DNA from: a virus
Taxonomy: Duplodnaviria; Heunggongvirae; Uroviricota; Caudoviricetes
Length of the DNA: 64,000 nucleotides
Virus record (IMG/VR): IMGVR_UViG_3300039159_000198
Strand: one strand, 5' to 3'
The position numbers and the translations under genes are program-made. Every line of letters starts with the position of its first letter. Positions within the stretch are counted from its first letter, which is position 1. Of the stretch, positions 1-64,000 are shown one piece after another. The notes beneath the pieces were generated by a model, which searched no databases, was not told the DNA's origin, and saw only the letters and a list, made by a program, of their open reading frames with translations.

Positions 1-370
1 ACAAGTAAAGCGGCCTGCTTAATCCTGTTGACGTTACCCCCAATTTGAATTGTTCCTCCACCAGAAGACAAACTCCTAATGGCTTCCACCTGGTTGACGT
101 TACCCCCAATTTGAATTGTTCCTCCACCCATTGTTTTGTTAGGTCCTGTATTTCCTTGTATTCTAACCCAAAAAAGGATTCCAAAAATGACCAAATTTTA
201 TCGTATGAGATATAAACACATCCATTTTTTTTATTGTAATAAAAAATAACTTTATCATTTTTCATAAAGAAAATGATATCCTCCCATTTATCTGTTTTAT
301 ATATGATTAACCCGGAATATTCTTCGTTCAGGTAGTTGATGATTGAATGTTTTAGTTTATCGTTCATAAT
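1..370 (-). repeat. 5'-truncated paralog of the 3408..3728 gene (duplicated segment; window starts inside it)
   Basis: bases 60..370 are ~90% identical to 3440..3730. There is also an internal 35-bp direct repeat at 26..60 and 88..122. Confidence 0.6.
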
Positions 371-574
371 AAGCAAAGATAGGACAAAATAATTAAACTA
401 CAAAAAAGTGGGGATAAATTTTATATGAGTAAAAATACTTATATGATTTTATTTGGTAATCAAGAAAAAAGAATTATCTTTGTAAAAAAAAATAAAGATT
501 ATGAAAAACATACACGTATTACTAAAGTTGGTATAATTTTTGTATATTTGTAATGAATTTAAAATCATATATAA

Positions 575-1045
575 ATGGCATACGTTTATACTTATACAAG
601 ACTTGATAAAAATGAAATTTTCTATGTAGGAATAGGTTCTGATTCTAATTACAAAAGAGCAAAGAATAAGTCAGTAAGAACTGATTATTTTAAAAAAATT
701 ATAAATAAATCTGAACATAGGTTAGATATAGTCTTTGATAACCTTAGTTGGGAAGAGGCTTGTAAAAAAGAAATAGAACTTATTGCTTTGTACGGAAGAA
801 AAAATTTAGGAAAAGGAACTCTTATAAATTTTACTGATGGAGGAGAAGGAAGAAAAGGTTCTCAAAACAGAATAACTCCAACTTATCAAATAGATTTAGA
901 GGGTAATATTTTAAAAGAATGGATTAATATAGAAGCTATATGCAAAGAACTTAAAATTCATAGACAAAGTTTATATGATGCTCTCAATAGTAAAGTATTA
1001 CCTGTAATAAATTTATGTGGGTATATAAGAAAGATTATTCTTTAA
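575..1045 (+). CDS. GIY-YIG family homing endonuclease
   Basis: N-terminus YVYTYTRLDKNEIFYVGIGSDSNYKRAKN contains the GIY...YIG motif and the conserved R and N. It is paralogous to 27655..28350 (both start MAYVY). Confidence 0.8.
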   Translation: MAYVYTYTRLDKNEIFYVGIGSDSNYKRAKNKSVRTDYFKKIINKSEHRLDIVFDNLSWEEACKKEIELIALYGRKNLGKGTLINFTDGGEGRKGSQNRITPTYQIDLEGNILKEWINIEAICKELKIHRQSLYDALNSKVLPVINLCGYIRKIIL

Positions 1046-1273
1046 TAAAGATTAATGATATACTAACAAAGTTAGAAAATGAAAAAGTCAGAAGAATAAA
1101 CAATCCTACACCTGGTAAAAGCCTATCGCAGTATTACAGTATGATTTAAACAACAATTTTATAGCAGAGTATAAATCTGTTACAGAAGCATCAAAGAAAA
1201 CATTAACAAGATGTTCGTGTATAACACAATGTGTTAATCCAAAATACAATAGAACAACAGCAAACAATTTTAT

Positions 1274-1897
1274 ATGGAAAAGAAAAAAAATTTATGGGTA
1301 ATACCAACGAACAAACCAAGTAGATTATTAAAATTTGCAAACGAGTTAATGTTTGACAAAGATACGGAATTACGTGATAAAAGAGGAGTGCATGTATATA
1401 TCACATCAGATGAAGAAATTAAAGAGGGAGATTGGTGTTTTGAATTATATAATGGTCAATCACAAGCAACTTCCCCTAAATTCATTGATGAAAAAGGTAA
1501 TGTTTGGTGGTTGAGAGTAATGAATATGAATTGTTCTGCAAATGACCCAGAATGTAAAAAAATAATCCTAACAACAGACCAAGATTTAATCAAATCGGGT
1601 GTTCAAGCTATTGATGATGAGTTCTTAGAATGGTTTGTTAAGAATCCAACTTGTGAGTTTGTTGAAACTTTTTATTCAGATAAAGATTTAGATGGATATT
1701 GGAAAGGTATAGAACAATATCAAATAATCATTCCAAAAGAAGAACCTAAACAAGAAACACTTGAAGAAGCTCGCAGATTGTATAATGAGAGGGATGTGTC
1801 GGAGTATGCTTATTATTTTGAATCATGTTATGCAAAAAGACCTATGGAAACACCTTTACCTCCTAAACAGTGGTTTGAACAATTTAAAAAGAAATAA
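1274..1897 (+). CDS. hypothetical protein (207 aa)
   Basis: long ORF with ordinary protein-like composition. Confidence 0.5.
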   Translation: MEKKKNLWVIPTNKPSRLLKFANELMFDKDTELRDKRGVHVYITSDEEIKEGDWCFELYNGQSQATSPKFIDEKGNVWWLRVMNMNCSANDPECKKIILTTDQDLIKSGVQAIDDEFLEWFVKNPTCEFVETFYSDKDLDGYWKGIEQYQIIIPKEEPKQETLEEARRLYNERDVSEYAYYFESCYAKRPMETPLPPKQWFEQFKKK

Positions 1898-1929
1898 GAT
1901 ACAACCTCACTTACCGGTGGGGTTTTTAA

Positions 1930-2316
1930 TTATAAATCACTTTTAATTTTTAAAATTTCGTCTTTAGATACTTGTGTTACAATTCTAGTTAAAAAGTCAT
2001 CCAAATAATAATCATCACCAATAATATTTAATATCGGCATTTGTTTTTTTCTGATGTAGGTCATATCCTCAAATTCGGAGGTATCGGTTTTGGAGTTATA
2101 TGAAAATTCAGCGGTTGATGTTGCGGTTTTTGTAAACATATCATCTTTTTCTTTTGGAGTGAATTTAATAGTAATTGTTATAATATAATTTGGTTTGCGT
2201 CCCAAGAAACTCGACGATACATCCATATCGTAATTACGTAAAATAATTCTTTCCACATAATGATTATTGGGGTTTAATAGGTGATTATATTGAGATTCTG
2301 TTATAATGTATTTCAT
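1930..2316 (-). CDS. hypothetical protein, ITE-leader family (N-terminus MKYIITESQYNHLL)
   Basis: shares the conserved N-terminal leader with >=11 other genes in the window. Confidence 0.5.
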   Translation of the reverse strand: MKYIITESQYNHLLNPNNHYVERIILRNYDMDVSSSFLGRKPNYIITITIKFTPKEKDDMFTKTATSTAEFSYNSKTDTSEFEDMTYIRKKQMPILNIIGDDYYLDDFLTRIVTQVSKDEILKIKSDL

Positions 2317-3350
2317 ATTTTAAAATGTATTTTACCAGTAACATTTACGATTTTTCTTATTTGTTGTTTGGAATGTGTTTTGGAGATTGGAGTATCTGTT
2401 AAATCCAAATAACCTCCAACTGAGGTTAAATTCCCGAGGGATTCAATATTGGTATTCAATAAATCCACCCATCCTCCAACTGAAGTTAAATTCCCAAGTG
2501 ATTTAATATTGGTGTTATTTAAATCCAAATCACCTCCAACTGAGGTTAAATTCCCAAGTGATTCAATATTGGTATTCCTTAAATCCAAATCACCTCCAAC
2601 TGAGGTTAAATTCCCAAGTGATTTAATATTGGTGTTATTTAAACCCAAATAACCTCCAACTGAGGTTAAATTCCCGAGGGATTCAATATTGGAATTCCTT
2701 AATGCCAAATGGTTACCAACTGAATTTAAATTTCCAAGGGATTCAATATTGGTATCCCTTAAATCCAAATCACCTCCAACTGAAGTTAAATTCCCAAGTG
2801 ATTTAATATTGGTGTTATTTAAACCCAAATAACCTCCAACTGAATTTAAATTTCCAAGGGATTCAATATTGGTATTCCTTAAATCCAAATCACCTCCAAC
2901 TGAGGTTAAATTTCCAAGGGATTCAATATTGGTATCCCTTAAATCCAAATCACCTCCAACTGAGGTTAAATTCCCGAGGGATTCAATATTGGTATTCCTT
3001 AAATCCAAATCACCTCCAACTGAGGTTAAATTCCCAAGTGATTTAATATTGGTGTTATTTAAACCCAAATCACCTCCAACTGAGGTTAAATTCCCGAGGG
3101 ATTCAATATTGGCATTCCTTAATGCCAAATGGTTACCAACTGAAGTTAAATTTCCAAGTGATTTAATATTGGTATTCCTTAAATCCAACTCACCTCCAAC
3201 AGAATATAATGGATAACCTCTTTTCTTTAAAAAAAGTTGTAATGATTCCCAATCATTATTGAACATTTCCATGTTAGGGATGTGTAAGATTTCAGGTTTC
3301 TCATTCTCTGTAATTAACTTACATTGAGATTCTGTTATAATGTATTTCAT
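2313..3350 (-). CDS. leucine-rich repeat protein with ITE-leader (MKYIITESQ); ~14 near-identical 20-aa LRR units
   Basis: protein repeats LGNLTSVGGDLDLRNTNIES. The DNA shows a 60-bp near-perfect tandem repeat, since each 60-nt sequence line begins aaatccaaat. Confidence 0.75.
   Translation of the reverse strand: MKYIITESQCKLITENEKPEILHIPNMEMFNNDWESLQLFLKKRGYPLYSVGGELDLRNTNIKSLGNLTSVGNHLALRNANIESLGNLTSVGGDLGLNNTNIKSLGNLTSVGGDLDLRNTNIESLGNLTSVGGDLDLRDTNIESLGNLTSVGGDLDLRNTNIESLGNLNSVGGYLGLNNTNIKSLGNLTSVGGDLDLRDTNIESLGNLNSVGNHLALRNSNIESLGNLTSVGGYLGLNNTNIKSLGNLTSVGGDLDLRNTNIESLGNLTSVGGDLDLNNTNIKSLGNLTSVGGWVDLLNTNIESLGNLTSVGGYLDLTDTPISKTHSKQQIRKIVNVTGKIHFKI
2400..3200. repeat. 60-bp tandem repeat array (~13-14 units) encoding LRR units
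   Basis: the period is 60 bp and the units are >90% identical. The repeat lies inside the CDS 2313..3350. Confidence 0.9.
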
Positions 3351-3407
3351 ATTAAATAAATATAAGGGGTTGGGGAATTAACTCATAGTTTATTGATAGA
3401 TTTGTTA

Positions 3408-3728
3408 TTATCTAATGTTTTCCCATCTTTTGTCTCCGGAAATTAAATCAGTATGGGTTGTCACTCCCAATTTGAATTGTTTCTCCACCCATTCCTTTGT
3501 TAAGACCTGTATTTCCTTGTATTCTAACCCAAAAAAGGATTCCAAAAATGACCAAAGTTTATCGTAAGAGATTAAAACACATCCATTTATTATATTGTAA
3601 TAAAAAATAAAATTACCATCTTTCATAAACAATATGAGGTCTTTCCATATATCCGCTTCATAAATGGTAAGTCCCGAATATTCTTCATTCAGGTATTTAA
3701 TTATCCTATGTTTTAATTTATCTGTCAT
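3408..3728 (-). CDS. hypothetical protein (106 aa); a paralog copy is truncated at the window start
   Basis: long ORF. Most of the gene is duplicated at 60..370. Confidence 0.5.
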   Translation of the reverse strand: MTDKLKHRIIKYLNEEYSGLTIYEADIWKDLILFMKDGNFIFYYNIINGCVLISYDKLWSFLESFFGLEYKEIQVLTKEWVEKQFKLGVTTHTDLISGDKRWENIR

Positions 3729-3802
3729 AAGAGCAAAGATAAGAATAATAAATGAATATCCAAATAGTTTTTTATTCCATATAATTCTACTATCTTTTCA
3801 AG

Positions 3803-4174
3803 ATGAAAATAGATAGAGAAAAAGTTTATTTAAAATGTGATAAAAGATGTGCTTATTGTGGAAAAGAAATCACCTTAAAACAGATGCAGGTGGACCACAA
3901 GGAACCCATCTTCAGGAACTATACGGATGATGAATTAAAACGATATAACCGAGGGCGGGGAACAAATGATATGGATAATCTATTACCAAGTTGCGCGAGA
4001 TGTAATAGATGGAAGAGCACATACACTATTGAACAATTCAGAAAAGAAATATCCCTTCAAATAGAAAGATTAAATAACCACAATAATAATTACAGGATGG
4101 ATAAGGATTATAATTTAGTTACGGAGACAAATAACCCTGTGGTATTCTATTATGAAAAAGGGTCGGGGATTTGA
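3803..4174 (+). CDS. HNH endonuclease
   Basis: CAYCGKEITLKQMQVDHKEPIF ... NLLPSCARCNRWK gives the Cys-pair, DH and N...CxxCN elements of an HNH domain. Confidence 0.75.
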   Translation: MKIDREKVYLKCDKRCAYCGKEITLKQMQVDHKEPIFRNYTDDELKRYNRGRGTNDMDNLLPSCARCNRWKSTYTIEQFRKEISLQIERLNNHNNNYRMDKDYNLVTETNNPVVFYYEKGSGI

Positions 4175-4200
4175 ACGACCCGGACATACGGAGAGATTGG

Positions 4201-4848
4201 TTAAAACGATTTTCCCTTTTTCAAATTATCTTGTGCCCACATTGGTTGTAAGTTAGTAAAATGACAAAGACTTAGTAACTCTTCTTCTGTGTTTGCGGAA
4301 GATAACGGTATTTTATGGTCAATATGCCACCCATATAATCCATAATTATCCCAAGACATGACATCAACAAATAATCCTTCAAGATAGTTTTTTAATTCAT
4401 CAGGAGTACAACCAACGATTTCAAAAGTTTTATTTCTCTTAGTAATGTTTTTTATTAACATATATTTTTTAATTCTACGTCTAACACTTTCAGTTAATTT
4501 AGTTTTAGGGTTTGTACGGTATTTTTTCCTATTCTCTTTAACTTTTTCCGGGTTATTCTCTTTCCATAATTTACTATACTCGTTTTGTTTTTCCCTCCAT
4601 TTTTTCTGAGATGATTTAACTTTTTCAGGGTTATTCTCTTTCCATTTATTTAGACGTTCGATTTTTTCCTCTTTAGTACGTTTATCAAGTACTCGGGGGT
4701 TATACCCTTCAGTTTCCCTACGAATTCGGTCTTTTTCTCTCCTACAGTCATTACAACCATTTCTTCGGTATTTAGGTGCGTGAGAGTATTGTCGAAATGA
4801 AGTTTCGGGTTTAGAGATATTACAAACGTTACATATTTTCATTACCAT
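4201..4848 (-). CDS. HNH/His-Me finger nuclease with N-terminal zinc ribbon and lysine-rich linker (homing endonuclease-like)
   Basis: C-terminus GWHIDHKIPLSSANTEEELLSLCHFTNLQPMWAQDNLKKG and N-terminus CNVCN...CNDC. It is paralogous to 7915..8580. The start was moved to MVMKICN at 4848. Confidence 0.65.
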   Translation of the reverse strand: MVMKICNVCNISKPETSFRQYSHAPKYRRNGCNDCRREKDRIRRETEGYNPRVLDKRTKEEKIERLNKWKENNPEKVKSSQKKWREKQNEYSKLWKENNPEKVKENRKKYRTNPKTKLTESVRRRIKKYMLIKNITKRNKTFEIVGCTPDELKNYLEGLFVDVMSWDNYGLYGWHIDHKIPLSSANTEEELLSLCHFTNLQPMWAQDNLKKGKSF

Positions 4849-5203
4849 AATAATAAATATCTTAAAAAAGTAATAACGCCTCGGACCATATGGTAGATTG
4901 TGAAAAACAATTATTAAATAAAATAGTAAAGAATAAATCCATTCGTTCATACCTATGTTCCGTTCCAAACCTCCCTATCGGTCAGTTTTCACTACACTCC
5001 GGATTCACTCACAGTTTCATTCTTTACTATTTTAAACCTATAAGCTTAAATTTAATTTATATTTTAAACCTATACACTTAAAAAGTAATTTAATGACAAA
5101 GGTACCACTTTGTGGTACTAATGGCAAAGATTTACTTTATTGCCAATCGTTTAAACATAAACCCTAATTGGCGGGGTTTATCCTATGACTAAAAGTAACC
5201 ATA

Positions 5204-5243
5204 TATCCCCGCCTAACTACGAAGGTCCCCGCCTAACTACGAA
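5204..5243. repeat. 20-bp tandem duplication CCCCGCCTAACTACGAAGGT x2
   Basis: two exact adjacent copies. Confidence 0.9.
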
Positions 5244-6031
5244 GGTCCCCACCAAACGACAAGACTCCCCGTGGTCGGTCTGTGACACTCCCTGTGGTCG
5301 GTCTATCGACACAACGATGAGGTGGTATTAATAATCGTTTATGGGGCGATAATATAGATTAGGGGATAAACCCCTTATATTTTTTACTTATCGTTAATGA
5401 GACGATGTATAATGGACTTTATTAGATGACATTAAAACTAAGTCCTACGGACAATATTAGATGTCATTTCCTTAATCCCACTTATTACCACCTCCTTATC
5501 TTTGTTATCACAAAGTTAATTGTCGAGGTCATAAATGACCACATATGACTTGTCTTCCTCTGAAGGGACATATAATGGTCGTATCGGTCCACTCCTGAGG
5601 TCGGTCTGTGACACTCGTTGAAGTGATACTATACTACCATAACACTCATTTCATTCGTTTCCCCGCCTCTTGTACCACTCCTTACTCTTTTCGCCAGGTT
5701 TTATCTATAGTAAAAAATTACCTCTCACACTATCAGGAGGGGGAAAAAAGTGGTCTTTACAGTATGACCAGCCACTAATCGGTGGTAAAATGTGGTAGAG
5801 AATGGTAAGGACATTTACCTAAAAGGCGGGGAAAAGGATTATCCCCTATGTATCGTCCCCCTGACATTTTGACAAATCCAAATAATTACCTCTAAAGTTA
5901 TCATCAAATAAATTTTATTTTATCAACTGACATGGTGTCAGGACCATTCCCCGCCTGTTTATAACTTTATTTTTATACGTACCGGAACTATACTTAACTG
6001 TACTTCGAACAATCCGGGTACAGAAACACAT

Positions 6032-6280
6032 ATGGACAATTTAATATTCAACTTAGATAGGATGGAAGAGAACCAAATTCGAGTGGTCATCACAGATAGG
6101 GGACAGATTCAAAAGGGGGTTTTATATTTCGAGAGGGTGAAGAGTGGTTTTAATAGGAAACCGATAAGCATGAATTCGTGGGCGTGTGTGGACGCCAAGG
6201 TGGAGGGGTTATATGATATGGGTGGGGACTACAGTTCTTTGGACATACTCAATAGATGTCAGGACCTAATCCGGTCCTAA
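6032..6280 (+). CDS. hypothetical protein (82 aa) inside the ORF-poor region
   Basis: only ORF >60 aa in 5.08-7.14 kb, with weak support. Confidence 0.25.
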   Translation: MDNLIFNLDRMEENQIRVVITDRGQIQKGVLYFERVKSGFNRKPISMNSWACVDAKVEGLYDMGGDYSSLDILNRCQDLIRS

Positions 6281-7086
6281 CCTCTCTGTCGTAGATGTCA
6301 ACAACTGATAATGGGTGGGGAATAACGTCCCCGCCTGTGACTATTAGGGTTATTTTTTTTGTCTTGTAAGGATATTATAAATCCCGACAACTAACCAACC
6401 AAAGAATAGGTATTTCAATAAGTTTCTCATAACGATAATTTTTTTGTAAAGATAATACAATGTATGGACTTTTACAAGAGATATGATATATTTATTAGAG
6501 AATGTGATTGTTCCCCCACGGTAGGGGATTTACCACTCAGTTCCGGTCAAAGACATAAGTGAACGTAAAGAGATGGAGATTATCTTCAAATATATAACCA
6601 TTATCATCCTACCCGGACAACTTGTCCATTACGTGTGGGAATTTTTTGTTTCCGGTCATCACTAAATGGGGGAAGATTATCATCTTCTATGGCGTGGGGT
6701 TTAATAAAAAAAATTAAAGAGATGTGGAATCTACAACTCTGACGAGTTGGTTTACCCACTCTCTTCCACCACTACGGTCCGACCCCATCCGGATTGTCTC
6801 TTCCTCTAACGAGGAAGTTGTGACGGTAATGTGGTACTCCCTTCATTACATTCCGGTCGGTCTATCGACTCAAAGGTAATGAATTAAAATGACCCCGCCT
6901 AATAGTATCAAAATTATTTTACCACGAATGCTCCTTTTTAATGTGTCTCGGTAATTTCCACTTCATTAATACATTTATTGCCACCCCAAGAATAAAAGAG
7001 GTTAAGAATAATAGTGGCGAGTTCAATTCCACAAAGATGGTAGAGAATACCACCATCAAAATAAAGGTTAGTTGTTTCATAAGTTT

Positions 7087-7155
7087 TATAATTAATTGTA
7101 GTTAAAGTATATAATTAATTGTAGTTAAAGTATATAATTAATTGTGGTTAAAGTA
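7087..7155. repeat. 3 x 23-bp tandem repeat TAATTAATTGTAGTTAAAGTATA
   Basis: direct reading of the sequence. Confidence 0.85.
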
Positions 7156-7599
7156 TATATAACACTATTTATTATCATGACAGCAGAAGAAACAAAACAA
7201 TCCTATATGTTTAAAATCGTTAGGAGAGCCCTAATGAAAGAATACCCATGGATTAATGACGTACAGTTAGATGATAATGAATTCGATAGTTACAAATACT
7301 CCAACTTCATATACCTAACCATTAACCCAATTATATTAGGTGAAGAACAAGGGTGGGACCTTGCCCCTTGGACCATTAGAAATATAAAGAATAACAAACC
7401 CGAACACTCTCCCGTATTGGGATTGTACTTTAAAGGGGGTCACGACTACAAATCTACCGTTGATGAACTTAATGACTTCACCACAGATATTTGTCGTTCC
7501 CCCGCCATACCCGATGAACTTAAACTACCAAAACCTAAAAATACTTTCTACATCTCAGGGTATGACCTTACTGACAACCTGACAATACAAAACATTTAA
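7144..7599 (+). CDS. hypothetical protein (151 aa)
   Basis: long ORF. Confidence 0.45.
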   Translation: MVKVYITLFIIMTAEETKQSYMFKIVRRALMKEYPWINDVQLDDNEFDSYKYSNFIYLTINPIILGEEQGWDLAPWTIRNIKNNKPEHSPVLGLYFKGGHDYKSTVDELNDFTTDICRSPAIPDELKLPKPKNTFYISGYDLTDNLTIQNI

Positions 7600-7914
7600 C
7601 ATATAAGTTATGAACAGGAGGGGAGGTGTCATGTTAATAACTTATACCCACCCCGGGTACCCCCTGTGGGGCGGGGTACACCCCCTCCCCCCTCCCGTAT
7701 CCCCCCTTACTATATGTCATAATGTCAGTTTTACCCCTTTAATCCCCTGAATAAAACAAAAAAATTTTTGGGGAAAAATTACCCCCTCCGGTACTATGGG
7801 AACAAGTCTTTTCTAAAAACACGACCTTATGTTTTGGTGAGGGTGTAATTCTTAAAAAAAATTTTTAGAAAAAATATTGATTTTTATGGGTATAATGCCT
7901 ATATCATATACGAT

Positions 7915-8580
7915 ATGAATGAGACCAAATTATGTAATAAGTGTAATTTAGAATTACCTATTAGTGAATTTTATAAAGAGGGGGGGGGTAAGTTAAGAAC
8001 CCCTTGTAAAAAATGTCGTAGTGATATAAATCGTATTAATCATAAAAAATGGAAACAAACTGAGGTGGGGAAACTTAAAACCAAAGAATGTAAAAAACGA
8101 TATAAACAGAAACTATCTAACGAGAAAAAAATAATTCGAGAGGAGAAGAACAGGGTGAGATTACTTCAACGGGAATTAAAGGTTAAAGAGACGGAGGAAT
8201 GGAAGGAAATAAAGAAACAAAAAGACAGAGAACGTCAATCTAAAAATTTTAAACATAAATGGGATAATGACGAATTGTTTGATATAAAGGTTAGGTTGAG
8301 GAATTTAATACGTAATTCTTTTAGGAGACAGGGTTATAAGAAGTTTAATATTTCAACGGAGGAAATTGTTGGTATGGGTTATGATGACTTTAAAAAATAC
8401 TTGGAATCTAAATTTATTGATGGGATGGATTGGGATAATCGTGGGGAATGGCATATTGACCATATCGTTCCTTTATCATCCGCTAATACTGAAGAGGAGT
8501 TAATCTCACTTAGTCATTATACTAATTTACAACCATTGTGGGCTGAGGATAATTTAAAGAAGGGTGATAAGATTACTTAA
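7915..8580 (+). CDS. HNH/His-Me finger nuclease with zinc ribbon (paralog of 4201..4848)
   Basis: CNKCN...CKKC at the N-terminus and EWHIDHIVPLSSANTEEELISLSHYTNLQPLWAEDNLKKG at the C-terminus. Confidence 0.65.
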   Translation: MNETKLCNKCNLELPISEFYKEGGGKLRTPCKKCRSDINRINHKKWKQTEVGKLKTKECKKRYKQKLSNEKKIIREEKNRVRLLQRELKVKETEEWKEIKKQKDRERQSKNFKHKWDNDELFDIKVRLRNLIRNSFRRQGYKKFNISTEEIVGMGYDDFKKYLESKFIDGMDWDNRGEWHIDHIVPLSSANTEEELISLSHYTNLQPLWAEDNLKKGDKIT

Positions 8581-9020
8581 ATCTATCATATGGTCCGGGT
8601 CATTCAAATCCCCACCCTTATGGTGGTTGTATAATCCGAGGAACTAATTTATAATTTACGAATATTTATTACTATGTAATATACTATAACAGAGAATAGA
8701 TTACGAAAACTTTTCGTAAATTATATGGATTCAATGTATGATTTAAAATATAAAGGGAGTACTCGAGAGTTTGTGGATATGTCTTAACAATAGATACTCA
8801 TTTTTACTAATGAGTTATTACTCCATTATTTAAAAGAGAGATTTCCGGATGTGGGAATAGACGGAATAGAATAAGACCCCCCTTTAACGAGTGGGGTTTT
8901 TTTTATATCTCTCCCTGTCCGGTTGCTCACTTCGTTCGGTTTAATCCCCAGCCCCTTTTTATTGAAATATATTTGGTGGTTAAGTAAAAAGTTATATCTT
9001 TGTTCCCTAAATTAAAATGG

Positions 9021-9491
9021 ATGAAACATACCCCAAAGATTACAAAATTAAAACAACGAATGATTGAGGAGACCTTAAAAGATTTTAAGTGTCTATTGGT
9101 TAGGTACCGTGATTGTAGGGGTGATGACGATTTGGTTAAGGAATTCTGTTCAAGAAATAGAAATCCTTTATTTGATATTACCTCAATTCAATATTTTCAA
9201 ACGGGGTTAAAGTCCAAGGGATTTATTGAGAATGGGGGGGAACCTGTTAATGAACATTATATTCCAAGGGTTAAATCCACAGAGATTATATTTGAGGAAT
9301 TACATAAGAATCTTGATATGGGGGTTGAGGTGTTTACATATTTGATTAAGAAGTATTCATCCACCATTTCATTAACTAAAGATGAACATAGTAGGATTAC
9401 AATATTAACAAAGGGTAAGGGTGTTATGAATTATCTTATGTATGAAGAGGCGGGGATTGAGGTCCCGGGACTAATGGAACATATTGGGTAG
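9021..9491 (+). CDS. hypothetical protein
   Basis: ORF preceded by a TATCTTTG promoter box at ~8996. The start was moved to MKHTPK. Confidence 0.5.
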   Translation: MKHTPKITKLKQRMIEETLKDFKCLLVRYRDCRGDDDLVKEFCSRNRNPLFDITSIQYFQTGLKSKGFIENGGEPVNEHYIPRVKSTEIIFEELHKNLDMGVEVFTYLIKKYSSTISLTKDEHSRITILTKGKGVMNYLMYEEAGIEVPGLMEHIG

Positions 9492-9587
9492 TTATTCGTA
9501 TACTGCGTCGTCCGGACTCCCTTCGGTCGGTTTAATCCCCCACCCCCCTTTTTTCCAATATTGATATATTTATAATTAAAACAAATT

Positions 9588-9920
9588 ATGAAACACATAT
9601 TAAATGATTTATCAAACGAAGAAAAAAATAATATTCGTGAACAACATACAGGTGGAATGAAAGTAATGACTGAAAATTTCAGTAAATTAATTAATTCTAA
9701 ACTTGGGAACTCTAAACCATTGGTTAATGAAGAAATGAAAGAAGGAAAATCATCCCCAATTAAAGAATTGAAGAATGATATTCATAGAGCATTAACTCAA
9801 AAAATGTCAAAAACAACCTCATCAGGAGAACAAGGAAAATTTAATCATGAAGAAGTTGAAAAAGATTTAAACCAAATATTAGACGACATTCAAGATGTTG
9901 TTAGAAGATATAGAAAATAA
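9588..9920 (+). CDS. hypothetical hydrophilic protein
   Basis: ORF followed by the terminator at 9926..9954. Confidence 0.5.
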   Translation: MKHILNDLSNEEKNNIREQHTGGMKVMTENFSKLINSKLGNSKPLVNEEMKEGKSSPIKELKNDIHRALTQKMSKTTSSGEQGKFNHEEVEKDLNQILDDIQDVVRRYRK

Positions 9921-9925
9921 TATTA

Positions 9926-9954
9926 AACCACCCTAATCGGTGGTTTTTTTTTTT
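9926..9954 (+). terminator. intrinsic terminator
   Basis: AAACCACCC taatc GGTGGTTTTTTTTTT. Confidence 0.7.
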
Positions 9955-9998
9955 AATATATCAAAACTATTTTGTATCTTTGTAAAAATTATAAAAGT

Positions 9999-10382
9999 AT
10001 GGAATATTATAGTGAGTTTTTAGAAGATGTGATTGTGGTGGTGGCATTTAATGATGACCCACTATATCCACAAGTTAAGGAATTTTTTAATGAGTATGGT
10101 TTTGGATTTATGGTTCCCGGACAAAATCTTATGATTATTGATGGTGAGGTACTTGTTGGAGAACCTGACGATAAAGATATACTAAAATTTATTGAGGCTC
10201 ATGAGGTTGCTCATATAATGTTTGGTCATGATGGTCCAAGAAATGACCAAGACGAATTGGAGGCAGACTTGGGAGCATATCATTTATTGAATGAGAAAGG
10301 TCATGTAAAATCAATTGAATTATTATTAAAACATTTTAAAGAACGACACGGTGTCGAGTTTAATAAAAATATGTTGGAGTAA
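9999..10382 (+). CDS. hypothetical protein with HExxH motif (AHEVAHIMFGH); possible ImmA/IrrE-like metallopeptidase fold
   Basis: HEVAH motif. There is a promoter box TATCTTTG at ~9975. The start was moved to MEYYSEF. Confidence 0.4.
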   Translation: MEYYSEFLEDVIVVVAFNDDPLYPQVKEFFNEYGFGFMVPGQNLMIIDGEVLVGEPDDKDILKFIEAHEVAHIMFGHDGPRNDQDELEADLGAYHLLNEKGHVKSIELLLKHFKERHGVEFNKNMLE

Positions 10383-10409
10383 TTTACTTTTATCTAAGTA
10401 TTTATTGTT

Positions 10410-10742
10410 ATGGATAGAGTGGAAGAAATCGATTATAATTATTTGAATTCGATATATGATGGTTATAAAAAATCCGGAAGGCGACCTGTTAGTTACGCAG
10501 GTGATTACAACGAGGTTTATTATTCTTATGAAAAAGATGGTGATAAGGCATTCGAATATAGTTGGGTTGATGGGGAGATTAAAATTAAAAACTCGGATTA
10601 TAATACAATACGAAATATGTTTGGTTTAGGCACTAGTCAAATTTTGAAAATCTATAAACAATTTGTTTTTGATAAAGTGGGTGATAAAAGGATTTTTAAT
10701 ACAAATACCCCTTTCGAACTTCAACTAACGCTCGCTTGGTAA
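10410..10742 (+). CDS. hypothetical protein
   Basis: ORF. Confidence 0.45.
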   Translation: MDRVEEIDYNYLNSIYDGYKKSGRRPVSYAGDYNEVYYSYEKDGDKAFEYSWVDGEIKIKNSDYNTIRNMFGLGTSQILKIYKQFVFDKVGDKRIFNTNTPFELQLTLAW

Positions 10743-10743
10743 T

Positions 10744-11022
10744 ATGAAAATAGTGATTACAGAATCTCAAAATGACCGAATAATTAAGTTAATGAAACAA
10801 CTTGGGAATGATTATACAGATTCTGAAGGAAGAATATTAAAAACGGATATTGAAGTTGAATATCTACCCGAAAGAGAATTATATATGATTTACCCAATAT
10901 TTTATGTCAAAAGTAGAAAAGAACTTCCGTATAATTTTTATAAACATGTCTTATCCCAACGACTTGAAGATTATTTTGGTGTTTCAGTTCATACTGCAGC
11001 TGCGAGAGTTAAAGTAATTTAA
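10744..11022 (+). CDS. hypothetical protein, ITE-leader family (MKIVITESQNDRII)
   Basis: conserved N-terminal leader. Confidence 0.5.
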   Translation: MKIVITESQNDRIIKLMKQLGNDYTDSEGRILKTDIEVEYLPERELYMIYPIFYVKSRKELPYNFYKHVLSQRLEDYFGVSVHTAAARVKVI

Positions 11023-11033
11023 AAATAATTCTT

Positions 11034-11810
11034 TTAATTACCGAACAAATTCTTTAAATTAAATTTTTTAACAAACGAGGAGAAAGCCTCTTTATAAGAT
11101 GCCTGAGTTTCATCACTAATTTTTGTTGTAAACTGCCAATTCCAATAAAAATTATTGTTTGGTTTAAACCCGTAGAATGAGTGAACCTTTTTTTGTGTAT
11201 CCACAACATCAATACCTTTCCAGTTTTGACCGGTACAGATAAACCCACTTTGAATGTCTTTAATAATATTGGATTCCCCTAGTGTTGCATGTCTATTTTC
11301 CAACCAAGTTAATCTCTCGATTAGTTTTTGATAATACATATTTGTTTGACCCCACCTAACAGAAGAAAAGAAAATAACAGCGTCAGATTCAAATAGTTCT
11401 TTAGATATTTTCCAAAGTTCATCGTCTTTTTCATTAATTGATGCCCAACATCTATGATTCCCTGTTGGATTTTTTACTTTGTCCATTAATTTGGATTTCA
11501 TTAGACCACAACTATTCCCATCTTTTCTGGACACATTTCCTTCACAGGAAACAATGTTTAATTCTGGAACATCAATAAGAACTGACTTATCGTTAAGGTA
11601 TTCATTAATTACCATGGCAAGGATTGTTGATTTTGGAATATCAATATTGTCTAAATTCCAATTGTATCTGTTTGAACAGGGTAATAAGAGAACCTTATCA
11701 AATTTTTGAAGTTCGGTTATGGTTTTCTTAAGTTTTTTTAAATTACCTGTAGAAGTATTTTTCTCGGTGATATTGTATTTGTCAAAAAGTTCGTCTAATC
11801 TATTGTCCAT
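11034..11810 (-). CDS. hypothetical protein (258 aa)
   Basis: long ORF. Confidence 0.5.
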   Translation of the reverse strand: MDNRLDELFDKYNITEKNTSTGNLKKLKKTITELQKFDKVLLLPCSNRYNWNLDNIDIPKSTILAMVINEYLNDKSVLIDVPELNIVSCEGNVSRKDGNSCGLMKSKLMDKVKNPTGNHRCWASINEKDDELWKISKELFESDAVIFFSSVRWGQTNMYYQKLIERLTWLENRHATLGESNIIKDIQSGFICTGQNWKGIDVVDTQKKVHSFYGFKPNNNFYWNWQFTTKISDETQASYKEAFSSFVKKFNLKNLFGN

Positions 11811-11885
11811 AATTATAAATATCCGTAAATTTACTTTAATACAGGGTTATATCAACCCTTTTTGATATGTAAGGTATTTATAAAT

Positions 11886-12251
11886 ATGAGAATTATTAAA
11901 TTAACAGAAAATGACCTAACCCATTTAATTAAAAGGGTAATTATGGAAACCAAGGAAAATTCTATTGAATATAGAGTTGAACATTTGGGTACCTTATATG
12001 GTCAAGATGACTATGAATTGGGGGCTTATGTTAATAATGAAATAATTGGACTTATTGAGTACGTAATTTTTGAGGAGATAATCACGATAAAAAATATATT
12101 AGTGAGACCTGAATATAGAAGAAAAGGTTTTGGTTCCAAGATGATACAGTATTTAAAACAAAATCATCCGGAAGCAACATACAAACCATCCATTAAAACT
12201 GATTTGGGTGTTAAATTCAAACATAAACATCACGATAATATATTTATTTAA
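11886..12251 (+). CDS. GNAT family N-acetyltransferase
   Basis: ILVRPEYRRKGFGSKMIQYL matches the acetyl-CoA binding motif A (R/Q-x-x-G-x-G/A). Confidence 0.6.
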   Translation: MRIIKLTENDLTHLIKRVIMETKENSIEYRVEHLGTLYGQDDYELGAYVNNEIIGLIEYVIFEEIITIKNILVRPEYRRKGFGSKMIQYLKQNHPEATYKPSIKTDLGVKFKHKHHDNIFI

Positions 12252-12252
12252 A

Positions 12253-12630
12253 ATGAGATACGTAATTACAAAAGACCAATTTCACAAGGTTATTTATAGT
12301 ATCCTTGATGGTATTGTTAAAGACGGTAGAATCGTTAAGGAAAACAACCCATATTCAAGTACAGGAGGGTATGATATTGCTTTATATGATGGTGATACCA
12401 ATAATGAAGACAATATAGTTCTACAATATTATTATTTCCCATCTGATGATGACGAATATGATGGTTATAGTGAAGAACGTGGGAAATTACATGTCAATTT
12501 TAAATTAGATAATAAACTAAAAAACCTTCTATCTATTAGACAATCAAAAATATTAGATATTATTGGAGATTGGGTTAGTGATAAATTTAACGTTGATGTT
12601 GATGAGGTTGTAATATATCCAAATATATAA
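12253..12630 (+). CDS. hypothetical protein, ITE-leader family variant (MRYVITKDQFHKVI)
   Basis: leader-like N-terminus with K replacing E. Confidence 0.45.
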   Translation: MRYVITKDQFHKVIYSILDGIVKDGRIVKENNPYSSTGGYDIALYDGDTNNEDNIVLQYYYFPSDDDEYDGYSEERGKLHVNFKLDNKLKNLLSIRQSKILDIIGDWVSDKFNVDVDEVVIYPNI

Positions 12631-12634
12631 TATT

Positions 12635-13627
12635 ATGAAGAAATACGTAATAACAGAAGAACAATACGATAGATTAGTAAATCTAAACGGAATCAAACTT
12701 AAAACTGAATCCACTAAAGAAATTGATGAGGATTTAGGGAAATGGTTTAAGGAAAAATGGGTTGACGTTAGTAAAAAAGTTGATGGGAAACATCCTCCTT
12801 GTGGGAGAAAAGATGCCAATGGTAAGGCGTATCCAAAATGTCGTCCATCAAAAAAAGTGTCCAAAGAAACTCCTAAACTGGCGTCGTCATATAGTAAAGA
12901 TGAAAAAAAATCTATGACCCAACAAAAAAGAAGAGCAGAAAAGAATGACCCAAAGATTGGGAAAGGGAATAAACCAACTATAACTAAATTTGATGAGGGT
13001 ATTATAAAAAGTCCTTATAGAATATTAGTTGAAAATTTATCACCAACAATACGTAGAAGATTACCATTTGATAATTTTGAAAATGATTTAGAGTGGGGTA
13101 TCCTTGATGAGATGAACCCATGTGATTTTGACAAAATCGGGGAATTCATCTCTGAAGCTTGTGATAGATTGAAAGATATGTATCTTGACGATGTTCTTGA
13201 CTCAACAATAGCGTCCGCAAAAGATAAAGATGAACTTTATTATTATTTTGTTGATAGATTTTCAAATTATTTGGTTAAAGAATATAAAAGAAGATGTGGA
13301 GTTATGAATGAAAACGATGTTGAAGATAGTTTTTATGGTTCAGTTGAAGAAACCAATTTTGTTGTTGGTAACTTATTAATGGAAGCCGAATATCAAGGAA
13401 AAAAAGTTACCCTTAATAAACCATTTTATACCCCTGATGGTCCTAAAAAACGTTCGGTATATGTTAAAAATGGAAAAGGGAATGTTGTAAAGGTTAATTT
13501 TGGTGACCCTAATATGAAAATTAAAAAAAGTAGCCCATCTCATCGTAAATCTTTTAGAGCAAGACATAATTGTCAAAATCCGGGACCAAAGGATTCTGCG
13601 AAATACTGGAGCTGCAGGGCGTGGTGA
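12635..13627 (+). CDS. hypothetical protein, ITE-leader family (MKKYVITEEQYDRLVNL), 330 aa
   Basis: conserved leader. The protein is basic and lysine-rich in its central part. Confidence 0.55.
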   Translation: MKKYVITEEQYDRLVNLNGIKLKTESTKEIDEDLGKWFKEKWVDVSKKVDGKHPPCGRKDANGKAYPKCRPSKKVSKETPKLASSYSKDEKKSMTQQKRRAEKNDPKIGKGNKPTITKFDEGIIKSPYRILVENLSPTIRRRLPFDNFENDLEWGILDEMNPCDFDKIGEFISEACDRLKDMYLDDVLDSTIASAKDKDELYYYFVDRFSNYLVKEYKRRCGVMNENDVEDSFYGSVEETNFVVGNLLMEAEYQGKKVTLNKPFYTPDGPKKRSVYVKNGKGNVVKVNFGDPNMKIKKSSPSHRKSFRARHNCQNPGPKDSAKYWSCRAW

Positions 13628-13633
13628 TGAAAA

Positions 13634-13939
13634 TTATATAACCCAATTCTTATATGATTTGAATTGACCCTTTATCATTCTTAAAAAAGATGAGTAATCA
13701 TAATTTTCTGAAATACAGAAAGAATATACCTCATCTTTTTTAAGAGTTTTAACTTCTTGAGTAATTCTATTATATATTTTATATTCTTTAAGATAAAATT
13801 CGTCTAATTTTGAAATGATATTCAATATAGTTTCATCAGTTTCTCCATTGTCGATAAAACAATAATATCCATTATATCTTTTTCTATTATTACCTTGACT
13901 TAATATTTTACTCATTATGGATACATCACCTGTGTCCAT
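13634..13939 (-). CDS. hypothetical protein
   Basis: ORF. Confidence 0.4.
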   Translation of the reverse strand: MDTGDVSIMSKILSQGNNRKRYNGYYCFIDNGETDETILNIISKLDEFYLKEYKIYNRITQEVKTLKKDEVYSFCISENYDYSSFLRMIKGQFKSYKNWVI

Positions 13940-14291
13940 ACCTAAATTATTAAAATATCCTTAAAAAAAATACTAAAAAAAAAAATGTTGTCTGACGAGT
14001 ACCCAAAAATTTTGGATATAGTAATTAACCATAGTGATTTAGGTTCCTTACAAATATTTAGAGTCGGTATAGGTATGAAATATGAGGATTCGTTAAAGAT
14101 GAAAGAGTCTGATATCGATACTCTCATAACAAAAATTAAAAATCTATCAAAATATATTTTCTCATCTCAAAATGAAAAAATTGAATCAGTCTATTTCTAC
14201 GACCCGGAACAATATTAAATTAAAAAAAATTTTATCCCACCCATTGCCGGTGGGATTTTTTTTTGTATCTTTGTTGGAAATAACATTAATT

Positions 14292-14693
14292 ATGGTTTTG
14301 AGTGACGAACAAAAAAAGTCGACGGACATTTTGGTTAAAGTACTAAACAAGAAATACCCATATATTGTTGGTGTAGAAGTTGTCATGTCAGATTTTACTG
14401 AATATAAAACTTTAATTAATTTTAATTTAAAATTTAATAAGGATAAAATAGAAACTTATTTTAAAAGAAAGACTGACTATAATCATAAATATTTTTGGAG
14501 GTTTGGTAATTTATGGTGTATGTCCAATGTTCAGGACGGAATGGAATTAATAATCACGGAAATACAAGAAGATTGTGACCTATTTTATAAATCATTAGGT
14601 TGTGAATGTCAATTTAATACGGGATGGGAAAATGACGGAAACTACCGAACCGTTAAATTCATCACATTTATTTTAGAACAAGATATTAATTAA
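14292..14693 (+). CDS. hypothetical protein
   Basis: the start was moved downstream of the terminator-like hairpin at 14231..14262. A promoter box TATCTTTG lies at ~14266. Confidence 0.45.
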   Translation: MVLSDEQKKSTDILVKVLNKKYPYIVGVEVVMSDFTEYKTLINFNLKFNKDKIETYFKRKTDYNHKYFWRFGNLWCMSNVQDGMELIITEIQEDCDLFYKSLGCECQFNTGWENDGNYRTVKFITFILEQDIN

Positions 14694-14707
14694 AAAAAAA
14701 ACACAAA

Positions 14708-15733
14708 ATGGAAAGAAAGTTAGCCAGTATTAGAAGAATTAGTGATATTCAAAGTATTCCCGATGCGGATATGATTGAACTATCTATTGTGGATGGTTGG
14801 AAAGTTGTTATAGCAAAAAATGTTGGTCATAAAATTGGAGATTTGGTAGTGTATTGTGAGGTTGACTCATTCTTACCAATTCGTGATGAGTTTGAATTCT
14901 TACGTAAATCATCTTATAAGAAAATGGGTGACCAAGAAGGTTTTAGATTGAGGACCTCAAAACTAAGGGGGCAAATTTCTCAAGGACTTATCCTCCCAAT
15001 CAATGTGGTTCCAATTACACAGTTTGCGACTGCTCATGATTTACCTGAAGGTATGGACGTAACCGATATGTTGGATATAGTAAAATACGAACAACCAATT
15101 CCCGCAGAACTCGCTGGTAAAGTGAAAGGGATTTTCCCAAGTTTTATGCGTAAAACTGATGAGGAAAGAGTTCAAAATTTATCAGATGAATATGTGGAAA
15201 TGAAAAATCATACATATTATATAACCGAAAAGTTGGATGGTTCATCTGCGACATTCTACTACAATGATGGTATATTTGGTGTTTGTTCTCGTAATTTAGA
15301 ATTATTAGAAACGGAAGGAAATACTTTTTGGGAAGTTGCTCGTGAATTAGATTTGGAAAACAAATTGAGAAATTATGGAGTTAATTTATCGATTCAGGGG
15401 GAACTTATCGGAGAATCGGTGCAAGGAAACCCATATAAACTCAAAGGTCAAACAGTAAGATTTTTCAATATTTTTGATATTGATACTCAGGAATACTACG
15501 GATTATCTAATTTTCTAAGATTATTAGATGTGTTAGAGTTAAATTCTGTTCCAGTCCTTAGTAGGGATTTCAAATTACCGGAAACCATTGATGAATTATT
15601 AACTTATGCCGACAAGAAGTCAGAGTTAAACCCTAACTTTGATAGAGAGGGATTAGTGATTAGAAGTTTGGATAGAAAAATCTCATTCAAAGTGATATCA
15701 AATAAATTTTTACTTAAAAATGACAAAAATTGA
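14708..15733 (+). CDS. ATP-dependent RNA (polynucleotide) ligase, nucleotidyltransferase motif I KLDGS
   Basis: ITEKLDGSSATFYY (KxDG lysine-adenylylation motif) with downstream EGLVIR and GELIGES motifs typical of Rnl-type ligases. Confidence 0.6.
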   Translation: MERKLASIRRISDIQSIPDADMIELSIVDGWKVVIAKNVGHKIGDLVVYCEVDSFLPIRDEFEFLRKSSYKKMGDQEGFRLRTSKLRGQISQGLILPINVVPITQFATAHDLPEGMDVTDMLDIVKYEQPIPAELAGKVKGIFPSFMRKTDEERVQNLSDEYVEMKNHTYYITEKLDGSSATFYYNDGIFGVCSRNLELLETEGNTFWEVARELDLENKLRNYGVNLSIQGELIGESVQGNPYKLKGQTVRFFNIFDIDTQEYYGLSNFLRLLDVLELNSVPVLSRDFKLPETIDELLTYADKKSELNPNFDREGLVIRSLDRKISFKVISNKFLLKNDKN

Positions 15734-15983
15734 GAAACTAATTGTAAAAATGATTGAGGATAGTTACGGCTATCCTTATATGACTTACGATAAAAAAGAA
15801 CAAACTTGGACCAACAACTTTTTCTTATTCGATATTAAAACGGAGACGATTTATACATCGGATAATGTTAGGGTAGGCTTATCTAAAAAATTTGGGACGA
15901 AATATATTGAGAACAATTATTTTGATTTAATATCAAAATGGTTTAAAATGAATAATAAATATGATGTAAAACACGTTGTGTAG
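15720..15983 (+). CDS. hypothetical protein
   Basis: ORF. Confidence 0.4.
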   Translation: MTKIEKLIVKMIEDSYGYPYMTYDKKEQTWTNNFFLFDIKTETIYTSDNVRVGLSKKFGTKYIENNYFDLISKWFKMNNKYDVKHVV

Positions 15984-16004
15984 TATTTATACATTAAGGG
16001 GTAT

Positions 16005-17462
16005 TTGAATATGATTCAATTACAAAAGATTAGACAAAAAATTACTATGAGAGACAAAATTAAAAAAATAATAAAGGAAGAAGTTGGAGTTCCCGAAGGA
16101 ATCGTTGAAACTGCGGAATTGATTTATAATCAAGTAATTGATAAATTAAATTCTTTATCCACTACGGACGAAAATAACGATAAATTTATGTTTTATTTGA
16201 AAGGGGATTATAAAATATCCGATTATAAATTTAAAAAAATTGAGTTAACCCTCGAAATTGTTCGTACAGATGAGGTTAGTGAGGGAAAAATTCTTGGAAT
16301 GTCTTTTATGTTTGCAAGTAAATTGGATAATAAAAATGTAATATTACACCATATACCAACTAAGAATAAGATTGAATTATCCATAACTATGGCAATTCCT
16401 GAAGATGGTGATTTAAATGATGTAATTAAAGAGTTTGAATCCGAAAATACCCTAATAATAAGCTCATTAACTCATGAATTAATGCACTCGTATGAAAAAT
16501 TTAAAAGACCAACATATGGGGTAACAAGTCGAAGTGATTATGATGCATACACAAATCTTAGATTTGGAATTGAACCTATTGACGATTTATTACATAATCT
16601 ATATTTCATCCATTCAATTGAAAACGTTGTTAGACCAAGTGAGGTTGCCGCTGATTTAAAATCCGGTAATATTAAAAAGAGTGAGTTTTTAGAGTTTTTA
16701 AAGAGTAATCGAGTTTATCAAATGTTAAAAAAAATTAATGGTTTTACTTATGAAAGGTTTAAAAATGAATTATTAAACTATGATGATATTATAAGAGAAA
16801 GATTAACCGATAGTGGTATTGACAATATTCCGGAAAATAATGAAGAACTTGTTGAAATGGTATTAAGATTACTTAGGGTTACTTTAGTTAATGGTAAAGA
16901 GAGTTCGTTGAAACGAGATTTAACCACTGACTTTTTTGAGGAAATAACGGGGTTTTCAGGTAAAAAAGAACAAGTTTTTGATAACTACATTAAAAAAATC
17001 CAAAAATACGATAATAATGACAGTTTTTTTAAAAATGAAGAAAAAATGTTTAAATTTATTTCATATAATTTAATTAAAAAAATACATAAACTATATTCTA
17101 TTTTGGAAAAAAATAAAAAAACAAATGAATCCATAATTAATTGGGATTTATACCATAAAGTTAAAAAAACTCCAATTGTTATTGAAAATGAATCTCATTT
17201 TGACGATGATAATGAAGGTCGAAAAGTAAAACTGATTCAAAAGTACTTGGATAATGTTGTAACCCCTTCAAATGACCTTATTTGTGATGCAAAGGTTTTT
17301 AGGTTTAGTAATAGTGGAGATTATAATGTTAGAATTTGGGTTAATCAAAATAAAAATACCCACCGAGATGAATTTAACGATTTAGTTGATTCTACTTGGG
17401 AATACATATTTAATATGTTTGAAATACCTGTTTCGGTTCAAAAAATTAACTCTGAATGTTAA
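16005..17462 (+). CDS. hypothetical protein (485 aa) with HExxH motif (THELMHSYE)
   Basis: long ORF containing a candidate zinc-metallopeptidase motif. Confidence 0.5.
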   Translation: MNMIQLQKIRQKITMRDKIKKIIKEEVGVPEGIVETAELIYNQVIDKLNSLSTTDENNDKFMFYLKGDYKISDYKFKKIELTLEIVRTDEVSEGKILGMSFMFASKLDNKNVILHHIPTKNKIELSITMAIPEDGDLNDVIKEFESENTLIISSLTHELMHSYEKFKRPTYGVTSRSDYDAYTNLRFGIEPIDDLLHNLYFIHSIENVVRPSEVAADLKSGNIKKSEFLEFLKSNRVYQMLKKINGFTYERFKNELLNYDDIIRERLTDSGIDNIPENNEELVEMVLRLLRVTLVNGKESSLKRDLTTDFFEEITGFSGKKEQVFDNYIKKIQKYDNNDSFFKNEEKMFKFISYNLIKKIHKLYSILEKNKKTNESIINWDLYHKVKKTPIVIENESHFDDDNEGRKVKLIQKYLDNVVTPSNDLICDAKVFRFSNSGDYNVRIWVNQNKNTHRDEFNDLVDSTWEYIFNMFEIPVSVQKINSEC

Positions 17463-17469
17463 AAAATAT

Positions 17470-17496
17470 AACCCTCCTATACCGGAGGGTTTTTTA
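17470..17496 (+). terminator. intrinsic terminator
   Basis: AACCCTCC tatacc GGAGGGTTTTTT. Confidence 0.7.
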
Positions 17497-17534
17497 TTTA
17501 AAAATAATTACTTATCTTTATCAAAAAATAATTT

Positions 17535-17987
17535 ATGGAAAATTCACATATAGTCGAATGGGATTTAAGAGGATGGATGGGAGTTAATGAACCGACACCA
17601 AACGCTCAAAGAGAATGGAATAAAACTTTAATTTCTTCAATAAATTTAATTTCAGGTAAAATTAAACAGTCATCATTAAGAGGTGGTGCCGACACAATTA
17701 TTATTCATCCATACCTTGAGATAATTCTTCATCCCGATATCTATGATGACCATAGAAAAAAATTGAATAACATGGACGTGATTTTGGACCCAACAATGGA
17801 AAAAGACCGAATCGAAATAAACAATAGAAAGGTGTTGGAAGATTTACGATTAATACCATTATTTACTGAAGGAGTTGATGGAGGTATGTCCACAGTTGAG
17901 TTTAAACCTATTAGTTCTTTTAGTGAGGGAGATGTTATAAAGTATATTGAAGGGCTTGTTGGATTTGTAATTATTAAAAACATTTGA
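17535..17987 (+). CDS. hypothetical protein
   Basis: ORF. Confidence 0.5.
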   Translation: MENSHIVEWDLRGWMGVNEPTPNAQREWNKTLISSINLISGKIKQSSLRGGADTIIIHPYLEIILHPDIYDDHRKKLNNMDVILDPTMEKDRIEINNRKVLEDLRLIPLFTEGVDGGMSTVEFKPISSFSEGDVIKYIEGLVGFVIIKNI

Positions 17988-18279
17988 TAAGAACAAGTGG
18001 GAACACTTTAGATATATTTTAGAAAGTACATTACCATCATATAAACATTTCACCCAATTATCGTTAGAATATGAAATAAAAGACAACGGTTACCGTAAGT
18101 GTGTTTGGCGTTTGAGAATTAAAAACAATTCAGGATTATATGAAGAAATGAATTCTCTATCCAAATTTTGTGGAATTAATTGGGAACATATGTTTCATAC
18201 ATCTTCTTATAATTATGGTGAAATGATATTAGAAATGACTGAAATTAATAACGAACCAATGTCTTCGGTATGTTGGTAA
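17971..18279 (+). pseudogene. protein-like open frame (103 codons) with no start codon, +1 relative to 17535..17987; possible frameshifted continuation
   Basis: continuous open frame with non-repetitive, W/C/H-containing composition, but no ATG, TTG or GTG near its 5' end. Confidence 0.3.
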
Positions 18280-18716
18280 ATAAAAAAAAATAAAAAAAAT
18301 GGAAACTGACAATTTGGATGAATTAACCACACGATATAATAGTATTTATAGTCAATTATGGAGTGATAGATTACTGAGAGTGTTAATGTCATTTGAAGGA
18401 AATGGTAATCTTTGTAGTGAAATAGAATTACCCAAGAAAAAAAAATCAGAAAAACCAAAATTTAATCAAACAAAAAAATAACCCTTTAATTAAGGGTTTT
18501 TTTAATTATACCTCTATTTATAAATATGGAATACACTATTGATAACGAATCCAAGACACTAACAGTTTTAAGTAATGGTGGTGGTATTGGAGAAATAAAA
18601 ACATTAATGGAAACATTTAAGGGGTATACTCTCTTAACTGGACCTCAAAAAGAAAAAAAAGAATGTGTTTGTAACCCTAAAAAGGGTGGAGACGGCATTT
18701 GTAAATGCGATTAACA

Positions 18717-18761
18717 TGAAATACATTATAACAGAAACACAATATAATAATCTTATTTGAG
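18717..18761 (+). pseudogene. truncated ITE-leader gene remnant (MKYIITETQYNNLI-stop)
   Basis: ATGAAATACATTATAACAGAAACACAATATAATAATCTTATTTGA. Confidence 0.45.
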
Positions 18762-18990
18762 AAAATAAAAATGAGAATGACGTTTTAGATTACTTAATGG
18801 AATTATATCCTGAAATAAATAATTTAGATGTTAAATACTATAACGGAACCAAAGGGTTTGGTAAAACATTCTCAAACCCAAAAACTAAAGAAGTTCTTTT
18901 TAGAACGGTAAAACCCCACTCCAATGATTGGACATCAGGAGAAGGGTTAACTTCAAAATCAGTTATAAAACTTTTAGTACAACCTTTATT

Positions 18991-19431
18991 TTAAATTTTT
19001 ATTTCAAAACGATTTCTCATAACCTCAAGTTTATCTTCCGGAACTCCATGCTCATTAACTCCTCCGTGTCTGTTTTCAACAATTAATGAATAAACTTTAT
19101 ATCCGTGTTTTTCCGCCAAGTCAAAATAAGGTTTCATCTCCCATTCTTGTGTGAATGTGTTTGATACAACAATTCTTTTAGTTTGGATATCAGGGTTATC
19201 AAGAGCAACCATACTTTCTTCCACACCTTCTTGACACCAAGCGTGAGCATATTTTAATTGTGATGGGTCAAATTCATATTCCCCATTAATAGTTATAAAA
19301 TACATATCAGCTTCGATATGGATACCACCAATTGATTCTGCCAATGTTGATTTACCACATCCTGGTTACGGAACCCCCCTTAAAAGGAATAATTCCTTCA
19401 GGGGGGTTATATTTTTTGTTAATTTATTCAT
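18991..19431 (-). pseudogene. T4 Pnk-like polynucleotide 5'-kinase domain interrupted by an in-frame TAA inside the Walker A motif
   Basis: minus-strand translation reads MNKLTKNITPLKELFLLRGVP-stop-PGCGKSTLAESIGG...IVVSNTFTQEWEMKPYFDLAEKHGYKV. Removing 6 nt (TAACCA) would restore GVPGCGKST. Downstream motifs resemble the T4 Pnk kinase domain (IISDTN, ETFAKEYGWKV). Confidence 0.55.
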
Positions 19432-19548
19432 ATTTTTTAATTTTTAAATATATTTATATTAAGAGGTGTTCCTGAATTAGAATACAAATATAACTATTAA
19501 TTTTAATAAAAAAAAATAATAATGTCAAATTTTACTAGTAATTAATTT

Positions 19549-19884
19549 TTAGAAGTTGTTTTTATCTACTGATGAAAAACTTAAAATTGACACCCCTAAT
19601 TTAGCAGCAATTGCCGTTAACAATGCTTCGTCATCAGTACCCCAATTACCTAACTCATCTTTAGTTAAGGTTAATTGACTATCTAATTGATTATTAAACC
19701 CATTAACTATATTTGATTCGTCTAAGGTTACTGTTCCAAATTGAACTTGGAAATTAGTTCTGTCAGCGCCCGGGACATAAGGTCTTGCAACTGCCGTCAT
19801 GTACTCTAAATTTTCGGTAGTTGAACTGAATGGGTTAATCTCTGTGGTTTTTTTTGCCGGCGGATTGATTTTTGATATTAACAT
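19549..19884 (-). CDS. hypothetical protein
   Basis: ORF. Confidence 0.4.
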   Translation of the reverse strand: MLISKINPPAKKTTEINPFSSTTENLEYMTAVARPYVPGADRTNFQVQFGTVTLDESNIVNGFNNQLDSQLTLTKDELGNWGTDDEALLTAIAAKLGVSILSFSSVDKNNF

Positions 19885-19986
19885 ATGTGTTTTTTTTTTT
19901 AATTTTAATTTATTTTATACAAATATAAATACTTCAATTATTGATTAATACAAAAAATTTTAATATCTTTTAATCAAATTTAAAAT

Positions 19987-20421
19987 ATGACAAAAGTAAA
20001 AATTTCAACAGACAAAGGTGATATGATTGCCGAATTATACGACAATGAAACTCCAATTGCCGTAAACAACTTTAAAGATTTAATTGGAAAAAAATTCTAT
20101 GATGGATTAAATTTCCATAGAGTAATTCCTAATTTTGTAATTCAAGGTGGATGTCCAAATGGTACTGGTAGTGGTGGACCAGGTTATAACATACCTTGTG
20201 AAGTTACCGCACCTAAACAATTTCATGATAAGGGAGTTTTATCAATGGCTCATGCTGGTCGTAATACAGGTGGTTCTCAATTCTTTATTTGTCATAACAG
20301 ACAAGGAACCCAACACTTAGATGGGAATCATACTTGTTTTGGTAAAGTAAATGAAGGTTTAGATGTAATTGACTCCATCAGAGGAGGAGATAAAATCAAC
20401 TCAATTACTGTGATTGACTAA
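19987..20421 (+). CDS. cyclophilin-type peptidyl-prolyl cis-trans isomerase
   Basis: FHRVIPNFVIQGG, GTGSGGPGY and SMAHAGRNTGGSQFFI are cyclophilin signature blocks. Confidence 0.9.
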   Translation: MTKVKISTDKGDMIAELYDNETPIAVNNFKDLIGKKFYDGLNFHRVIPNFVIQGGCPNGTGSGGPGYNIPCEVTAPKQFHDKGVLSMAHAGRNTGGSQFFICHNRQGTQHLDGNHTCFGKVNEGLDVIDSIRGGDKINSITVID

Positions 20422-20499
20422 AATAGTTGATAGTTTGTATTATAAACCCCTTAGTTGGGGTTTTTTTGTTGTATTTATTCAATACAAGTATTTATTAAT

Positions 20500-21189
20500 A
20501 TGGGAAAGAAAATTAAAGTTCGTTTAACCGAACAAGAACTAATAGATTTAATAACAAAACAACTCACGGGAAAAGATAATATGGATATTTTAAAAGATAT
20601 TCTATCTAAACCGTCTAACACACCAAAGACCTCATCAGATTCTCCAATTATAAAAAGTAATGGGGATTTCACTCAATTGGATTTAAACACTACGGAGGGG
20701 TTTAAAGCTTATGAGGCAATATCGGATAAGTTTATTGGTGGAAGGTCATCTAATTTACTAGGTATTAATGGAAAGATGTTGGCAAACGCAGCCAAACAAT
20801 CGTTTAATAAATTTAAATCATATGTTCCTCCTGAATTAGCATTAGCCCAATTGGCTACGGAAGGTGGATTTTCAAATAATCCAAACTCAAGACCAATTAG
20901 GACTAAAAACCCATTTAATGTTGGTAATACAGATTCGGGGTCAAATGTTAAACGAGGTTCAGTTGAAGATGGGATTCAATCTTATTATGATTTAATGGCT
21001 AAAAATTATTTATCTAACGGTAAAAGTGTTAATGATTTAATTGATAACTTTGTTAATTCAAAGGGACAAAGATATGCATCAAGTAATAACTATGAAAATA
21101 TGGTTAAAAAAATATCCTCACAAGTTAATCAAATGTCACAACCAATTTATGCGTCATTAACAAATAAATCAAACACCGGATTAGCGTAA
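20500..21189 (+). CDS. putative cell-wall glycosidase (glucosaminidase/GH73-like domain)
   Basis: AQLATEGGFSNNPNSRPIRTKNPFNVGNT resembles the FlgJ/GH73 glucosaminidase core. The start was moved to MGKKIKV, after the terminator at ~20445..20470. Confidence 0.4.
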   Translation: MGKKIKVRLTEQELIDLITKQLTGKDNMDILKDILSKPSNTPKTSSDSPIIKSNGDFTQLDLNTTEGFKAYEAISDKFIGGRSSNLLGINGKMLANAAKQSFNKFKSYVPPELALAQLATEGGFSNNPNSRPIRTKNPFNVGNTDSGSNVKRGSVEDGIQSYYDLMAKNYLSNGKSVNDLIDNFVNSKGQRYASSNNYENMVKKISSQVNQMSQPIYASLTNKSNTGLA

Positions 21190-21192
21190 CAA

Positions 21193-21462
21193 ATGTCGAT
21201 GGATTGTAAAAAAGTTGAAAGTTTATTAGACTCTTTTTTTGGTATTAGTCATATCCATCCATACCCTGTTGTTAGAATATCTAAAGAAACTAGGTCGACT
21301 TATGATGGAGATTACCCATATTTTGAATTAGTTTATGAGGCAAATAATTATAACCACCCATATGATATGGAGAATATGATTGAACTAATTACCGGATATA
21401 CTGGATTAAAGGAAGGTCGAGACTACTGGTTAGGAGTGACTTGGGAATTATTAGAAGAATAA
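21193..21462 (+). CDS. hypothetical protein
   Basis: ORF. Confidence 0.4.
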   Translation: MSMDCKKVESLLDSFFGISHIHPYPVVRISKETRSTYDGDYPYFELVYEANNYNHPYDMENMIELITGYTGLKEGRDYWLGVTWELLEE

Positions 21463-21465
21463 CAT

Positions 21466-21699
21466 GAAATACATAATAACAGAAAGTAAATTAAACCATA
21501 TTCAGATGGTATGATGAAGAATATTGGACACATGTTTCAGACCATAGAAAACCATATAGTCCAATGTTGTATATTGAAGACCAACAATTACTTAATAGTT
21601 TGGAAGGTTACTTTAATGACAGTTGGAAAGAAGGATTTAAAGAGTGGTTCACAGAAACATTTGATATACCAGTTAACACCGTAGATTATTATATATGAT
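21466..21699 (+). pseudogene. frameshifted ITE-leader family gene (MKYIITESKLNHIQMV-stop, then an open frame in another phase)
   Basis: the leader ORF stops after 16 codons. A protein-like frame (WYDEEYWTHVSDHRKPYSPMLYIEDQQLLNSLEGYFNDSWKEGFKEWF...) continues in a different phase up to 21699. Confidence 0.4.
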
Positions 21700-22024
21700 A
21701 GACTTATATCAAAGAAAGGCATTACAAAAAATAATTAACAGTGATATTATAAAAGATATCTACCCAGTTATTGACAATATTGAAGTTCATTATTTTGAGA
21801 CCCCCAGTAATTTTTTTACTGACGAATTACGTTTAAATATTTATTTGAATGACCCTGAAGCAAATAAGATTAACCTATATGACAAATTTCAATTTGACTA
21901 TCATTGGTTAATCGACCATCATATTCGAAAGTTATTACCTTACTTTAGTATTGATAATGATAATACCGCGATTAGATATCGAATTTATGATACAAATTTT
22001 GATATAATCGAAAAAAACTATTAA
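21695..22024 (+). CDS. hypothetical protein
   Basis: ORF. Confidence 0.45.
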   Translation: MIDLYQRKALQKIINSDIIKDIYPVIDNIEVHYFETPSNFFTDELRLNIYLNDPEANKINLYDKFQFDYHWLIDHHIRKLLPYFSIDNDNTAIRYRIYDTNFDIIEKNY

Positions 22025-22025
22025 G

Positions 22026-22223
22026 ATGAATTTTATAAAATATGCAATAGTGTGGATGGGTTCTAACTTAGCAGTACCTTTTTGGGTTGTTGGACATGTT
22101 CATTTAACGATGAATGTCTATGAGGACATTTATGAAATCATTGCCTCTATTGGGATGAATATTTTAGTTTTAATTGCGTTTTGGTTGGAATGGAAAAAAC
22201 ATAAAAAAGATGAGACAAAGTAA
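22026..22223 (+). CDS. small membrane protein (2 predicted TM helices)
   Basis: hydrophobic segments AIVWMGSNLAVPFWVV and IIASIGMNILVLIAFWL. Confidence 0.4.
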   Translation: MNFIKYAIVWMGSNLAVPFWVVGHVHLTMNVYEDIYEIIASIGMNILVLIAFWLEWKKHKKDETK

Positions 22224-22268
22224 TTACAATATCAAATAATGTAATACATTTATAAAAAACACAAATAT

Positions 22269-22460
22269 ATGGCAAATTTAACCCAAGATGAGAAAGCGAG
22301 ATTATACAATGATATGATTATGCGTTATCAGAGAATGCAAGAAGAAGTGAGACAAATTAAAGCTGAAAACTTTGAAGTTTCCGATAGTGACCAAGTAAAA
22401 ATAAATTTAATTGAGTCTAAGATGAAACGTTTGTTTAATGATTCTCAAAAATTATACTAA
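22269..22460 (+). CDS. hypothetical protein
   Basis: ORF followed by a terminator. Confidence 0.4.
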   Translation: MANLTQDEKARLYNDMIMRYQRMQEEVRQIKAENFEVSDSDQVKINLIESKMKRLFNDSQKLY

Positions 22461-22462
22461 TA

Positions 22463-22487
22463 AAAACCCCTCCGAAGAGGGGTTTTT
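22463..22487. terminator. bidirectional intrinsic terminator between convergent genes
   Basis: AAAACCCCTC cgaa GAGGGGTTTTT. Confidence 0.75.
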
Positions 22488-23139
22488 ATTTTACGTTAAA
22501 CTTGAATCCTGTTAATTTTTCAACATTAATTTTTTTAACTCTTAAAGTCTCAACATCTCGAATTTTTTCATCAGTATTTGGAAAAATATATGATATATAG
22601 GTTTTAGTTTTTTTAATATAAATAACTTTCCATGTTTTGGTTGGAATAGAAATTTTTGACACACCAAATACTCTTATAACCCCAACAGCACCAGACCAAA
22701 CGTGAATACTATCATTTTTTAATGACAATTCTCTTGTCATGACTTCAATCTTTTTCCATGGTCCGGCATTACTATAGTGTGGTTGAGGAATCATGTTTGA
22801 AAAATAAAAACACTCATCTTGTATTCGAGGTGTTTGGCAAAGATTATCCGCGGCTGGCATAACATGACCTTTATCTAAACCACTTCCAACATAATCTTTT
22901 GATAAATTGGTCTCATTTATTAATTGAGGGTCAGGTTTAAAATTATCTTTACGTTTAAGAGGTGTTGAGCAACTAACCATAGATTTGGTTGTCCACCATT
23001 CAACTAAAACGGGATAATGTTTTGATTTACTAAATACGGTTGTGTAATTAGTGTGTTTAATTCTAATAGTGTCTTGGCAAAATAACAATGAAGATACTAA
23101 TACTAATCCTAAAGTTAAAATAATATTTTTCATAAACAT
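22486..23139 (-). CDS. secreted DNA/RNA non-specific endonuclease (Serratia-nuclease/EndoG-like)
   Basis: N-terminal signal peptide MFMKNIILTLGLVLVSSLLF and active-site-like LDKGHVMPAADN (DRGH-type motif). Confidence 0.65.
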   Translation of the reverse strand: MFMKNIILTLGLVLVSSLLFCQDTIRIKHTNYTTVFSKSKHYPVLVEWWTTKSMVSCSTPLKRKDNFKPDPQLINETNLSKDYVGSGLDKGHVMPAADNLCQTPRIQDECFYFSNMIPQPHYSNAGPWKKIEVMTRELSLKNDSIHVWSGAVGVIRVFGVSKISIPTKTWKVIYIKKTKTYISYIFPNTDEKIRDVETLRVKKINVEKLTGFKFNVK

Positions 23140-23198
23140 AAATACGATAAAAATGTATTTATGATAATAACATTATACTTATTGTTATATTTATAGAT

Positions 23199-23699
23199 AT
23201 GGGAACTAAAAGATTTACAATTACGGAATCAGAAACTGAGTCAATCAAAAAACTTTATATGATTGAACAGTCTGAAGAAAAAGGAGATAGAAATTTCTGC
23301 CACGGTGGAAATGTTAAAACATTAAACGATATAATGGGAGATGATGAGTCTGAAGATTATATTGATGGTGTTACAATTAGAAAAAATGGTGTTAATGGAT
23401 TAATAGATAGACTTGAGTTATTAAAAACACTTAGATTACACCCAAAAGTTTCAGACGGAGGAGAACATTTGGCATCTGAAGTGATGAATCATCTTAAATC
23501 TTATAAACCTTACAACTATTTTGACGAAACAAAAAAGGAATGTAACAAGGTAATGAATAAAATCATTGAACTTTATAGAGAAAATGAATCTGGTGAAGAA
23601 TTAGTTAAAGATATTGAAAAAGTTTATCAAATGAATCATGTGTCACCTCGAGCTAAAGAGTTCTTGAAACACGGAATTTCAATGATTAAAGGTCAATAG
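23199..23699 (+). CDS. hypothetical protein, ITE-leader family (…KRFTITESETESIKKL)
   Basis: leader motif after a 4-aa extension. Confidence 0.45.
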   Translation: MGTKRFTITESETESIKKLYMIEQSEEKGDRNFCHGGNVKTLNDIMGDDESEDYIDGVTIRKNGVNGLIDRLELLKTLRLHPKVSDGGEHLASEVMNHLKSYKPYNYFDETKKECNKVMNKIIELYRENESGEELVKDIEKVYQMNHVSPRAKEFLKHGISMIKGQ

Positions 23700-23757
23700 G
23701 TTGAGTTTTTAGAAAATATAGTTTATAATTAGTGTTCCAATAGGGACACTTTTTTTT

Positions 23758-24141
23758 ATGTCAACACAGTCACACATCGATAAGGTAGTGTTAAAGGCGA
23801 ATTTACTTTCGTACCCATCTCATGTTGGTGCCCCAAAAATAGAAATGGTTGATTTATCATCATTTAAAAAAAACGGCACTGAACGAGTAAATAAAATTTA
23901 CGATACAAAATATAAAGAACTCGTACGAGAGTCTGAGGACCTTTATAATTCATTTATTCTTAATCAGGAGGTCTATGGGTCAAATTATAGATTTGAGCCG
24001 ATTATGGGTCAAATTTACCACCTATACGAGGATGTTAATGGAAATAAATTCCTATCCTTAATTGAACCAAACACTTGGAAACAAAAACACATATATTCAG
24101 TTCTTTTAAATTCTAATATGACATGGACCAAAATAAATTAA
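23758..24141 (+). CDS. hypothetical protein
   Basis: ORF. Confidence 0.45.
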   Translation: MSTQSHIDKVVLKANLLSYPSHVGAPKIEMVDLSSFKKNGTERVNKIYDTKYKELVRESEDLYNSFILNQEVYGSNYRFEPIMGQIYHLYEDVNGNKFLSLIEPNTWKQKHIYSVLLNSNMTWTKIN

Positions 24142-24409
24142 AGAAATTGTGTGAACTCGCATTAGAATCAAGGGAAATTACAATAAAAGAATTTTTAGCA
24201 TTACCAACAAACAAATATGATGAAGAAGTTGAAGAATGGGTTCACGATTCTTACACACTATTTATGACCCTTGAAGATACAAATAATAATCGAAAAGGTA
24301 CTACGAATTTGTTAGAAGGTCTTTTTGGTTTTGAGTGCGTTGTGAATTTTTCTTAATAAAATCTATTTTTTTAAAAAAAAAAAGTATTTATTATTAAAAA
24401 AAAATAGTT

Positions 24410-24706
24410 ATGCAACAAGAATCAGTTTGGACCGTTTTAATCACAGTTGTAACCATATTAGGTTCTACAAGTGCCTGGAGATACTATGAAAAAAGAGCGA
24501 TAAGAAAAGAAAAAGACGATGACTTTGTTCGTCACGATTGTAAAGACCGTATTACCAAATTAGAAACATTACTTGAAACTTCGTCAAAAGAAAAAGACGA
24601 AATGAGAACAACAATTTTAAAACTAACAGAATCTGTTGCTCAATTAGCTATTAAAGTTGAGTTCTTACAAAAAGAAAATAACGACCTTCGTAAATCAATA
24701 AGTTAA
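24410..24706 (+). CDS. membrane-anchored coiled-coil protein
   Basis: TM helix VWTVLITVVTILGSTSAW followed by heptad-rich sequence. Confidence 0.4.
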   Translation: MQQESVWTVLITVVTILGSTSAWRYYEKRAIRKEKDDDFVRHDCKDRITKLETLLETSSKEKDEMRTTILKLTESVAQLAIKVEFLQKENNDLRKSIS

Positions 24707-24990
24707 GAGTCGAATCTAATATAGGTTTGAACAACCGAATCCGGAAAAAAATATACGACAGAATCTTGAATTAATACTTGGGCGAGCGTTTCGTCTAAAA
24801 TAGTTTCATTGATTGTCTCACCTAACATAACAACAGCCTCTAACATAATTGAATTGTTCTTAACACTGGTGCTCATCGAGTGAATCTTAATACGTGACAT
24901 ATCCCCATAGAATTCTCGTACCGCATCTCCTCGGAAATCATTAATATAACTTTCAATTAACCGAAAAAATCTTCTTTTATTATCTAACAT
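24703..24990 (-). CDS. hypothetical protein
   Basis: ORF. Confidence 0.4.
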   Translation of the reverse strand: MLDNKRRFFRLIESYINDFRGDAVREFYGDMSRIKIHSMSTSVKNNSIMLEAVVMLGETINETILDETLAQVLIQDSVVYFFPDSVVQTYIRFDS

Positions 24991-25215
24991 TATTTTAAAT
25001 ATAGTAATAAAAAAATTAAATAGAATAAACTATCTACCTTGACCCTTATAAGTTTTTTTATAACTTTTTGAGTTTTTAAGTTTTGATGTTTTGTTTTTTG
25101 AATGAACACCATGACGACTAACTTTTGGAGTGTCTAACTTAACCGATGAATTTGTTGTTGTTTTTGCCATTATACATTTTTTTGATATTTATTATTAAGT
25201 AAATTACCAAATATT

Positions 25216-25467
25216 ATGAAAAAATTTTTTAGAGAGTTATTCAATGATGATAACTCAATTAATGAAAAAAGTGTTGTTGGATTTTTAGCGTTTATTGTGA
25301 TGGTTGTTTTTGCGGCATCAGACATTATTACCGGATACGTAGGTAAGGACTTAGTAATTAATGAATTTATATTTAACTCATTTAAGTGGTTAGTTTTAGG
25401 TTCATTTGGTATTGGTTCGGTAGATAAATGGATTAATAAAGGTAAAGATAACTCAACCAAAGAGTAA
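25216..25467 (+). CDS. small membrane protein (2 TM)
   Basis: hydrophobic helices and a terminator at 25475..25503. Confidence 0.4.
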   Translation: MKKFFRELFNDDNSINEKSVVGFLAFIVMVVFAASDIITGYVGKDLVINEFIFNSFKWLVLGSFGIGSVDKWINKGKDNSTKE

Positions 25468-25474
25468 ATTAAAC

Positions 25475-25503
25475 AAACCCCTCCAATAAGAGGGGTTTTT
25501 TAT
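25475..25503 (+). terminator. intrinsic terminator
   Basis: AAACCCCTC caataa GAGGGGTTTTTTAT. Confidence 0.7.
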
Positions 25504-25740
25504 TTCAATAAAAAATTCTATATTTGTCCCATGACAATAGATATAACAAAAAATACAAAAAGACAAGTAATTTACGAGGATGAAGAAACAACTACCATTT
25601 GGAAGTATGACTCATCTGTAACAACTTTTGGACCTGTAGAGGTTGAAATTAGGTATAAAAAGGGGCATACATGGGTTGACCCATCAAAAAAGAAAAGTAT
25701 TGGTGATTTAGTTACCGATACTAAAAAAACAAAGAGGACT

Positions 25741-26376
25741 TTAAAATCCTCTTAATTCTTTATTTATTAAATATTTTAACCTAACTAATGTTTGTCGGTC
25801 TAATTTAGGTATTAGTTTTTCAGTGTTTTCTAATAATTTTCTTGGGTCTCGAGATTCTTGAGTGTTATTAATTTCTTTTACCTCATCTATATCCCAATCA
25901 TTTATTTCCCAATTATCATAACTAGTGTCTTTTAAAACACCAGAATAAATATCCCAATTTCCATCATTATGTTGTTGATTTAATGAACCAAATACCCAAT
26001 CTTTATCGTAAGATGAAAATTTTGATTCATGATATTCAGTAAAAGTACAACTACCATTTACAGAATATTCTACCGAATAATCATTTGCTTGAGGAATTTT
26101 AAGTTGTTCCATTAAAGACTTATCATTTGTTTCAAAAATTTGAGACAATAAATCATCATTAATTTCTATAAATTTTGCAAAAAATTGTACATCCTCTTCC
26201 GTTATAGTCTCACCAACAAAATTTGCAACATTTTGAAGGATAGATTCATAATCGTTATAAATCTCTTCATAATCATTGTTTAAGTCCTGCCATTCAAACC
26301 CATTATCAATAATGTGACCTGAAATATAAACTAATATTTTTTTTGGGTATTTTGAAAAATTACTTTGGTCTGCCAT
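25741..26376 (-). CDS. hypothetical acidic protein
   Basis: ORF. Confidence 0.5.
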   Translation of the reverse strand: MADQSNFSKYPKKILVYISGHIIDNGFEWQDLNNDYEEIYNDYESILQNVANFVGETITEEDVQFFAKFIEINDDLLSQIFETNDKSLMEQLKIPQANDYSVEYSVNGSCTFTEYHESKFSSYDKDWVFGSLNQQHNDGNWDIYSGVLKDTSYDNWEINDWDIDEVKEINNTQESRDPRKLLENTEKLIPKLDRQTLVRLKYLINKELRGF

Positions 26377-26411
26377 ATCAATAAATATAACAAAAGGTGG
26401 TTTTCGCCACC

Positions 26412-26693
26412 TTATCTTTGTTCCTTTAAATAATTGACTAAGTCTTGAAGTTTGTTAGCGTCTTTTGGATTGAAAATAAATTCATCAAACGCCCCATAAT
26501 TACATTGTCTTCCAAAAATATAATTTATACCATATTTAACTCGTTTCCAAAATGGTCTTTTAGTTAAATGAATATGAAAATAACAGGATGGATATTTTTC
26601 CCCATTATCTAATTCATCCTCACTATATAATATCATCAATTGATGCTCTATGGAATGACACCCACAAATTAATAAGTCTTTTTTATCATCCAT
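26412..26693 (-). CDS. hypothetical Cys/His-containing protein
   Basis: ORF. Confidence 0.4.
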   Translation of the reverse strand: MDDKKDLLICGCHSIEHQLMILYSEDELDNGEKYPSCYFHIHLTKRPFWKRVKYGINYIFGRQCNYGAFDEFIFNPKDANKLQDLVNYLKEQR

Positions 26694-26695
26694 AT

Positions 26696-27418
26696 CTATA
26701 TAAAATTAATTTCATTTGTATCCGGATTCCAATCAACGGTCATTGGTTTTTGAGTGTAGTTATATCTCTCGTCTAACACTGCAGTGTTGAAATGATGAGT
26801 ATTTCCTTTTTGAACATAGCCATAACCTGTGTGAATATGACCACAATTGTGTATTTTAGGGTTCAATCTCTCTAATCTTTCAGACAATAACTCACAACCC
26901 AAATTATCGTGTCTACGACCATCCACGGTATCTAAAATACCAAATGCAGGTCCATGAGTTAATAATATGTCAGTATCATCAGGAATTCCTTCCCATTTAC
27001 CTGCCAACCCCGGTCCATTTTTAGGTAGATTAAATGCCCAATCATAAAACCATGGTTGCCAAGGACTACCATAGATTTTAACTTCTCTTTCATCACCAAC
27101 TTTGATTACCAACTCACTATCTTGAAGATATGTAATACCTGAATAGAACTCTAAAATTTCTTTTACTTTTTCTACATTGTCTTGGAACCCCCAATCGTGA
27201 TTTCCAGCAATAAATACCTTATAAGTATAACCTTCAATATTTTGAAACCATTTACAAAACTCTCTAATTTCGTGTTCGTAACCCATAGAAGATATATCTC
27301 CACTATGAATCAATAAATCTCCTCCCGGTAAATCTCCGGTGATTTGTTTATGTTTGTTGTGTGTGTCCGATAAAAAAGTTACTCTCATTAGTTCTAATTT
27401 TTTACAAAGATAATACAA
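26696..27418 (-). CDS. calcineurin-like metallophosphoesterase
   Basis: metallophosphoesterase motifs GDxHG (HSGDIS), GNHD (AGNHDWG) and GHxH (GHIH). A promoter box (TATCTTTG on the minus strand) lies at ~27400. Confidence 0.8.
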   Translation of the reverse strand: MYYLCKKLELMRVTFLSDTHNKHKQITGDLPGGDLLIHSGDISSMGYEHEIREFCKWFQNIEGYTYKVFIAGNHDWGFQDNVEKVKEILEFYSGITYLQDSELVIKVGDEREVKIYGSPWQPWFYDWAFNLPKNGPGLAGKWEGIPDDTDILLTHGPAFGILDTVDGRRHDNLGCELLSERLERLNPKIHNCGHIHTGYGYVQKGNTHHFNTAVLDERYNYTQKPMTVDWNPDTNEINFI

Positions 27419-27654
27419 ATATTTCTATTCTTCATCATAATCTTTTCTATTTTCAAGGTCTTCATTGTAATCCGTACGTTTTTTATGGGTATTGGAAATA
27501 CTTTTAACCCATGTCCCGGTAAATCCTAATAATAGGATAAGACCTATCGTAATAATATTTGATGTCATATTTGTTTTTTAATCAATTCTTTATATCATTC
27601 TTCATCACCTGGGTCATTATAACCCCAAGTTAAAACGTATTCAAGTGTGATTAT

Positions 27655-28350
27655 TTATTGTTTAAATCTAAATATAAAATTACCGGACGTTTTATTCCTC
27701 CCATTCAAATTATTTGAAATGGAGCTCGGATTAATTCCTAATTGAACTGATGCTGTTTTAGTACTATCCCATTCTTTAATAAATTCATCATCTTCTGTAT
27801 ATTGTAAAATTGGTTTAAATTGTTGTGGAGCTGGTTTTCCAAATCTTATAGAATGGTTTGTTTTATAAAACTCTTTCATTTTACTTGAGGATTTTTCACT
27901 TCTTTTTTTTCTTTCTTCATCGGTTAAACTATCCCAATGTTTTTTAACACCTTCTCGTCGTTTTTCTTTTTCTTTTTCAGCGTTTTCACCGTGAAGTTCA
28001 TCGTAGGTTTTATCTTTAAAAAATTCTTGTATTTTAGTTTTACTTTCTTGACTATGACCTAATCTGAATCCATCACCCCCTTCAGTTAAATTACATAATG
28101 TTCCAGTTTTATTATTTTTTCTACCATAAAAATTAATTAATTCAATTTCTTTATTACACGCATCTTCCCAACAAATATCATCAAACAAGATATCAACAAC
28201 ATATGGTGTTTTTTTTGTTATCTTATACCATATGTTATTCCTACCATATCTATCAAAGGCTCTTTTGTGGTTATCATTAGAATTCAATCCAATACCTACG
28301 TAGAAAATTTCATTATTATCTAATCTTGTGTGTTTATATACGTACGCCAT
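27655..28350 (-). CDS. GIY-YIG family homing endonuclease
   Basis: MAYVYKHTRLDNNEIFYVGIG...R...N...E and a C-terminal HTH-like region (FIKEWDSTKTASVQLGINPSSISN). Confidence 0.8.
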   Translation of the reverse strand: MAYVYKHTRLDNNEIFYVGIGLNSNDNHKRAFDRYGRNNIWYKITKKTPYVVDILFDDICWEDACNKEIELINFYGRKNNKTGTLCNLTEGGDGFRLGHSQESKTKIQEFFKDKTYDELHGENAEKEKEKRREGVKKHWDSLTDEERKKRSEKSSSKMKEFYKTNHSIRFGKPAPQQFKPILQYTEDDEFIKEWDSTKTASVQLGINPSSISNNLNGRNKTSGNFIFRFKQ

Positions 28351-28415
28351 TTATAGTGTTTACTATAAATAGTTTGATAATATTGAAAAGTGGTGGTATG
28401 ATTAAAAAAGTTAGC

Positions 28416-29081
28416 TCAATCCCACCATTTTTCCATGTTTTCTTCCATTATTTTGAATAACAATTTTCTTGCTCTATCGTGGTTAATATATCCAATATTC
28501 ATTGCGATTATTTGTTTATCATCCTCACGACCTTCTCTACAAAAAATTCCCTCACCATTTAACACTCTTTTATAGATTAATGGGTATTTTTTGAAGTAAT
28601 CATCAAAGTTTTCTTCAAGTAATTTAGTCTCCAAACTTGAGGTGCCTAGTCCATCTTCAATAGGTTCAACCCAGTATTTAGTTTTATGGTAATCTGCGTA
28701 TTCGCTTGAATAGAAATCGTCTTGAACTAATCCCATTAACTTAACACAAAGTCTCATTCTACGAGCATCTTGTTGGGCTCTAGTATGTCTGTCATGACCA
28801 CCAATATAGTCAGCCTGAGAAGATAATTTATGTTTTAACATCTCAAAAATATAACTTGAATCCCAATTTCGGTCTTTCCAAATAATAGGAAACCAATACC
28901 AAAGATTTTTAACACCTTGTTTAAATATATTATGATAATATCTACCTTCATGATTCCACCATATAGGTATAAAATATAATTTTCTTACAATCCACAATCT
29001 TTTACTTCGTTCGTCATCCCATTGGTCAAATATGTCTTTTTCTGGTTCCATAGTATTATTTTTTTTTACAAAGATAGTCAA
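28416..29081 (-). CDS. hypothetical protein (221 aa)
   Basis: ORF with a minus-strand promoter box at ~29065. Confidence 0.5.
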   Translation of the reverse strand: MTIFVKKNNTMEPEKDIFDQWDDERSKRLWIVRKLYFIPIWWNHEGRYYHNIFKQGVKNLWYWFPIIWKDRNWDSSYIFEMLKHKLSSQADYIGGHDRHTRAQQDARRMRLCVKLMGLVQDDFYSSEYADYHKTKYWVEPIEDGLGTSSLETKLLEENFDDYFKKYPLIYKRVLNGEGIFCREGREDDKQIIAMNIGYINHDRARKLLFKIMEENMEKWWD

Positions 29082-29206
29082 AAAACTTTAAAAAATAAAA
29101 CCCAACAAAAATAAATTTATTGGGTCTTAAAGAGATGGTTATTTGAAACACCCTAAAGAGGTGATGTGTTATCAATAAATATTTTAAAAAATTAAAAAAG
29201 CACTAC

Positions 29207-29461
29207 TCACACCATTATCGTGTATCTTTTTTTAAAAACAATATTAATCCTTTTATTATGTAATTTAGACCAAAAGTTATTTCTTAATCGTTTTAGGGAT
29301 TTAAAATCTTCTACAGAGTGATTACCTGATATAACATATTTCATATCCCAAAGATTAAAACATTTTTCGGAGCATTTTAAATGGTCAATAGTTTTAGATG
29401 AATCTAAAACTTTGATAACCCACTTATAATCTTTTAATGCTGAAGTCATGTTATTATACAT
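29207..29461 (-). CDS. hypothetical protein
   Basis: the start was moved to MYNNMTSAL, which is preceded by a minus-strand TATCTTTG box at ~29475. Confidence 0.4.
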   Translation of the reverse strand: MYNNMTSALKDYKWVIKVLDSSKTIDHLKCSEKCFNLWDMKYVISGNHSVEDFKSLKRLRNNFWSKLHNKRINIVFKKRYTIMV

Positions 29462-29492
29462 TGTTATAATTTTTTTACAAAGATAATCTTTT

Positions 29493-30317
29493 TTATGATA
29501 ATAGTGCGAAAAATTCTTTAAAATGTTTAATTCTATCGGGTAACCCAATTGTTCCACCATTTACTCGTTTAGTAACTGATGTTACTGTAGCGTCATCAGA
29601 ACCCTTATCACAAATAGTCCAAAGTTTATTTGATTCAAAAAAGAATGCGGCAGAATCTAACGGATATTTTGTCGCAACTAAATCAGGATTACTAATCAAA
29701 TCAACGCCTAAAAAATCGCCTAATCTTTTATAATTTTCTTTACCTGTGCTCTGCAACGCACCTCGACCACGAAACTTAAATCCTTCTTTTGTTGATTCAT
29801 CACCGTTACCCATTCTTCCCCCATACACTTTTGATGCGATTTTTTCAGGATTTCCTGCATACGACTCAGATAAATTTCCTGGAAAGTATTTTGGAAAAAT
29901 CTTTTTAAGACCATCGGCAGAATAATTTAAATTTTCTCGGAATACTTTAAACCCCCTCGATTCGTGACCACATTGAGCCAAGAAATGGGCTAATCTTAAT
30001 GGTGTTGTTATGTTAAATTTTTTAGCAGTGTCAGGAATCTGTGATATAACTGAATCCGGAACATGTCCTTTAAGTTTTTCTAATTTAAAAGGACTATTAC
30101 TTGGTGTTATTGTATTAACCGATTCAATAACCGGTTGTGGGAACATTTTTGACCAAGTACCATCGCCAACGATTCCATCAGGAGTTAAATCATGGTCTAT
30201 TTGCCATTTTTTCACAACCTTTTCAGTGCCTAATCCAAAAGTACCATCTGGTGTAAGTCCTAATTTTGTTTGTAGTTTTTTTACGTCGTTACCTTTCGAC
30301 CCCACTTTTAATAACAT
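29493..30317 (-). CDS. endolysin: N-terminal peptidoglycan-binding domain + glycoside hydrolase family 19 (chitinase-like) catalytic domain
   Basis: LQTKLGLTPDGTFGLGTEKVVKKWQ (PG_binding_1-like) and AHFLAQCGHESRGF...YGGRMGNGDE...FRGRGALQSTGKENY (GH19 lysozyme motifs). Confidence 0.75.
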   Translation of the reverse strand: MLLKVGSKGNDVKKLQTKLGLTPDGTFGLGTEKVVKKWQIDHDLTPDGIVGDGTWSKMFPQPVIESVNTITPSNSPFKLEKLKGHVPDSVISQIPDTAKKFNITTPLRLAHFLAQCGHESRGFKVFRENLNYSADGLKKIFPKYFPGNLSESYAGNPEKIASKVYGGRMGNGDESTKEGFKFRGRGALQSTGKENYKRLGDFLGVDLISNPDLVATKYPLDSAAFFFESNKLWTICDKGSDDATVTSVTKRVNGGTIGLPDRIKHFKEFFALLS

Positions 30318-30437
30318 AATTTTAGTTTTGTATTGTTTATAATAATAAATATTATATAAAACAAAAAGGTCACCTATTAAAGTAACCTATTTTACAACCA
30401 TCATTATTTTTAATTCTCTAATTTATTTACTCGTAAA

Positions 30438-30758
30438 TTATTTTATTGTATCCAAAACTTTTTGAGTGGATGTGGAGTCAACGGTTTCAATATTTTGTGT
30501 TTCAGTGTTACCTGTTACAGTTGTTTTTGATTTACCCCAAAAACTTTTTTTAGTTTCAATAAAGACGGTATCTATTCTAACATTTTCTTTGGAAATTTTT
30601 AATTCTTTAGACATTATAAGTTTTTCTATTTTTAATCGGTCAATAAATTTTGTTAAAAATTTAATTTTTGTGATAACTTTAACGACTTTTTTTTCCGTTA
30701 CAGAGTCACTTTGTTTTTGAATTGTATCGGACACTTTAATGTTGTTAATACTTTTCAT
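30438..30758 (-). CDS. hypothetical protein
   Basis: ORF. Confidence 0.4.
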   Translation of the reverse strand: MKSINNIKVSDTIQKQSDSVTEKKVVKVITKIKFLTKFIDRLKIEKLIMSKELKISKENVRIDTVFIETKKSFWGKSKTTVTGNTETQNIETVDSTSTQKVLDTIK

Positions 30759-30859
30759 AATTATTGAATCTGAATAGTTAACCGAAGAATTACTTGTTTC
30801 TTTAACCCCACATGAAATTAATAAAAAAAAAACATAAAAAATACTATATTTCTCATAAT

Positions 30860-31144
30860 TTATTTGATTTTACCTAATTCTTGTAATACTGTTATTTTTG
30901 AAACCGCAGCAGATAATGAACTGTCGGATTTTCTTAATTGAACGGTAAGGTTATCAACCTTAACTTCTAAAGTCTCAATTTTTTTATTTTGGTTATATTG
31001 AATTTCTTGGTTTGATAATTTAATGTCAACATATAGATACCCAATTGCGATTAGGACAATGAATAATAATCCCTTTACAGGGTCTTTTGAAAATTCTTTA
31101 AAGTTTATTGGAGGTTTAATTGTGCCCACTGCTGAGTCAACCAC
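30860..31144 (-). CDS. membrane-anchored coiled-coil protein
   Basis: TM helix LLFIVLIAIGYLYV followed by coiled-coil sequence. Confidence 0.4.
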   Translation of the reverse strand: MVDSAVGTIKPPINFKEFSKDPVKGLLFIVLIAIGYLYVDIKLSNQEIQYNQNKKIETLEVKVDNLTVQLRKSDSSLSAAVSKITVLQELGKIK

Positions 31145-31327
31145 TGTTTTTTTTTTGTTGCCATTTTTTTTTGTTTTTAAAAGGTTATAAGGATAGGCTA
31201 ATTCATAAAAAAAAATAATTTTACGGATAGTATCTTGGTATTAATAAATACCAACAAACTTCATTAATTAAGTGGAATTTGGTAAAATATTGATAAAAAA
31301 AATACCCACCGATTGGTGGGTATTTTT

Positions 31328-32374
31328 TTATGTGGTTGGTATTGGTTGAGGTTCCACTAATTGAGGGTGAAATCTTTCCTGAATTCTATTGGATAAGTTA
31401 GGTACCAATTGAATTATAGGTCTATCAATTTCTTCTAAATCTTCCATTACATCATCGTGCTCGTATTCAATTTCGGATGGTTGAGATTCTGAGTTGTCAT
31501 AACTCTTTTTTCTATTACAGTCCAAACGTACTTGTTGTATAATTTCATCAGAACAAAAATCTTGATTGGTTTTATCCGATTTTAAGATTTTCATAACTAC
31601 TTTATACATATAGTCATCAATTTCTAATTCTAAAGAATCAACTCTAGTGTCTGAAGAATCCCAAAAACTTAATTCTCGTTCATTATCAAGAGATTTAAAA
31701 GAGGCAAATTTTAACCCTGTTATTTTATTAATAAAATAAACTAAAATCCCTCTTTCCCAATATCGTTTAAAATAATGTCTATCTCTTTTATATGTGGTAC
31801 ACCATTTGGTTGCGGAACCGTACTTTGATGACGACTCAAAAGTTAAAGGTCTTAAAACCAACCAAGTATTATCTTCATACTCTTTATGAATTTGAAGTTT
31901 CATCTCTTTTTCCGTTTGTTTTAGGGTTGCCAATGACACTGAAGACCTAAGTTCATCAATACTCTTATATGATGTAACATCTTTATTTGATATTAATCCT
32001 TTCTCGTTAAAATTACGAAAAGAAAGGAAATCACGAACATCATCCGTATCAAAATTATCAAAAAAGTGATGATAAATAAAAAGTTCATTATTTGGAATAT
32101 TCTCATAATTAAACCCAAGATAATCCATTCTTTCTTTTACATGAATTAATTCACTTTTAAATGTTTCTGTACCAAATCGTTTGTCAAAGTCATATTTATT
32201 TCCAAAAAGTTTACAAAGTAATGGTAAATATTTATTTGTATTTGTATTATCCATTTTTGTAAATAAATCCATCACCGTAATGTTTAATTCCGGATGTTGA
32301 TTTTTAAGTTCTGTTATTTTTGACATAATTTTTTGTTTTTCTTTAATTATACTTTTTTTAGGTTGATTAGTCAA
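31328..32374 (-). CDS. hypothetical protein (348 aa)
   Basis: long ORF. Confidence 0.5.
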   Translation of the reverse strand: MTNQPKKSIIKEKQKIMSKITELKNQHPELNITVMDLFTKMDNTNTNKYLPLLCKLFGNKYDFDKRFGTETFKSELIHVKERMDYLGFNYENIPNNELFIYHHFFDNFDTDDVRDFLSFRNFNEKGLISNKDVTSYKSIDELRSSVSLATLKQTEKEMKLQIHKEYEDNTWLVLRPLTFESSSKYGSATKWCTTYKRDRHYFKRYWERGILVYFINKITGLKFASFKSLDNERELSFWDSSDTRVDSLELEIDDYMYKVVMKILKSDKTNQDFCSDEIIQQVRLDCNRKKSYDNSESQPSEIEYEHDDVMEDLEEIDRPIIQLVPNLSNRIQERFHPQLVEPQPIPTT

Positions 32375-32624
32375 ATTCTCTTGGAAAATGTCTCTCTAAA
32401 GTTTCCAATCTATCTTCCGCATCACATAACATAGATAACGCTTCTTCTGCGTTATTATAAAAATCTTTGGTTGAATGGTCACCAATACCAACACCTTTTT
32501 CTCCTAATAATTTTAAACTTAATAAAGCCTTTGATTTGTCAAGCTCCGCTGATAATCTTAACATTGTGTGCAAATTTTTATCCATATATTTTTTTATTTG
32601 ATAAAAATGTAGTAAATTTGTATT

Positions 32625-33050
32625 ATGAAAACAATTACCTTACTCTTATTTATAATAATTCCATTTATTGGATTTCCTCAGGACTCAGATTTAATCTATG
32701 TACCTGACCAAAACACACTTGTTGCAACCTATAACAACAACTACAACTCTATCGGACTTTATATTGGAGGATATGTAACAACGTCACTTCCTAACCCATA
32801 TATCTATACAACACCAGTTTCAAGATTAAACCGAATTGGCATTAGTTTAACCAATCACAAAATTAGTTTGATGGGTGGAGTTTTTATGGAAAATTATGTT
32901 GATAAAGTTAAATTTAAACCAGACGTATGGGTTAAAGTATATCCATTAAGAATTTTGACTAACACGGAAAAAGGGTTTGATTTTGTATTGGCAATTAACT
33001 ATATGGATAGTGTTAGATATGGTGTTGGGGTATTAATCCCATTTAACTAA
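32625..33050 (+). CDS. secreted/exported hypothetical protein
   Basis: N-terminal signal-like MKTITLLLFIIIPFIGF. Confidence 0.45.
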   Translation: MKTITLLLFIIIPFIGFPQDSDLIYVPDQNTLVATYNNNYNSIGLYIGGYVTTSLPNPYIYTTPVSRLNRIGISLTNHKISLMGGVFMENYVDKVKFKPDVWVKVYPLRILTNTEKGFDFVLAINYMDSVRYGVGVLIPFN

Positions 33051-33062
33051 TATTTATGTTAT

Positions 33063-34034
33063 ATGACAGAATTAAATCCAAAAATAATAGAGAGACTTAA
33101 CAATTATTTCTCAACCAATACGTTTAGAGTAGAACAACCGATGGGGAAAATGACACCACCAGGAGCCTTTGCAGATGTTAAAGTATTGATTACCGGAGAT
33201 AAAGAAATGACATCATCTAGAGGTCAAGAAACATATATTACATATTCTTTAATCATTCAAAATTCTAGTTCTTTGATGAATCATCTAACTAAAATGTTTA
33301 TGAATGGTAATCAAGAAATTGATATTGATAGTAGAGATATGTCTTTCTATCTTTTATCAAACCGAGTTGACGAACAATTAAATAAATTTTTAAAGTATTT
33401 TAGTGTGGAAAACCCGGTGATATGTACAAAAGTAATTGATGAAACTAATAGTAATTTAAACGAAAATATTATAATGAAAGATAAATTAAACGATTTAACT
33501 AAAGTATTAGTTGAAGACATTTTTAAAATTTTAGATACTGAAAAGGTTGGTAACTTTACACTACCTGAAGATTTAGATTCTGGGGAAATGATTTATAGTC
33601 ATCCAAGAATCGAAGGGTATACCGTTAATCTCCATTTAAGTTTAGACGAAAATGTTGAAAGTTTTGAGGTTGATGGTGATTTAAGATATGGTGATAACAC
33701 AATTAATGTATATGTGGTATCAAACCCTAATATGAATGAAGAATCAATACAGGAGTTAAATGAAGAGTTAAATGAGGTTGTTAGACATGAGTTAGAACAT
33801 GTTAAACAGTGTGATAATAACCTTCGTAGAACTAAAGAACCTAAAGACCCTGAAAAGTACTATACTCAACAAAAAGAATTGGAAGCTCAAAGAGCTGGTT
33901 TTAGGATGAGACCATTAAAAGAAAACGTCACTTATGAATCGTTGATTCGAAAATGGTTTAAAAAATATCACCATAGACATACCTTAACGTTAGAACAACA
34001 AGAAAGAGTTATTCAAAAAATTCTTTCTGAGTGA
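33063..34034 (+). CDS. hypothetical protein with HExxH motif (VRHELEHVKQ)
   Basis: long ORF. Confidence 0.5.
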   Translation: MTELNPKIIERLNNYFSTNTFRVEQPMGKMTPPGAFADVKVLITGDKEMTSSRGQETYITYSLIIQNSSSLMNHLTKMFMNGNQEIDIDSRDMSFYLLSNRVDEQLNKFLKYFSVENPVICTKVIDETNSNLNENIIMKDKLNDLTKVLVEDIFKILDTEKVGNFTLPEDLDSGEMIYSHPRIEGYTVNLHLSLDENVESFEVDGDLRYGDNTINVYVVSNPNMNEESIQELNEELNEVVRHELEHVKQCDNNLRRTKEPKDPEKYYTQQKELEAQRAGFRMRPLKENVTYESLIRKWFKKYHHRHTLTLEQQERVIQKILSE

Positions 34035-34038
34035 TAAT

Positions 34039-34659
34039 TTATCTAAATTTTTTTAATATTTTTCTAATGGTTACGGTTAATGCTTGACCACTTAGGGCGA
34101 TAACTCCAGATGCTAGTAATCTTTCGGTGATTTGTAATGCCGATTGTCGTAAATTTGTTGAAGATTCCGCGATAGAAAAAATATCAAAGATAATTGGTAC
34201 TAAAAAACTATAGGCGGCAACCTCAATTAATGAACCAATTGTTATATTAATTGAACTTAAGAAACTAACAAACGCAGATTTTAACTCGTTACCTTTGGAT
34301 AGGATTTCTTCAAATTGAGGAAAAATACCTTCTTCTTTTATTTTTTCCATTAGTTTGGAAATACCTCTTTTATTTTCAAAAAACAATAGTGAGGCAACTG
34401 CGGCAATAATTAAAGTTTGTTGGTTATCATTCAAATCGAAATTACCGGTTTTAATGAATTCGTCTAAGGGCATCATTAACCCCCCTACGGATGTTCCCCA
34501 AGTTAATAACATCTTAAGGTTTAACCCGTAAATTGTTTTTAATCTATTGACAATATTTTCCGTAAATGAATACAATGTTTTCATGTCTTCAGTCATTTTA
34601 GATTTGTCTTGTTCTGTTAAAATTGTCTTTAGTTGAGACTCTGTTATTAAAAATTCCAT
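34039..34659 (-). CDS. hypothetical protein, ITE-leader family (MEFLITESQLKTIL); hydrophobic C-terminal half
   Basis: leader motif. The hydrophobic C-terminal half has a glycine-zipper-like segment. Confidence 0.5.
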   Translation of the reverse strand: MEFLITESQLKTILTEQDKSKMTEDMKTLYSFTENIVNRLKTIYGLNLKMLLTWGTSVGGLMMPLDEFIKTGNFDLNDNQQTLIIAAVASLLFFENKRGISKLMEKIKEEGIFPQFEEILSKGNELKSAFVSFLSSINITIGSLIEVAAYSFLVPIIFDIFSIAESSTNLRQSALQITERLLASGVIALSGQALTVTIRKILKKFR

Positions 34660-34688
34660 ATTTATAAGTATATTAACTATTTATAAAT

Positions 34689-35288
34689 ATGAAACAAAAG
34701 ATAAATCCCAAATTAAATATTGGAGATAAAATTATGTGTTGGTACATGGATGGGGAAACTTCAGTTCCTCCGGGTACTACGGGTACTGTAACTGAAGTAC
34801 TAAGAGACCCATTTGATGATGGACGTATGATTAGCGTTAAATGGGATAATGGAAGTAATTTATCAATGATTAGTACTATCGATATTTGGAAAAAAGTCAA
34901 GGAAGAACAAATAGATGAACAAACCGGAAGCGCCCCATATGATTTCTATTCCAAAAATCCTGATATATTTGATAATTTTGACTGGCGTTTTTTTAGAAAA
35001 TATTTGGATTTAGTTAGGGAAACGGGTGTAGTCAATGTTTTACATTCCGCACCTCTTCTTTATTCGGGTAAACAACATATTGACCGATATTATGGTGAGG
35101 AAGCGTCAAATCCTGAGGCTTTTGAAGAATTATTGAATATTGCGGATGAATCAAGAAATAAAATGGCCCAAGGTGTTATGAGTTGGATGGACTCTAAAGG
35201 TCAAGAAACTGAATTAGATAGGGTTAATCGTAATTTAAGAAAATTATCCACACAGATAGTTCAAATGTGGATAAAGTTCTATAATTAA
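34689..35288 (+). CDS. hypothetical protein
   Basis: ORF. Confidence 0.5.
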   Translation: MKQKINPKLNIGDKIMCWYMDGETSVPPGTTGTVTEVLRDPFDDGRMISVKWDNGSNLSMISTIDIWKKVKEEQIDEQTGSAPYDFYSKNPDIFDNFDWRFFRKYLDLVRETGVVNVLHSAPLLYSGKQHIDRYYGEEASNPEAFEELLNIADESRNKMAQGVMSWMDSKGQETELDRVNRNLRKLSTQIVQMWIKFYN

Positions 35289-35638
35289 AGTTGTTTAATT
35301 TTTCTTTTTGGTGTTGGTTCATAATAATCATTATCAAAATCCGGCACTATTTCAGGAGTAAACTCTAAACCAGTTTCAAAATTATTCACAAACCATAGTT
35401 TGTGTCGTTCTTCGTATGTTAATTCTTCACAAGAGTTTTCACCCCACCTTTGATAGAATTCGTCATCAACCAATAACTTATAAATAAATTGGTCTTCATT
35501 CCACATTAAATCCGGGTCACCTTCGGAGGTTTCCAAGAATTTGGTGAATAAAATGTGCAGGTTAAGATTGATTTTATACTTCATCAGATTCCTCGTCATT
35601 AAAATCAATATATTGACCCTCTTCAACTTTACTATCAA
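35285..35638 (-). CDS. hypothetical protein
   Basis: ORF. Confidence 0.4.
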   Translation of the reverse strand: MIVKLKRVNILILMTRNLMKYKINLNLHILFTKFLETSEGDPDLMWNEDQFIYKLLVDDEFYQRWGENSCEELTYEERHKLWFVNNFETGLEFTPEIVPDFDNDYYEPTPKRKIKQL

Positions 35639-35807
35639 TGTATTCTCTAAGTTCTTTCATATATTGTAAGAACCCCAATCTCAACCGGTGAAATTCTGCA
35701 TCTTCAATTTTATCCCAATGACTATAACTTTCAAAGCAATAGTCAAACCCTTCTTCGTCCATTCTATATTGGACTGATTCCCATAATTCTAATTCGTCTT
35801 CTGTCAT
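35574..35807 (-). CDS. hypothetical acidic protein
   Basis: ORF. Confidence 0.35.
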   Translation of the reverse strand: MTEDELELWESVQYRMDEEGFDYCFESYSHWDKIEDAEFHRLRLGFLQYMKELREYIDSKVEEGQYIDFNDEESDEV

Positions 35808-36241
35808 TTTTTTAATTTATTTTTTAATATGTTAAATGTTTTTCTACCCCCAATCAAATCTTTTGTTTTTGGTAATATTCTTATATCATCACTATTAGTA
35901 AATTTTGTAACTTCAATATCTAAATCCGAAATCAAATTAACTATATCTCCTTTATGGTCATTGTGAATATCCACCCACGGATAAGGTAGACCCCGATTTT
36001 TATGACCCCAACAAGATGCAGTTGTTCCTATATTACGATAATTTAATAATACAACTAATTCCCTAACACCTTTATCTATGGTCATCCCTAAAACATCTGT
36101 AATTGTTTTTGATTTTTCATCTATATTGTTATAACGAGTTTTATCCATTTTGTTCTTCATAAATTTTATAATCAAAATACCAAGGTTGGTCAGGACCTTC
36201 GTTTTTAACAATTTCATCTGCAGCATTCTTTGCATCCTCAT
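35804..36241 (-). CDS. hypothetical protein
   Basis: ORF. Confidence 0.4.
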   Translation of the reverse strand: MRMQRMLQMKLLKTKVLTNLGILIIKFMKNKMDKTRYNNIDEKSKTITDVLGMTIDKGVRELVVLLNYRNIGTTASCWGHKNRGLPYPWVDIHNDHKGDIVNLISDLDIEVTKFTNSDDIRILPKTKDLIGGRKTFNILKNKLKK

Positions 36242-36504
36242 AACTATAATAGGATTCCAAAAAATGACGGGAATCAGTATTAATAAATGGTTCCCTGTGA
36301 CTATTTCTCCAAACTATAATATACATTACTCAACTATTTTATTTGATTCGTCATTGTTTAATATCTCAGAGTTAAATTTAGTTAACATATATTGTACTCC
36401 GTCTATTTCAACTAAAAACCTAAAATATGTTATAGGAACGTTTGTTGAAAAAATTTCTTCCGATACACCGGTTGGGTCTAAACTACTTATTTTGATTTCC
36501 ATAA

Positions 36505-36936
36505 TTACTCAACAATTTTATCTGAATTGTTATCAATCTCTTTCATTTTTCCAACCAATTTTTCAAGACCTGAAAACATTTGATTTTGTTTATCCTTATA
36601 CATCTGTCTCATATCTTCCTGTCTACCGTCACTGATAAAAGTTTTACTAACCAATTTCTCAACTTTGTTAATTAACTTTCCTTTGATACTCATCGGTGAT
36701 GATTCAATTGGAATGAAGATTATTTGTTCCAATTCATATTTATCAAATTTCAATTTGAATTTAACCGAACGGGTGTATTTCTCAATAACCTCCAACTCAA
36801 CATTCAGATAAACGGTTGGACCTAATTTAGCCCAATACATTTTCCCATCTTCTTCAGGTCTCGGTAGTTGAACCCTGACGTTAGAACCAATAATATTCTC
36901 CAACATAAAATCTATATATTTTTCTCTAATACTCAT
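36505..36936 (-). CDS. hypothetical protein
   Basis: ORF. Confidence 0.45.
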   Translation of the reverse strand: MSIREKYIDFMLENIIGSNVRVQLPRPEEDGKMYWAKLGPTVYLNVELEVIEKYTRSVKFKLKFDKYELEQIIFIPIESSPMSIKGKLINKVEKLVSKTFISDGRQEDMRQMYKDKQNQMFSGLEKLVGKMKEIDNNSDKIVE

Positions 36937-37307
36937 TTTAATTGTGTTTTTTTTTTGTAACTAAAAGATAGGCATTCTCAATTGATGTGTTGATATCTAT
37001 TGAACTATTTTCTTCTTTAATTTTTTTGGACAAATCCAAAACTTCTTTTCTTATTTTTAACTTTTCCGCCTCAATAAGCATTTCGTAAACAAATTCCTCG
37101 TTTGTCATTTTTTATTATTTTTATGGTTAATATATTCGTTTAATATAATATCTGATTTATCAGACAAGTAATCTTTCTTGGTTAACCACGAAATTAGTTC
37201 TGTCTCACCTAAAATATAGGAATCTGTCATTGATTTAATAACAGATTCCTCATCTAAAAAAGAATAATGGGGAATGTTTGATTCGTATATAACTTCTAAT
37301 TTTTCTC

Positions 37308-38387
37308 TCATAATTCTTCGTCTTTATTCCAAAATGGCTTACTATATGTTGGTCGTATTTGTTCCCAAATGTACGAAGAATAATCTTTCTTATCGAACAT
37401 TTTGAATAATATTGGTTGAAGGTGGTTATCTTGTTTTAATACCCACTCTGCAAACACTTTTCTATCGGTTACTGGTTCTTTATCATTATATTTCCCATAC
37501 ATGGACCCATCAAATAATTTACCAGCGTATTCTCCATATTGAAAATACCCATACCTTAAGTCTCTAACAACCCCTTTTATCCATTTGTCAAATTCATCTG
37601 GAACATTTTCCAAATAACCTGAGATGTCTTCACCATTTTTTAGTGTCTCCCAAACAGAAACATTTGAAAATCCGGTTAGGATTCTATGAAGACGAACATA
37701 CTCTTTTCCTTTTATCTTCATTCTAAACCCATTTCTAAATCTAATGACAAAACCTTCTTGGTTTTTCTTAATGATTGATTTAAGGGTCTTATAATCGTCA
37801 ATACCGTCATATCGTTTAACAACAGGAAATCCGGTTGCCTCGCAAATTTGAACAACTGATGAGTAATCAAATTCTTTACCCGAAACTTTACTAACCATAG
37901 ATAGAACAACCAACTTTTCTTCATTGTCATAATCTAAAACAATACGATTTTCAGGATAAATAATTTCAACTAATATACTATACCCTTTTGGTAATGGTTG
38001 AATGTCGTATTTGGATAATAACTCTCTACCTTTTATTGATTGCTCTGAAGTGAATGAACCTTTACTTGCGAAAACCCAATTCCCTTCATACCAAAATAAT
38101 ATCCCCAAAGAACCATCCATTTTTTCAAACACTTCAAACGACTCAGTTGGTATTTCCTCTTGAGTATGTTCTTCCATATTGAAAAACTTATCAAATGATT
38201 TTGCAACAACATTTCCGTCATTATCCAATACCAGCCCACGGCACATTTTAGTTATTTCATCCCATTTACCCTCATATTGAGTTTTTCTTGAATAATTGTA
38301 TATTGCAATTGGCAGGGTTGGATGAGAGTTTTTCTCAATCAAACCGTCAGTTACGTACTTGTCTATAATTTTTATGTCTATTGTCAT
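37308..38387 (-). CDS. T4 Rnl1-like RNA ligase
   Basis: motif I FEKMDGSLGILFW (KxDGSL as in T4 Rnl1 K99) and overall length ~360 aa. Confidence 0.7.
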   Translation of the reverse strand: MTIDIKIIDKYVTDGLIEKNSHPTLPIAIYNYSRKTQYEGKWDEITKMCRGLVLDNDGNVVAKSFDKFFNMEEHTQEEIPTESFEVFEKMDGSLGILFWYEGNWVFASKGSFTSEQSIKGRELLSKYDIQPLPKGYSILVEIIYPENRIVLDYDNEEKLVVLSMVSKVSGKEFDYSSVVQICEATGFPVVKRYDGIDDYKTLKSIIKKNQEGFVIRFRNGFRMKIKGKEYVRLHRILTGFSNVSVWETLKNGEDISGYLENVPDEFDKWIKGVVRDLRYGYFQYGEYAGKLFDGSMYGKYNDKEPVTDRKVFAEWVLKQDNHLQPILFKMFDKKDYSSYIWEQIRPTYSKPFWNKDEEL

Positions 38388-38617
38388 GATTTCTTTAATA
38401 ATCCGATATAATGTCCAAATATCTTAATTGTTTTTTTATGTCTGTATCTAATTGAAAATGGAACCCATCCGGAGTTAAGTGGTACCCCAAATACACCCCG
38501 CCCAAATATACGGAACCACCATAATTTTTTGCCCTTGTAATAATAAAAAATCTTCATGGTACAAATATAAAAAAAAAATCCTCAATAAATGAGGATTTTT
38601 AAATAATTTATTTTTTA

Positions 38618-39472
38618 TTATTTTAGACCGTATAACACTTGAGTATTGGTTCCCAACTGAGTTATTGGGACATTACCTCTCCATTTTTCAATCCATTGTT
38701 GTTGTAACAACATAGGTGTTAATGTTTGTTGTCTTAATCTGTTAGATTCCGCTTCGGCTCTTGCGTTTGCTAATAACGCTTCGGCATTACCATTAGCCGT
38801 CGCCACTTTAATTTTCGCCTCGGCCTCGGCTTGTTTAACTCTATTCTCAGCCATTAATGCCGATTGAACTGCGTTGTTCTTAGCGTTGATTGCTTTCTTG
38901 AATGAATCCGGATAGATTAGATTTGATGTGAACTGATTTAACACAAATCCTTCCTTATCTAATTGTACTATTAAGATTCTTCTAACCTCAATCTCAAATA
39001 TCTCTCTATTTGAAATCAAACCATCTGCGGTATATTTGTTCGCTGCCAATCTAAAGGCATCATACACTGCGGTTTTTAAGAATCCTTCTTCAATTTCAGG
39101 TAAACTTCTTCTATATTTGGCGAAGATTGTTGGAACCTTTTCTCGTTTAACAGAATAATTCATGATTGGAGATACACTAAACTCAGACCCATCTTTTGAA
39201 TTCACAATAAATGAATTGTCTGTACTACTATCTTTATCCAATTTATATTCTTTATGTTGAATATACGTTGGAAATTCATAAATCTTGGTACTAATTGGGT
39301 TATAAAACACAATACCCGTACATTCCGTAACATCATCAACTCCTTTACCTGAACCATAAAGATTCACTTTAACCCCCACGTGACCTGCATCAATACGTTC
39401 ACAAGAATTCGCCAAGAAAAAACTTACTAACATTAAAACCACGAAACCTAATACAAACTTACCTCTACTCAT
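38618..39472 (-). CDS. SPFH/band-7 (prohibitin/stomatin-like) membrane protein
   Basis: N-terminal TM helix and a C-terminal Ala/Glu-rich coiled-coil AENRVKQAEAEAKIKVATANGNAEALLANARAEAE typical of band-7 proteins. Confidence 0.8.
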   Translation of the reverse strand: MSRGKFVLGFVVLMLVSFFLANSCERIDAGHVGVKVNLYGSGKGVDDVTECTGIVFYNPISTKIYEFPTYIQHKEYKLDKDSSTDNSFIVNSKDGSEFSVSPIMNYSVKREKVPTIFAKYRRSLPEIEEGFLKTAVYDAFRLAANKYTADGLISNREIFEIEVRRILIVQLDKEGFVLNQFTSNLIYPDSFKKAINAKNNAVQSALMAENRVKQAEAEAKIKVATANGNAEALLANARAEAESNRLRQQTLTPMLLQQQWIEKWRGNVPITQLGTNTQVLYGLK

Positions 39473-39506
39473 TTTTTTTTACTTTTTTTTTTATAAATTA
39501 CTTTTT

Positions 39507-39737
39507 TTAATCTTTTTTTTCCTCATTACTAAACACACTTTTCATATTTTTAAGGAACATAACGATGTTATCCTTAAAATAAAATATAGGACCCATAGTG
39601 ATTAACCCTAATATTAATAAACCCAAGTAGAACACATATGTATCACTGACGTTCATTAAATCAAATGATAAATTAACCATTTCAATCCAAAAAAATGTTA
39701 TAATAAAAGCCGTTAAAAATATTAAAATTTTCTTCAT
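39507..39737 (-). CDS. small membrane protein upstream of the SPFH gene (NfeD-like partner?)
   Basis: 2 TM helices, located immediately 5' of the SPFH gene on the same strand. Confidence 0.35.
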   Translation of the reverse strand: MKKILIFLTAFIITFFWIEMVNLSFDLMNVSDTYVFYLGLLILGLITMGPIFYFKDNIVMFLKNMKSVFSNEEKKD

Positions 39738-40202
39738 ATTATTTTTGAATTATCATGTTTGTGTTTGCGACAGGAACTCTCATCACAGGAATTGCTGAAT
39801 TACTTTCTTCACTAGTTTTTTGCATTACCTCATAAAACCCATCTTGGTATTTTACAGTAGAAACATTATCAAATGTCTCTAGTGTGTTTGACTCTCCTCT
39901 TGGTCCTGACAACAACTGAGCTCTTTTTAGTGTTGTGTAAAAAATTAATGTTTGCATATTTGTTTGTTTTTTATTTTTACAAAAATAGTTGTTTTATTTT
40001 ACTATCCAAACTTATTTCAAGGTTATTTTTATTTCCAACACACTGAAACTTTGGATTATCATCCCATAACATTCCTCTCTTTTCAGGAGGAACCATATGA
40101 CAATTATGTTTTTTGTTATGTTTTATGGAATGACCAATTATTTTATCATTCCAATCATTTCTAACCGACCAAGGGCATTCTTTACAAGTATTTTGACACA
40201 TA

Positions 40203-40829
40203 TTACCCAACAACCCCCTTTAATTCATCCGTGTGATGGTCAAATAACATATCTGACATAATATCACGTTTATCCATCATTCTTATGATTTCGTCCATAT
40301 TATATACACCAAACATTGGATGACCATCCATACCAACATCCATTTTCTTACCTCTACCAAATCTTAAATTTGTCGGGAGATGCACGTGCCCGTGGAGATG
40401 GATATGTCCTTTATTTAACCCATCGTAAGAGGCGATTGGATAGTGAAATAACACAAATGTTTTATTTTTATATAAAACCCTCGTATAATGATTGACACTT
40501 GAGAATAATTCCTGAACGTTGTCCCGGTTATTCTCCACATGATGGTCGTGATTCCCAAGAATTAAATGAATTTCTTTACATATAATTCTATCTCTAAACT
40601 TTTGAATGTTTTCAGCACCCCCGAAGCTCCAATCCCCAAGATGAATTAACACATCGTCTTGTCCAACAACACTATTAATGTTATTGACAATTGTGTTATT
40701 CATTTGTTCTATTGTTTGAAAATCTCTTGTTTCGTCAATAGGAATACTACCATCAGGTAGTCTCCAAGATGTTACTCCACGGCAAATATTTTTATGTCCG
40801 TAGTGAGTTAAGTATCCGAGGTAATCCAC
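40203..40829 (-). CDS. calcineurin-like metallophosphoesterase
   Basis: LGDWSFGG, GNHDHH and HGHVH metallophosphoesterase motifs. Confidence 0.75.
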   Translation of the reverse strand: MDYLGYLTHYGHKNICRGVTSWRLPDGSIPIDETRDFQTIEQMNNTIVNNINSVVGQDDVLIHLGDWSFGGAENIQKFRDRIICKEIHLILGNHDHHVENNRDNVQELFSSVNHYTRVLYKNKTFVLFHYPIASYDGLNKGHIHLHGHVHLPTNLRFGRGKKMDVGMDGHPMFGVYNMDEIIRMMDKRDIMSDMLFDHHTDELKGVVG

Positions 40830-40862
40830 ACTTTACGTGCAGAACCCTCGGATGTAGTAGTT

Positions 40863-41798
40863 TTAATTTTTAACATATTTATTATTTTTTAATTTATTAA
40901 TGTATTTTTCTTTATCATATCTGAGACCATTATTATAATCATCAATTAATTTTTCACATAATGATTGTTCAAAATAATAACCATTCCAATTAATAATTCT
41001 ATTAAACAAATCTAACAATTTGATATCACTATCATCATTTTTTAGCGATTTTTTAATATTATCACTGTGAGTAATAATTTGACAATTGGCGGGATGTCTA
41101 ATTATTTCAGGGAAAACTTCTAAAACAAATCCGTTTTTTCTACCAAAAATATGGTCTCTAACATATGAGTTTTTATTCCTATTATTCTTATCGTATAATT
41201 TACCGATTTTTAATTTATCAATCCCGATTGTGTTTTCGTTTATTACTTGTCCAAACCAATTAGACATATCACGATAAAAACGATATTCATTTTTCTTATT
41301 TAGTGGAATCCAAACACCTCGTTCCTCATTTATAACCCTCATTTTTTGTTTATATTCATCAGTAAATTTAAGAGAAGATTTATAACCAATTTTTTGTTTA
41401 GTTTCTTCACTCATTTCCGGTTTAATATACCCATTTAATCTTTTTAAATCATTAGTTTTTTTTCTTTTAAGTTTGGATTCTTCAGAAACTTTTTTACCCT
41501 TCATCCCTTTTGAACAATTTAGTCTATAGTTTTCATCAACTCTTGATTTTATGATTTTAGATACTTTTTCTTTTAGTTCATTAGGCCATTTATTACCATA
41601 ATTTGGATTACCTTCCCCGTGTAATTTACATTGTTTACACTTAAATGTATTTAAATCTAATTTATAAAAATATGTGGGTATAAATGAACATTCTTTACCA
41701 CATTTATTACACTTAATTAAATGTTTTTTACGATGGCATTCGTGACATATTATTTTTGATTTACCTGATAATTTTTTTTTACATATTTGACATTCCAT
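40863..41798 (-). CDS. zinc-ribbon protein with C-terminal HNH-like nuclease motif
   Basis: N-terminal CxxC pairs (CQICKK...CHECHRKKHLIKCNKCGKEC) and C-terminal DHIFGRKN...HPANCQIITHSDN. Confidence 0.45.
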   Translation of the reverse strand: MECQICKKKLSGKSKIICHECHRKKHLIKCNKCGKECSFIPTYFYKLDLNTFKCKQCKLHGEGNPNYGNKWPNELKEKVSKIIKSRVDENYRLNCSKGMKGKKVSEESKLKRKKTNDLKRLNGYIKPEMSEETKQKIGYKSSLKFTDEYKQKMRVINEERGVWIPLNKKNEYRFYRDMSNWFGQVINENTIGIDKLKIGKLYDKNNRNKNSYVRDHIFGRKNGFVLEVFPEIIRHPANCQIITHSDNIKKSLKNDDSDIKLLDLFNRIINWNGYYFEQSLCEKLIDDYNNGLRYDKEKYINKLKNNKYVKN

Positions 41799-41861
41799 AA
41801 TAATATTTTTTATATAAAAATATAAGGTTATGGTAAAAGTCAGTGTCAGTTGTAAATAATC

Positions 41862-42371
41862 TTAATCATACTGCAAATATAATTCTTTTTTTTCAAACCA
41901 CAAAGGTTTTTCTCTATTTTTCCAATTGGCAAATCCTGATTTTGCTCCAATATAATAATTTCTGTAAGATTCCGTTACAGAATCAACTTTATATTCGTCT
42001 GGCATCGCTTTCGGTGGTTCAGTAAACCCAATGTCAGAAATACGTGGTTTATTTATTAAACACCACTCAATAACATCTCGAGATTTATGACGTTTACCGT
42101 ATCGATAAGAATATTCATTACATAATTCTAATCCAAGCTCGCACAAATAAAGATAATTGGATAATGAATTCCTTGACCATATTGAACAGGGATGGTTTTT
42201 ATGAGATAACTTGTACGGTACTTGGTCGGTTACTTGGTCGGTTACATGGTCGGTTACATGATGAACCGAACATAATAATTGTGCGGTTTCCAAAATCATT
42301 TTAACAACGTGCTTGTCTACGTGATATTGTGCGGATAAAGTGGGATTTTCATCCAAAAAAAATATATTCAT
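41862..42371 (-). CDS. hypothetical protein with VTDHVTDQVTDQV tandem repeat
   Basis: ORF with 12-bp tandem repeats at ~42225..42262. Confidence 0.45.
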   Translation of the reverse strand: MNIFFLDENPTLSAQYHVDKHVVKMILETAQLLCSVHHVTDHVTDQVTDQVPYKLSHKNHPCSIWSRNSLSNYLYLCELGLELCNEYSYRYGKRHKSRDVIEWCLINKPRISDIGFTEPPKAMPDEYKVDSVTESYRNYYIGAKSGFANWKNREKPLWFEKKELYLQYD

Positions 42372-42569
42372 AATTTTAATAGTTTGGAATAAAAAAAAAT
42401 GTGAAGAAAAAAAAAAACAAGTGAGAGTGATATGGCGAAAAGTAAATTACCAAGATACTATTAGTTAAATAATCGACTTCTCACTTGTGTTAGATAAAGA
42501 TAATTGAGTATTTTTAATATGTCAAACATAAAAAGGTAAAACTTATGGTATTTATGATAAAATTAAGTT

Positions 42570-43496
42570 ATGAGAGTAAATTACGGAATAGGACAATTGT
42601 CGGCATCTGAGAAGTCAGATATATTGGACCAACACAAAAGTTTATACAATGGTTATAGAACAATGCAACCGGAAGTATCCAATACTCAACCATTATATGT
42701 TTATGACGCAGCCGGTGATAAAGACGGACTTGTTGTAAATAATAAAGGTGAAGTGAAAAAATATACAAACTTTGGTATTAACGAAGAAGTTAATAAAAAC
42801 TCAATGTGTGAGTGTGGTGGAGAGATGTATGAAGGTGAATGTATGGAGTGTGGTAATATGATGGGTGAAGGAACCGGACATTTGGATGATATCTACAACC
42901 AAAAAGATTTAAACCTAAAACATGGTGATTTTGACTATGTTGAAGGTGGTGGAAATGATTATGGTACTTTTGAAGGGATGCACAAGAAAGAGTATAAGGA
43001 AGACGATAATGACAAATATGTTAATTATGATGATAATTTTGAAGACACCGATAATGAAGATGATGGATTTGAAGATATGGAATTAGGTAATGAAATTGAA
43101 GAACAAGGTGGAAATGCCCCAGATATGAATACTGATTTTGTGGAACCAGCATACGATTTTGATTCAAATGGACCTGATTCGGTTTATCCTGTAAATGAAT
43201 TTGATGATGAGGAGTATGAATATGAACCAATGAAGTCAGCATGGGATGACGATGATGAAGATGTGTCAGAACAAGATGTATCAGGAACTCAAGGGATTTA
43301 TGGAGATATGGACAAAGCGTATGACTTTGATAGTGATGGTCCGGGTAAAGGTGGTCCATACCAAGAATCATCATATGAAAGTGTGGTCGATGAAGAAGAT
43401 GAATGGGAAGAAATTGACACTGATTTACAAGAAGAGTTTAAAACCCAAAAGAACAAAATTACAGAAATGTTTAATAGAATGAACAAATACAATTAA
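42570..43496 (+). CDS. highly acidic (D/E-rich) protein with N-terminal Cys cluster
   Basis: CECGGEMYEGECMECGN followed by >35% Asp+Glu. A terminator lies at 43502..43528. Confidence 0.5.
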   Translation: MRVNYGIGQLSASEKSDILDQHKSLYNGYRTMQPEVSNTQPLYVYDAAGDKDGLVVNNKGEVKKYTNFGINEEVNKNSMCECGGEMYEGECMECGNMMGEGTGHLDDIYNQKDLNLKHGDFDYVEGGGNDYGTFEGMHKKEYKEDDNDKYVNYDDNFEDTDNEDDGFEDMELGNEIEEQGGNAPDMNTDFVEPAYDFDSNGPDSVYPVNEFDDEEYEYEPMKSAWDDDDEDVSEQDVSGTQGIYGDMDKAYDFDSDGPGKGGPYQESSYESVVDEEDEWEEIDTDLQEEFKTQKNKITEMFNRMNKYN

Positions 43497-43501
43497 AAAG
43501 T

Positions 43502-43528
43502 AACCCCTCCTAATACGAGGGGTTTTTT
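43502..43528 (+). terminator. intrinsic terminator
   Basis: AACCCCTCC taatac GAGGGGTTTTTT. Confidence 0.75.
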
Positions 43529-43566
43529 ATTTATAATATTTTGGTTTTTACTATATTCCATAATAT

Positions 43567-43890
43567 TTGTTAATAAAGAATATTATGGAAATTAAAGAAA
43601 TTGTGTCGTATTATCTAAATGAAGAAACCAATATAGTTGAAGTCTCGTTTAGAACCATTGATGATGAAGAGGATGTATTAAGAAATGATACAATTGATTA
43701 TGCAATCGTGGAAGAGTATGGGTTTGACCTTATAACCGAGTCGTTTGATTTTTTTGGTGATGATGATGAATTTGAGGGTGGTATTCATGAGGAAGAAATT
43801 ATTGAACTAGACGAGGATGAGTTAATCATATTCTTAAATGAATACTATATGGTTAATCCACTACAACTACCAAAGAGTGAGTTTTATTAA
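43567..43890 (+). CDS. acidic hypothetical protein
   Basis: ORF, D/E-rich. Confidence 0.45.
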   Translation: MLIKNIMEIKEIVSYYLNEETNIVEVSFRTIDDEEDVLRNDTIDYAIVEEYGFDLITESFDFFGDDDEFEGGIHEEEIIELDEDELIIFLNEYYMVNPLQLPKSEFY

Positions 43891-43945
43891 AACACTATTT
43901 GATAATATTTGACTATTTATTTAAATAACCTAAAAAATATTAAAA

Positions 43946-44188
43946 ATGACTACAGATATTAACGCTCTAATTGACTTCTTCAAAAAATATACCTCAAATA
44001 ATGAACTAAAGGATGAAATGGGTGAACAAGATGATGCTGGCGCCTCCTCAACCGGTGGCGGTGGGGGGTCTATTCCTAAATGGGAAGACACTTATACAAC
44101 AACAAGAGGTAAATCAAATCCATTAATGAAGTCAGGACAAAAATGGCAAACGGGATTAACTCGTGGTGCCGCCAATCAGATTTGGTAA
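43946..44188 (+). CDS. hypothetical Gly-rich protein
   Basis: ORF. Confidence 0.4.
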   Translation: MTTDINALIDFFKKYTSNNELKDEMGEQDDAGASSTGGGGGSIPKWEDTYTTTRGKSNPLMKSGQKWQTGLTRGAANQIW

Positions 44189-44221
44189 TAACGATATATT
44201 TATAATTAAAATACTTGAGAT

Positions 44222-45268
44222 ATGGTACAACCAAAATATAGCCCTGAAGAGGCTTTACAAAGAATAAAGTTAATGATGGAATATGATTCCTCAAAGACTT
44301 TAGATGAAAATAAAGAAGTTATTTCAGAACAATATGTTGCACCCGCAGCAGTAGGAACTGCGGTAGGAGCAGCGGCTGGTGCTGGATTAGGAGCGACAGG
44401 TGTTTTAGGTGCTGTAGGTACCCAATTACCCGCCATTTATGGGGCAACAGCGCTTGCTGCAGCAGAAGGTACAGGAGTTGCAGGTGTTTTAGGTACATCT
44501 CTTGGTATTAGTGCGGCTTCCGCAGGAGCCATTGTTGGGGGTGCGGCAGCATTAGCTGTTTTACCGTTAGTTTATTGGTTAGTAACTAAAGATGACGGAA
44601 TGGGTAAAGTTAAGAAAATATTTGAAATGTGTTCATCAAATTCTGTTAACATTGCCAAATTACCTCGTAAATTACAGGATACTGATTTACGTTCAATGAC
44701 GGATAGTATTGAGGACGCACTTGTAAATGATAGTTACGGATTTCAGGGAGGGACAGATGAAGAAAAATTATTTGGAACCTTTAAAAAACTTGAATCGGGT
44801 ACAGCATCTGATTTTTGTGCGTTAGTTAAATATTATAACAAAAACTCAGATAGTGGTGACTTATTCGATGATTTAGATAGTGATATTGATTCAGAATCTG
44901 AGTGGAAACAAATATATCGACCAATAAGAAATTGTGTTGAAGATTCTCTATTGTCGATAAAAGACGTGGCTCCGGTAAAAACAGGAGATAGTAAAAAGAA
45001 AAAAGTGGGTGGTGGTTATAAACCATGTTCAGGTACATATTCTTTTGGTTGTAAATCAAATGCAATTGCAAAAGTACAAGGATGTTTAGGATTAACCACT
45101 GACGGTAAATTTGGTAAATTAACTAAATCTGCATTAAGTGGTAAAGGATTTACATCATTTACAGATGCTGATATCACTAAAATATGTAACAAACCAATTG
45201 TTCCATCAGTTGAACCTGAAGTTTCAGGTGAGGATGTATCATTAGACCCATCAAATACAAATTTTTAA
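44222..45268 (+). CDS. Ala/Gly-rich membrane protein (glycine-zipper-like segment)
   Basis: AVGTAVGAAAGAGLGATGVLGAVG...ALAVLPLVYWLV. Confidence 0.5.
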   Translation: MVQPKYSPEEALQRIKLMMEYDSSKTLDENKEVISEQYVAPAAVGTAVGAAAGAGLGATGVLGAVGTQLPAIYGATALAAAEGTGVAGVLGTSLGISAASAGAIVGGAAALAVLPLVYWLVTKDDGMGKVKKIFEMCSSNSVNIAKLPRKLQDTDLRSMTDSIEDALVNDSYGFQGGTDEEKLFGTFKKLESGTASDFCALVKYYNKNSDSGDLFDDLDSDIDSESEWKQIYRPIRNCVEDSLLSIKDVAPVKTGDSKKKKVGGGYKPCSGTYSFGCKSNAIAKVQGCLGLTTDGKFGKLTKSALSGKGFTSFTDADITKICNKPIVPSVEPEVSGEDVSLDPSNTNF

Positions 45269-45280
45269 AATAATATAATT

Positions 45281-46258
45281 ATGAAATTTAACATAACTGA
45301 AACTGATATTAAAAACATATTAGAAATGCATTCTGATATGAAGAAAAAAATAATCACAGAACAAATTGGTAATTCGGGTATAGACTCTCAACTACAGGTA
45401 TTTGTTGATAATGGTTGTGTGGTTAATGGGGTTGTTACTCCAATGACAACAACAAACCCTCAAAAAAAATTCGCAATAAAACAAGAAAGTACCAAAACAC
45501 CAGGTAAATTTAGATATTATTTTATTGATTTTTCTTATGGAACCATAGAAAATGGTGAATTTGTTATGGGTACTACCAAATGGAAGTGTAATTCAAAATC
45601 AATTGACGACAAAACAAATCAAACCACAAATATTAGTAGAACTAAAGAGGAAGGTGATTGGAAAGAAATTAAAGATATAACCGACACTGTTGAGAATATT
45701 AATAACCCTAAAATGTACGAGAAGAAAGTAGTAAATGGGGTTACTCTATACCGAAGTATTGTTAGTCGTGGTATTGCATCCGGTTTAACTGAAGTTCAAA
45801 AAAATCTAATAAAAAAATATATTGATAAAGGGTATAAATTAAGGAAAGATTTAGATTCTGAAGAAAGTAAAACTTGGCAGTCTGAAGTTGTTAGTCCGGC
45901 AAGTGAAGGAATTTTTTCACAAGATTTAATTATGTACTTCTCACCATCTAATGTTGTTGGTGCTGCTGGAACTAGTATTGAAGACCAATTTAATAAAGCG
46001 ATTAATAGTCAAACTCCAACAAGTAAAGGTGATTGTAGAGATACTATAAAGGCCTATTATGAAGCTTGGAAAACTAAAAAACGAATTGAACCAAACACAT
46101 TTAATCCAATGAAATCAAAAGTACAGGCATGTGCTAATGAGTTTGAAGGTAAGTGGGGAGGAGTTCTTAGTTCAATAGATAACTATATTACAACTTTAAG
46201 AGGTGGTTCAGGAGGACCATTATCCTATGGTGACGACGCTAAATGGAGATTGAAATAA
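45281..46258 (+). CDS. hypothetical protein, ITE-leader family (MKFNITETDIKNILEM)
   Basis: leader motif. Confidence 0.5.
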   Translation: MKFNITETDIKNILEMHSDMKKKIITEQIGNSGIDSQLQVFVDNGCVVNGVVTPMTTTNPQKKFAIKQESTKTPGKFRYYFIDFSYGTIENGEFVMGTTKWKCNSKSIDDKTNQTTNISRTKEEGDWKEIKDITDTVENINNPKMYEKKVVNGVTLYRSIVSRGIASGLTEVQKNLIKKYIDKGYKLRKDLDSEESKTWQSEVVSPASEGIFSQDLIMYFSPSNVVGAAGTSIEDQFNKAINSQTPTSKGDCRDTIKAYYEAWKTKKRIEPNTFNPMKSKVQACANEFEGKWGGVLSSIDNYITTLRGGSGGPLSYGDDAKWRLK

Positions 46259-46914
46259 TGTTAGAAAAAAATATAAAAAAGGCCCTATTAGAGGCTAAAG
46301 ACAACAAAGAGAAACTTTTAATTGAAGAAAATTTGGTTAAAAGTAGAATATTAATGATTGTTGAATCTGAAAGTAATATTAAGAATTTTAAAAAATTACC
46401 TAAGAGAAAACAAGAAGTAATTGCATACACACTTATAGAAGAAATTCGTTTTTTAAGTGAAAACAATATACTAAACGAACAATTAATGGATGTTTTAGGT
46501 AAATTATTCGGTAGTAATGGTTTAAGTTCTATTACTCAAACTATCGTTGAGCCGATGGTTAGTTCTTTATTAAGTAAACTTGGATTAGGCGGGTTTTTTA
46601 AAAACTTTTTAACCTCATTTTTAGTTTCAGACCCAAGAAGATTGGCGAGTGCTCTTAAAAGTTGTGAGGAATTATCAAAATTAATTGCAGAAACATTGTC
46701 CGAAGCACTTGTAATGATGTTAGGTGAAAAGGCAGGTCTTGAAGGTAAGGGTTACTCATTTATGAGAAATGCTTTGGGTGGTGCGGTAAAAGACACTCAT
46801 TTTATTTCTAATTTAGAAAAACAATTGGCCTCTACTGTTTGTGGAGTATTCAACGGTTTTAATCAAAAAGCCACTCAGGTGTATAATAAATTACAACCTG
46901 CAGTTACGACATAA
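46243..46914 (+). CDS. hypothetical protein
   Basis: ORF. Confidence 0.5.
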   Translation: MEIEIMLEKNIKKALLEAKDNKEKLLIEENLVKSRILMIVESESNIKNFKKLPKRKQEVIAYTLIEEIRFLSENNILNEQLMDVLGKLFGSNGLSSITQTIVEPMVSSLLSKLGLGGFFKNFLTSFLVSDPRRLASALKSCEELSKLIAETLSEALVMMLGEKAGLEGKGYSFMRNALGGAVKDTHFISNLEKQLASTVCGVFNGFNQKATQVYNKLQPAVTT

Positions 46915-47026
46915 TGGGACTAAAAATCCATTATATAAATTAGATTTTAAAAACAAGGGGGGTGTTTAACTTATCTAAAAAAAAAAGAAGGTAGTAATAC
47001 CTTCTTTTTTCATTTAACAACAATTC

Positions 47027-47773
47027 CTATTTTCGTTTAAGAATTTCTTTTTCATAATAGTCATCAAAACCAACCATCATATCTGTCATTGATTGATTTT
47101 TCTCAAGACCAACAATTTTATCAATTAACCCAAATTCAAGTGCTTCGTCCGAATTAAACCATTTATCGTTTCTTGATGATTCAAGCATCTCATCAAAGGT
47201 TTTACCACAGTTCTCCGCTAATATTTTAAATAATAAATAATTATACTTTTCAGCTTCAAGTTGACCAATTCTGGTATCTTGAACATTTCCAGTAGTTCCG
47301 TGTGATACCATGTGAGTCATTACTTTTGAATAAATCAAAGAAGACCTTTTACCTTTAGTACCTGAAGATAGTAATACTGAACCCATAGACGCACACATAC
47401 CAATATTGGTTGTTGCAACATCAGCAGTAATAAAGTTCATGGTATCTCTAATACCTAACCCACTCAATACACTTCCTCCGGGTGTTTGTAAGTACAAGTT
47501 GATGTCTTTTTTCTTATTCAAATTATCCAAGAAAATAAGTTGAGATTGGATAATATCACCCATTCTGTCATCAACGGGACCTGAAGCCCATAGAATTCTA
47601 TCCATCATAAGTCTTGAAAAAATATCCATTTGTGTAACCCTCATTTCTCTTTCTTCCAAAATGTATGGAGTCATGGAGTTTTGAATATGGTTATTAAAGT
47701 TGTGTAAATCCAACGACGGTTTACCTAAATGTTTTGTGTAATAACTTTGAAATTCTTGTCCTATGTTCATCAT
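47027..47773 (-). CDS. clpP: ClpP-family serine protease
   Basis: catalytic Ser context GMCASMGS, His context MTHMVSHG and Asp context NSDEALEFGLIDKI. A minus-strand promoter box lies at ~47785. Confidence 0.85.
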   Translation of the reverse strand: MMNIGQEFQSYYTKHLGKPSLDLHNFNNHIQNSMTPYILEEREMRVTQMDIFSRLMMDRILWASGPVDDRMGDIIQSQLIFLDNLNKKKDINLYLQTPGGSVLSGLGIRDTMNFITADVATTNIGMCASMGSVLLSSGTKGKRSSLIYSKVMTHMVSHGTTGNVQDTRIGQLEAEKYNYLLFKILAENCGKTFDEMLESSRNDKWFNSDEALEFGLIDKIVGLEKNQSMTDMMVGFDDYYEKEILKRK

Positions 47774-47831
47774 ATGTTTTAATTTTTTACAAAGATATGT
47801 AATAATAAATCAACCACCAAAAAAAAAATTA

Positions 47832-48164
47832 TTATTCTTCGGTTTTTGTTACGATTTCAGGGTCATTTACCTCAATATCTGATGGGTCGATTTCTTCGTT
47901 ATTCTCATCACCATTCATACTAACGGCAGTTCCTTCCGGTAAATCTTGTTCACATTTATAAATGTGAATTTGTTCGTTTTGACTAAATACAATAACTTTC
48001 TTTGCATCGTCATTCAGTTTTACGTCTCCTTTAATATCAACGACCACACCTTCTCCGTCTTGAAAGATTAAACCTAACGCTCTTGCGAAGATTAATGATG
48101 CGTTAAGTAAATCTTGAACGTCTTGTTTTGTGTCCCCTTGTTCTGGGTTTGTATAATTTTCCAT
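47832..48164 (-). CDS. acidic hypothetical protein
   Basis: ORF. Confidence 0.4.
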   Translation of the reverse strand: MENYTNPEQGDTKQDVQDLLNASLIFARALGLIFQDGEGVVVDIKGDVKLNDDAKKVIVFSQNEQIHIYKCEQDLPEGTAVSMNGDENNEEIDPSDIEVNDPEIVTKTEE

Positions 48165-48273
48165 ATAATAAGTTTTTCCAAAATTTAAGAAAAACTTTTA
48201 ATAAAAAAAAGAGCGATGGAATGTTTTATCTTATTTTTATTTTATATCTTTGTCAAAATTAAATTATATAATT

Positions 48274-48528
48274 ATGCCATATTTTAGTACATATGTTGAT
48301 ATTGAACCGGGTGAATACATCGATAATTGTTCAGGTTCAGAGATTAAAGAATTAATTAACATTCTTGTTGAGGAGGGACATTTGGATGGAGAGCCTGTCA
48401 CATCTGACGGACATCACAACTTATTGGACGAGGAATGGGTAAAGATAATTAGTAAATTATCCAAGTCCCGATTATTGTTATCCAATGATGAGGAAGAGAT
48501 TATTAGAAATATCTCAAATAGATTATAA
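48274..48528 (+). CDS. hypothetical protein
   Basis: start moved to MPYFSTY, downstream of the TATCTTTG box at ~48242. Confidence 0.4.
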   Translation: MPYFSTYVDIEPGEYIDNCSGSEIKELINILVEEGHLDGEPVTSDGHHNLLDEEWVKIISKLSKSRLLLSNDEEEIIRNISNRL

Positions 48529-48917
48529 GTAAAAAATATATGGGTAAATTTAACGCTAAAGTGTTTTTAGATGAAAAACAAGAAGAACATTATAAGAAGT
48601 TTGGTGTTTATGCCGACACTAATAGTAAGATTGCCGAATGGATAGAAGAGTACCATAAAATCGAATTAGAAAAAATAATACAAAAAAACTTGACAATTGT
48701 GTAAACTTTTTGTAAGTTTGTGATAGTTATTAAAAACACAGGTAGAAATACCTAAAAAAAAGAAAAATGAAAAACACTAATAAACATATGAACGTCGTGA
48801 TTTGGAATCAACAATTTAGTAATTGTTCGTATCCGCGTATCTCTCATACAAGTTCAGATAGTTTATCAAGTGATTTAACAACAATATAAGGTAGTTAAAC
48901 CGACAACACAAGATAAG

Positions 48918-48951
48918 AATCCTGAACTCAAAAAGTTCAGGATTTTTTTTT
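48918..48951 (+). terminator. intrinsic terminator preceding the tRNA array
   Basis: AATCCTGAACT caaaa AGTTCAGGATTTTTTTTT. Confidence 0.75.
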
Positions 48952-48960
48952 ATAAAAAAG

Positions 48961-48991
48961 TTTGGTAGAATGAAAATAAGGATTACCTTTG
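48961..48991 (+). promoter_or_regulatory. Bacteroidetes-type promoter (TTTG / TAccTTTG) driving the first tRNA array
   Basis: TTTGgtagaatgaaaataaggatTACCTTTG, ~50 nt upstream of tRNA-Ser. Confidence 0.55.
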
Positions 48992-49039
48992 TCCCATCAA
49001 AATAAAGGAACGTTATTTGACATATTGATAAAGAAAAAT

Positions 49040-49127
49040 GGAGAGTGAAGCAGTGCCATGGAGGTGCGACTAGTCTTGAAAACTAGGTCCCGTTCATTCG
49101 GGTGGGGTTCGAGTCCTCCGCTCTCCG
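49040..49127 (+). tRNA. tRNA-Ser (anticodon TGA), class II
   Basis: 7-bp acceptor GGAGAGT/GCTCTCC, anticodon stem CTAGT/ACTAG with loop CTTGAAA, long variable arm CCCG-ttcatt-CGGG, T-loop TTCGAGT. Confidence 0.75.
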
Positions 49128-49309
49128 CGGGTTAGTTAATATTTTATTCTACACCCAAAATAGAAGGCAGTCCGGAGTGACTGATGATGAACGTAATTGT
49201 GGTAATCGTTCTTTAACTAAAAATATCTTACCTGTTCGTATAAAAGTGGTACACTTGTCTTTGACACAAGCGGAAGAGGAGCGTTACCTCTACAGGTTAC
49301 AAAAAATAG

Positions 49310-49391
49310 GGTCAGATGCTAGAGTGGTTAAATAGGTTAGTCTGCAAAACTAATGACATCGTCATCGTCGGTTCGAATCCGACTCTGACCT
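49310..49391 (+). tRNA. tRNA with anticodon GCA (Cys) and an unusual 13-nt variable region
   Basis: acceptor GGTCAGA/TCTGACC, anticodon stem TTAGT/ACTAA with loop CTGCAAA, T-arm GTCGG-TTCGAAT-CCGAC, variable region TGACATCGTCATC. Confidence 0.5.
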
Positions 49392-49398
49392 CAAAAAA

Positions 49399-49470
49399 CG
49401 GGGTGTATTCTCGGAGTGAGAAGCCTGCCTTGGACGCAGGAAGCGGGAAGTGCAACTCTTCTCACCCCGA
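49399..49470 (+). tRNA. tRNA-Pro (anticodon TGG)
   Basis: C1-G72 acceptor CGGGGTG/CACCCCG, D-stem TTCT/AGAA, anticodon stem CCTGC/GCAGG with loop CTTGGAC, T-loop TGCAACT. Confidence 0.6.
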
Positions 49471-49540
49471 CTATTATTAGTCGTAATAAAAATATTTGGT
49501 TCAAATACGACTTTTACGACATATGAATATATTTATATAT

Positions 49541-50074
49541 ATGGAAGAAATTATTAAAAATTGTAAAACAATATCTGAGGCGGTTAGAAATACTCTTGGA
49601 TATGATAATGGTAGAACTAGAAAAAAATTTTTGTCTATTGTTGAAGAACAAAACTTGGATATTACACATTTAAGGTCTAAATCCTTTTTATATGAAAGGG
49701 TTATTAAAAAATGTCCTGTATGTGGTAAAGAATTTGAGGATTTAGTTGGACACCAAAAACAAAAAACAACTTGTTCATATTCTTGTTCTAATACATATTT
49801 TAGAAGTGGGACATCAAACCCCAATTGGAAAAATGATAGTTATAGGTCAACTTGTTTTGATAATCATAAAAAGGAATGTATAATTTGTGGTGAAAATAAA
49901 ATTGTGGCGGTACACCACTATGATGAAAATAGAAATAATAATAAATCAGAAAATTTAATTCCATTGTGCCCAACACACCATCAATATGTACATTCAAGAT
50001 ATAAAAGTGAAGTTATAGGAACAATAAACAAATATCGTGAAGAATTTATAACAAAAAATAATTTGACTTCGTAA
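49541..50074 (+). CDS. HNH endonuclease inserted between tRNA genes
   Basis: CPVCGKE...CIICGENKIVAVHHYDENRNNNKSENLIPLCPTHHQYVH (HNH motif). The start was moved to MEEIIKN. Confidence 0.7.
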   Translation: MEEIIKNCKTISEAVRNTLGYDNGRTRKKFLSIVEEQNLDITHLRSKSFLYERVIKKCPVCGKEFEDLVGHQKQKTTCSYSCSNTYFRSGTSNPNWKNDSYRSTCFDNHKKECIICGENKIVAVHHYDENRNNNKSENLIPLCPTHHQYVHSRYKSEVIGTINKYREEFITKNNLTS

Positions 50075-50077
50075 CTC

Positions 50078-50165
50078 AGTTGGTATATTACCAAACTTTT
50101 AGTTTGGGAATCACACATTCTCGACGAAGGGTTCGGTGGAAACCCAAGAATAGATGATGAATCTA
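50078..50165 (+). ncRNA. tRNA-like remnant (canonical D-loop AGTTGGTA and a TTT-anticodon stem-loop CCAAA-CTTTTAG-TTTGG) lacking a foldable D-stem and T-arm
   Basis: CTTCGT...ACGAAG acceptor-like pairing but no canonical T-arm, so likely a degenerate tRNA-Lys. Confidence 0.3.
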
Positions 50166-50308
50166 TGTCCACCACATTCTCCCTTGAAACATTAAGGTGA
50201 TGTACTAAACTTTTAATTTAGGAAAACAGGGTCAGTACCTGTCAGGGGAACGAGGAGACTGTTATTAATTCATAGTCCTGATGGAGAAGGAATCATAGAA
50301 TTAAATTT

Positions 50309-50379
50309 ACCTCGTTGGCGTAATAGAAGCGTATTTGTCTTACATACAAATGGAGGTGGAGCGTAACCATCACGAGGTA
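50309..50379 (+). tRNA. tRNA-Val-like (anticodon TAC) with non-canonical T-loop AGCGTAA
   Basis: acceptor ACCTCGT/ACGAGGT, D-stem GCGT/GCGT (G-U pairs), anticodon stem TTTGT/ACAAA with loop CTTACAT, T-arm GGTGG-AGCGTAA-CCATC. Confidence 0.45.
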
Positions 50380-50384
50380 CAAAA

Positions 50385-50458
50385 GGGAACAACAGGCAAG
50401 GTGCCGAGCAGGTCTGTAAAACCTCACTGGGTTGGTTCGATTCCAACTGTTCCCACCA
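50385..50458 (+). tRNA. tRNA-Tyr-like (anticodon GTA) with genomically encoded CCA
   Basis: acceptor GGGAACA/TGTTCCC followed by ACCA, perfect T-arm GTTGG-TTCGATT-CCAAC, anticodon loop CTGTAAA on a 4-bp stem AGGT/ACCT, weak D-arm. Confidence 0.5.
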
Positions 50459-50507
50459 ATAATTAAAACACACTTGAACATTTTAATTAGTCGGTATATT
50501 TATAGGT

Positions 50508-50984
50508 ATGGGAGACATATACATAACAAAAGACCAATTGCTTAAAAAGATGAAAGTAACTGAACAATCTGAAAAGAAGGGTGAAGATAAATCACCTGAA
50601 CTAACCGAAACAGGTAACATAGGTAATTTAATTTCAACATTATTACATTCAAGAAACCAAGCACATGTATTTCATTGGCAAACAAAATCAAACTCATCTT
50701 TTGCCGAACATATGGCATTAGGGGGATATTATGATGGGATTGTTGAACTAATGGATGGACTTGTGGAAAGTTACCAAGGAAAACACGACATTATCACAGG
50801 TTATAACTCTTCAAAACTTGAGGATTATAAAGGTGTTGAACAATTAATTTCGTACTTTAAATCAATAGATTCTCAAATTGAGAAAGACCGAAAAAGTGTT
50901 AAAGAATCATACCTTCAAAATCAAATCGATACCATTCAGGAATTGATTTATTCTACGTTGTATAAATTAAGATTTTTAAAATAA
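50508..50984 (+). CDS. Dps/ferritin-like DNA-binding protein
   Basis: IGNLISTLLHSRNQAHVFHWQTKSNSSFAEHMALGGYYDGIVELMDGLVES matches the Dps helix A/B pattern (L..LL...H..HW...G..F...H......E..D.L.E). Confidence 0.5.
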   Translation: MGDIYITKDQLLKKMKVTEQSEKKGEDKSPELTETGNIGNLISTLLHSRNQAHVFHWQTKSNSSFAEHMALGGYYDGIVELMDGLVESYQGKHDIITGYNSSKLEDYKGVEQLISYFKSIDSQIEKDRKSVKESYLQNQIDTIQELIYSTLYKLRFLK

Positions 50985-51048
50985 GAGAATAGTGTTTTCA
51001 TACTAATCCCTCTGATTAAAAGTCGGGGGGATTTTTTTTATAAAAAAG

Positions 51049-51079
51049 TTTGGTGGAATGAAAAAAAGTATTATCTTTG
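51049..51079 (+). promoter_or_regulatory. Bacteroidetes-type promoter (TTTG / TATCTTTG) for the tRNA-Phe array
   Basis: TTTGgtggaatgaaaaaaagtatTATCTTTG, 32 nt upstream of tRNA-Phe. Confidence 0.55.
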
Positions 51080-51110
51080 TACTCACAAAAGAAAACAATT
51101 ATCATTATTT

Positions 51111-51182
51111 GGTACTGTAGCTCAGGGGTAGAGCACTTGGTTGAAGCCCAAGGTGTCGTTGGTTCGATTCCAACCAGTACCA
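51111..51182 (+). tRNA. tRNA-Phe (anticodon GAA)
   Basis: acceptor GGTACTG/CAGTACC, D-arm GCTC-AGGGGTA-GAGC, anticodon stem CTTGG/CCAAG with loop TTGAAGC, T-arm GTTGG-TTCGATT-CCAAC. Confidence 0.8.
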
Positions 51183-51258
51183 CGGAGTCCCGAAATAACG
51201 GGAAACCCCCACTCCCATATGGCAGCCGGTCCGTTAAGCCGGTGAAGTGGGGTAAAAT

Positions 51259-51332
51259 TGGTCTGAAGCTTATACAGTAAAGTACTCGACTGTTAATCGA
51301 GATTCTTGCAGGTGCAAATCCTGTCAGACCAG
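51259..51332 (+). tRNA. tRNA-Asn (anticodon GTT)
   Basis: U1-A72 acceptor TGGTCTG/CAGACCA, D-stem GCTT/AAGT, anticodon stem CTCGA/TCGAG with loop CTGTTAA, T-loop TGCAAAT. Confidence 0.65.
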
Positions 51333-51463
51333 CAAACAAGGAAACAACCCCTGAGTTGGTAAGGCCTTACCCGGACTCAAGAGAAGTAAAGTTACCAAAT
51401 GGGTGCGTAACGCCTTGGACTACAACGGGCTTCATAGAGGTATAAATAGTTGTAGTCAAAATT

Positions 51464-51535
51464 GCTTCTATAGTAGAATGGTAAGCACGCATTCCTGATA
51501 AGAATGAAAAGAAGGTTTGATTCCTTCTAGAAGTA
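51464..51535 (+). tRNA. tRNA-Ile (anticodon GAT)
   Basis: acceptor GCTTCTA/TAGAAGT, anticodon stem CATTC/GAATG with loop CTGATAA, T-arm GAAGG-TTTGATT-CCTTC, weak D-stem. Confidence 0.65.
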
Positions 51536-51548
51536 CAAAATAATATAT

Positions 51549-51622
51549 GGTGATTGTAGCTGAATTGGTAAAGCGTCTGATTGTGGTTCAGGAGATTGTG
51601 GGTTCGAGTCCCATCTTTCACA
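51549..51622 (+). tRNA. tRNA-His-like (anticodon GTG) with extra 5' G and imperfect acceptor
   Basis: anticodon stem TCTGA/TCAGG with loop TTGTGGT, T-arm GTGGG-TTCGAGT-CCCAT, acceptor G-GTGATTG/CTTTCAC with two U-U mismatches. Confidence 0.45.
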
Positions 51623-51847
51623 CGACATCTCCCAAAGGGAGAAGGTCCTGGTCAGAGATTTATTCTTGCAAAGGCAATACCTAAAGTTGCCCGTCTAATC
51701 TACGGGATTAGTTAAAAAGAGAGACAGTAAATCTGTAGTTAAAAGGTAGAGTGTATTAATAGACGAAAAAGGGTTTGGAGTAGTCTGACGTCACCCATCG
51801 CATTTAACCATAAACCCCGAAAGACCCGAAACGTCTCTCTTTATTTT

Positions 51848-51919
51848 ATTTCTATAGTTCAACGGATAGAACAATTGACTACGAATCAATAGATGGTGGT
51901 TCGAATCCATCTAGAAATA
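51848..51919 (+). tRNA. tRNA-Arg (anticodon ACG)
   Basis: acceptor ATTTCTA/TAGAAAT, D-arm GTTC-AACGGATA-GAAC, anticodon stem ATTGA/TCAAT with loop CTACGAA, T-arm GGTGG-TTCGAAT-CCATC. Confidence 0.7.
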
Positions 51920-51928
51920 CTAACATAC

Positions 51929-51990
51929 GGGTCGCAGACAAGGTGTCGGTCAGGTCTCTAAAACCTCGACGGCTTGTTCTAAAAATTGGA
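51929..51990 (+). pseudogene. half-tRNA pseudogene paralogous to the 50385 tRNA; anticodon loop CTCTAAA (CUA, amber-reading)
   Basis: GGGTCGCAGACAAGGTGTCGGTCAGGTCTCTAAAACCTCG aligns with GGGAACAACAGGCAAGGTGCCGAGCAGGTCTGTAAAACCTCA, but the 3' half (T-arm and acceptor) is absent and is overlapped by tRNA-Ser(GCT). Confidence 0.4.
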
Positions 51991-52074
51991 GAATAGATTA
52001 ATATTGGTTCGTGATGGCATCCTGCTAAGATGTTCCGGGTAAAACCGGTGAGGGTTCGATTCCCTCGTTCTCCG
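51988..52074 (+). tRNA. tRNA-Ser (anticodon GCT), class II
   Basis: acceptor GGAGAAT/GTTCTCC, anticodon stem GCATC/GATGT with loop CTGCTAA, long variable arm CCGG-gtaaaa-CCGG, T-arm GAGGG-TTCGATT-CCCTC. Confidence 0.7.
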
Positions 52075-52343
52075 CAAAAACCTGGTCCCCGCCCTCACAA
52101 TGTGTCTAAGGAACACAGGAGCTGAAAGTACAATCGGGGCGAATGTGGTGGGACACTTTAAAATCTTAGGTACAACGATAAGTTAGCGGGTTCTTATCAA
52201 CTGCCGAGGGGTCAAGGACCAAGGACGGCTCATATCCGACCTTAGAATGGAGCATTACCATTTCTCGGTACAAAATTTCTTAAATATTTCTTTGTCAATT
52301 CAAAACTTATCCATACCTTTGTCGAAATTAAAAACAAAGAAAT

Positions 52344-53186
52344 ATGAATAAGTTAAAAGTAATGTTTAAGGAGAATTGGAAATCAATATTGTTTTCTTAT
52401 TCTTTATTCACAATCAATTCAATATTAATGGTTATGTATCCCAAAGTATTGGGTAATTCCATCGACCACTTAATTGCCAAAGATTATTCTTACATTTGGT
52501 ATTTAATTTCTACATTCGTGGCAATCATGTTTTTTGGGTATATCAGTAGAATTTACGACACCAAGGTATTCTCCGGAATTTATAGACGATTTGCGTCAAA
52601 GGAAACACATAATCAACTTGAGAATGATGTCGATACGAGTAAGGTTAATGGTAGATTAACTCTGATGAACCGTATTGTTAGTTTCTTTGAGCACGATATG
52701 TTGGTGGTATTACAGACAATCATTGGAATCATTGGAGCCGTTTATTTCTTGGCGTTGGTGAGTTTACCAATAGTTGGGTTTTTAATCATCACAACAATTT
52801 TAATCTTGGGAGCCACATCATATTATTCACCAAGAATTGCTCAAATCACCAGTCTTTATAATGACTTGTCTGAAGAACAAACGGATATTGTCTCCACAAG
52901 AAATATATCGGGAATCAATAATTTATTAAAACGAGGACAGAAATTGTCTCTTAAATTATCATCAATTGACGCGAAGTTTTCAATTTGGATTCAGGCAATC
53001 GTGTATGGTAGTGTAACGTCTTTATTAACATATTATGTTATGTATAATAATGTTACGGTCGGGAGTGTATTTTCAACATATCGGTATATGTTTGATTTTT
53101 GTAATGCGCTTCTTGGTGTCCCAACTATCATCACATCATACATCAACATTAAAGATGTTATTAAAAGATTAGAAACCGAAAATTAA
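52344..53186 (+). CDS. polytopic membrane protein (resembles an ABC-exporter transmembrane domain without an ATPase)
   Basis: multiple hydrophobic helices and a promoter box TACCTTTG at ~52316. Confidence 0.4.
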   Translation: MNKLKVMFKENWKSILFSYSLFTINSILMVMYPKVLGNSIDHLIAKDYSYIWYLISTFVAIMFFGYISRIYDTKVFSGIYRRFASKETHNQLENDVDTSKVNGRLTLMNRIVSFFEHDMLVVLQTIIGIIGAVYFLALVSLPIVGFLIITTILILGATSYYSPRIAQITSLYNDLSEEQTDIVSTRNISGINNLLKRGQKLSLKLSSIDAKFSIWIQAIVYGSVTSLLTYYVMYNNVTVGSVFSTYRYMFDFCNALLGVPTIITSYINIKDVIKRLETEN

Positions 53187-53234
53187 TTTGGTGAATTAAA
53201 AAACATTTATTACCTTTGTAAAAAAATAAACGAT

Positions 53235-53561
53235 ATGATATTAGAGAAAGAATTATTGGACTTTACAAATTGGTTATACGATAACAATTGGAGATTAATC
53301 GGTGATGGTATGTGTTTGAATACCAAAACAAAAGATGTGTCTAAAATTAACGAATTGGTGGTCCGAAGTAAGACCTTGGAAAATTATGCCCCACAAAAAT
53401 TTCAAATTGGAGAAACGGTTAGAATCGTTGAGAATGGTGATGAGGTATCAATCGTGAATGTTAAATGGAACAAATACGATAACGAATATAAATATTGGTA
53501 CGAGGACGAAGAAGGTAATGATTGGTATGGTTATCACGATGAGTTTGAATCAATATCATGA
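53235..53561 (+). CDS. hypothetical protein
   Basis: ORF with a promoter box TACCTTTG at ~53210. Confidence 0.45.
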   Translation: MILEKELLDFTNWLYDNNWRLIGDGMCLNTKTKDVSKINELVVRSKTLENYAPQKFQIGETVRIVENGDEVSIVNVKWNKYDNEYKYWYEDEEGNDWYGYHDEFESIS

Positions 53562-53666
53562 TTAAAAAAATTATCTTTATTTTATCCCTGATATGGGATA
53601 AAATTAGAATGAAACGGAAAAGCAAGTGGGATTTATAAAATAAATAAAATAAATAAAATAAAATAT

Positions 53667-54938
53667 ATGGAACAACATAAAGACATTTTCTATATTATCT
53701 CAAAAGAAAACGATAGACAAGTTAGAGGCATTGAACTAATCGCTTCGGAGAATTACACGAGTGATGAGGTTATGAGAGCGGCGGGTTCGTGTTTAACAAA
53801 CAAGTATGCCGAAGGATATCCGGGTAAAAGATATTATGGTGGTTGTGAGGTTGTTGATGTAATTGAACAAATAGCGATTGATAATGCTAAAAAATTATTT
53901 GGAGCGGAATACGCAAATGTTCAACCTCATTCCGGGTCACAGGCAAATACTGCAGTATTTCATGCTTGTTTAAACGTGGGTGATAAAATATTGGGTTTTG
54001 ATTTATCTCACGGAGGACATTTAACACACGGTTCACCGGTAAATTTTTCCGGTAAATTATACACATCAAGTTTTTATGGAGTGGAGGAGAATGGGGAATT
54101 TGACTATGATAAAATTCAAGAAATAGCAACCAAAGAACAACCAAAATTAATCATTGCTGGTGCGTCTGCTTATTGTCGTGATATGGATTTTAAACGTTTT
54201 AGAGAAATTGCAGATTCAGTTGGAGCGATATTATTGGCCGACATCTCACACCCTTCTGGTTTAATTGTGTCAGGACTGATGAATAATCCAGTTCCACACT
54301 GTCATATAGTTACAACAACCACACATAAAACATTACGTGGACCAAGAGGTGGTTTAATTATTATGGGTGAGGATTTTCCAAATCCAATGGGGATAAAAAC
54401 ACCTAAAGGAGAACTGAAAATGATGTCAAATTTATTAGACCTAGCAGTATTCCCGGGCAATCAAGGTGGTCCATTAATGCACATAATTGCTGCCAAAGCA
54501 ATCGCCTTTGAACAATGTTTAAGTAATGATTTTTACGAATATTCGGTACAAGTTCAAAAAAACGCTAAAGCAATTGCTGAATCATTTACTAAAAGAGGTT
54601 ATAATTTAATCTCTAATGGAACTGATAATCATATGATTCTAATTGACCTTAGAAATAAAGGAATTACAGGTAAAGAAGCGGAAGAAGTGTTGGGTAAGGC
54701 GGACATTACAGTAAATAAAAATATGGTACCCTTTGATGATAAATCACCTTTTATCACATCCGGTATTAGAATTGGAACACCTGCCGTTACCACAAGAGGA
54801 TTAGTGGAAGAAGATATGGAAAGTATTGTTTCTTTTATTGATACTCTATTAGTTAGACGTAATGATGACTTTATTATTGATAGTGTAAAAAGAGGTGTAA
54901 ATGAATGGATGAGTACAAAACCAATATTTAACAAATAA
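53667..54938 (+). CDS. glyA: serine hydroxymethyltransferase
   Basis: 423 aa with the PLP-lysine region [17 protein letters not shown] and [12 protein letters not shown], both diagnostic SHMT blocks. Confidence 0.9.
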
Positions 54939-54954
54939 AAAAAAAACAAATGAA

Positions 54955-55179
54955 ATGGTTGAGGGGTGGTATAAGGGTTTCTGTAGGAACAATTATGTCG
55001 CTTATTGGGATGGAGAAAAGTTCCAACACCTCCGGTATAAATTCGGATTCATGTTGGACACAATAGAACATTTTGAGGATGTTAAAGAGAAACGATTAGA
55101 TGGGTTTGTTCCGGTTGAGAGAATTGAAAGATTGGCTCCGGATGAGCAATGGAAAATTAAAGATGAAATAGGATATTAA
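54955..55179 (+). CDS. hypothetical protein
   Basis: ORF. Confidence 0.4.
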   Translation: MVEGWYKGFCRNNYVAYWDGEKFQHLRYKFGFMLDTIEHFEDVKEKRLDGFVPVERIERLAPDEQWKIKDEIGY

Positions 55180-55180
55180 G

Positions 55181-55780
55181 ATGATAGATAATTTAGAAGT
55201 AATAAAACCATTATTGAATTTGTCCGAAAAGGGGGATTTTTATTCTTTAATGATTTTAAAGAGAAAGAAAGACCAACCGGAAGGTGAGAGAGATAATCAT
55301 CAGTCGGTTAGAACAATCAAAACATATTGTATTGATAGTATTGACCATCTTGAAAAAAGATACAATGAAATCAAACAAGTATGTGAGATGTTTAAAGCAA
55401 GAGCATACATCCACGTACAGAAACAAAACCATAGTGATGTTTCATTGGATATGTTGGCATTACTTGCTGAGAGAATCAAAAATGGTGTGAAAAACCAAAA
55501 AGGTTTATTTGATTCAGTTGTGGGTCAAATTAAAACACACGAGAAAAGATGGATTATTGATGTTGATACAAAGGACAAACAATTCCTGAGAGACATTACA
55601 ATGGATTTGATGGAGATTCAACCGGTGGGGAATAAAGTTGAAAAAGTAATCCCAACCAAAAACGGATTTCATTTGATTACTTGTAAGTTTAATGTGATGG
55701 AGTTTAAGGAAAAGTATCCGGACGTAGAAATCCATAAAAAAAATCCGACTTTGTTGTTTTTACCGAATAGTTTAGAATAA
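55181..55780 (+). CDS. hypothetical protein
   Basis: ORF. Confidence 0.5.
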   Translation: MIDNLEVIKPLLNLSEKGDFYSLMILKRKKDQPEGERDNHQSVRTIKTYCIDSIDHLEKRYNEIKQVCEMFKARAYIHVQKQNHSDVSLDMLALLAERIKNGVKNQKGLFDSVVGQIKTHEKRWIIDVDTKDKQFLRDITMDLMEIQPVGNKVEKVIPTKNGFHLITCKFNVMEFKEKYPDVEIHKKNPTLLFLPNSLE

Positions 55781-55854
55781 AATTAAACCCCCTCTACGTA
55801 ACGAAAGCGCTACGACACGTACTATCTGGCAGGTCAGGTGGGGGGTTTTTAAAC

Positions 55855-55937
55855 AGTCAGGTGGCGGAATTGGTATATGCATAACTATAAGGTTGAAAGC
55901 GATTGTTATTTTACAGGTTCGAATCCTGTCCTGACTA
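55855..55937 (+). tRNA. tRNA-like gene X1 (Leu/Tyr-type D-arm GGCGGAATTGGTA, canonical T-arm ACAGG-TTCGAAT-CCTGT) with non-canonical anticodon region
   Basis: acceptor AGTCAGG/CCTGACT. The only 5-bp stem in the middle (ATAAC/GTTAT) encloses a 19-nt loop. It is a paralog of X2 and X3. Confidence 0.4.
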
Positions 55938-55949
55938 CAAGTATTAAAT

Positions 55950-56264
55950 ATGAATATAGATTTATTTAGACATTGGATTCCTGATTTAAGACAAACAAAG
56001 AACAAGAATGCTTATGTTGCAAAGCAATGTCCTTTCTGTCCAAGAACACCACATTCAAAATCATTTAGAATTAATCTTAAACTCAAAGTTTGGAAATGTT
56101 ATCAATGCGGTAGAGGTGGTAAAAATTTTAATAAATTTGTTCATTATTTAAAAGGTAGGGACTACAGAAGAAATAGTATTAAATACTTGAAGAGAATAGG
56201 TCGTCAACCAATGAGTATTCCTATTGTGGTTCAATACGGATGTGAAAGTTCATTACCGTTTTGA
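55950..56264 (+). CDS. zinc-ribbon hypothetical protein
   Basis: CPFCPR...CYQCGRGG. Confidence 0.4.
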   Translation: MNIDLFRHWIPDLRQTKNKNAYVAKQCPFCPRTPHSKSFRINLKLKVWKCYQCGRGGKNFNKFVHYLKGRDYRRNSIKYLKRIGRQPMSIPIVVQYGCESSLPF

Positions 56265-56307
56265 CGTACAACCCGTGAGATAGAAAGACGAATAAGCGGG
56301 TTAAATT

Positions 56308-56397
56308 GGTCAGGTAGTTTAATGGTAGAACAGCTAGATGACTCAGATACTGATTCTGATAATATTGCTTATACAGGTTCGAATCCTGTTCTGACTA
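56308..56397 (+). tRNA. tRNA-like gene X2 (class-II length, same T-arm as X1 and X3), anticodon unresolved
   Basis: acceptor GGTCAGG/TCTGACT (two G-U pairs), D-arm GTT-taatggtaga-AAC, candidate anticodon stem TCAGA/TCTGA with loop TACTGAT (no U33). Confidence 0.4.
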
Positions 56398-56743
56398 CAA
56401 ATAAAGTTCAAAATAAATAAAGATTGGGTTCATTTTATGATGATTATGAGCCCGATTTTACGTATATTTGAGCCATAAAATAAAATTAACTATGAAAAAA
56501 CAATTTGATATGCTTTGAGGTCTACTCAACAATAGACTGAAAAGTTATGAGTATAAATGTAAACAGAGCCAAGTTCAATAAAGAGACTTGTTCAAAAGAT
56601 TACAAAAGAATTTTATTAGACGAATTATACCCGATGTATTGGGATGAGGGTCTAAATTTCATACACGGTCATTCGGCTTCAAAATACAGAAGTCACAAAA
56701 CGTGGAAATACAATAGAAAAACACAATATAAAGAATAGGAATA

Positions 56744-57247
56744 ATGAGTGTAAAACACAGTAAATGTTTAGTATTAGATTCAAATTTTATACCAAGAAGT
56801 ATAATTTCAACTGAGAGAGCGTTTGTAATTAATTACAAGGGTAATGCGGTTGTCTTGGCTGAGCATCCTGAACTTTTTTTACATCCTGTTTATAAATTTA
56901 AAAAACCATCAATTATTCGGGTTTTTAAGTATGTTAAAACACAAATCCATAAGGTTCCGTTAAATCGTGAAAACGTATATAGAAGAGATGGTTTTTGTTG
57001 TGTTTATTGTGGTGATGAAAATCGTAAAACATTGACGTTAGACCACGTAATACCTCAATCAAAGGGTGGTAGAGACTCTTGGGATAATTTGGTTACTGCG
57101 TGTAAAAAGTGTAATAGTGAAAAGTCAAATTTAACTTTGGAGGAATATGGTAAAGAAATACCTCAACCAAGGAGACCTCACTATTTAATGTTAATGAAAC
57201 AGATTACACACATCCCAAAAGAATGGGAAGATTATTTATTCTTTTAA
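56744..57247 (+). CDS. HNH endonuclease located between tRNA-like genes
   Basis: CVYCGDENRKTLTLDHVIPQSKGGRDSWDNLVTACKKCNSEK, a classic HNH motif. Confidence 0.75.
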   Translation: MSVKHSKCLVLDSNFIPRSIISTERAFVINYKGNAVVLAEHPELFLHPVYKFKKPSIIRVFKYVKTQIHKVPLNRENVYRRDGFCCVYCGDENRKTLTLDHVIPQSKGGRDSWDNLVTACKKCNSEKSNLTLEEYGKEIPQPRRPHYLMLMKQITHIPKEWEDYLFF

Positions 57248-57254
57248 AGAATAA

Positions 57255-57403
57255 GGTCAGGTGGCGGAATGGTAGACGATAAAGTGGGTTACCCTTAGAG
57301 TAAAACCTATCATATATAAAATAAAGGCAGTTTACTGCTTATGATAGTCATTGGTAAATTTGAAAATGTTACTCAATTACAGGTTCGAATCCTGTCCTGA
57401 CCA
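57255..57403 (+). tRNA. tRNA-like gene X3 with ~70-nt internal insertion (intron-like or expanded arm)
   Basis: 5' GGTCAGGTGGCGGAATGGTAGACG and 3' ACAGGTTCGAATCCTGTCCTGACCA are typical tRNA ends. The interior contains an 8-bp hairpin CTATCATA/TATGATAG. Confidence 0.35.
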
Positions 57404-57620
57404 CAAAATTTAAGAATTTGATAGTTCCCGGTGATAATCGCCGTTATCTAAGACAATGATAAATAAAAACAGACATATAACTTGCGTCAGTGGTAAATGA
57501 ATGTGAGGTTCGGAATAGTCAACCAAACCAAGAGACCGCCGAGGGTAAACACAGGGATGACCCCTGTCCACCCCCCAAGATGAAATATCGGAAAATCATT
57601 CTGTCTGTTTTTTTTACATG

Positions 57621-57693
57621 GATATTGAATCACAATTGGACGTGCGACCGGTGTAAGGCCGGGAGGATATAGGTTCGAACCCTATCAATATCC
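57621..57693 (+). tRNA. tRNA-like gene, candidate anticodon TAA (Leu) on a CCGG/CCGG stem
   Basis: acceptor GATATTG/CAATATC, T-arm ATAGG-TTCGAAC-CCTAT, D-stem CAC/GTG, anticodon loop TGTAAGG with G at position 33. Confidence 0.4.
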
Positions 57694-57734
57694 CAAAAAT
57701 TAAACTTTTTTTTTAATCACGTATATTTATTAAC

Positions 57735-58028
57735 GTGAAAAAATTTATAATCACAGAAGAAGAAAAAGATGAAATATTGTCAAAATATAATCTAATAAAA
57801 GAACCGGACAATAACTTTTTGAAATTTAGATACTCAGGAAATGAGTTCCCAACGGATGAAATGAGGGAATGGTTTCGTAATAAGGTTGAGTATATGGATG
57901 AATGGGATGAATTAGATAGAGATTTACAGATGGACATTGTTAGAAATAATTTTTTTGATGTTTTCCACGATGAACTATCTGATTTAAGTTATATGGAAAT
58001 GTTAGATGTTTTTAATAAATGTTATTAA
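57735..58028 (+). CDS. hypothetical protein, ITE-leader family (MKKFIITEEEKDEIL)
   Basis: leader motif. It is a tandem paralog of 58030..58413. Confidence 0.5.
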   Translation: MKKFIITEEEKDEILSKYNLIKEPDNNFLKFRYSGNEFPTDEMREWFRNKVEYMDEWDELDRDLQMDIVRNNFFDVFHDELSDLSYMEMLDVFNKCY

Positions 58029-58029
58029 T

Positions 58030-58413
58030 ATGAAAAAATTTATAATCACCGAAGAAGAAAAAGACAACATATTAGGTCAATATAAAGAAGTAAAAGATAC
58101 TCCAATAGATAGACGAATGTTAGATATTGATTTAACACCAATGACTATGGCAAAAATTAAATCCAAAGGATTAACACCATATTATATTGAAGGGACTAAT
58201 TTAATTGAATTATCCAGTCATATAAAAAATTCTAAAGTAACTTTTGGACTACACAGACCAACTGAAGTATTTTTATTCTCTCAGGATGATTATGAGAAAA
58301 TTAAAAAAATGTCTGATAACATTAATGAGATGATTGAAGTTAAAAAGAAACAAATTGAGTTGTATAAACAATACATTCCGGCGGTTGCAATAGAACTTAC
58401 AAATAAAAAATAA
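58030..58413 (+). CDS. hypothetical protein, ITE-leader family (MKKFIITEEEKDNIL)
   Basis: leader motif. The start was moved to the second ATG. Confidence 0.5.
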   Translation: MKKFIITEEEKDNILGQYKEVKDTPIDRRMLDIDLTPMTMAKIKSKGLTPYYIEGTNLIELSSHIKNSKVTFGLHRPTEVFLFSQDDYEKIKKMSDNINEMIEVKKKQIELYKQYIPAVAIELTNKK

Positions 58414-58631
58414 TTTTTTTTCAATAATACTTGACACTTTTATAAAAAGGTGTATATTTATTAGAAATTACAATAACACAGAAAATGAAAACTTTAAATA
58501 CAATACTATTATTAACAGGAGCGGAGAGTAGAAATACAACTCGGTCGGAGATGGTATGATGTATTGTTAAGTAAATAATAATAACTGATTAAGTCCATCT
58601 CCAAAAGAGATGGATTTTTTTTTACATTATA

Positions 58632-58662
58632 TTTGGAGAAATGAAAAAAAGTGTTATCTTTG
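58632..58662 (+). promoter_or_regulatory. Bacteroidetes-type promoter (TTTG / TATCTTTG)
   Basis: TTTGgagaaatgaaaaaaagtgtTATCTTTG, upstream of the small ORF 58677..58793. Confidence 0.5.
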
Positions 58663-58676
58663 TCGAAAGAAATAAT

Positions 58677-58793
58677 AACGATGAAAGAAAACGAAACAGA
58701 AGGTACACCGTACCAAGAATTAGAAATGGTATATTCACCAATTTTAGGAGTCACATATGAATTAGTTGATGTGATTGAAGAAGAAGAAAAAGA
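58677..58793 (+). CDS. small acidic protein (38 aa) not in the ORF track
   Basis: MKENETEGTPYQELEMVYSPILGVTYELVDVIEEEEKE with its own promoter box. Confidence 0.3.
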
Positions 58794-58802
58794 ATAAAAA
58801 TA

Positions 58803-58833
58803 TTTGGTAGAACGAAATAAAGTATTATCTTTG
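58803..58833 (+). promoter_or_regulatory. Bacteroidetes-type promoter for the tRNA-Glu/Ala/Asp array
   Basis: TTTGgtagaacgaaataaagtatTATCTTTG. Confidence 0.5.
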
Positions 58834-58882
58834 TACCATCAAAAAGAAAAACAAGTTATTTGATATATTGGTAATATAAATT

Positions 58883-58953
58883 GGCCCGGTCGTCTAAAAG
58901 CAGGACATAGTACTTTCAATTCTAAAACCGGAGAGCGTTACTCCGTCGGGCTA
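58883..58953 (+). tRNA. tRNA-Glu (anticodon TTC) with non-canonical T-loop AGCGTTA
   Basis: acceptor GGCCCGG/TCGGGCT (terminal G-U pairs), D-arm GTCT-aaaagca-GGAC, anticodon loop CTTTCAA, T-arm CGGAG-AGCGTTA-CTCCG. Confidence 0.5.
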
Positions 58954-59095
58954 CTAACATCGATGTTACGAAATTTAATGTAAACTTAACTGTAGAAAGA
59001 ATATAAGTCTCATAAGGTATCTTGAGCAAAGCTTGATAAGGGTGTTAATCTAGGCGGTGTACAAGGGTTTGGTCTTGTATATTAAATTTCAATTG

Positions 59096-59167
59096 GGGGG
59101 TATCGTATAAAAGCAATTACAGTGGTTTTGCAAATCACAGAACACGGAGCGTTACCGTGTACCTCCA
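59096..59167 (+). tRNA. tRNA-Ala (anticodon TGC) with G3-U70 identity pair and T-loop AGCGTTA
   Basis: acceptor GGGGGTA/TACCTCC (G3-T70 wobble), anticodon stem GTGGT/ATCAC with loop TTTGCAA, T-arm CACGG-AGCGTTA-CCGTG. Confidence 0.65.
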
Positions 59168-59177
59168 CAAAAATAAA

Positions 59178-59209
59178 TTTGGTTATTAAAAATATAATAA
59201 CTATCTTTG
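59178..59209 (+). promoter_or_regulatory. Bacteroidetes-type promoter for tRNA-Asp
   Basis: TTTGgttattaaaaatataataacTATCTTTG, 17 nt upstream of the tRNA. Confidence 0.5.
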
Positions 59210-59225
59210 TTAAAGAATAAAAAAA

Positions 59226-59296
59226 AGTCTATTGGTGTAATAGTAACATATATCTCTGTCACAGATAAGTCGACGTAGCGTAAACGTCATAGACTG
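59226..59296 (+). tRNA. tRNA-Asp (anticodon GTC) with T-loop AGCGTAA
   Basis: acceptor AGTCTAT/ATAGACT, D-arm GTGT-aatagta-ACAT, anticodon stem TATCT/AGATA with loop CTGTCAC, T-arm GACGT-AGCGTAA-ACGTC. Confidence 0.65.
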
Positions 59297-59312
59297 CCAA
59301 AAAAAAAAACAT

Positions 59313-59383
59313 CGCGGTAAGGTGTAAAGGTTGCATAGGACTCTCATAAGGTCTATGGGGTGGTTCGAATCCATAATCCGCAA
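59313..59383 (+). tRNA. tRNA with CAT anticodon (Met or lysidine-Ile), C1xA72 and imperfect acceptor
   Basis: D-arm GTGT-aaaggtt-GCAT, anticodon stem GGACT/GGTCT with loop CTCATAA, T-loop TTCGAAT, acceptor CGCGGTA/ATCCGCA with mismatches at pairs 6 and 7. Confidence 0.4.
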
Positions 59384-59645
59384 AACAATCGAAGTTAATC
59401 CACCTCCACGGGGTGATTGTTGGAAACAGGTAACGCTGGCTGAGAGATTAACAAACGTTCATTAAAAAAATTTTTGTATTACTATGTGTTGTGACCCTAA
59501 CTATGGTGTCTTGTATGAAAAAAACTAAAACTGAAGGAACGACTGAAGTAACAGATACTACTAAGGTAGTTATTGATTCATCAAATGTTGACTCGGTTAA
59601 AGTTGATTCAGTTAAAGTTATTAAATAACTAGCCATTACTGAATA

Positions 59646-59680
59646 AAAAAAAAACCATCGTAATGATGGTTTTTTTTTTA
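59646..59680. terminator. bidirectional intrinsic terminator
   Basis: AAAAAAAAAACCATCG taa TGATGGTTTTTTTTT. Confidence 0.7.
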
Positions 59681-60280
59681 TTTTAATAATTCTTTAATTC
59701 GGTCAATATCTTCTTTAAGACCCGTATAATTCATCACATTTATTGAAGACCCATTAGGACTTATAGTCTTCATTAGTGCTTTTCCTATGTTATCCGCATA
59801 TGAAGATAAATAACCACCTTCACTATCAGACGAAGTATTATCTGTACTATTAGACGATGTGGATGTATTGTTAGACTTTTTAGAAACGTGAACATGATTA
59901 TCATGTCCTTTAACCCCAAAAGTTAATACCGCCTTATCATTACCGGATTCTTGATTTTTAACGTATCCCAGTTTAATCAACTCGCCAACTAATTTATCAG
60001 CATCACCCCTATTTGAAGAACTTACGGATTTTCCATTTATAATCGCAATATCAACGGCATTACCTGATTCATGTCTTGTTCCTGAATCGTGACCTGATAC
60101 TGCTGTAGTTATATCTACTTTAAGATTAGCATTTTTTGCTGCGGTTTGAACGTCTTGTAAAAGAGAAAGATTAATATTATCTTTCGATGGTGAACTACCA
60201 CCAACAACGCCATCTTTAAAATTTACATTATCGTAGATGTCTGATGCCTCAGTTAAATTATATTTTTTTGAATTATACAT
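59678..60280 (-). CDS. LAS-superfamily (peptidase M15-like) zinc peptidase, probable peptidoglycan hydrolase
   Basis: SGHDSGTRHESGNAVDI (H-x6-D) and GVKGHDNHVHVS (HxH), zinc-ligand motifs of D-Ala-D-Ala or L-Ala-D-Glu peptidases. Confidence 0.45.
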   Translation of the reverse strand: MYNSKKYNLTEASDIYDNVNFKDGVVGGSSPSKDNINLSLLQDVQTAAKNANLKVDITTAVSGHDSGTRHESGNAVDIAIINGKSVSSSNRGDADKLVGELIKLGYVKNQESGNDKAVLTFGVKGHDNHVHVSKKSNNTSTSSNSTDNTSSDSEGGYLSSYADNIGKALMKTISPNGSSINVMNYTGLKEDIDRIKELLK

Positions 60281-60333
60281 AGTTTTAATTTATACTAATA
60301 AATACTTCGGTATTGAATAAAAAAAAATCCCGA

Positions 60334-60663
60334 CTAATTGTCGAGATTTTTACTGTATGTTAATCTTTTTATTGGTGTCTCAACCTCGTCAATTATGATT
60401 GGTTCCTCTATTGGGTCTACAAATGGTTCTACGATTGAAGGTTTACTTCTTATTAAACCATATGTTATCCATCTATACCAAATTCTTTCATGAAGGTAAT
60501 ATTGTATGGGTTTATAAACCAATTCAGCAATACCGAACATTGCACCAATTTCAACTTTTCCGGTTATCAACCATATAATTAAAAAACCTATTAAGGTACT
60601 GATTATTCGATAACTCACTGTTTTTGCTAAATGTCTTTTAGCGGATACCTTAATTGGACTCAT
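60334..60663 (-). CDS. small membrane protein
   Basis: two hydrophobic helices. Confidence 0.4.
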   Translation of the reverse strand: MSPIKVSAKRHLAKTVSYRIISTLIGFLIIWLITGKVEIGAMFGIAELVYKPIQYYLHERIWYRWITYGLIRSKPSIVEPFVDPIEEPIIIDEVETPIKRLTYSKNLDN

Positions 60664-60843
60664 TTTTAAAATTAATTTTATTCAATTCTTTTATTGTTAT
60701 GATATTATTTTTCCAGTCTTTCCAAACTTCAAATTCTAATAAATCCTCTAAAGTTTTTTCATGAACTAATACAAACCCTTCCGGAGCATTTCCTTCAAGT
60801 TTTCTAACCTGTCCTTCTTGTTCCAAAATTCTCTTAATGTCTA

Positions 60844-61437
60844 TCATTTTAAATAGTTTAATAATTGTTCTTTAACTCCTGATTGTTTGATTCCTTCGTT
60901 TTCTCTTGGTGTGTGAACGAAGTTAGATAAACCCCACTTTTGTTCTCTACCTTGAGTGTCTTTTTCACCTAGTTCCAAATCGTCGATACAAGCCCAATGA
61001 GTGATATCGGGATGGTCGGTTAGATATTGTTTAACTTCGATACATCTTTGTTGTTCATACATAGTTCTTCTAAACCATTCAAATTCATCAGGTTTAACAC
61101 AACCGATGTATCGTTTGGTAAATGCGATTGGTTTTTTTATAATTCCTTGTGATAGGTAATACTCCCCAATTTCTTCTAAAGTAGCGAATAACCTCCAGTC
61201 AGAGGAAACAACGATTTCGGCCCCGGTTTCTTCCAATACCTGATTTAATACCTTGATGGACTTTTTATCAAAATCATCAAATCTAACATCCACCGGTGAT
61301 GTTCTATCACTGGTCGCATCAGGATTAAGTTTCTTATACTTTGCCCATTTTTTGGAACGACCACCCCAATTATTAAAAAGGGCTATAACTCCGTCATTAT
61401 CCAAAAACAATATTGATTTTTTTTCGTCTTTTCCCAT
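60844..61437 (-). CDS. HAD-superfamily phosphatase, candidate polynucleotide 3'-phosphatase (T4 Pnk phosphatase-domain-like)
   Basis: SILFLDNDGVIA (HAD motif I DxDG[TV]), EIVVSSDW (motif II) and ACIDDLE (motif IV). A minus-strand promoter box lies at ~61465. Confidence 0.4.
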   Translation of the reverse strand: MGKDEKKSILFLDNDGVIALFNNWGGRSKKWAKYKKLNPDATSDRTSPVDVRFDDFDKKSIKVLNQVLEETGAEIVVSSDWRLFATLEEIGEYYLSQGIIKKPIAFTKRYIGCVKPDEFEWFRRTMYEQQRCIEVKQYLTDHPDITHWACIDDLELGEKDTQGREQKWGLSNFVHTPRENEGIKQSGVKEQLLNYLK

Positions 61438-61626
61438 TTTATATGATATAGTGATTGATTAAATGTTTTTACAAAGATAATAAAAAATGATTAAAAAAGA
61501 AATAAATAAAGAAAAAGCTATTGAGATGTATATCGTAAAAAAGAATTAAGACATTTTTTTAATTACATATATGAAGATGGAAATGTAACCAAATTAAATA
61601 GAAAATATAATAAATTTAAAGAACTT

Positions 61627-61818
61627 TTGGGTGATTCTGACCCAATAAACAATTTAACAATTAAAAAATATTCATTAACCGGTAATTTGATAGATACTTA
61701 TAAAAGTATTCGTAACGCTGGTAAATATAGTGAAATTCCACATCAAACATTATATCTTAATATAGTCAAAAAAAATAAAAAAGAATATAAAGGAGTTAGG
61801 TGGGAAGTTTTTCAATAG
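61627..61818 (+). pseudogene. remnant of a GIY-YIG endonuclease C-terminal DNA-binding module
   Basis: YSLTGNLIDTYKSIRNAGKYSEIPHQTLYLNIVKK...KGVRWEVF resembles the C-terminal HTH/NUMOD-like tails of 575..1045 and 27655..28350. Confidence 0.3.
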
Positions 61819-61835
61819 TCCCACCTAACTCCATT

Positions 61836-62183
61836 CTAAAACATAATTACGTTATTAAAAAACTCTTCTTCCAAATTATCTTTGGTTTCTCCGGGTTCTC
61901 TTAAAATATGAGAAGGAACAATTAAAAAATAAACTTGGTCCTTACATCTATTTTGGAATACTGAAAAATAACCCATATCAGGTAATACCGATTCTGGTTT
62001 AAATTGTTCATATACACCGGGTTGATGTAAATCATCCCAAACATCAAAAGTACCATTTGAATTATAAACTATTTCAGTACTTTTATATTTTAAATTAACC
62101 ACCAAATAGTGTTGATTGTTTCCGATATTCCTAATCCAATAACTCTCCACTAATTTTTCATTATCGTTATTCTCCATATTCAT
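61836..62183 (-). CDS. hypothetical protein
   Basis: ORF. Confidence 0.4.
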   Translation of the reverse strand: MNMENNDNEKLVESYWIRNIGNNQHYLVVNLKYKSTEIVYNSNGTFDVWDDLHQPGVYEQFKPESVLPDMGYFSVFQNRCKDQVYFLIVPSHILREPGETKDNLEEEFFNNVIMF

Positions 62184-62511
62184 CTTTTTCTCTTTTATAA
62201 ATATAATTTTTATACTTATGAATTATTCTTATTTCATACGGAATTCTTAAAACCGCTAAATAGATATTAGAACGTTTCTTAACGTAGTGTTCAACATCTT
62301 CGGAGAACAAAGATAAGTTTTTTTCTCTTGCTCTCATCACCCATTCTAATTTATATTGTTCCTCATAAAGATATCTTCGTCTTTCAATTAAATCCCATAG
62401 TAATTCGGGTGTTAAAAGACCCAATTTTTCTAATGTTATAATTGTGATATGGGTTTTATCATTTAATTCGGTGATATTCCTTTTCTTTCCCTTTGCTCGT
62501 TTATAATTCAA
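62167..62511 (-). CDS. hypothetical protein
   Basis: ORF. Confidence 0.4.
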   Translation of the reverse strand: MNYKRAKGKKRNITELNDKTHITIITLEKLGLLTPELLWDLIERRRYLYEEQYKLEWVMRAREKNLSLFSEDVEHYVKKRSNIYLAVLRIPYEIRIIHKYKNYIYKREKDEYGE

Positions 62512-62529
62512 TTTTTTTAACTCCCTTCA

Positions 62530-62820
62530 TTATTCTTCGTAATTATATTTTGATAATTCATTCCAAATTTCTTGAGATGTCGTTATTTCACTCATTTCTG
62601 CGGTGAATCCGTTAATCCCTTTTCTGTATTCATTTGGATACCATTGTTCTTCACCATTTAATCTAATATACACGGCAAATGAGTTTAGATTCCATTGAGG
62701 TTTAAGTTCATTATTTGGGTTATGAGTACAATCTCCGGTCCAAATATCAATACACCCTTCGGTACAATTATATCTTGAGAATTTAACCCAACCTTCTTCA
62801 ATTCTTTCCGGTGTTTTCAT
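62530..62820 (-). CDS. hypothetical protein
   Basis: ORF. Confidence 0.4.
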   Translation of the reverse strand: MKTPERIEEGWVKFSRYNCTEGCIDIWTGDCTHNPNNELKPQWNLNSFAVYIRLNGEEQWYPNEYRKGINGFTAEMSEITTSQEIWNELSKYNYEE

Positions 62821-63068
62821 TATTGATATTTTTCTCTAATTTCATCGTCATCATTATCCTTGTCATCTGATTCATAATATTTTTCTATTTCATTACCTAG
62901 TTTATCCCATTTTTCAGCTTTTTTCTTGTATTTGTTAATTTCAGAATCAAACATTTTTTGTATTTCATAATTAGCTTTTTCCGTAGTCCCATATTGATGA
63001 TGGATTTTTTGTAATTCGTCTTGAATATTCATATTAATAAGTTTTATTTGTTTTAGTTTATTGTACAT
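62820..63068 (-). CDS. hypothetical acidic protein
   Basis: ORF. Confidence 0.4.
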   Translation of the reverse strand: MYNKLKQIKLINMNIQDELQKIHHQYGTTEKANYEIQKMFDSEINKYKKKAEKWDKLGNEIEKYYESDDKDNDDDEIREKYQ

Positions 63069-63381
63069 TGTATGGGTTATCTATAAATGAATAACTTTTT
63101 AATGTCGTTAATGGATATCTTACTCATAGTTTACATACAAAGATATGTCAAGTGAACTACCTACCCACACAAAGGCGATGAATGGGTTTACACTCCGTTA
63201 TATAAATCAAGACTAATCTTTAAATTAATTACAAAAAAAAGATGGGACGATAAAACAGAATTAAACCTTTAACTGTTACTAATTCCATTTATGATATTAT
63301 TTACCGAACACTCTTATATAGTTCCATTTATATTAGAATTAAGAAAGGATGATTAAAAAACCATCCTTTCTGTAAAATAAC

Positions 63382-63621
63382 TTAGTCTTTTGACTGTTCA
63401 ACCATTTTTAGAAATGGATTATAAACAACCTGTGTTGTTATAAGACACGACTTTTCTTGTTTGAGTGTTGTGTGGTTTTCTGTTTCTAAAACACTGCTAC
63501 CATTTACAAAGTAACTGTCTTTTGTATTATCAATGTTTACCACATTTTGACCACCTTTTACATAATGACCATTTGAACTTTTTGGTGCCACATTTACACC
63601 TTCTAAAATTTGATTTTCCAT
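63382..63621 (-). CDS. hypothetical protein
   Basis: ORF. Confidence 0.35.
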   Translation of the reverse strand: MENQILEGVNVAPKSSNGHYVKGGQNVVNIDNTKDSYFVNGSSVLETENHTTLKQEKSCLITTQVVYNPFLKMVEQSKD

Positions 63622-63639
63622 TTTTTAATTTATTTATTT

Positions 63640-64000
63640 ATTTATTTATTGAATTCCTTACTGAAGTCCATACCGAATCACTCACTGAAGCCCATACTGA
63701 ATAATATACTGAACCACTTACCGGTTCACTTATTGAATCCCTTATTGAATCCTTAACACTATTACCTATTTCCATTTGTGATACGATTTATTGACCCCCA
63801 TACTGAATTACTCACTGAAGTCCATACTGAATCCCTTACTGAAACCCATACTGAATTACTTATTGAAGCCCATACTGAAGCCCATACTGAATAATATACT
63901 GAACCACTTACCGGTTCACTTATTGAATCCCTTATTGAATCCTTAACACTATTACCTATTTCCATTTGTGATACGATTTATTGACCCCCATACTGAATTA
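63640..64000. repeat. nested repeat region: ~117-bp direct repeat (63689..63805 = 63883..64000) built from 12-bp CCATACTGAA-type subunits
   Basis: exact long duplicate plus short periodic units. The minus-strand ORF 63762..63965 would encode SVW-SV tetrapeptide repeats. Confidence 0.7.

Follow-up and report, generated by a model that had tools for sequence, protein, structure and literature searches.

A widespread N-terminal address tag on otherwise unrelated proteins of uncultured jumbo myophages

Leader genes in the window

We identified an N-terminal peptide of ~15 residues, MK-x-I-I-T-E-S-Q-aromatic-x-x-L, that is common to otherwise unrelated proteins encoded by about one tenth of the genes in the window (the whole 64-kb stretch of viral DNA analyzed). 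The leader M-K-x-[IV]-I-T-E-[SE]-Q begins ten genes that are intact and two copies that are truncated. An 18-residue HMM built from this leader and scored against the six-frame translation of the window yields 12 matches, all scoring 18.9 bits or more, and then nothing above 6.6 bits. Similarly, 12 of the 119 called genes have [IL]TE within their first 12 residues, compared with 1.4 expected from its rate elsewhere in the same proteins. When the first 22 residues are removed, BLASTP comparisons between members give no E-value below 0.6. The family of unrelated proteins described in the original prediction is therefore confirmed, and every member that it listed exists. Its estimate of 10–15 shared residues can be refined to ~15, in which position 10 is aromatic or hydrophobic and position 13 is leucine or isoleucine. 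The I-T-E tripeptide that it called invariant is found in ~95% of family members, one exception being the gene at 12253, which has ITK.

The first two members are encoded on the minus strand in a two-gene unit. The gene at 2313..3350 (345 aa) begins with MKYIITESQCKLIT and continues as a leucine-rich-repeat (LRR) solenoid (Recep_L/LRR match); on the same strand, a TATTTAT element at 3356-3362 lies 5 nt before its ATG. It is followed by the gene at 1930..2316 (128 aa, MKYIITESQYNHLL, 23.1–29.9 bits). On the plus strand, the gene at 10744..11022 (92 aa, MKIVITESQNDRII), a match to the HMM, begins 1 nt past the stop codon of gene 10410-10742, which has TATTTAT 4–5 nt before its ATG; the orthologue of 10744 on related contig L069 begins with MKVIITEEQNERII. 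The gene at 12253..12630 (plus strand, 125 aa) is preceded by TATTTAT at 12241-12247, has ten orthologues, and starts with MRYVITKDQFH, in which lysine replaces the glutamate. Downstream on the same strand, the gene at 12635..13627 (330 aa) carries one leader and, after it, three modules: DUF5872, an 'RRRLPF' module and an HVA1-like module. Related phages have each of the three as a gene of its own with its own leader.

The remaining intact members were all identified with the HMM. In the gene at 23199..23699 (plus strand, 166 aa, starting with MGTKRFTITESETESIKKLY, TATTTAT at 23188-23194) the leader, MGTKRFTITESE, is offset by four residues; the L003 orthologue begins with MKRVRLTESDLIKVIKRV, and those of L022 and L061 have a degenerate form. 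The product of the gene at 34039..34659 (minus strand, 206 aa) starts with MEFLITESQ (MEFLITESQLKTIL) and continues with hydrophobic membrane-like segments, and its orthologues in L003, L023 and L061 retain the leader. The gene at 45281..46258 (plus strand, 325 aa) contains two tandem copies, MKFNITETDIKNIL at residue 1 and MKKKIITEQ at residue 20 (nt 45338, plus strand). Finally, two genes on the plus strand form a unit that begins with 57735..58028 (97 aa, GTG start, (M)KKFIITEEEKDEIL, TATTTAT at 57724-57730) and continues with 58030..58413 (127 aa, MKKFIITEEEKDNIL).

The two copies originally described as degenerate, at 18717 and 21466, are real and start at 18716 and 21464, but they are truncated by stop codons. 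The gene at 18716..18994 (plus strand, HMM match, MKYIITETQYNNLI) is disrupted by an in-frame TGA at codon 15, beyond which the frame is open to 18994. TGA is an ordinary stop in the window, ending 12 of 69 genes. The copy at 21464..21517 (plus strand) reads MKYIITESKLNHIQMV followed by two stops, and has intact MKYIITESKLNEVIK counterparts in proteins of L009, L066 and L075. Three more genes, 11886, 20500 and 50508, resemble the family more loosely. The genes at 20500..21189 (plus strand, MGKKIKVRLTEQELIDLI, glucosaminidase-like, TATTTAT at 20489-20495) and 50508..50984 (plus strand, MGDIYITKDQLLKKM, TATTTAT at 50497-50503) fall under the HMM threshold and are possible divergent members. Gene 11886 encodes a GNAT enzyme, and its N-terminus may be no more than the usual beta1-alpha1 of such enzymes.

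The proteins that carry the leader are diverse. Among 110 family members there are 13 different Pfam families, with lysozymes, sigma factors and LysM, LRR and membrane-like proteins represented. Specifically, the leader is found on three factors of the sigma-70 family and on five T4-lysozyme-like proteins, of which some also have LysM. The window also encodes a cyclophilin-type prolyl isomerase and, at 47027..47773 (minus strand), a ClpP-family protease (CLP_protease 2e-49; phrog_94), the only protease in the window. The clpP gene lies in an accessory region with no head genes adjacent, and has a host-type motif, TATCTTTGTAAAAAA, upstream.

Conservation, predicted structure and distribution

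Every synonymous codon is in use at leader positions K2, I4, I5, T6, E7, S8 and Q9, so it is the amino acids that are conserved, rather than the bases. The possibility raised in the original prediction, that the leader is conserved only at the DNA level, is thus not borne out. In the 12253 orthogroup the first 11 residues are nearly invariant across the ten orthologues, which are 45–57% identical overall. The position of the leader was tested with a second HMM lacking the methionine, at a threshold of 12 bits. Among 220 matches of at least 12 bits, ~214 have a methionine one to four residues upstream, and only two or three are internal. Where gene fusion has internalized the leader, as in 12635-13627, it decays: ITESQYVLLTE has become IIKSPYRILVE, losing the threonine, glutamate and glutamine, and the third leader is wholly gone. 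The leader is strictly N-terminal. A body domain of the leader proteins also occurs leaderless in Pelagibacter, Roseobacter and Kyanoviridae phages, and the leader is a modular, portable N-terminal tag.

Two parts make up the leader: the hexapeptide M-K-x-I-I-T, which is exposed, and then E-S-Q-aromatic-x-x-L-L, the capped beginning of an amphipathic helix. For the 2313-3350 protein, AF2 predicts the solenoid with pLDDT ~90 and residues 1–20 with values below 50, so that the leader is modeled with low confidence at the edge of a well-predicted solenoid. The model of the 12253 protein has coil at residues 1–6 and a helix at 7–24 packed into the fold, with no strand. Several familiar N-termini were considered and rejected. 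A ribbon-helix-helix N-terminus, a dimer-forming strand and two helices spanning ~45 residues, does not agree with conservation that ends after ~15 residues, with the single long helix and lack of a strand in the AF2 model of 12253, with the disorder modeled in 2313, or with the lack of a Pfam RHH match. A Sec, Tat or lipoprotein signal is rejected as only three hydrophobic residues precede T-E-S-Q, rather than a core of some 10 or more, and there is neither an RR motif nor a Cys lipobox, and column counts reveal no conserved GG after the leader, as a double-glycine (bacteriocin-type) leader would have 15–30 residues from the N-terminus.

The leader is virus-specific. Its DNA pattern is found at at least 120 IMG/VR loci compared with one for a codon-scrambled control, seven times in 596 Gb of GTDB bacterial genomes, and not at all in 1.0 Mb of T4-like Flavobacterium phage loci, which are equally AT-rich (34% G+C). 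The window itself is 31% G+C with abundant AAA, ATT and ATA codons, and N-termini with MK and many isoleucines are common in such genomes. However, the scrambled-codon control, the lack of matches in Flavobacterium phage DNA and the gap between HMM scores in the window refute an artefact of chance or composition, to which we assign essentially no probability.

The leader marks an abundant, uncultured, low-GC lineage of jumbo myophages. The C-terminal domain of the lineage's tail sheath is ~30% identical to gp18-type sheaths, and the tail is contractile. The best sheath match among the cultured phages of INPHARED is 30% identical, and there is neither a nucleotide nor a peptide match. The hosts are probably Flavobacteriia: TA(T/C)CTTTG promoter-like motifs lie upstream of 16 window genes compared with 3.6 in shuffled sequence, and two of the seven bacterial-genome matches are on contigs of Flavobacterium metagenome-assembled genomes (MAGs), which makes the Bacteroidota-type host originally proposed plausible. 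Leader genes gather in hyperplastic regions with homing endonucleases and are scarce in structural regions, with 14 matches in 1.04 Mb of sheath-centered loci compared with 12 in the 64-kb window. In L217, L218 and L250 a leader gene lies directly 3' of a head-tail adaptor gene. On the related contigs L030, L048, L051 and L092 a homologue of DnaK/Hsp70 adjoins leader genes.

Promoters of leader genes

Most leader genes sit downstream of a ATATTTAT motif, which is also retained ~33 nt upstream of the tail-sheath genes in four phages. TATTTAT occurs 4–6 nt before the ATG of 39% of leader genes and 13.5% of other genes; transcripts from this position would begin at or beside the AUG. The host-type motif TAnnTTTG precedes 2.5% of leader genes and 13% of others. 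Promoter-like ATATTTAT is thus enriched 3-fold at leader genes and the host-type motif depleted 5-fold. Because the former is shared with tail-sheath genes and host-type promoters are rare, the leader genes are probably late genes, as judged from promoter motifs. The same promoter spacing is found at 163 distinct (non-redundant) genes without the leader, whose N-termini are unrelated. Conversely, leader genes that lie inside operons without a promoter of their own (2316, 10744, 12635 and 58030) still keep the leader.

Possible functions of the leader

T4 Alt is processed at ITE-6 (PMC5694885), and the T4 capsid-targeting sequences (CTSs) are N-terminal propeptides of 10–20 residues on varied internal proteins (PMC5694885; PMC3012670), so that the comparison with T4 made in the original prediction is apt. 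Because ITE is the processing site of Alt (MELITE), a cleavable capsid-targeting role for the leader is plausible by analogy. In length and location the leader resembles a CTS, being ~15 residues at the extreme N-terminus. Like the CTS of IPI, IPII and IPIII and the Alt propeptide, which are processed by prohead protease gp21, it is a short N-terminal peptide on unrelated, fast-evolving cargo encoded in hyperplastic regions, and begins with methionine and a charged residue, after which come hydrophobic ones. The leader genes likewise appear late from their motifs, in a lineage that is likewise contractile-tailed. However, the likeness to Alt is confined to the 4–5 residues of MELITE, and I-T-E itself, which would fit an (L/I)-x-E site of the prohead protease, is a weak match of only three residues. 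The ITE is in the middle of a conserved part of ~15 residues rather than at its end. Comparing by eye with the T4 internal-protein CTS, MKTYQEFIAE, only the M-K start and a glutamate are alike. T4 has fewer than ten capsid-targeted proteins, whereas the leader family is far larger, accounting for at least 10% of window genes. Its cargo also differs in including sigma factors and modular lysozymes, and searches of the window and of the sheath surroundings in relatives gave no homologue of gp21, gp22 or gp23.

Our tentative reading is that the leader is a late-expressed N-terminal tag recognized by a partner, most likely for virion targeting. These uncultured low-GC jumbo myophages place the tag on more than 10% of accessory-region genes, which would be transcribed chiefly from the late-type ATATTTAT promoter and, judging from motif position, often with a near-zero 5' untranslated region. 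We infer that one shared partner reads the tag sequence-specifically, because purifying selection is stronger on it than on the carrier proteins. The likeliest partner would be the assembling prohead core with its maturation protease. By analogy with the T4 CTS, the tag might direct cargo as diverse as peptidoglycan hydrolases, sigma factors, LRR proteins and membrane-active proteins to the inside of the head and be clipped after I-T-E as in Alt (MELITE); the cargo would then enter the next host together with the DNA. Strict N-terminality, decay when internal and the tail-sheath-type promoter motif provide circumstantial support for this T4-type interpretation, which is partly supported overall; the leader gene beside the head-tail adaptor gene in L217, L218 and L250 also speaks for it. 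Packaging, cleavage and injection are hypothetical steps proposed by analogy.

Several observations weigh against this proposal. The original prediction suggested searching for a gp21-like protease and a capsid gene; the search, which covered the 64-kb window and the sheath surroundings of a ~290-kb genome, found neither a major capsid, portal or scaffold gene nor one for a gp21-like protease, whether in the window or up to 10 kb from the sheath in relatives (including L218). The gene order after the sheath in these relatives (tube, baseplate hub) is not T4-like. The scarcity of leader genes in the sheath-centered loci also counts against it. In the 12253 orthogroup ITK is invariant, and there can be no Glu-specific cleavage at this site as it lacks the glutamate. 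Conservation runs ~8 residues past ITE and the predicted helix of the 12253 protein spans residues 7–24, so most of the conserved part would remain on the mature protein. Additionally, some cargoes (sigma-70-family, T4-lysozyme-like) are normally cytoplasmic or lysis proteins that do not require packaging.

Two other systems resemble the leader in part. In SPN3US, the diverged ejection proteins gp53 and gp54 have the same 15 residues at their N-termini, with x-x-E protease motifs (PMC5694885). Such phiKZ-like ejection or inner-body proteins also belong to giant myophages, and there too ~15 N-terminal residues are kept, in this case on diverged paralogues. However, phiKZ-like propeptides are usually 80–130 residues long, have an (S/A/G)-x-E cleavage motif and belong to small paralogue families, and no homology of the leader to them was detected. 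The payloads of extracellular contractile injection systems (Photorhabdus PVCs) carry an N-terminal packing signal through which diverse effectors enter a contractile, phage-tail-like particle. As with the leader, the signal is on diverse proteins, but it differs in being ~50 residues long, disordered and poorly conserved in sequence, and the effectors are packed in the tail tube of a DNA-free particle.

Readings other than virion targeting are individually less probable. The Met-Lys start and three hydrophobic residues could be a docking or degradation signal for a chaperone or protease (phage Hsp70, ClpXP-type), a proteostasis system that would act on a whole class of late phage proteins by folding them, holding them or limiting their lifetime. 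The ClpP and cyclophilin homologues of the window and the DnaK genes beside leader genes in L030, L048, L051 and L092 are consistent with this, as are strict N-terminality and an exposed, low-confidence N-terminus. The Met-basic-hydrophobic x3 start of the leader would resemble the ClpX 'N-motif 2' reportedly described by Flynn and colleagues in 2003; like the leader, such ClpX degrons are strictly N-terminal and have a Met-basic-hydrophobic pattern. N-terminal ClpX degron classes exist (PMC12723719). However, conservation is highest at T6, E7 and Q9 and not just in the hydrophobic core, the invariant T-E-x-Q sets the leader apart from these degrons, and acidic residues beside the core are disfavored in DnaK binding. 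The clpP promoter is host-type and probably early while the leader genes are probably late, and there is no evident reason to destabilize the products of more than 10% of genes. We consider this unlikely. A role in docking to a non-virion hub (membrane, replication or transcription factory, scaffold or export route), or in oligomerization through a beta-strand and helix, is similarly improbable. In its favor, the leader is short and exposed and under strong sequence-specific purifying selection, the cargo is varied (sigma factors, envelope-active enzymes, a membrane-like protein), and a hydrophobic strand that is exposed and leads into an amphipathic helix would suit strand addition to a partner. 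However, these data do not separate a hub from prohead targeting, no candidate partner was found, and no bacterial or phage system is known to use such a tag; for export, the hydrophobic stretch is too short for Sec or Tat and there is no Gly-Gly site.

Lastly, the leader might be the coding part of a mobile module of late promoter and start codon, a peptide without a partner, that gives efficient, nearly leaderless translation and is spread by recombination. The TATTTAT spacing at 39% of leader genes, a preference at positions 2, 5, 6 and 8 for codons that end in A or for particular codons, and clustering in hyperplastic regions alongside homing endonucleases would fit such a cassette, and T4-type phages shuffle genes through conserved promoter cassettes. 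Nevertheless, this is quite unlikely: all synonymous codons occur and it is amino acids that are conserved, leader conservation above that of the protein body is difficult to explain by translation efficiency alone, and the N-termini of the 163 other genes that share this promoter spacing are unrelated. Moreover, leader genes within operons retain the leader without a promoter of their own, and internalized copies lose precisely T, E and Q.

A shared N-terminal leader on otherwise unrelated proteins

All ten proteins originally predicted to share the leader are present and intact in the window. An HMM of the first 18 residues yields 12 matches (18.9–29.9 bits) in a six-frame translation of the whole window, and the next best match scores 6.6 bits. 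Of the 119 called genes, 12 encode the tripeptide [IL]-T-E among their first 12 residues, compared with 1.4 expected. The consensus is M-K-[IYL]-I-I-T-E-S-Q-[YLF]-x-x-[LI]-[ILF]-x, and conservation reaches approximately residue 15, which is glutamate in about one third of the members. The two copies originally described as degenerate are real, but they are also disrupted. The gene at 18716–18994 carries one in-frame TGA after codon 14 in an otherwise open frame, and the gene at 21464–21684 breaks off after 16 codons and may continue in a shifted frame. Recent pseudogenization or an assembly error is the likely origin of both. Stop-codon recoding of the TGA at 18758 was rejected, as TGA terminates 12 of 69 genes. 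The GNAT protein at 11886 was set aside as a member; its N-terminus presumably corresponds to the usual GNAT beta1-alpha1.

Beyond the leader the members are unrelated, as originally proposed. After removal of the first 22 residues the best BLASTP match between them has E = 0.6, and their Pfam domains are unrelated (LRR and DUF5872 were seen) or absent. A homologue search with the 10744 protein returned a single protein. No Pfam or PHROGs family covers the leader in any member, and nothing relevant to the leader peptide strings was found in the literature searched. The conservation does not reside in the DNA alone, the outcome that would have spoken against the original prediction, since synonymous codons vary. 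The conserved positions in the window members are encoded by ATT/ATA/ATC, ACA/ACG/ACT/ACC, GAA/GAG and TCT/TCA, and among 110 non-redundant relatives all synonymous codons are seen at each position, with a mild N-terminal bias.

The leader is strictly N-terminal. Across 1.02 Mb, 220 matches to an HMM lacking the Met-Lys reach 12 bits; approximately 214 of them have a methionine 1–4 residues upstream and two or three are internal. The leader is also modular, as Pelagibacter, Roseobacter and Kyanoviridae phages carry the HVA1-like body without a leader. The single 330 aa ORF at 12635–13627 fuses three modules (DUF5872, 'RRRLPF' and HVA1-like) that are separate leader-bearing genes in six related loci (L024, L004, L045, L044, L069 and L120). 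At its first junction ITESQYVLLTE has become IIKSPYRILVE, in which substitutions have removed T, E and Q but left the hydrophobic positions, and at the second junction the leader is absent; the leader thus decays once it is no longer N-terminal. Where it is N-terminal it is more conserved than its cargo. Ten orthologues of the 12253 protein are 45–57% identical, and their first 11 residues, MRYVITKDQFH, hardly vary, with 9 of the 11 columns identical. These observations establish a portable, position-dependent tag under sequence-specific constraint. Such a tag implies a common reader, and very probably one specific partner recognizes it.

The cargo is diverse. The 110 relatives include T4-type lysozymes (five, some with LysM or SH3-like tails), mycobacteriophage L5 gp82-like proteins (five), sigma-70 family factors (three), and LysM, LRR, zinc finger and DnaI_N matches. 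Cargo in the window includes an LRR protein, and another member there has several hydrophobic segments. In an AlphaFold2 model of the 12253 protein (pLDDT 78.7) residues 1–6 are coil and a long helix begins at residue 7, which would fit T-E-S-Q as the helix N-cap and first turn. A Foldseek search of the PDB with this model gave no significant match. The single-sequence AlphaFold2 model of the LRR protein scores about 90 over the solenoid and below 50 over residues 1–20.

Promoter-like motifs upstream of leader genes

In 39% of leader genes, compared with 13.5% of the remaining genes of the loci that carry them, the motif (A)TATTTAT lies 4–6 nt ahead of the ATG. Leader genes in the window either have TATTTAT themselves or directly trail a gene that does, as in the series 3350 then 2316, 10410 then 10744, 11886 then 12253 then 12635, and 57735 then 58030. 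Examples of the sites are 3356–3362(-), 12241–12247, 23188–23194 and 57724–57730. The distance to the ATG falls into two preferred classes, 4–6 nt and approximately 13–17 nt, and transcripts of the first class would be nearly leaderless, as we infer for many leader genes. The same motif, in the block AATATTTAT, is conserved ahead of the tail-sheath gene of four different phages (L008, L013, L034 and L094), at a distance of approximately 33 nt. It also precedes genes without the leader that encode endolysins, peptidases, homing endonucleases and a sigma factor. The motif is probably the late (or middle/late) promoter of the phage.

A second motif, TAnnTTTG, which we take to be the Bacteroidota -7 promoter element, precedes 16 window genes compared with 3.6 in shuffles. 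This host-type motif is found upstream of 2.5% of leader genes and 13% of others. The form TA(T/C)CTTTGTAAAAA, which fits it, lies 16–34 nt upstream of the genes starting at 9021, 9999, 26696(-), 28416(-), 47027(-), 48274, 52344, 53235 and 60844(-), with several of the sites 16–22 nt from the ATG. These genes include a ClpP homologue, a metallophosphoesterase and an ABC-membrane-like protein, and the motif probably marks an early gene class read by the host polymerase. The DnaK gene of related loci (L030:1237–3102, L048:8764–10632, L051:4576–6447 and L092:622–2484) is instead preceded by a TTGACA-N17-TATACT-like sequence.

Distribution, lineage and genomic setting

A degenerate DNA pattern for M-K-x-I-I-T-E-S-Q is found in at least 120 IMG/VR loci, compared with one locus for a control with the same codons in scrambled order. 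All 139 of the pattern matches listed open an ORF or run to the end of the locus. The ORFs are mostly 60–510 aa, and three end after 14–24 codons. The loci have 27–36% G+C, and many lie on contigs of 100–320 kb. The pattern occurs in only seven places in 596 Gb of bacterial and archaeal sequence. Most of these resemble the same family and come from MAGs, either on small contigs or on one of 205 kb assigned to 'Flavobacterium'. Together with the TAnnTTTG motif, the Flavobacterium MAG contigs make a host in the Flavobacteriia plausible. One chromosomal locus, L125 (Candidatus Binatia, OZ246887.1, locus position 3985), preserves 15 codons, MKVIITESQLMYLLH, before a stop. The remnant sits in a locally low-GC (36%) stretch of a 5.7 Mb chromosome and may be a degraded phage-derived insertion.

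No leader match of at least 10 bits was found in 1 Mb of equally AT-rich, T4-like Flavobacterium phage loci. The leader is likewise absent from the 50 kb examined of LR756501, a 735 kb huge phage with the best RNA-ligase match, and from 50 kb of Flavobacterium phage immuto. Queries with gp20, gp21, gp23 and terminase of immuto gave no tblastn match in the leader loci. In 40 kb of phage C48C1 the HMM scores at most 6.5 bits, and a homologue of a body domain is present without the leader. Among deposited phages, none of the 50,697 INPHARED genomes matched the window at the nucleotide level (25 kb searched), and tblastn of the 23-residue consensus leader found no match; either the query is too short for significance or the leader is absent from isolates. 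A 40-column leader profile against 5.8 billion proteins was uninformative (223 candidates, nine weak matches).

Many window genes have 35–92% identical homologues in leader-bearing loci, which indicates one lineage. Some of these loci encode a tube, baseplate hub, head-tail adaptor and tail sheath (1192 residues, phrog_23). The sheath is unusually long at approximately 1190 aa (L034:10003–13578 and relatives), and known sheath families match only its C-terminal third. It has at least 600 relatives in IMG/VR, and its best match among deposited phages is 30% identical. The lineage is an abundant, uncultured group of jumbo myophages.

The window has 31% G+C, and a 293 kb JGI contig on record encodes a protein identical to one of its proteins. 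Capsid, portal, terminase and tail genes were not detected within it, and it is therefore hyperplastic, accessory DNA from a large phage. It encodes serine hydroxymethyltransferase, an SPFH protein, a peptidoglycan-binding glycosidase, a cyclophilin (19987–20421), a non-specific nuclease and a GNAT enzyme in addition to the ClpP homologue. A cluster of 11 tRNA genes (49040–56398) lies among small ORFs, an HNH gene, the serine hydroxymethyltransferase gene and others; the tRNA at 55855–55938 received no ARAGORN assignment and is reported with a two-base anticodon. There are two RNA ligases, one Rnl2-like with a PHA02142 OB domain (14708–15733) and one T4 Rnl1-like (37308–38387). One of the small ORFs matches HAD_SAK_2, the 'Swiss army knife' RNA-repair HAD domain, and with the ligases it suggests a tRNA/RNA repair module beside the tRNA cluster. 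Homing endonuclease genes of the HNH and GIY-YIG types are numerous. Two GIY-YIG-type genes (575–1045 and 27655–28350(-)), which share the N-terminus MAYVY-x-(Y/H)TRLD-x-NEIFYVGIG, and several HNH genes point to a region rich in mobile endonucleases. The adjacent small ORFs at 63638–63775(-) and 63762–63965(-) have an identical N-terminus, MEIGNSVKDSIRDSISEPVSGS, and an identical 32 nt upstream, and represent a local tandem duplication.

Possible roles of the leader

A 15-residue tag that is better conserved than its carriers and occurs on hundreds of unrelated proteins points to one shared, so far undescribed machinery. The original prediction was a cleavable capsid-targeting leader, and by analogy with T4 we regard prohead targeting with processing at ITE as the most likely single role, at somewhat less than even confidence. 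The T4 capsid-targeting sequences are the nearest in architecture, being propeptides of 10–20 residues on diverse internal proteins (PMC5694885; PMC3012670). In T4 Alt, cleavage at ITE-6 removes six residues (PMC5694885), and ejection-protein paralogues of giant phages retain identical N-termini (PMC5694885; PMC3012670). These precedents strengthen the reading, as do the apparent late expression of leader genes and the one leader gene that directly follows a head-tail adaptor gene. However, the leader differs from the T4 sequence in sequence, family size, cargo and genomic background, and several observations weaken capsid targeting. Head and prohead-protease genes were found neither in the window nor next to the sheath, where the relatives carry tube, baseplate hub, adaptor, helicase and a superoxide dismutase fusion. 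Structural regions contain few leader genes (14 matches in 1.04 Mb), sigma factors and endolysin-like proteins are among the cargo, and the 12253 orthogroup has ITK. In addition, most of the conserved segment lies beyond the proposed cut and, judging from the model, can belong to the folded protein.

The leader could instead mark proteins for proteostasis. The lineage encodes Hsp70, ClpP and a prolyl isomerase, and the DnaK of related contigs together with the cyclophilin and ClpP of the window form a phage proteostasis toolkit. It could also dock the tagged proteins to another hub. If the leader is a tag for chaperones, degradation or docking, it would amount to a protein-sorting code of a new type that acts across the phage. 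Alternatively, the leader may belong to an expression cassette, given its association with (A)TATTTAT. However, genes without the leader at identical motif spacing have unrelated N-termini, which argues that the peptide is not simply required by such transcripts.

Were capsid targeting correct, the T4 internal-protein principle would reach a much larger and more diversified set of delivered effectors, a sequence rule would predict which 'hypothetical' jumbo-phage proteins travel in the particle, and foreign proteins could be loaded into such phages. In its broadest form, which we consider unlikely, at least one tenth of the accessory genes of this abundant, uncultured lineage of freshwater and marine jumbo phages would encode a virion-packaged, injected arsenal under one 7–15 residue 'ITE' leader. 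It would contain sigma factors that reprogram host RNA polymerase on entry, peptidoglycan hydrolases, and LRR and membrane-active proteins. No known capsid-targeting regulon would come near this arsenal in size, and the leader would offer Bacteroidota phages a protein-delivery tag ready for use. Flavobacterium jumbophages have recently been isolated, including phages of approximately 390 kb with two sigma factors (PMC13573597), so the role of the leader is directly testable.

The superoxide dismutase fusion, of approximately 910 aa, adjoins the head-tail adaptor gene in two related loci (L218:3122–5851(-) and L034:3601–6333(-)). Its residues 27–260 form a superoxide dismutase domain about 35–49% identical to bacterial SodA/SodB. 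A long C-terminal part follows the domain, and a doubled ATATTTAT motif lies upstream of the gene.

Follow-up and report, generated by a model that had tools for sequence, protein, structure and literature searches.

This locus raises two questions: whether an uncultured, AT-rich phage (about 30% GC) really encodes enzymes for healing and sealing RNA ends, and why, in two of the genes concerned, a stop codon falls precisely within the sequence coding for a catalytic motif. In the stretch of 64,000 nucleotides analysed here (the window), a first-pass annotation had listed six repair ORFs, and Pfam, phrog and structure-family matches agree with it on the position and the proposed family of all six: an Rnl1-type ligase, an NgrRnl-type Rnl5 ligase, a Pnk-type P-loop kinase, a HAD_SAK_2 protein, a phrog_547 metallophosphoesterase and an MPPED2-like phosphodiesterase. 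We consider it probable that these form a scattered but real RNA-repair set, in which the kinase and the phosphoesterase genes are broken by cassettes that ribosomes would hop over (+6 and +5 nucleotides) and that are linked to homing endonucleases.

Four of the six genes are intact. The Rnl1-type ligase (37308..38387, minus strand; RNA_lig_T4_1, 8e-22; phrog_562, 2e-62 over residues 13-351) contains motifs I (K89-M-D-G, within KMDGSL), III (E141), IV (E211-G) and V (K224-x-K226) as well as the C-terminal region, and its catalytic motifs align in register with those of T4 Rnl1 (2C5U, 5TT6). The second ligase (14708..15733, plus strand; PF21189, 5e-36; PF09414, 3e-25; phrog_968, 3e-84) is of the Rnl5 type, with an N-terminal OB domain (the PHA02142 OB domain) followed by the RNA_ligase nucleotidyltransferase domain. 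Neither ligase matched any DNA-ligase or capping family in the profile-HMM assignment, in keeping with the annotation. The phosphatase-family protein of 197 residues at 60844..61437 (minus strand), whose motif I reads LDNDGV, had been proposed to act in RNA repair, and it falls in a family defined for RNA-repair proteins (HAD_SAK_2, PF18143, 1.9e-17; score 64 bits, threshold 27.5). The MPPED2-like metallophosphodiesterase (26696..27418, minus strand; Metallophos, 5e-11; MPPED2 structure 3RL4, 1.7e-42 over residues 12-230) could equally be a cyclic-nucleotide phosphodiesterase.

An array of tRNA or tRNA-like genes with ORFs between them (49040..59384, plus strand; ARAGORN and Rfam) accompanies this set. 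More than 20 such genes had been claimed; we count 17, of which ARAGORN finds 11 by default and Rfam 14 at 29 bits or more, two Ser genes being added by ARAGORN and one call being weak. The array comprises Ser, Cys, Pro(UGG), Lys(UUU), Val, a tRNA with an 8-nt anticodon loop, Phe, Asn and Ile, as well as His, Arg, Ser, two odd tRNAs with long arms, Glu, Asp and the weak Met. Judged by these family assignments, the phage is equipped with a genuine RNA end-healing and sealing repertoire, placed in an accessory region beside the 17 tRNA genes, and cleaved tRNA would be the substrate of its enzymes.

The kinase had already been described as interrupted, and so it is, by an in-frame TAA; what had been overlooked is that the interruption is a conserved cassette that recurs in the phosphoesterase at 40203-40829. 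The kinase gene (18991..19431, minus strand; phrog_2071, 7.5e-31) consists of segments 19431-19369 and 19362-18991 (stop included), which lie in the same frame on either side of the six nucleotides TAA CCA (19368-19363). Read as it stands, the protein is MNKLTKNITPLKELFLLRGVP*PGCGKST, with the TAA at 19368-19366: the string CCG TAA CCA GGA cuts the Walker A loop. Dropping six nucleotides restores GVPGCGKST, which compares with RGLPGSGKST in relatives, and the gene so read matches AAA_33 (4e-10); the best matches of the family profile are T4 Pnk and the CthPnkp kinase domain (4GP7). Both calcineurin-type phosphoesterases that had been proposed are borne out by Metallophos matches, but the start given for the interrupted one was wrong. 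Its true start is the ATG at 40876, and the gene (40203..40876, minus strand; phrog_547, 8.5e-40) has its first 22 codons in another frame (40876-40811), ended by a TAA (40810-40808) inside motif I, and resumes at 40805-40203, five nucleotides (TAACT, 40810-40806) further on. Here ACT TAA CT CAC cuts motif I, and dropping five nucleotides gives SDTHYGH. The rejoined protein belongs to the small aq_1665 / phrog_547 type and can be aligned over its whole length with homologues from Flavobacterium, Cellulophaga, Pseudomonas and Aeromonas phages, S20, D21, H23 and H26 being invariant.

Both interruptions share one layout: an N-terminal extension whose RNA folds into a strong hairpin reaching the take-off codon (CCN or ACN), a stop codon, and a triplet six or five nucleotides on. 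In the kinase (19363..19371, minus strand) the take-off codon would be CCG (19371-19369), the stop TAA (19368-19366), the landing triplet CCA (19365-19363) and the resume codon GGA (19362); the hairpin, ACCCCCCTGAAGGAAT..TTCCTT..AAGGGGGGT, occupies 19372..19408 on the same strand, with a minimum free energy of -22.9 kcal/mol. In the phosphoesterase (40806..40813, minus strand) take-off would be at ACT (40813-40811) and landing at an ACT (40808-40806) that overlaps the stop TAA (40810-40808), with decoding resumed at CAC (40805); its hairpin (ATCCGAGG...CCTCGGAT, 40814..40853, minus strand) has a minimum free energy of -23.1 kcal/mol.

A stop codon within each catalytic motif is what one would expect to see if both genes were dead, mere scars of insertions associated with homing endonucleases, any healing being left to the HAD_SAK_2 and MPPED2-like proteins. 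The closest relative, L005, which like another near-identical contig from other samples (L001) has the same interruptions, even shows Asn in place of the kinase's invariant Asp, which hints at decay in that sub-lineage, and endonuclease genes are linked to interrupted alleles. We nevertheless find death of the genes very improbable. With search patterns built from the window's own two genes, IMG/VR yielded 73 kinases and 15 phosphoesterases broken at the same positions, none with a further stop or frameshift. The kinases belong to several families and include a kinase-HD fusion as well as a genuine T4-type Pnk with AAA_33 plus HAD_PNKP (2.4e-50), and one locus carries both interruptions in proteins only 61% and 50% identical to those of the window. 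The ORF after the stop is under strong purifying selection (median dN/dS 0.12) despite saturated synonymous divergence (dS 0.6 to more than 2). Nor would one expect pseudogenes to retain a hairpin that covaries or a landing triplet that pairs with the take-off tRNA. The hairpin touches the take-off codon in interrupted genes and is absent from intact homologues, with median energies of -23.0 kcal/mol (z -5.9) against -3.8 in kinases (p 2e-15) and -20.4 against -5.2 kcal/mol in phosphoesterases (U=0, p 2e-8); its arms covary, pairing far better with each other than with arms taken from other sites (p 2e-19 and 1e-6). A search for the same pattern across bacterial and archaeal genomes (596 Gb) returned chance matches only, and a motif-blind scan of the window and related loci found the cassette in no gene family other than the kinase and the phosphoesterase. 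The interruptions are thus most likely conserved recoding cassettes and not damage.

The landing triplets speak to the kind of recoding. The triplet after the kinase stop, left unconstrained in the search, is Y-Y-N in 48 of 49 clusters (the remaining one has ACA); grouping at 50% identity leaves 13 clusters, of which 12 show it (p 6e-7). All 15 interrupted phosphoesterases would take off from an ACN codon, and their +5 triplet is A-Y-N throughout, with ACN in 13 and ATT in two. By predicted pairing, these triplets can be re-paired by the tRNA that reads the take-off codon (Pro or Thr), though in many cases they are no more than near-cognate (CTN for Pro, ATT for Thr). The phage's own tRNA-Pro(UGG) (49399..49471, plus strand) is cognate to both CCG and CCA of the kinase site and may conceivably take part in the hop. 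The base after the stop is usually C, a context of weak termination in E. coli, and the preference could reflect that context instead of re-pairing.

The interruptions are best read as programmed stop-hops of +6 and +5 nucleotides, analogous to the bypassing in T4 gene 60 but on a shorter scale. The ribosome would stall with the stop codon in its A site; the peptidyl-tRNA would release the take-off codon while the mRNA slides six or five nucleotides, possibly driven by the hairpin refolding behind the ribosome, and would then re-pair with the landing triplet, after which decoding would resume and yield products with the Walker A loop GVPGCGKST and the metallophosphoesterase motif I SDTHYGH. 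Readthrough and frameshifting are much commoner than hopping, so that the kinase might instead be expressed by readthrough and the phosphoesterase by a -1/+2 frameshift; removal of 5-6 nt from the RNA, or translation of the downstream part alone, would be further routes. The C that mostly follows the stop fits such a route, and so does the 3' arm of the hairpin (AGGGGG/AGAGGG, a few nucleotides before the shift codon), which resembles the Shine-Dalgarno-like element that stimulates the prfB +1 frameshift. Even so, we regard all these routes together as improbable. The two residues added by readthrough or frameshifting would break the invariant spacing of G-x4-G-K-[ST] and D-x-H. TAA, TAG and TGA all occur at the stop position of the 73 kinases (TGG in none), and the use of all three among close relatives argues against a specific suppressor. 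The Thr tRNA finds no pairing at the -1 position but can pair with the +5 triplet in all 15 cases. Beyond the stop, the interrupted genes have no conserved start codon, and we know of no mechanism that would splice out 5-6 nt of RNA.

If hopping restores the enzymes, one may ask what the inserts are for. A homing-endonuclease gene adjoins 43 of the 73 interrupted kinases and none of 70 intact ones; in those 43 it is a gene with NUMOD3 and a TnsA-like nuclease, about 110 nt upstream. LAGLIDADG or DUF723-type genes lie ahead of interrupted phosphoesterases in other loci. We found no recognisable endonuclease gene beside the window's kinase. Directly upstream of its interrupted phosphoesterase lies a 311-aa ORF (40863..41798, minus strand) with CxxC fingers, NUMOD3-like repeats (NUMOD3 E 0.019, below the cut-off) and, in our own reading, a possible HNH-like motif; it is weakly endonuclease-like, a tentative candidate, and a homologue precedes the interrupted phosphoesterase at the same place in another locus. 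Most likely the cassettes would serve as the immunity half of such elements, on the model of gene 60 and its homing endonuclease MobA in T4: the insert would break the endonuclease target in motif-coding DNA, and the hop would retain the enzyme.

Gene neighbourhoods bear on whether the six parts belong together. Within 6 kb of 80 related IMG/VR kinases we found a phrog_547-type phosphoesterase in 52 cases, Rnl1 in 33, HAD_SAK in 12 and an MPPED2-like gene in nine; grouped at 90% kinase identity, 27 of 44 clusters have some type of RNA ligase nearby. The compact phosphoesterase–kinase–Rnl1 cluster of related phages marks these genes as functionally linked; the parts did not come together by chance, and the cluster upholds the idea of a related toolkit, with Rnl5, HAD_SAK and MPPED2-like genes as rarer members. 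The first-pass annotation had seen in the split layout a hint of a modular or non-canonical strategy. That layout is common, including in cultured Pseudomonas and Aeromonas phages (phosphoesterase, RNA ligase and kinase are adjacent in Pyxpy02 and phiA009), homologues occurring in more than 600 phage records; only the dispersal of the window's genes, up to 47 kb apart, is specific to its lineage. That dispersal would also suit six parts that make up no single tRNA-repair system, with tRNA genes that simply fit an AT-rich codon usage. Rnl1 could then attach tail fibres (T4 gp63, an Rnl1, is a tail-fibre attachment factor, and phrog_562 is labelled RNA ligase and tail-fibre attachment catalyst); Rnl5 could mend duplex nicks, which NgrRnl and ligases of its type seal; the MPPED2-like protein could act on cyclic-nucleotide defence signals, MPPED2 being of a cyclic-nucleotide phosphodiesterase family; and phosphoesterase and kinase could act on DNA ends or nucleotides, a phrog_547 homologue lying among the DNA-replication genes of Cellulophaga phages. 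We judge such a division unlikely, though worth keeping in mind: distant phages time and again have phosphoesterase, kinase and RNA ligase side by side, in some loci this cluster also takes in HAD_SAK and the MPPED2-like gene (L087, for example, with five part types inside 7 kb), the kinase profile is nearest to polynucleotide kinases, and in Flavobacterium phage immuto the phosphoesterase comes directly after a tRNA cluster.

Compared with known systems, the set resembles the T4 Pnk and Rnl1 pathway in having a Pnk-like kinase, a protein of a HAD-type phosphatase family and an Rnl1-family ligase in which every nucleotidyl-transfer motif is present. It differs in that kinase and phosphatase are separate proteins from dispersed genes, the kinase's conserved partner is a metallophosphoesterase and not a HAD protein, and the window's HAD is HAD_SAK_2, not HAD_PNKP. 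Pnk-type kinase and phrog_547 phosphoesterase parallel the two healing domains of Clostridium thermocellum Pnkp, where a P-loop kinase and a binuclear metallophosphoesterase likewise supply healing; in the phage these are separate proteins, the phosphoesterase is of the small type, sealing would fall to Rnl1 or the Rnl5-type ligase, and Hen1 was not found. The Rnl5 matches the Naegleria gruberi ligase (5COT) over its full length, N-terminal OB domain included (2.4e-72, KLDGSS aligned), but is a phage-encoded, predicted ligase. With the 'Swiss Army Knife' RNA repair proteins of PF18143, a family whose function is itself a prediction, the window's HAD shares a score above the threshold and, in related phages, the vicinity of kinase, ligases and phosphoesterases; it stands alone, whereas in those proteins the domain is one part of a large multi-domain chain.

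As with gene 60 and MobA of T4, the stop comes immediately after the take-off codon, the peptidyl-tRNA is cognate to the landing triplet as well, and in some genomes the cassette is kept while the endonuclease is lost. Here, though, the gap measures 5-6 nt, against 50 for gene 60 (20 in one Aeromonas clade), the hop would be in frame (+6) or frame-shifting (+5), the host genes encode an RNA-repair kinase and phosphoesterase instead of a topoisomerase, the insert is placed precisely inside a catalytic motif, and several endonuclease families are involved (NUMOD3 with a TnsA-like nuclease, GIY-YIG, LAGLIDADG and DUF723-type). We found no description in the literature of a conserved stop-hop device tied to homing endonucleases, and a 2016 review knew of no natural occurrence of in-frame stop hopping. 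Synthetic stop-hops in E. coli, in which matched codons flank a stop, nine nucleotides give one amino acid and +5 and +6 events were described, work at low level and low efficiency (Weiss, Dunn, Atkins and Gesteland 1987; O'Connor et al. 1989), so that full-length output could be small in the phage too. Unlike those artificial constructs, the phage sites are natural, conserved, under selection and provided with a hairpin.

What the first-pass annotation had described as an RNA end-repair toolkit was partly confirmed as an observation and partly supported as an interpretation, and the real interest of the window lies in two recoding cassettes found among its genes. All six open reading frames singled out as repair parts are present, and profile assignments put each of them in the family proposed. 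Four of the genes are intact. The Rnl1 ligase (37308-38387, - strand) matches RNA_lig_T4_1 (PF09511) at 8e-22, with 78.6 bits against a cut-off of 28.3, and phrog_562 at 2e-62 over residues 13-351. Its motifs K89-MDG (I), E141 (III), E211-G (IV) and K224-x-K226 (V) are in register with the T4 Rnl1 motifs KEDG, FEF, EG and KIK. The second ligase (14708-15733, + strand) is an Rnl5 of the NgrRnl/DraRnl type (PF21189, 5e-36; PF09414, 3e-25), with its OB domain N-terminal to the nucleotidyltransferase and a match of 2.4e-72 to the Naegleria Rnl5 ligase 5COT over residues 3-338 of 341. The HAD_SAK_2 protein (60844-61437, - strand; 64.4 bits against a cut-off of 27.5) has motif I, LDNDGV, at residues 12-17 and no PDB relative detectable by sequence; the function of the HAD_SAK_2 family is itself a prediction. 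The MPPED2-like metallophosphodiesterase (26696-27418, - strand) matches 3RL4 over its full length (1.7e-42), keeps SDTH, GD, GNHD and GHIH, and may act on RNA 2',3'-cyclic ends or on free cyclic nucleotides.

The two remaining parts are the interrupted ones: a Pnk-type P-loop kinase of phrog_2071 (18991-19431, - strand), and a small calcineurin-like metallophosphoesterase of the phrog_547 / aq_1665 type (- strand), called at 40203-40829 and spanning 40203-40876 once rejoined. AAA_33 is recognised in the kinase at 4e-10, and the best full-length PDB matches of its family profile are T4 Pnk (8e-4), the CthPnkp kinase domain (0.012) and PSTK, all with marginal E-values; that RNA ligases are its conserved neighbours supports the assignment as a polynucleotide kinase. 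Two cultured phages, Pyxpy02 (Pseudomonas) and phiA009 (Aeromonas), carry adjacent genes for a homologous phosphoesterase, an RNA ligase and the kinase. Among the best 80 IMG/VR loci with a related kinase, a range of 6 kb around it includes the phosphoesterase in 52 loci, Rnl1 in 33, HAD_SAK in 12 and the MPPED2-like gene in nine. When these 80 kinases are clustered at 90% identity, an RNA ligase of any type is found nearby in 27 of 44 groups, and one related locus, L087, has five part types inside 7 kb. Because this neighbourhood is conserved, the functional repertoire proposed for the window is supported; the layout in separate genes, which had been thought special, is normal for the module, and only the dispersal across 47 kb is peculiar to this phage. 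The toolkit belongs to a widespread, little-studied healing-and-sealing module of phages, whose phosphoesterase, kinase and RNA ligase genes are a battleground for selfish elements. By analogy with the T4 and C. thermocellum paradigms, we may reasonably infer that the parts repair nuclease-cut tRNA; Rnl1, Rnl5 and the MPPED2-like enzyme may also serve other roles.

In the kinase gene, AGG GGG GTT CCG TAA CCA GGA TGT GGT AAA TCA ACA reads RGVP-stop-P-GCGKST, and the Walker A motif G-x4-G-K-[ST], split by TAA CCA, is not contiguous as encoded. Removal of TAACCA gives GVPGCGKST, where the relatives of the kinase have RGLPGSGKST. Of the five metal-binding motifs of such phosphoesterases (DxH, GD, GNH[DE], H and GHxH), the frame as called has GD, GNHD, H and GHVH, while its motif I is without the Asp. 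A second frame just upstream starts with an ATG at 40876 and reads MLKIKTTTSEGSARKVWITSDT-stop, and omission of TAACT joins this peptide to HYGHKNI, making motif I (SDT/HYGH) whole after a 5-nt skip. The rejoined protein aligns over its full length with four phage homologues, S-D-x-H-x-x-H being invariant. Its closest cultured homologue (49% identity) is encoded by a contiguous gene of Flavobacterium phage immuto (NC_055915), directly after a four-tRNA cluster; another metallophosphoesterase follows 1.8 kb later, a pairing like that in the window.

At both sites the take-off codon, or one synonymous with it, is found again a short way downstream: CCG is followed by CCA at 6 nt, and ACT by ACT at 5 nt. 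The best-supported reading of these sequences is a programmed ribosome hop over the stop, which would be +6 in the kinase and +5 in the phosphoesterase. Hop geometry by itself was discarded as evidence, since "codon, stop, same codon" occurs about 80 times by chance in this AT-rich window; further tests were therefore made, and only motif restoration, hairpin and conservation together are informative. A motif-blind scan of the window finds the complete cassette only at 19368 and 40810, and the same scan of about 170 related loci finds it only in kinases and phosphoesterases, and in no neighbouring genes.

More trivial explanations of the two stops had to be weighed. An assembly error is ruled out, because the same inserts are found in independent assemblies of other samples: three metagenome assemblies contain contigs nearly identical to the window (99.8% for L001, 97-98% for L005, and a JGI contig), while the collection of deposited phages contains no near-identical DNA. 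An alternative genetic code was rejected as well: stop usage and ORF coverage look normal, with a standard code in which TAA is the chief stop, and the 5-nt case is beyond any code change. In public assemblies both genes are scored as truncated or as pseudogenes. For interrupted kinases of 75-97% protein identity, the median dN/dS of the frame past the stop is 0.12, with dS from 0.6 to saturation, which excludes pseudogenes. This purifying selection on the downstream frame is indirect support for a single polypeptide made from both frames.

The cassettes are conserved well beyond the window. A far more distant phage, L082 (61% identity in the kinase, 50% in the phosphoesterase), carries both interruptions with other nucleotides, CCG TAG CTA GGA and ACG TAA CA CAT. 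We scanned IMG/VR with a kinase pattern that set the stop position to TRR and left the next triplet free, and obtained 75 stretches, 73 of which are kinases with long frames on either side. All 73 carry TAA, TAG or TGA and none TGG; they span several families, including one T4-type Pnk (AAA_33 + HAD_PNKP, 2.4e-50) and one kinase-HD fusion. In a parallel scan for the phosphoesterase, with the take-off codon and two bases past TAA left free, 15 real cases were found, with ACN before the stop in 15/15 and a +5 triplet that is ACN in 13 and ATT in two (A-Y-N in 15/15). At both window sites and at all 73 + 15 related sites the stop lies directly 3' of the take-off codon. The kinase pattern also matched 73 times in 596 Gb of bacterial and archaeal genomes, always by chance (25 with TGG, random frames, no kinase ORFs, about 19% Y-Y after the stop), which serves as a negative control and as evidence that the device is phage-specific. 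Among cultured phages, the best matches listed by tblastn for the kinase, the phosphoesterase and a hop-type Pnk were all contiguous genes. The two interruptions are mostly independent of each other: in our tally of loci, both genes are interrupted only in the lineage of the window and in two further loci, L096 and L127, and in 27 loci the kinase is interrupted and the phosphoesterase contiguous. At other IMG/VR loci (L088, L107 and relatives), kinases some 310 aa long are hop-interrupted as IIMRGVP/GSGKST and end in H-x-T-like motifs, HHMTI and AHITI; Pfam recognises only AAA_33 in them, and the motifs suggest that the C-terminus could be a 2H cyclic phosphodiesterase, making these Trl1-like kinase-CPD healing proteins.

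Of the kinase clusters formed at 90% identity, 48 of 49 have Y-Y-N as the free triplet after the stop, a triplet pairable with a Pro anticodon NGG by G-C or G.U; at 50% identity the figure is 12 of 13 (p 6e-7). Three points count against the hop: weak termination would explain the C that follows the stop as well as re-pairing does; many of the landing triplets match only as near-cognates, their middle position forming G.U; and the acidic residue past the P-loop (E-A-D), D40, which is invariant in 21 family members and kept in the window, is Asn in the L005 contig.

Interrupted alleles are extended at the N-terminus by about 20 codons, which encode a peptide of low conservation (upstream dN/dS about 0.43). 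When the 60 nt ending at the take-off codon are folded sequence by sequence, they form a strong hairpin, whose 3' end abuts the take-off codon or takes in its first base. The median MFE is -23.0 kcal/mol (z -5.9) in interrupted kinases against -3.8 (z +0.7) in intact ones (p 2e-15), and -20.4 kcal/mol (z -4.4) against -5.2 (z 0.07) in phosphoesterases (p 2e-8). The 3' arm encodes the conserved R-G-[VL] or S-D, and the 5' arm, which lies in the N-terminal extension, changes in step with it: in a test of arm covariation, own arms gave -19.7 and swapped arms -10.6 in kinases (p 2e-19), the values for phosphoesterases being -18.1 and -9.4 (p 1e-6). These patterns suggest that the hairpin may stimulate the hop. 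In many pairs the 5' cassette has a dS much below that of the rest of the gene, which fits horizontal spread or structural constraint alike.

The surroundings are those of a densely coding phage genome of about 30% GC. The recognisable genes are typical of a large-phage accessory region, with a cyclophilin, a non-specific nuclease, ClpP, serine hydroxymethyltransferase, a Band-7 protein, lysozymes and several homing-endonuclease-like genes. One phosphoesterase has its closest cultured homologues in phages of Flavobacterium and Cellulophaga, which makes a Bacteroidota host plausible. A stretch at about 5000-7650 has few ORFs, a GC content of 35-37% against 30%, and many strong GC-rich hairpins with repeated stems of the GGCGGGG / CCCCGCC type; it gave no Rfam match above noise, and a search of the GC-richer DNA from 4.8 to 9 kb found no tRNAs. 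Some 0.4 kb from the HAD gene, at 61836-62183 (- strand), there is a weak, sub-threshold match to HigB/RelE-like toxins (E 0.0067).

The tRNA genes, put at more than 20 in the first-pass annotation, number 17, all on the + strand between 49040 and 59384. One tRNA-like gene at 50385-50458 (+; Rfam 32.7 bits, CCA encoded) is drawn by ARAGORN with an 8-nt anticodon loop and the anticodon 'aaaa', and is of interest because tRNAs with an expanded anticodon loop enhanced hopping in E. coli, according to the title of a report. Two odd long-arm tRNA-like genes, at 55855-55938 and 56316-56398 (+), have their 3' halves in common and irregular anticodon regions. With introns allowed, ARAGORN also proposes a tRNA-Met at 56308-57404 whose 999-nt intron would hold an HNH endonuclease ORF (56744-57247); the complete tRNA predicted at 56316-56398 makes this proposal probably spurious. 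HDV-like ribozymes have previously been reported beside phage tRNAs, and a weak RF02682 match (59384-59452, +; 28.9 bits against a gathering score of 44) begins on the last base of a weak tRNA-Met-like gene at 59312-59384.

Homing endonucleases accompany the interrupted genes. A gene with three NUMOD3 motifs and a TnsA-like PD-(D/E)xK nuclease domain lies upstream of the hop site in 42 of 73 interrupted-kinase loci, with its near end about 105-130 nt away, and one further locus has a GIY-YIG gene there, for a total of 43/73 against 0/70 at intact-kinase loci. Of these 43 genes, 36 are divergent and the other seven co-oriented. Upstream of interrupted phosphoesterases lie LAGLIDADG or DUF723 / Vsr-like genes or, in the window (40863-41798, - strand) and in the related locus L168, a 311-aa zinc-finger ORF with weak similarity to NUMOD3, which makes the window ORF a weak endonuclease candidate. 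Next to it, a 169-aa ORF (41862-42371, - strand) matches phrog_624 ('DNA binding protein', 5.5e-60) only over positions 1-160 of 309 and ends GAT TAA GAT, the frame running on into the candidate; it could be a gene split by endonuclease insertion, or this could be chance. Other homing-endonuclease-like genes are found at 4201-4968 (-, endonuclease VII-like), 7915-8580 (+, weak HNH), 27655-28350 (-, I-HmuI-type NUMOD) and 56744-57247 (+, HNH), and the region is evidently rich in selfish elements. DNA alignments of the window with its relatives were uninformative as to the breakpoint of a transferred cassette.

From these patterns we infer the hop, its efficiency, the driving role of the hairpin and a function in immunity. 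Ribosomes would hop +6 or +5 nt over the stop, driven by the hairpin that abuts the take-off codon; homing-endonuclease elements would install the cassettes exactly in the DNA of the Walker A loop of Pnk-type kinases or of motif I of the metallophosphoesterase; and the insert would destroy the endonuclease target while the hop spares the enzyme. The efficiency of the hop may even tie the output of RNA-healing enzymes to the state of translation termination during infection. We regard the combined explanation, a repair toolkit with recoding cassettes in it, as fairly probable, and we lean towards the more specific proposal that phages possess natural short hops (+6/+5), driven by hairpins and installed by endonucleases in catalytic-motif DNA, through which the enzyme survives and the target is destroyed. 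The natural examples, some 90 of them falling into about 50 sequence clusters, follow clear rules (a Pro or Thr take-off codon, any stop, a re-pairing triplet and an abutting hairpin), so that the mechanism is directly testable by simple reporters. Gene callers and annotators will meanwhile score such genes as truncated or as pseudogenes.

We class the two cassettes as a variant of translational bypassing, of which very few natural cases are known to us, namely T4 gene 60 and its homologues and the inserts of yeast mitochondria. Events of +5 and +6, and hops over a stop, have been described in E. coli with synthetic constructs. A 2016 review of recoding noted that shorter counterparts of bypassing had long been presumed and that in-frame stop hopping was not known to occur naturally, and our literature search found no later report of it. 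The arrangement of cassette and endonuclease in the interrupted kinases and phosphoesterases is the same as in T4 gene 60, where the bypass cassette and its N-terminal extension travel with the MobA endonuclease and shield the target from it. Some phages retain the gene 60 cassette although the endonuclease has been lost, and by analogy the kinase of the window looks like a cassette kept after such a loss. Our proposal would generalise the logic of gene 60 and MobA, in which a homing endonuclease is coupled to a bypass insert that protects its target.

Follow-up and report, generated by a model that had tools for sequence, protein, structure and literature searches.

How a gene can keep its coding sequence on both sides of an in-frame stop codon that lies inside its nucleotide-binding motif is the question raised by a locus in a phage genome of the class Caudoviricetes (IMG/VR record IMGVR_UViG_3300039159_000198). 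The stretch analyzed, hereafter the window, is 64,000 nucleotides long. A first-pass annotation, made from the letters alone, described the locus as a T4 Pnk-like 5'-kinase gene with a TAA created by a 6-bp insertion in the Walker A motif, and offered as explanations a fresh pseudogene, a sequencing or assembly error, or a gene that depends on stop-codon suppression or ribosomal bypass. The next sections discuss which of these explanations agrees with the window and its relatives.

The interrupted kinase gene

The 6-bp insert is borne out when the gene is read on the minus strand, which gives GGG GTT CCG TAA CCA GGA TGT GGT AAA TCA ACA and then stays open. Close intact homologs have KELFLLRGLPGSGKST at this place, so that in the window the Pro and the Gly of the Walker A motif are separated by exactly two additional codons. 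The consensus GxPGxGK[ST]T is present only if TAA and CCA are both skipped, as GVPGCGKST, and the product would then be 144 aa long. A reading by frameshift was discarded, as by inspection the other two frames encode no P-loop. The second open reading frame (ORF2) has 123 codons, is unbroken in a genome of 31% GC, and aligns end to end with the intact homologs. The features of the locus are collected in Table 1. The gene is currently on record as a 117-aa fragment.

Table 1. Features of the interrupted kinase locus, in window coordinates
Feature	Position	Strand	Basis or remark
Whole gene, putatively recoded; stand-alone Pnk-like P-loop kinase	18991..19431	minus	translation, Pfam, PHROG, fold of homolog P0002
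ORF1, ATG (19431-19429) plus 20 codons, the last being the take-off codon	19369..19431	minus	
RNA hairpin (predicted)	19372..19408	minus	folding; last base of the 3' arm adjoins the take-off codon
Hairpin outer stem, AACCCCCCU with AGGGGGGUU	19408-19400 with 19380-19372	minus	
Hairpin inner 7-bp stem with 3-nt loop	loop 19392-19390	minus	
Take-off codon CCG (Pro)	19369..19371	minus	sequence; preceded by GTT
In-frame stop TAA	19366..19368	minus	sequence; CCG is in the P site when TAA is in the A site
Proposed landing codon CCA	19363..19365	minus	CTA in the 98%-identical relative L083
ORF2, GGA (19362-19360) to the last sense codon	18994..19362	minus	terminal TAA at 18993-18991

With the two codons removed, the protein matches Pfam AAA_33 (4e-10), phrog_2071, described as 'ATPase' (4e-40), and the PHROG Pnk family (6e-6), and it has about 8000 homologs; sequence searches of the PDB and NCBIfam returned generic P-loop matches only. 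The Pnk-like assignment of the first-pass annotation holds at the level of the fold. The AlphaFold model of P0002, an intact homolog with 80% identity (pLDDT 78), has T4 Pnk (2ia5, 1ltq) and the Clostridium thermocellum Pnkp kinase as its best Foldseek matches in the PDB (E = 5e-5), with a TM-score to T4 Pnk, normalized by query length, of about 0.62-0.64. Like T4 Pnk, the window protein has a GxPGxGKST P-loop followed by an Asp-containing motif, although the sequence identity between T4 Pnk and the window family is only about 20% and, unlike T4 Pnk, the window protein has no fused 3' phosphatase domain (AAA_33 alone in its 144 aa). The Asp of the latter motif, EAD (GAT at 19308-19306), is invariant over 46 homologs and may be the equivalent of T4 Pnk Asp35, the catalytic Asp after strand 2. 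An RNA ligase is encoded at positions 14708-15733 of the window, and in cultured phages RNA ligase and phosphoesterase genes lie beside the kinase homologs. The product is probably a Pnk-type 5' kinase with a role in RNA repair.

Authenticity and spread of the insert

The same TAA occurs in three further assemblies, namely ENA ERZ27316810, which is 99.9% identical to the window, and Logan SRR17686853 and ENA ERZ23499428, both about 98% identical. Because these three assemblies share the stop, the assembly error considered earlier is ruled out. Nothing speaks for an artefact except that, a priori, in-frame stops are frequently errors; against it, four independent assemblies, which come from different pipelines and have SNPs elsewhere, agree at the junction, and the same design recurs in about 120 further contigs, which leaves this explanation a negligible probability.

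The insert occupies one and the same junction in these phage contigs, which represent 88 distinct sequences. When viral contigs were scanned with sequence patterns, the stop was TAA or TAG in 78 loci and TGA in 47, and about 120 of these loci are genuine P-loop genes; the patterns demanded GxPGxGK[ST]T, so that the design of the scan accounts in part for the confinement of the cassette to P-loops. Control patterns with the same information content gave just 4-7 noise matches, and the interruption recurs far above chance. A pattern with an insert of the stop only had 7 matches and one with the insert after the Gly codon had 4, all of them noise; the 6-nt form is the sole form of the insert. Cellular genomes totaling 596 Gbp contained only three genuine copies, and the cassette is phage-specific.

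The carriers are small AAA_33 kinases and also UvrD-like helicases. Others are kinase fusions, either with a HAD_PNKP phosphatase (L156), with Metallophos and a T4-type RNA ligase (L094), or with C-terminal parts that resemble 2H and HD domains (putative). Among cultured phages, Megablast with the region found no match and tblastn with the endonuclease, the full-length helicase and two short stop-spanning queries found no carrier, and all three of the cultured-phage records then inspected have intact genes. Within the window, no further CCN-stop-YYD junction joins two real ORFs, and a scan of 1.2 Mb of loci, made without a homology check, gave no convincing case outside P-loops.

In a neighbor-joining tree, which is poorly resolved as the proteins are about 140 aa long, interrupted and intact genes are interleaved, and the cassette has a patchy, polyphyletic distribution. 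A single origin is disfavored by this interleaving, with the same reservation about the resolution of the tree. Furthermore, the window and L129 are 98% identical in the leader and 73-77% in the remainder of the gene, a contrast that, at the level of sequence, is evidence of recombinational transfer.

A covarying hairpin upstream of the stop

The mRNA just upstream of the junction is predicted to fold into a GC-rich hairpin of 16 bp, with an RNAfold energy of -22.9 kcal/mol for the 69 nt up to the take-off codon. A second fold of 75 nt gave -24 kcal/mol with z = -2.93, and 1 of 200 shuffled sequences was equally stable. This architecture is found in 91% of 92 interrupted genes vs 21% of 39 intact ones, with mean minimum free energies of -22.7 and -4.6 kcal/mol, respectively. 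There are 39 distinct 3' arms, and every one has a matching 5' arm. In the family alignment 83.5% of the cells are paired and 47 are double-changed, for a covariation score of 0.357, the pairs being counted on a structure assigned by hand; none of 500 shuffles reached these values, and the slid controls were all lower. RNAalifold, run on the ungapped alignment, recovered just 5 core pairs because the register of the stem shifts by one base between sequences.

The hairpin also accounts for the 5' end of the gene. In the small kinases its 5' arm is encoded by a 10-codon 5' extension, which corresponds to the first 10 codons of ORF1 and is absent from most intact homologs. Thirty-one of 40 distinct interrupted small kinases have a Met exactly 20 codons ahead of the Pro and none has one within 12 codons, vs 53 of 61 intact genes that begin 8-12 codons before the Pro. 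The conserved residues of the 10-residue N-terminal extension, which is always present, are accounted for by pairing with the 3' arm; base pairing was preferred to a nascent-peptide motif as the reason for the leader, although the peptide may play a part as well.

Selection on the interrupted genes

All members of the family are full length, with 88 distinct full-length ORFs and no second lesion. The median dN/dS of the interrupted genes is 0.26 over 472 pairs, and it can be as low as 0.044 (L205/L191). As judged from the substitutions, these genes are shown to be under purifying selection with the stop in place.

The fresh pseudogene suggested at the outset fails for the class as a whole, in view of the number of distinct copies, the dN/dS and the covarying hairpin, while the data for the window lineage are too few to decide (dN 0.003, dS 0.023, a divergence too small to gauge selection). 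Nor do the orthologs carry the same interruption followed by decayed sequence, as a plain pseudogene would; the 88 distinct carriers are intact to their ends.

Codon rules and the proposed stop hop

The junction obeys strict rules. Over the 88 distinct cassettes the take-off codon is CCG in 46, CCT in 33, CCA in 9 and never CCC, a codon that occurs 18 times at the preceding Pro codon of the helicases and in 5 of 40 intact genes at the Pro codon itself. The stop is TAA (42), TGA (27) or TAG (19); a specificity for RF1 or RF2 was discarded, as TGA is no rarer than TAG. The landing codon conforms to YYD in all but one of the cassettes (87 of 88), and its third base is A (53), G (25) or T (10) but never C. 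Since it encodes Leu, Pro or Ser, the constraint lies on the nucleotides and not on the amino acid, and the sole change among close relatives of the window, CCA to CTA, still conforms to YYD. These rules fit re-pairing by a tRNA-Pro with anticodon UGG, provided that G.U pairs are allowed; both CCG and CCA of the window can be paired by one such peptidyl-tRNA. Landing on CUN requires a G.U pair at the middle position, which counts against a hop.

The gene is probably intact but in need of a programmed +6 translational bypass, or 'stop hop'. Ribosomal bypass was among the options of the first-pass annotation and is the one favored by the hairpin, the codon rules, the dN/dS and the recurrence of the insert; the hop and its efficiency are what we infer from these features. 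The ribosome would read the 21 codons of ORF1 and halt when TAA enters the A site, with peptidyl-tRNA-Pro still paired to CCG in the P site. The 3' arm of the hairpin would then take up the 9-11 bases immediately 5' of the P site, its 5' arm would already be outside the ribosome, and re-zipping of the hairpin could pull the mRNA forward. The peptidyl-tRNA, presumably tRNA-Pro(UGG), would leave CCG and re-pair six bases further on at CCA or, in the relatives, on any YYD codon by means of G.U pairs. Decoding would restart at GGA and yield a normal GVPGCGKST P-loop, with ELFLLRGVPGCGK as the peptide across the hop junction.

Alternatively, a near-cognate or suppressor tRNA might read through the stop, and the P-loop of the protein would then be two residues longer. 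In favor of this, almost every copy has C right after the stop, a context in which E. coli terminates weakly, and the phage is rich in tRNA genes, of which some are unusual, a fact that had led the first-pass annotation to connect suppression with the tRNA-like genes. This connection is not upheld: no tRNA with a stop anticodon (UUA, CUA or UCA) was found in the window, TAA is the main stop of the genome and closes 98 of the 136 ORFs that are 80 aa or longer, and the relatives exchange TAA, TAG and TGA at the site. Readthrough is also hard to reconcile with a next codon fixed by its nucleotides rather than its amino acid and with a stimulator located 5' and not 3' of the stop. Furthermore, an insert of the stop only would be less disruptive for the P-loop than two codons, but no such insert was found, and the readthrough product would have Pro in place of the first Gly of GxxxxGK. 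Readthrough is quite unlikely on these grounds. Recoding throughout the genome was rejected as well, as reading any one stop as sense fails to repair the gene set and TAA is dominant.

The six bases could also be removed or ignored in some other way, for example by excision from the RNA and religation through the RNA-repair enzymes of the phage itself, or by termination and then reinitiation, which would give a split enzyme. RNA repair is a frequent function of the carriers, genes for RNA ligase are found in the vicinity, and the hairpin could guide an RNA enzyme. However, the same cassette is present in helicase genes, there is no start codon at or beyond the landing codon, neither the YYD rule nor the missing CCC plays a part in either scheme, and a P-loop fold that lacks its first strand is unlikely to work; schemes of this kind appear very improbable.

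Regarding the tRNA that would make the hop, the phage has its own tRNA-Pro(UGG) at 49399-49470, with A37 and an odd T loop. In bacterial tRNA-Pro, position 37 is a G that is modified to m1G37. That the phage tRNA is a dedicated slippery 'hopper' is doubtful.

Link with homing endonucleases

Of 61 interrupted kinase loci, 32 have a gene for a NUMOD3 plus TnsA-like endonuclease at a distance of 50-155 nt upstream, vs none of 66 intact ones; of 39 interrupted helicase loci, 19 have an HNH_3 gene in the upstream position. The six added bases are located in DNA that encodes the P-loop, a probable target of free-standing homing endonucleases. The insert would shield the genome that carries it from cleavage, while the hop would leave the protein unaltered. 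An immunity role of this kind may be inferred by analogy with T4 gene 60, where the bypass insert blocks nicking by MobA (bioRxiv 10.1101/2022.08.31.505936).

The same linkage might instead point to a selfish scar, with endonucleases that spread a gene-killing allele and no functional protein anywhere. The tight association of the cassette with endonuclease genes, its scattered occurrence on the tree and the recombinational transfer seen in the comparison of the window with L129 would all be expected of such an allele. Against it stand the 88 distinct ORFs that are full length with no other lesion, the median dN/dS of 0.26 inside clades of interrupted genes only, the compensatory changes that maintain the hairpin and the strictness of the take-off and landing codons, which together make a mere scar highly improbable.

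The window copy looks like an orphan cassette: no endonuclease gene is present within 2.2 kb upstream and no homolog of one anywhere in the 64 kb. This raises the possibility of a functional class in which the window copy is nevertheless decaying, the kinase being unneeded and translation ending after 21 codons. In addition to the lack of a nearby endonuclease gene, L082 and L083, which are 98% identical to the window, have Asn for the otherwise invariant Asp of EAD, and in the window strain the convergent neighbor gene is broken by a newly arisen TGA and by the loss of about 100 nt. On the other hand, the window retains the hairpin, the 20-codon leader, CCG-TAA-CCA-GGA and the Asp, its ORF2 is unbroken over 123 codons despite the 31% GC of the genome, and the sole landing-codon change in its close relatives stays within YYD. 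Decay of this copy is unlikely, and a stop hop remains the preferred reading for the window as well as for the class.

Significance and comparison with known recoding systems

On balance, these cassettes seem to be the first natural in-frame stop-hop family, a portable 5' hairpin-CCN-stop-YYD module that would let endonucleases of at least two unrelated families place cleavage-blocking 6-bp inserts in the P-loop DNA of phage kinases and helicases with the protein unchanged. Programmed bypassing in bacteria or phages has so far been represented essentially by T4 gene 60 alone. If the proposal is true, the cassettes would be an independent and much simpler second class, available in 88 natural variants, and the pairing of a homing endonuclease with a recoding element would be a recurrent strategy rather than a one-off. 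The minimal needs are apparently a stop, a tRNA-Pro prone to slip, a landing codon that tolerates wobble and a 5' hairpin able to refold. At present, gene callers split or truncate such genes. The compact 45-nt element might also be a tool for engineered translational control.

The window has AGGGGGG 3 nt before the shift codon, and a run of the Shine-Dalgarno type is likewise located 3 nt ahead of the shift codon of prfB. As a general stimulator a Shine-Dalgarno-like run was discarded, as the helicase cassettes have none, which also sets them apart from prfB. Like the +1 frameshift of prfB and the system of PMC6321510, the cassette would place a duplex at the mRNA exit beside the P-site codon while the A site contains a stop; in contrast to prfB, the shift would be +6 and in frame, and the duplex is intramolecular. 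Refolding of an upstream hairpin beside the shift site favors forward shifts in 70S systems (PMC6321510).

Synthetic stop hops have been described, while according to Atkins et al. 2016 (PMC5009743) there is no known in-frame example in nature. The synthetic hops of E. coli (Weiss et al. 1987; O'Connor et al. 1989, to the extent that they are described in PMC5009743 and bioRxiv 10.1101/2022.08.31.505936) resemble the cassette in that they move +6 over a stop, nine nucleotides specify one amino acid, and a synonymous or near-cognate codon serves for re-pairing of the peptidyl-tRNA. They are, however, unprogrammed, low-level events in artificial constructs, whereas the cassette has a conserved stimulator hairpin and is under selection in natural genes.

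The closest parallel is T4 gene 60, the bypass of which is called 'unique' in a preprint (bioRxiv 10.1101/2022.08.31.505936). As in the cassette, the stop directly follows the take-off codon, the same peptidyl-tRNA can pair with take-off and landing codons, the mRNA pairs 5' of the site, there proposed as the forward driver, and the protein has an added N-terminal extension. Both are patchy in distribution and recombining, and both adjoin genes for free-standing homing endonucleases, MobA in the case of gene 60, with orphans left after endonuclease loss. The two have no sequence homology. The gap is 50 nt in gene 60 and 6 nt in the cassette, the tRNA is specific for Gly in the former and would be specific for Pro in the latter, and gene 60 has a take-off stem-loop 3' of the take-off codon that the cassette lacks. 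Conversely, the 5' hairpin is conserved and covarying in the cassette, whereas the 5' stem-loop of gene 60 is poorly conserved (bioRxiv 10.1101/2022.08.31.505936). Finally, gene 60 encodes a topoisomerase and is paired with MobA, while the cassette resides in P-loop kinases and helicases and involves at least two unrelated endonuclease families.

Interruption of the kinase gene in the window

The start codon of the minus-strand kinase gene is followed by 19 codons and then by GTT CCG TAA CCA GGA TGT GGT AAA TCA ACA, past which the frame stays open for another 123 codons. Because close intact homologs read KELFLLRGLPGSGKST over the same stretch, the window gene has exactly two additional codons, which separate the Pro of the GxPGxGKST Walker A motif from its Gly, so that the first-pass annotation was correct in describing a 6-bp insertion with an in-frame TAA at this point. 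Without the two codons, the translated product matches Pfam AAA_33 at 4e-10 and phrog_2071 at 4e-40, and the PHROG Pnk family at only 6e-6. For P0002, an intact homolog, the predicted structure (pLDDT 78) most resembles T4 Pnk and the kinase domain of C. thermocellum Pnkp, and intact homologs in cultured phages adjoin RNA ligase and phosphoesterase genes; an RNA ligase gene also occurs in the window, and it is plausible that its predicted 5' kinase acts in RNA repair. The ORF downstream of the TAA is stored in the protein database, from several sources, as a 117-aa fragment.

A sequencing or assembly error, one of the explanations offered at first, is contradicted by three further assemblies with the same TAA: ENA ERZ27316810 (locus L081, 99.9% identical to the window), Logan SRR17686853 (L082, about 98%) and ENA ERZ23499428 (L083, about 98%), the codon after the TAA being CTA in L083 versus CCA in the window. 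A change of genetic code was also rejected, as TAA terminates 98 of the 136 long ORFs of the window (GC content 31%) and a search across the window found no tRNA with a stop anticodon, a result that likewise removes the proposed connection between suppression and the tRNA-like genes nearby. Two tRNA genes of the window have insertions, perhaps introns, in the anticodon arm; the first was left unassigned by ARAGORN, the second was assigned to Gln(CTG), and neither shows a stop anticodon.

Features of the window and of two intact homologs
Feature	Position	Strand	Remarks
Kinase start codon, ATG	19431-19429	minus	
Kinase final stop, TAA	18993-18991	minus	
Kinase hairpin	19408-19372	minus	75-nt fold, -24 kcal/mol, z = -2.93
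RNA ligase gene	14708-15733	+	PF09414 with PHA02142 OB domain; about 3.3 kb from kinase
Gene convergent with kinase	18716-18994	+	In-frame TGA, 18758-18760
Cyclophilin-type peptidyl-prolyl isomerase gene	19987-20421	+	About 0.6 kb upstream of kinase
tRNA-Pro(UGG)	49399-49470	+	42.6 bits, Rfam tRNA model
tRNA gene	55855-55937	+	19-nt insertion
tRNA gene	56308-56397	+	32-nt insertion
Intact kinase genes P0064, P0002	L318 2501-2932 and L320 1120-1551		

Distribution of the insert

Of the 80 top viral loci that encode relatives, one, L075 (~61% identical), reads GLP-TAG-CTA-GAGKST, interrupted at the same junction, and pattern scans raised the number of distinct cassettes, duplicates removed, to 88. 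In viral contigs, the pattern CCN-TAR-CYA-GGN..GGNAARWSNAC, with a fixed landing codon, gave 49 matches, 48 of them genuine P-loop genes; the same TAR pattern with a free landing codon and GGNNNN added 5' gave 78 (about 76 genuine), and TGA replacing TAR gave 47 (about 43 genuine). Controls in viral contigs with the stop codon alone (7 matches) or with the insert placed after the next Gly codon (4 matches) contained no genuine P-loop gene.

The TAR pattern had 94 matches in 596 Gbp of cellular genomes, three of them genuine (L217, L281 and L294). These lie on MAG contigs of Bryobacteraceae, Elusimicrobia and Gemmataceae, belong to one helicase family (RIFGPP-TAG-CCR-GTGKTT, hairpin present), and probably represent phage or prophage sequence that was binned with the MAGs.

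The carriers comprise the family of small kinases to which the window gene belongs and, by Pfam, a kinase with a HAD_PNKP phosphatase, a 736-aa fusion of kinase, Metallophos and T4-type RNA ligase, and UvrD-like helicases, together with kinases that have putative 2H- or HD-like C-terminal parts, for one of which Pfam returned AAA_33 only. Two interrupted helicase genes (L161 and L173) contain an additional long internal insert, which resembles an intein, its last residues being HNC or HNS where the helicase sequence picks up again; if so, one gene harbors two kinds of selfish element.

The hairpin and the codon rules

In each of the 39 distinct interrupted small kinases whose upstream sequence is long enough, a hairpin of -13.6 to -30.8 kcal/mol has its 3' arm directly ahead of the take-off codon. 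With the families taken together, folding of the 66 nt upstream gives a mean of -22.7 kcal/mol in 92 interrupted genes versus -4.6 in 39 intact ones, and the last nine bases fall inside a 3' arm in 91% versus 21%. Each of the 39 distinct 3' arms has its own matching 5' arm, for example AACCCCCCU with AGGGGGGUU (window), AAGCCCUCU with AGAGGGCUU, and GCACUCCCC with GGGGAGUGC; the helicases pair GGGCCGAAGA with UCUUCGGCCC. For the structure named by hand, 83.5% of the cells of the kinase alignment are paired, 47 cells have both partners changed and the score for covariation is 0.357, values matched by 0 of 500 shuffles, with slid controls all lower.

A 10-codon 5' extension of the gene encodes the 5' arm. 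Of 40 interrupted kinases, 31 have their start precisely 20 codons ahead of the Pro and none has it within 12; the distance is 8-12 codons in 53 of 61 intact kinases. The sequence AAATATATG is repeatedly found at the start codon of interrupted kinases, in L128, L203 and L170 among many others, with no Shine-Dalgarno-like motif ahead of it; the hosts may be ones in which Shine-Dalgarno pairing is not used.

The take-off Pro codon of the 88 distinct cassettes is CCG (46), CCT (33) or CCA (9), and never CCC, a codon that is not generally avoided because it precedes the take-off codon 18 times in helicases and occupies the corresponding Pro position in 5 of 40 intact genes. The stop is TAA (42), TGA (27) or TAG (19). 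The landing codon is CTA, CCA, CCG, CTG, CTT, CCT or TCA in 87 of the 88 and ACA once, with A (53), G (25), T (10) or C (0) as third base, which gives the rule YYD; since Leu, Pro or Ser is specified, the constraint acts on nucleotides and not on the amino acid. The anatomy of the cassette and its conservation are clear. When G.U pairs are allowed, all YYD codons are able to pair with the anticodon 3'-GGU-5', and the codon rules are those to be expected if a tRNA-Pro with anticodon UGG re-pairs.

Selection, mobility and the window copy

Interrupted small kinases are full length at 58 of 58 loci (38-100% identity to the window), with a median dN/dS of 0.26 over 472 interrupted pairs, and of 0.044 for L205 versus L191. 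Interrupted and intact genes are intermixed in the NJ tree, which also has deep clades of interrupted genes only. Between the window and L129, the 63-nt leader is 98% identical versus 73-77% for the remainder of the gene, which shows that recombination moves the 5' module. P0064 and P0002, both intact, retain the leader of 20 codons together with the 5' arm AACCCCCCT; the 6-nt insert is missing from them and their hairpins are weakened (-13.5 and -8.1 kcal/mol), so that they resemble past carriers in a "hit and run" pattern.

An endonuclease gene lies upstream at 32 of 61 interrupted kinase loci, 0 of 66 intact kinase loci and 19 of 39 interrupted helicase loci. At the kinase loci this gene (~290 aa) is 50-155 nt upstream of the take-off site and combines three NUMOD3 motifs (3e-21) with a TnsA-like nuclease domain (1e-8); the helicase-locus gene, of the HNH_3 type (1.7e-14), ends 35-93 nt upstream. 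The window has neither.

This missing neighbor would fit a window copy in decay, as would the Asp to Asn change in the EAD motif of the 98%-identical L082 and L083, and the freshly broken convergent gene, which has TGA where these relatives have TTA (Leu), has lost about 100 nt of its 3' end relative to them, and appears to be a recent pseudogene of the window strain (the ENA gene call for L081 continues past the TGA). Decay is nevertheless improbable; because every cassette element is kept, the window copy is treated as a putative working orphan.

Proposed mechanism and comparison with known systems

A programmed +6 stop hop is the best-supported reading, although both the hop and its efficiency are deduced from sequence comparison. 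Peptidyl-tRNA-Pro would occupy CCG while TAA fills the A site; as the 3' arm exits the ribosome, the hairpin would refold and draw the mRNA forward; the tRNA would pair anew on the YYD codon, and decoding would restart at GGN, restoring the P-loop.

The tRNA-Pro(UGG) of the window has an atypical T loop (GUGCAACUC) and the anticodon loop CUUGGAC, with A at position 37. Bacterial tRNA-Pro has G37, modified to m1G37. The phage tRNA might be unusually slippery, and its link to the hop is speculation.

Synthetic stop hops are known, with no natural case according to a 2016 review (PMC5009743), and no report of the present cassette was found in the searchable literature. Refolding of an upstream hairpin beside the shift site favors forward shifts (PMC6321510), and in gene 60 the proposed forward driver is mRNA pairing on ribosome exit. 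The bypass insert of T4 gene 60 blocks nicking by MobA and outlasts the loss of MobA (bioRxiv 10.1101/2022.08.31.505936). The pairing of cassette and endonuclease described here mirrors that of the gene 60 insert with MobA and, by analogy, the cassette insert may confer immunity to the endonuclease.
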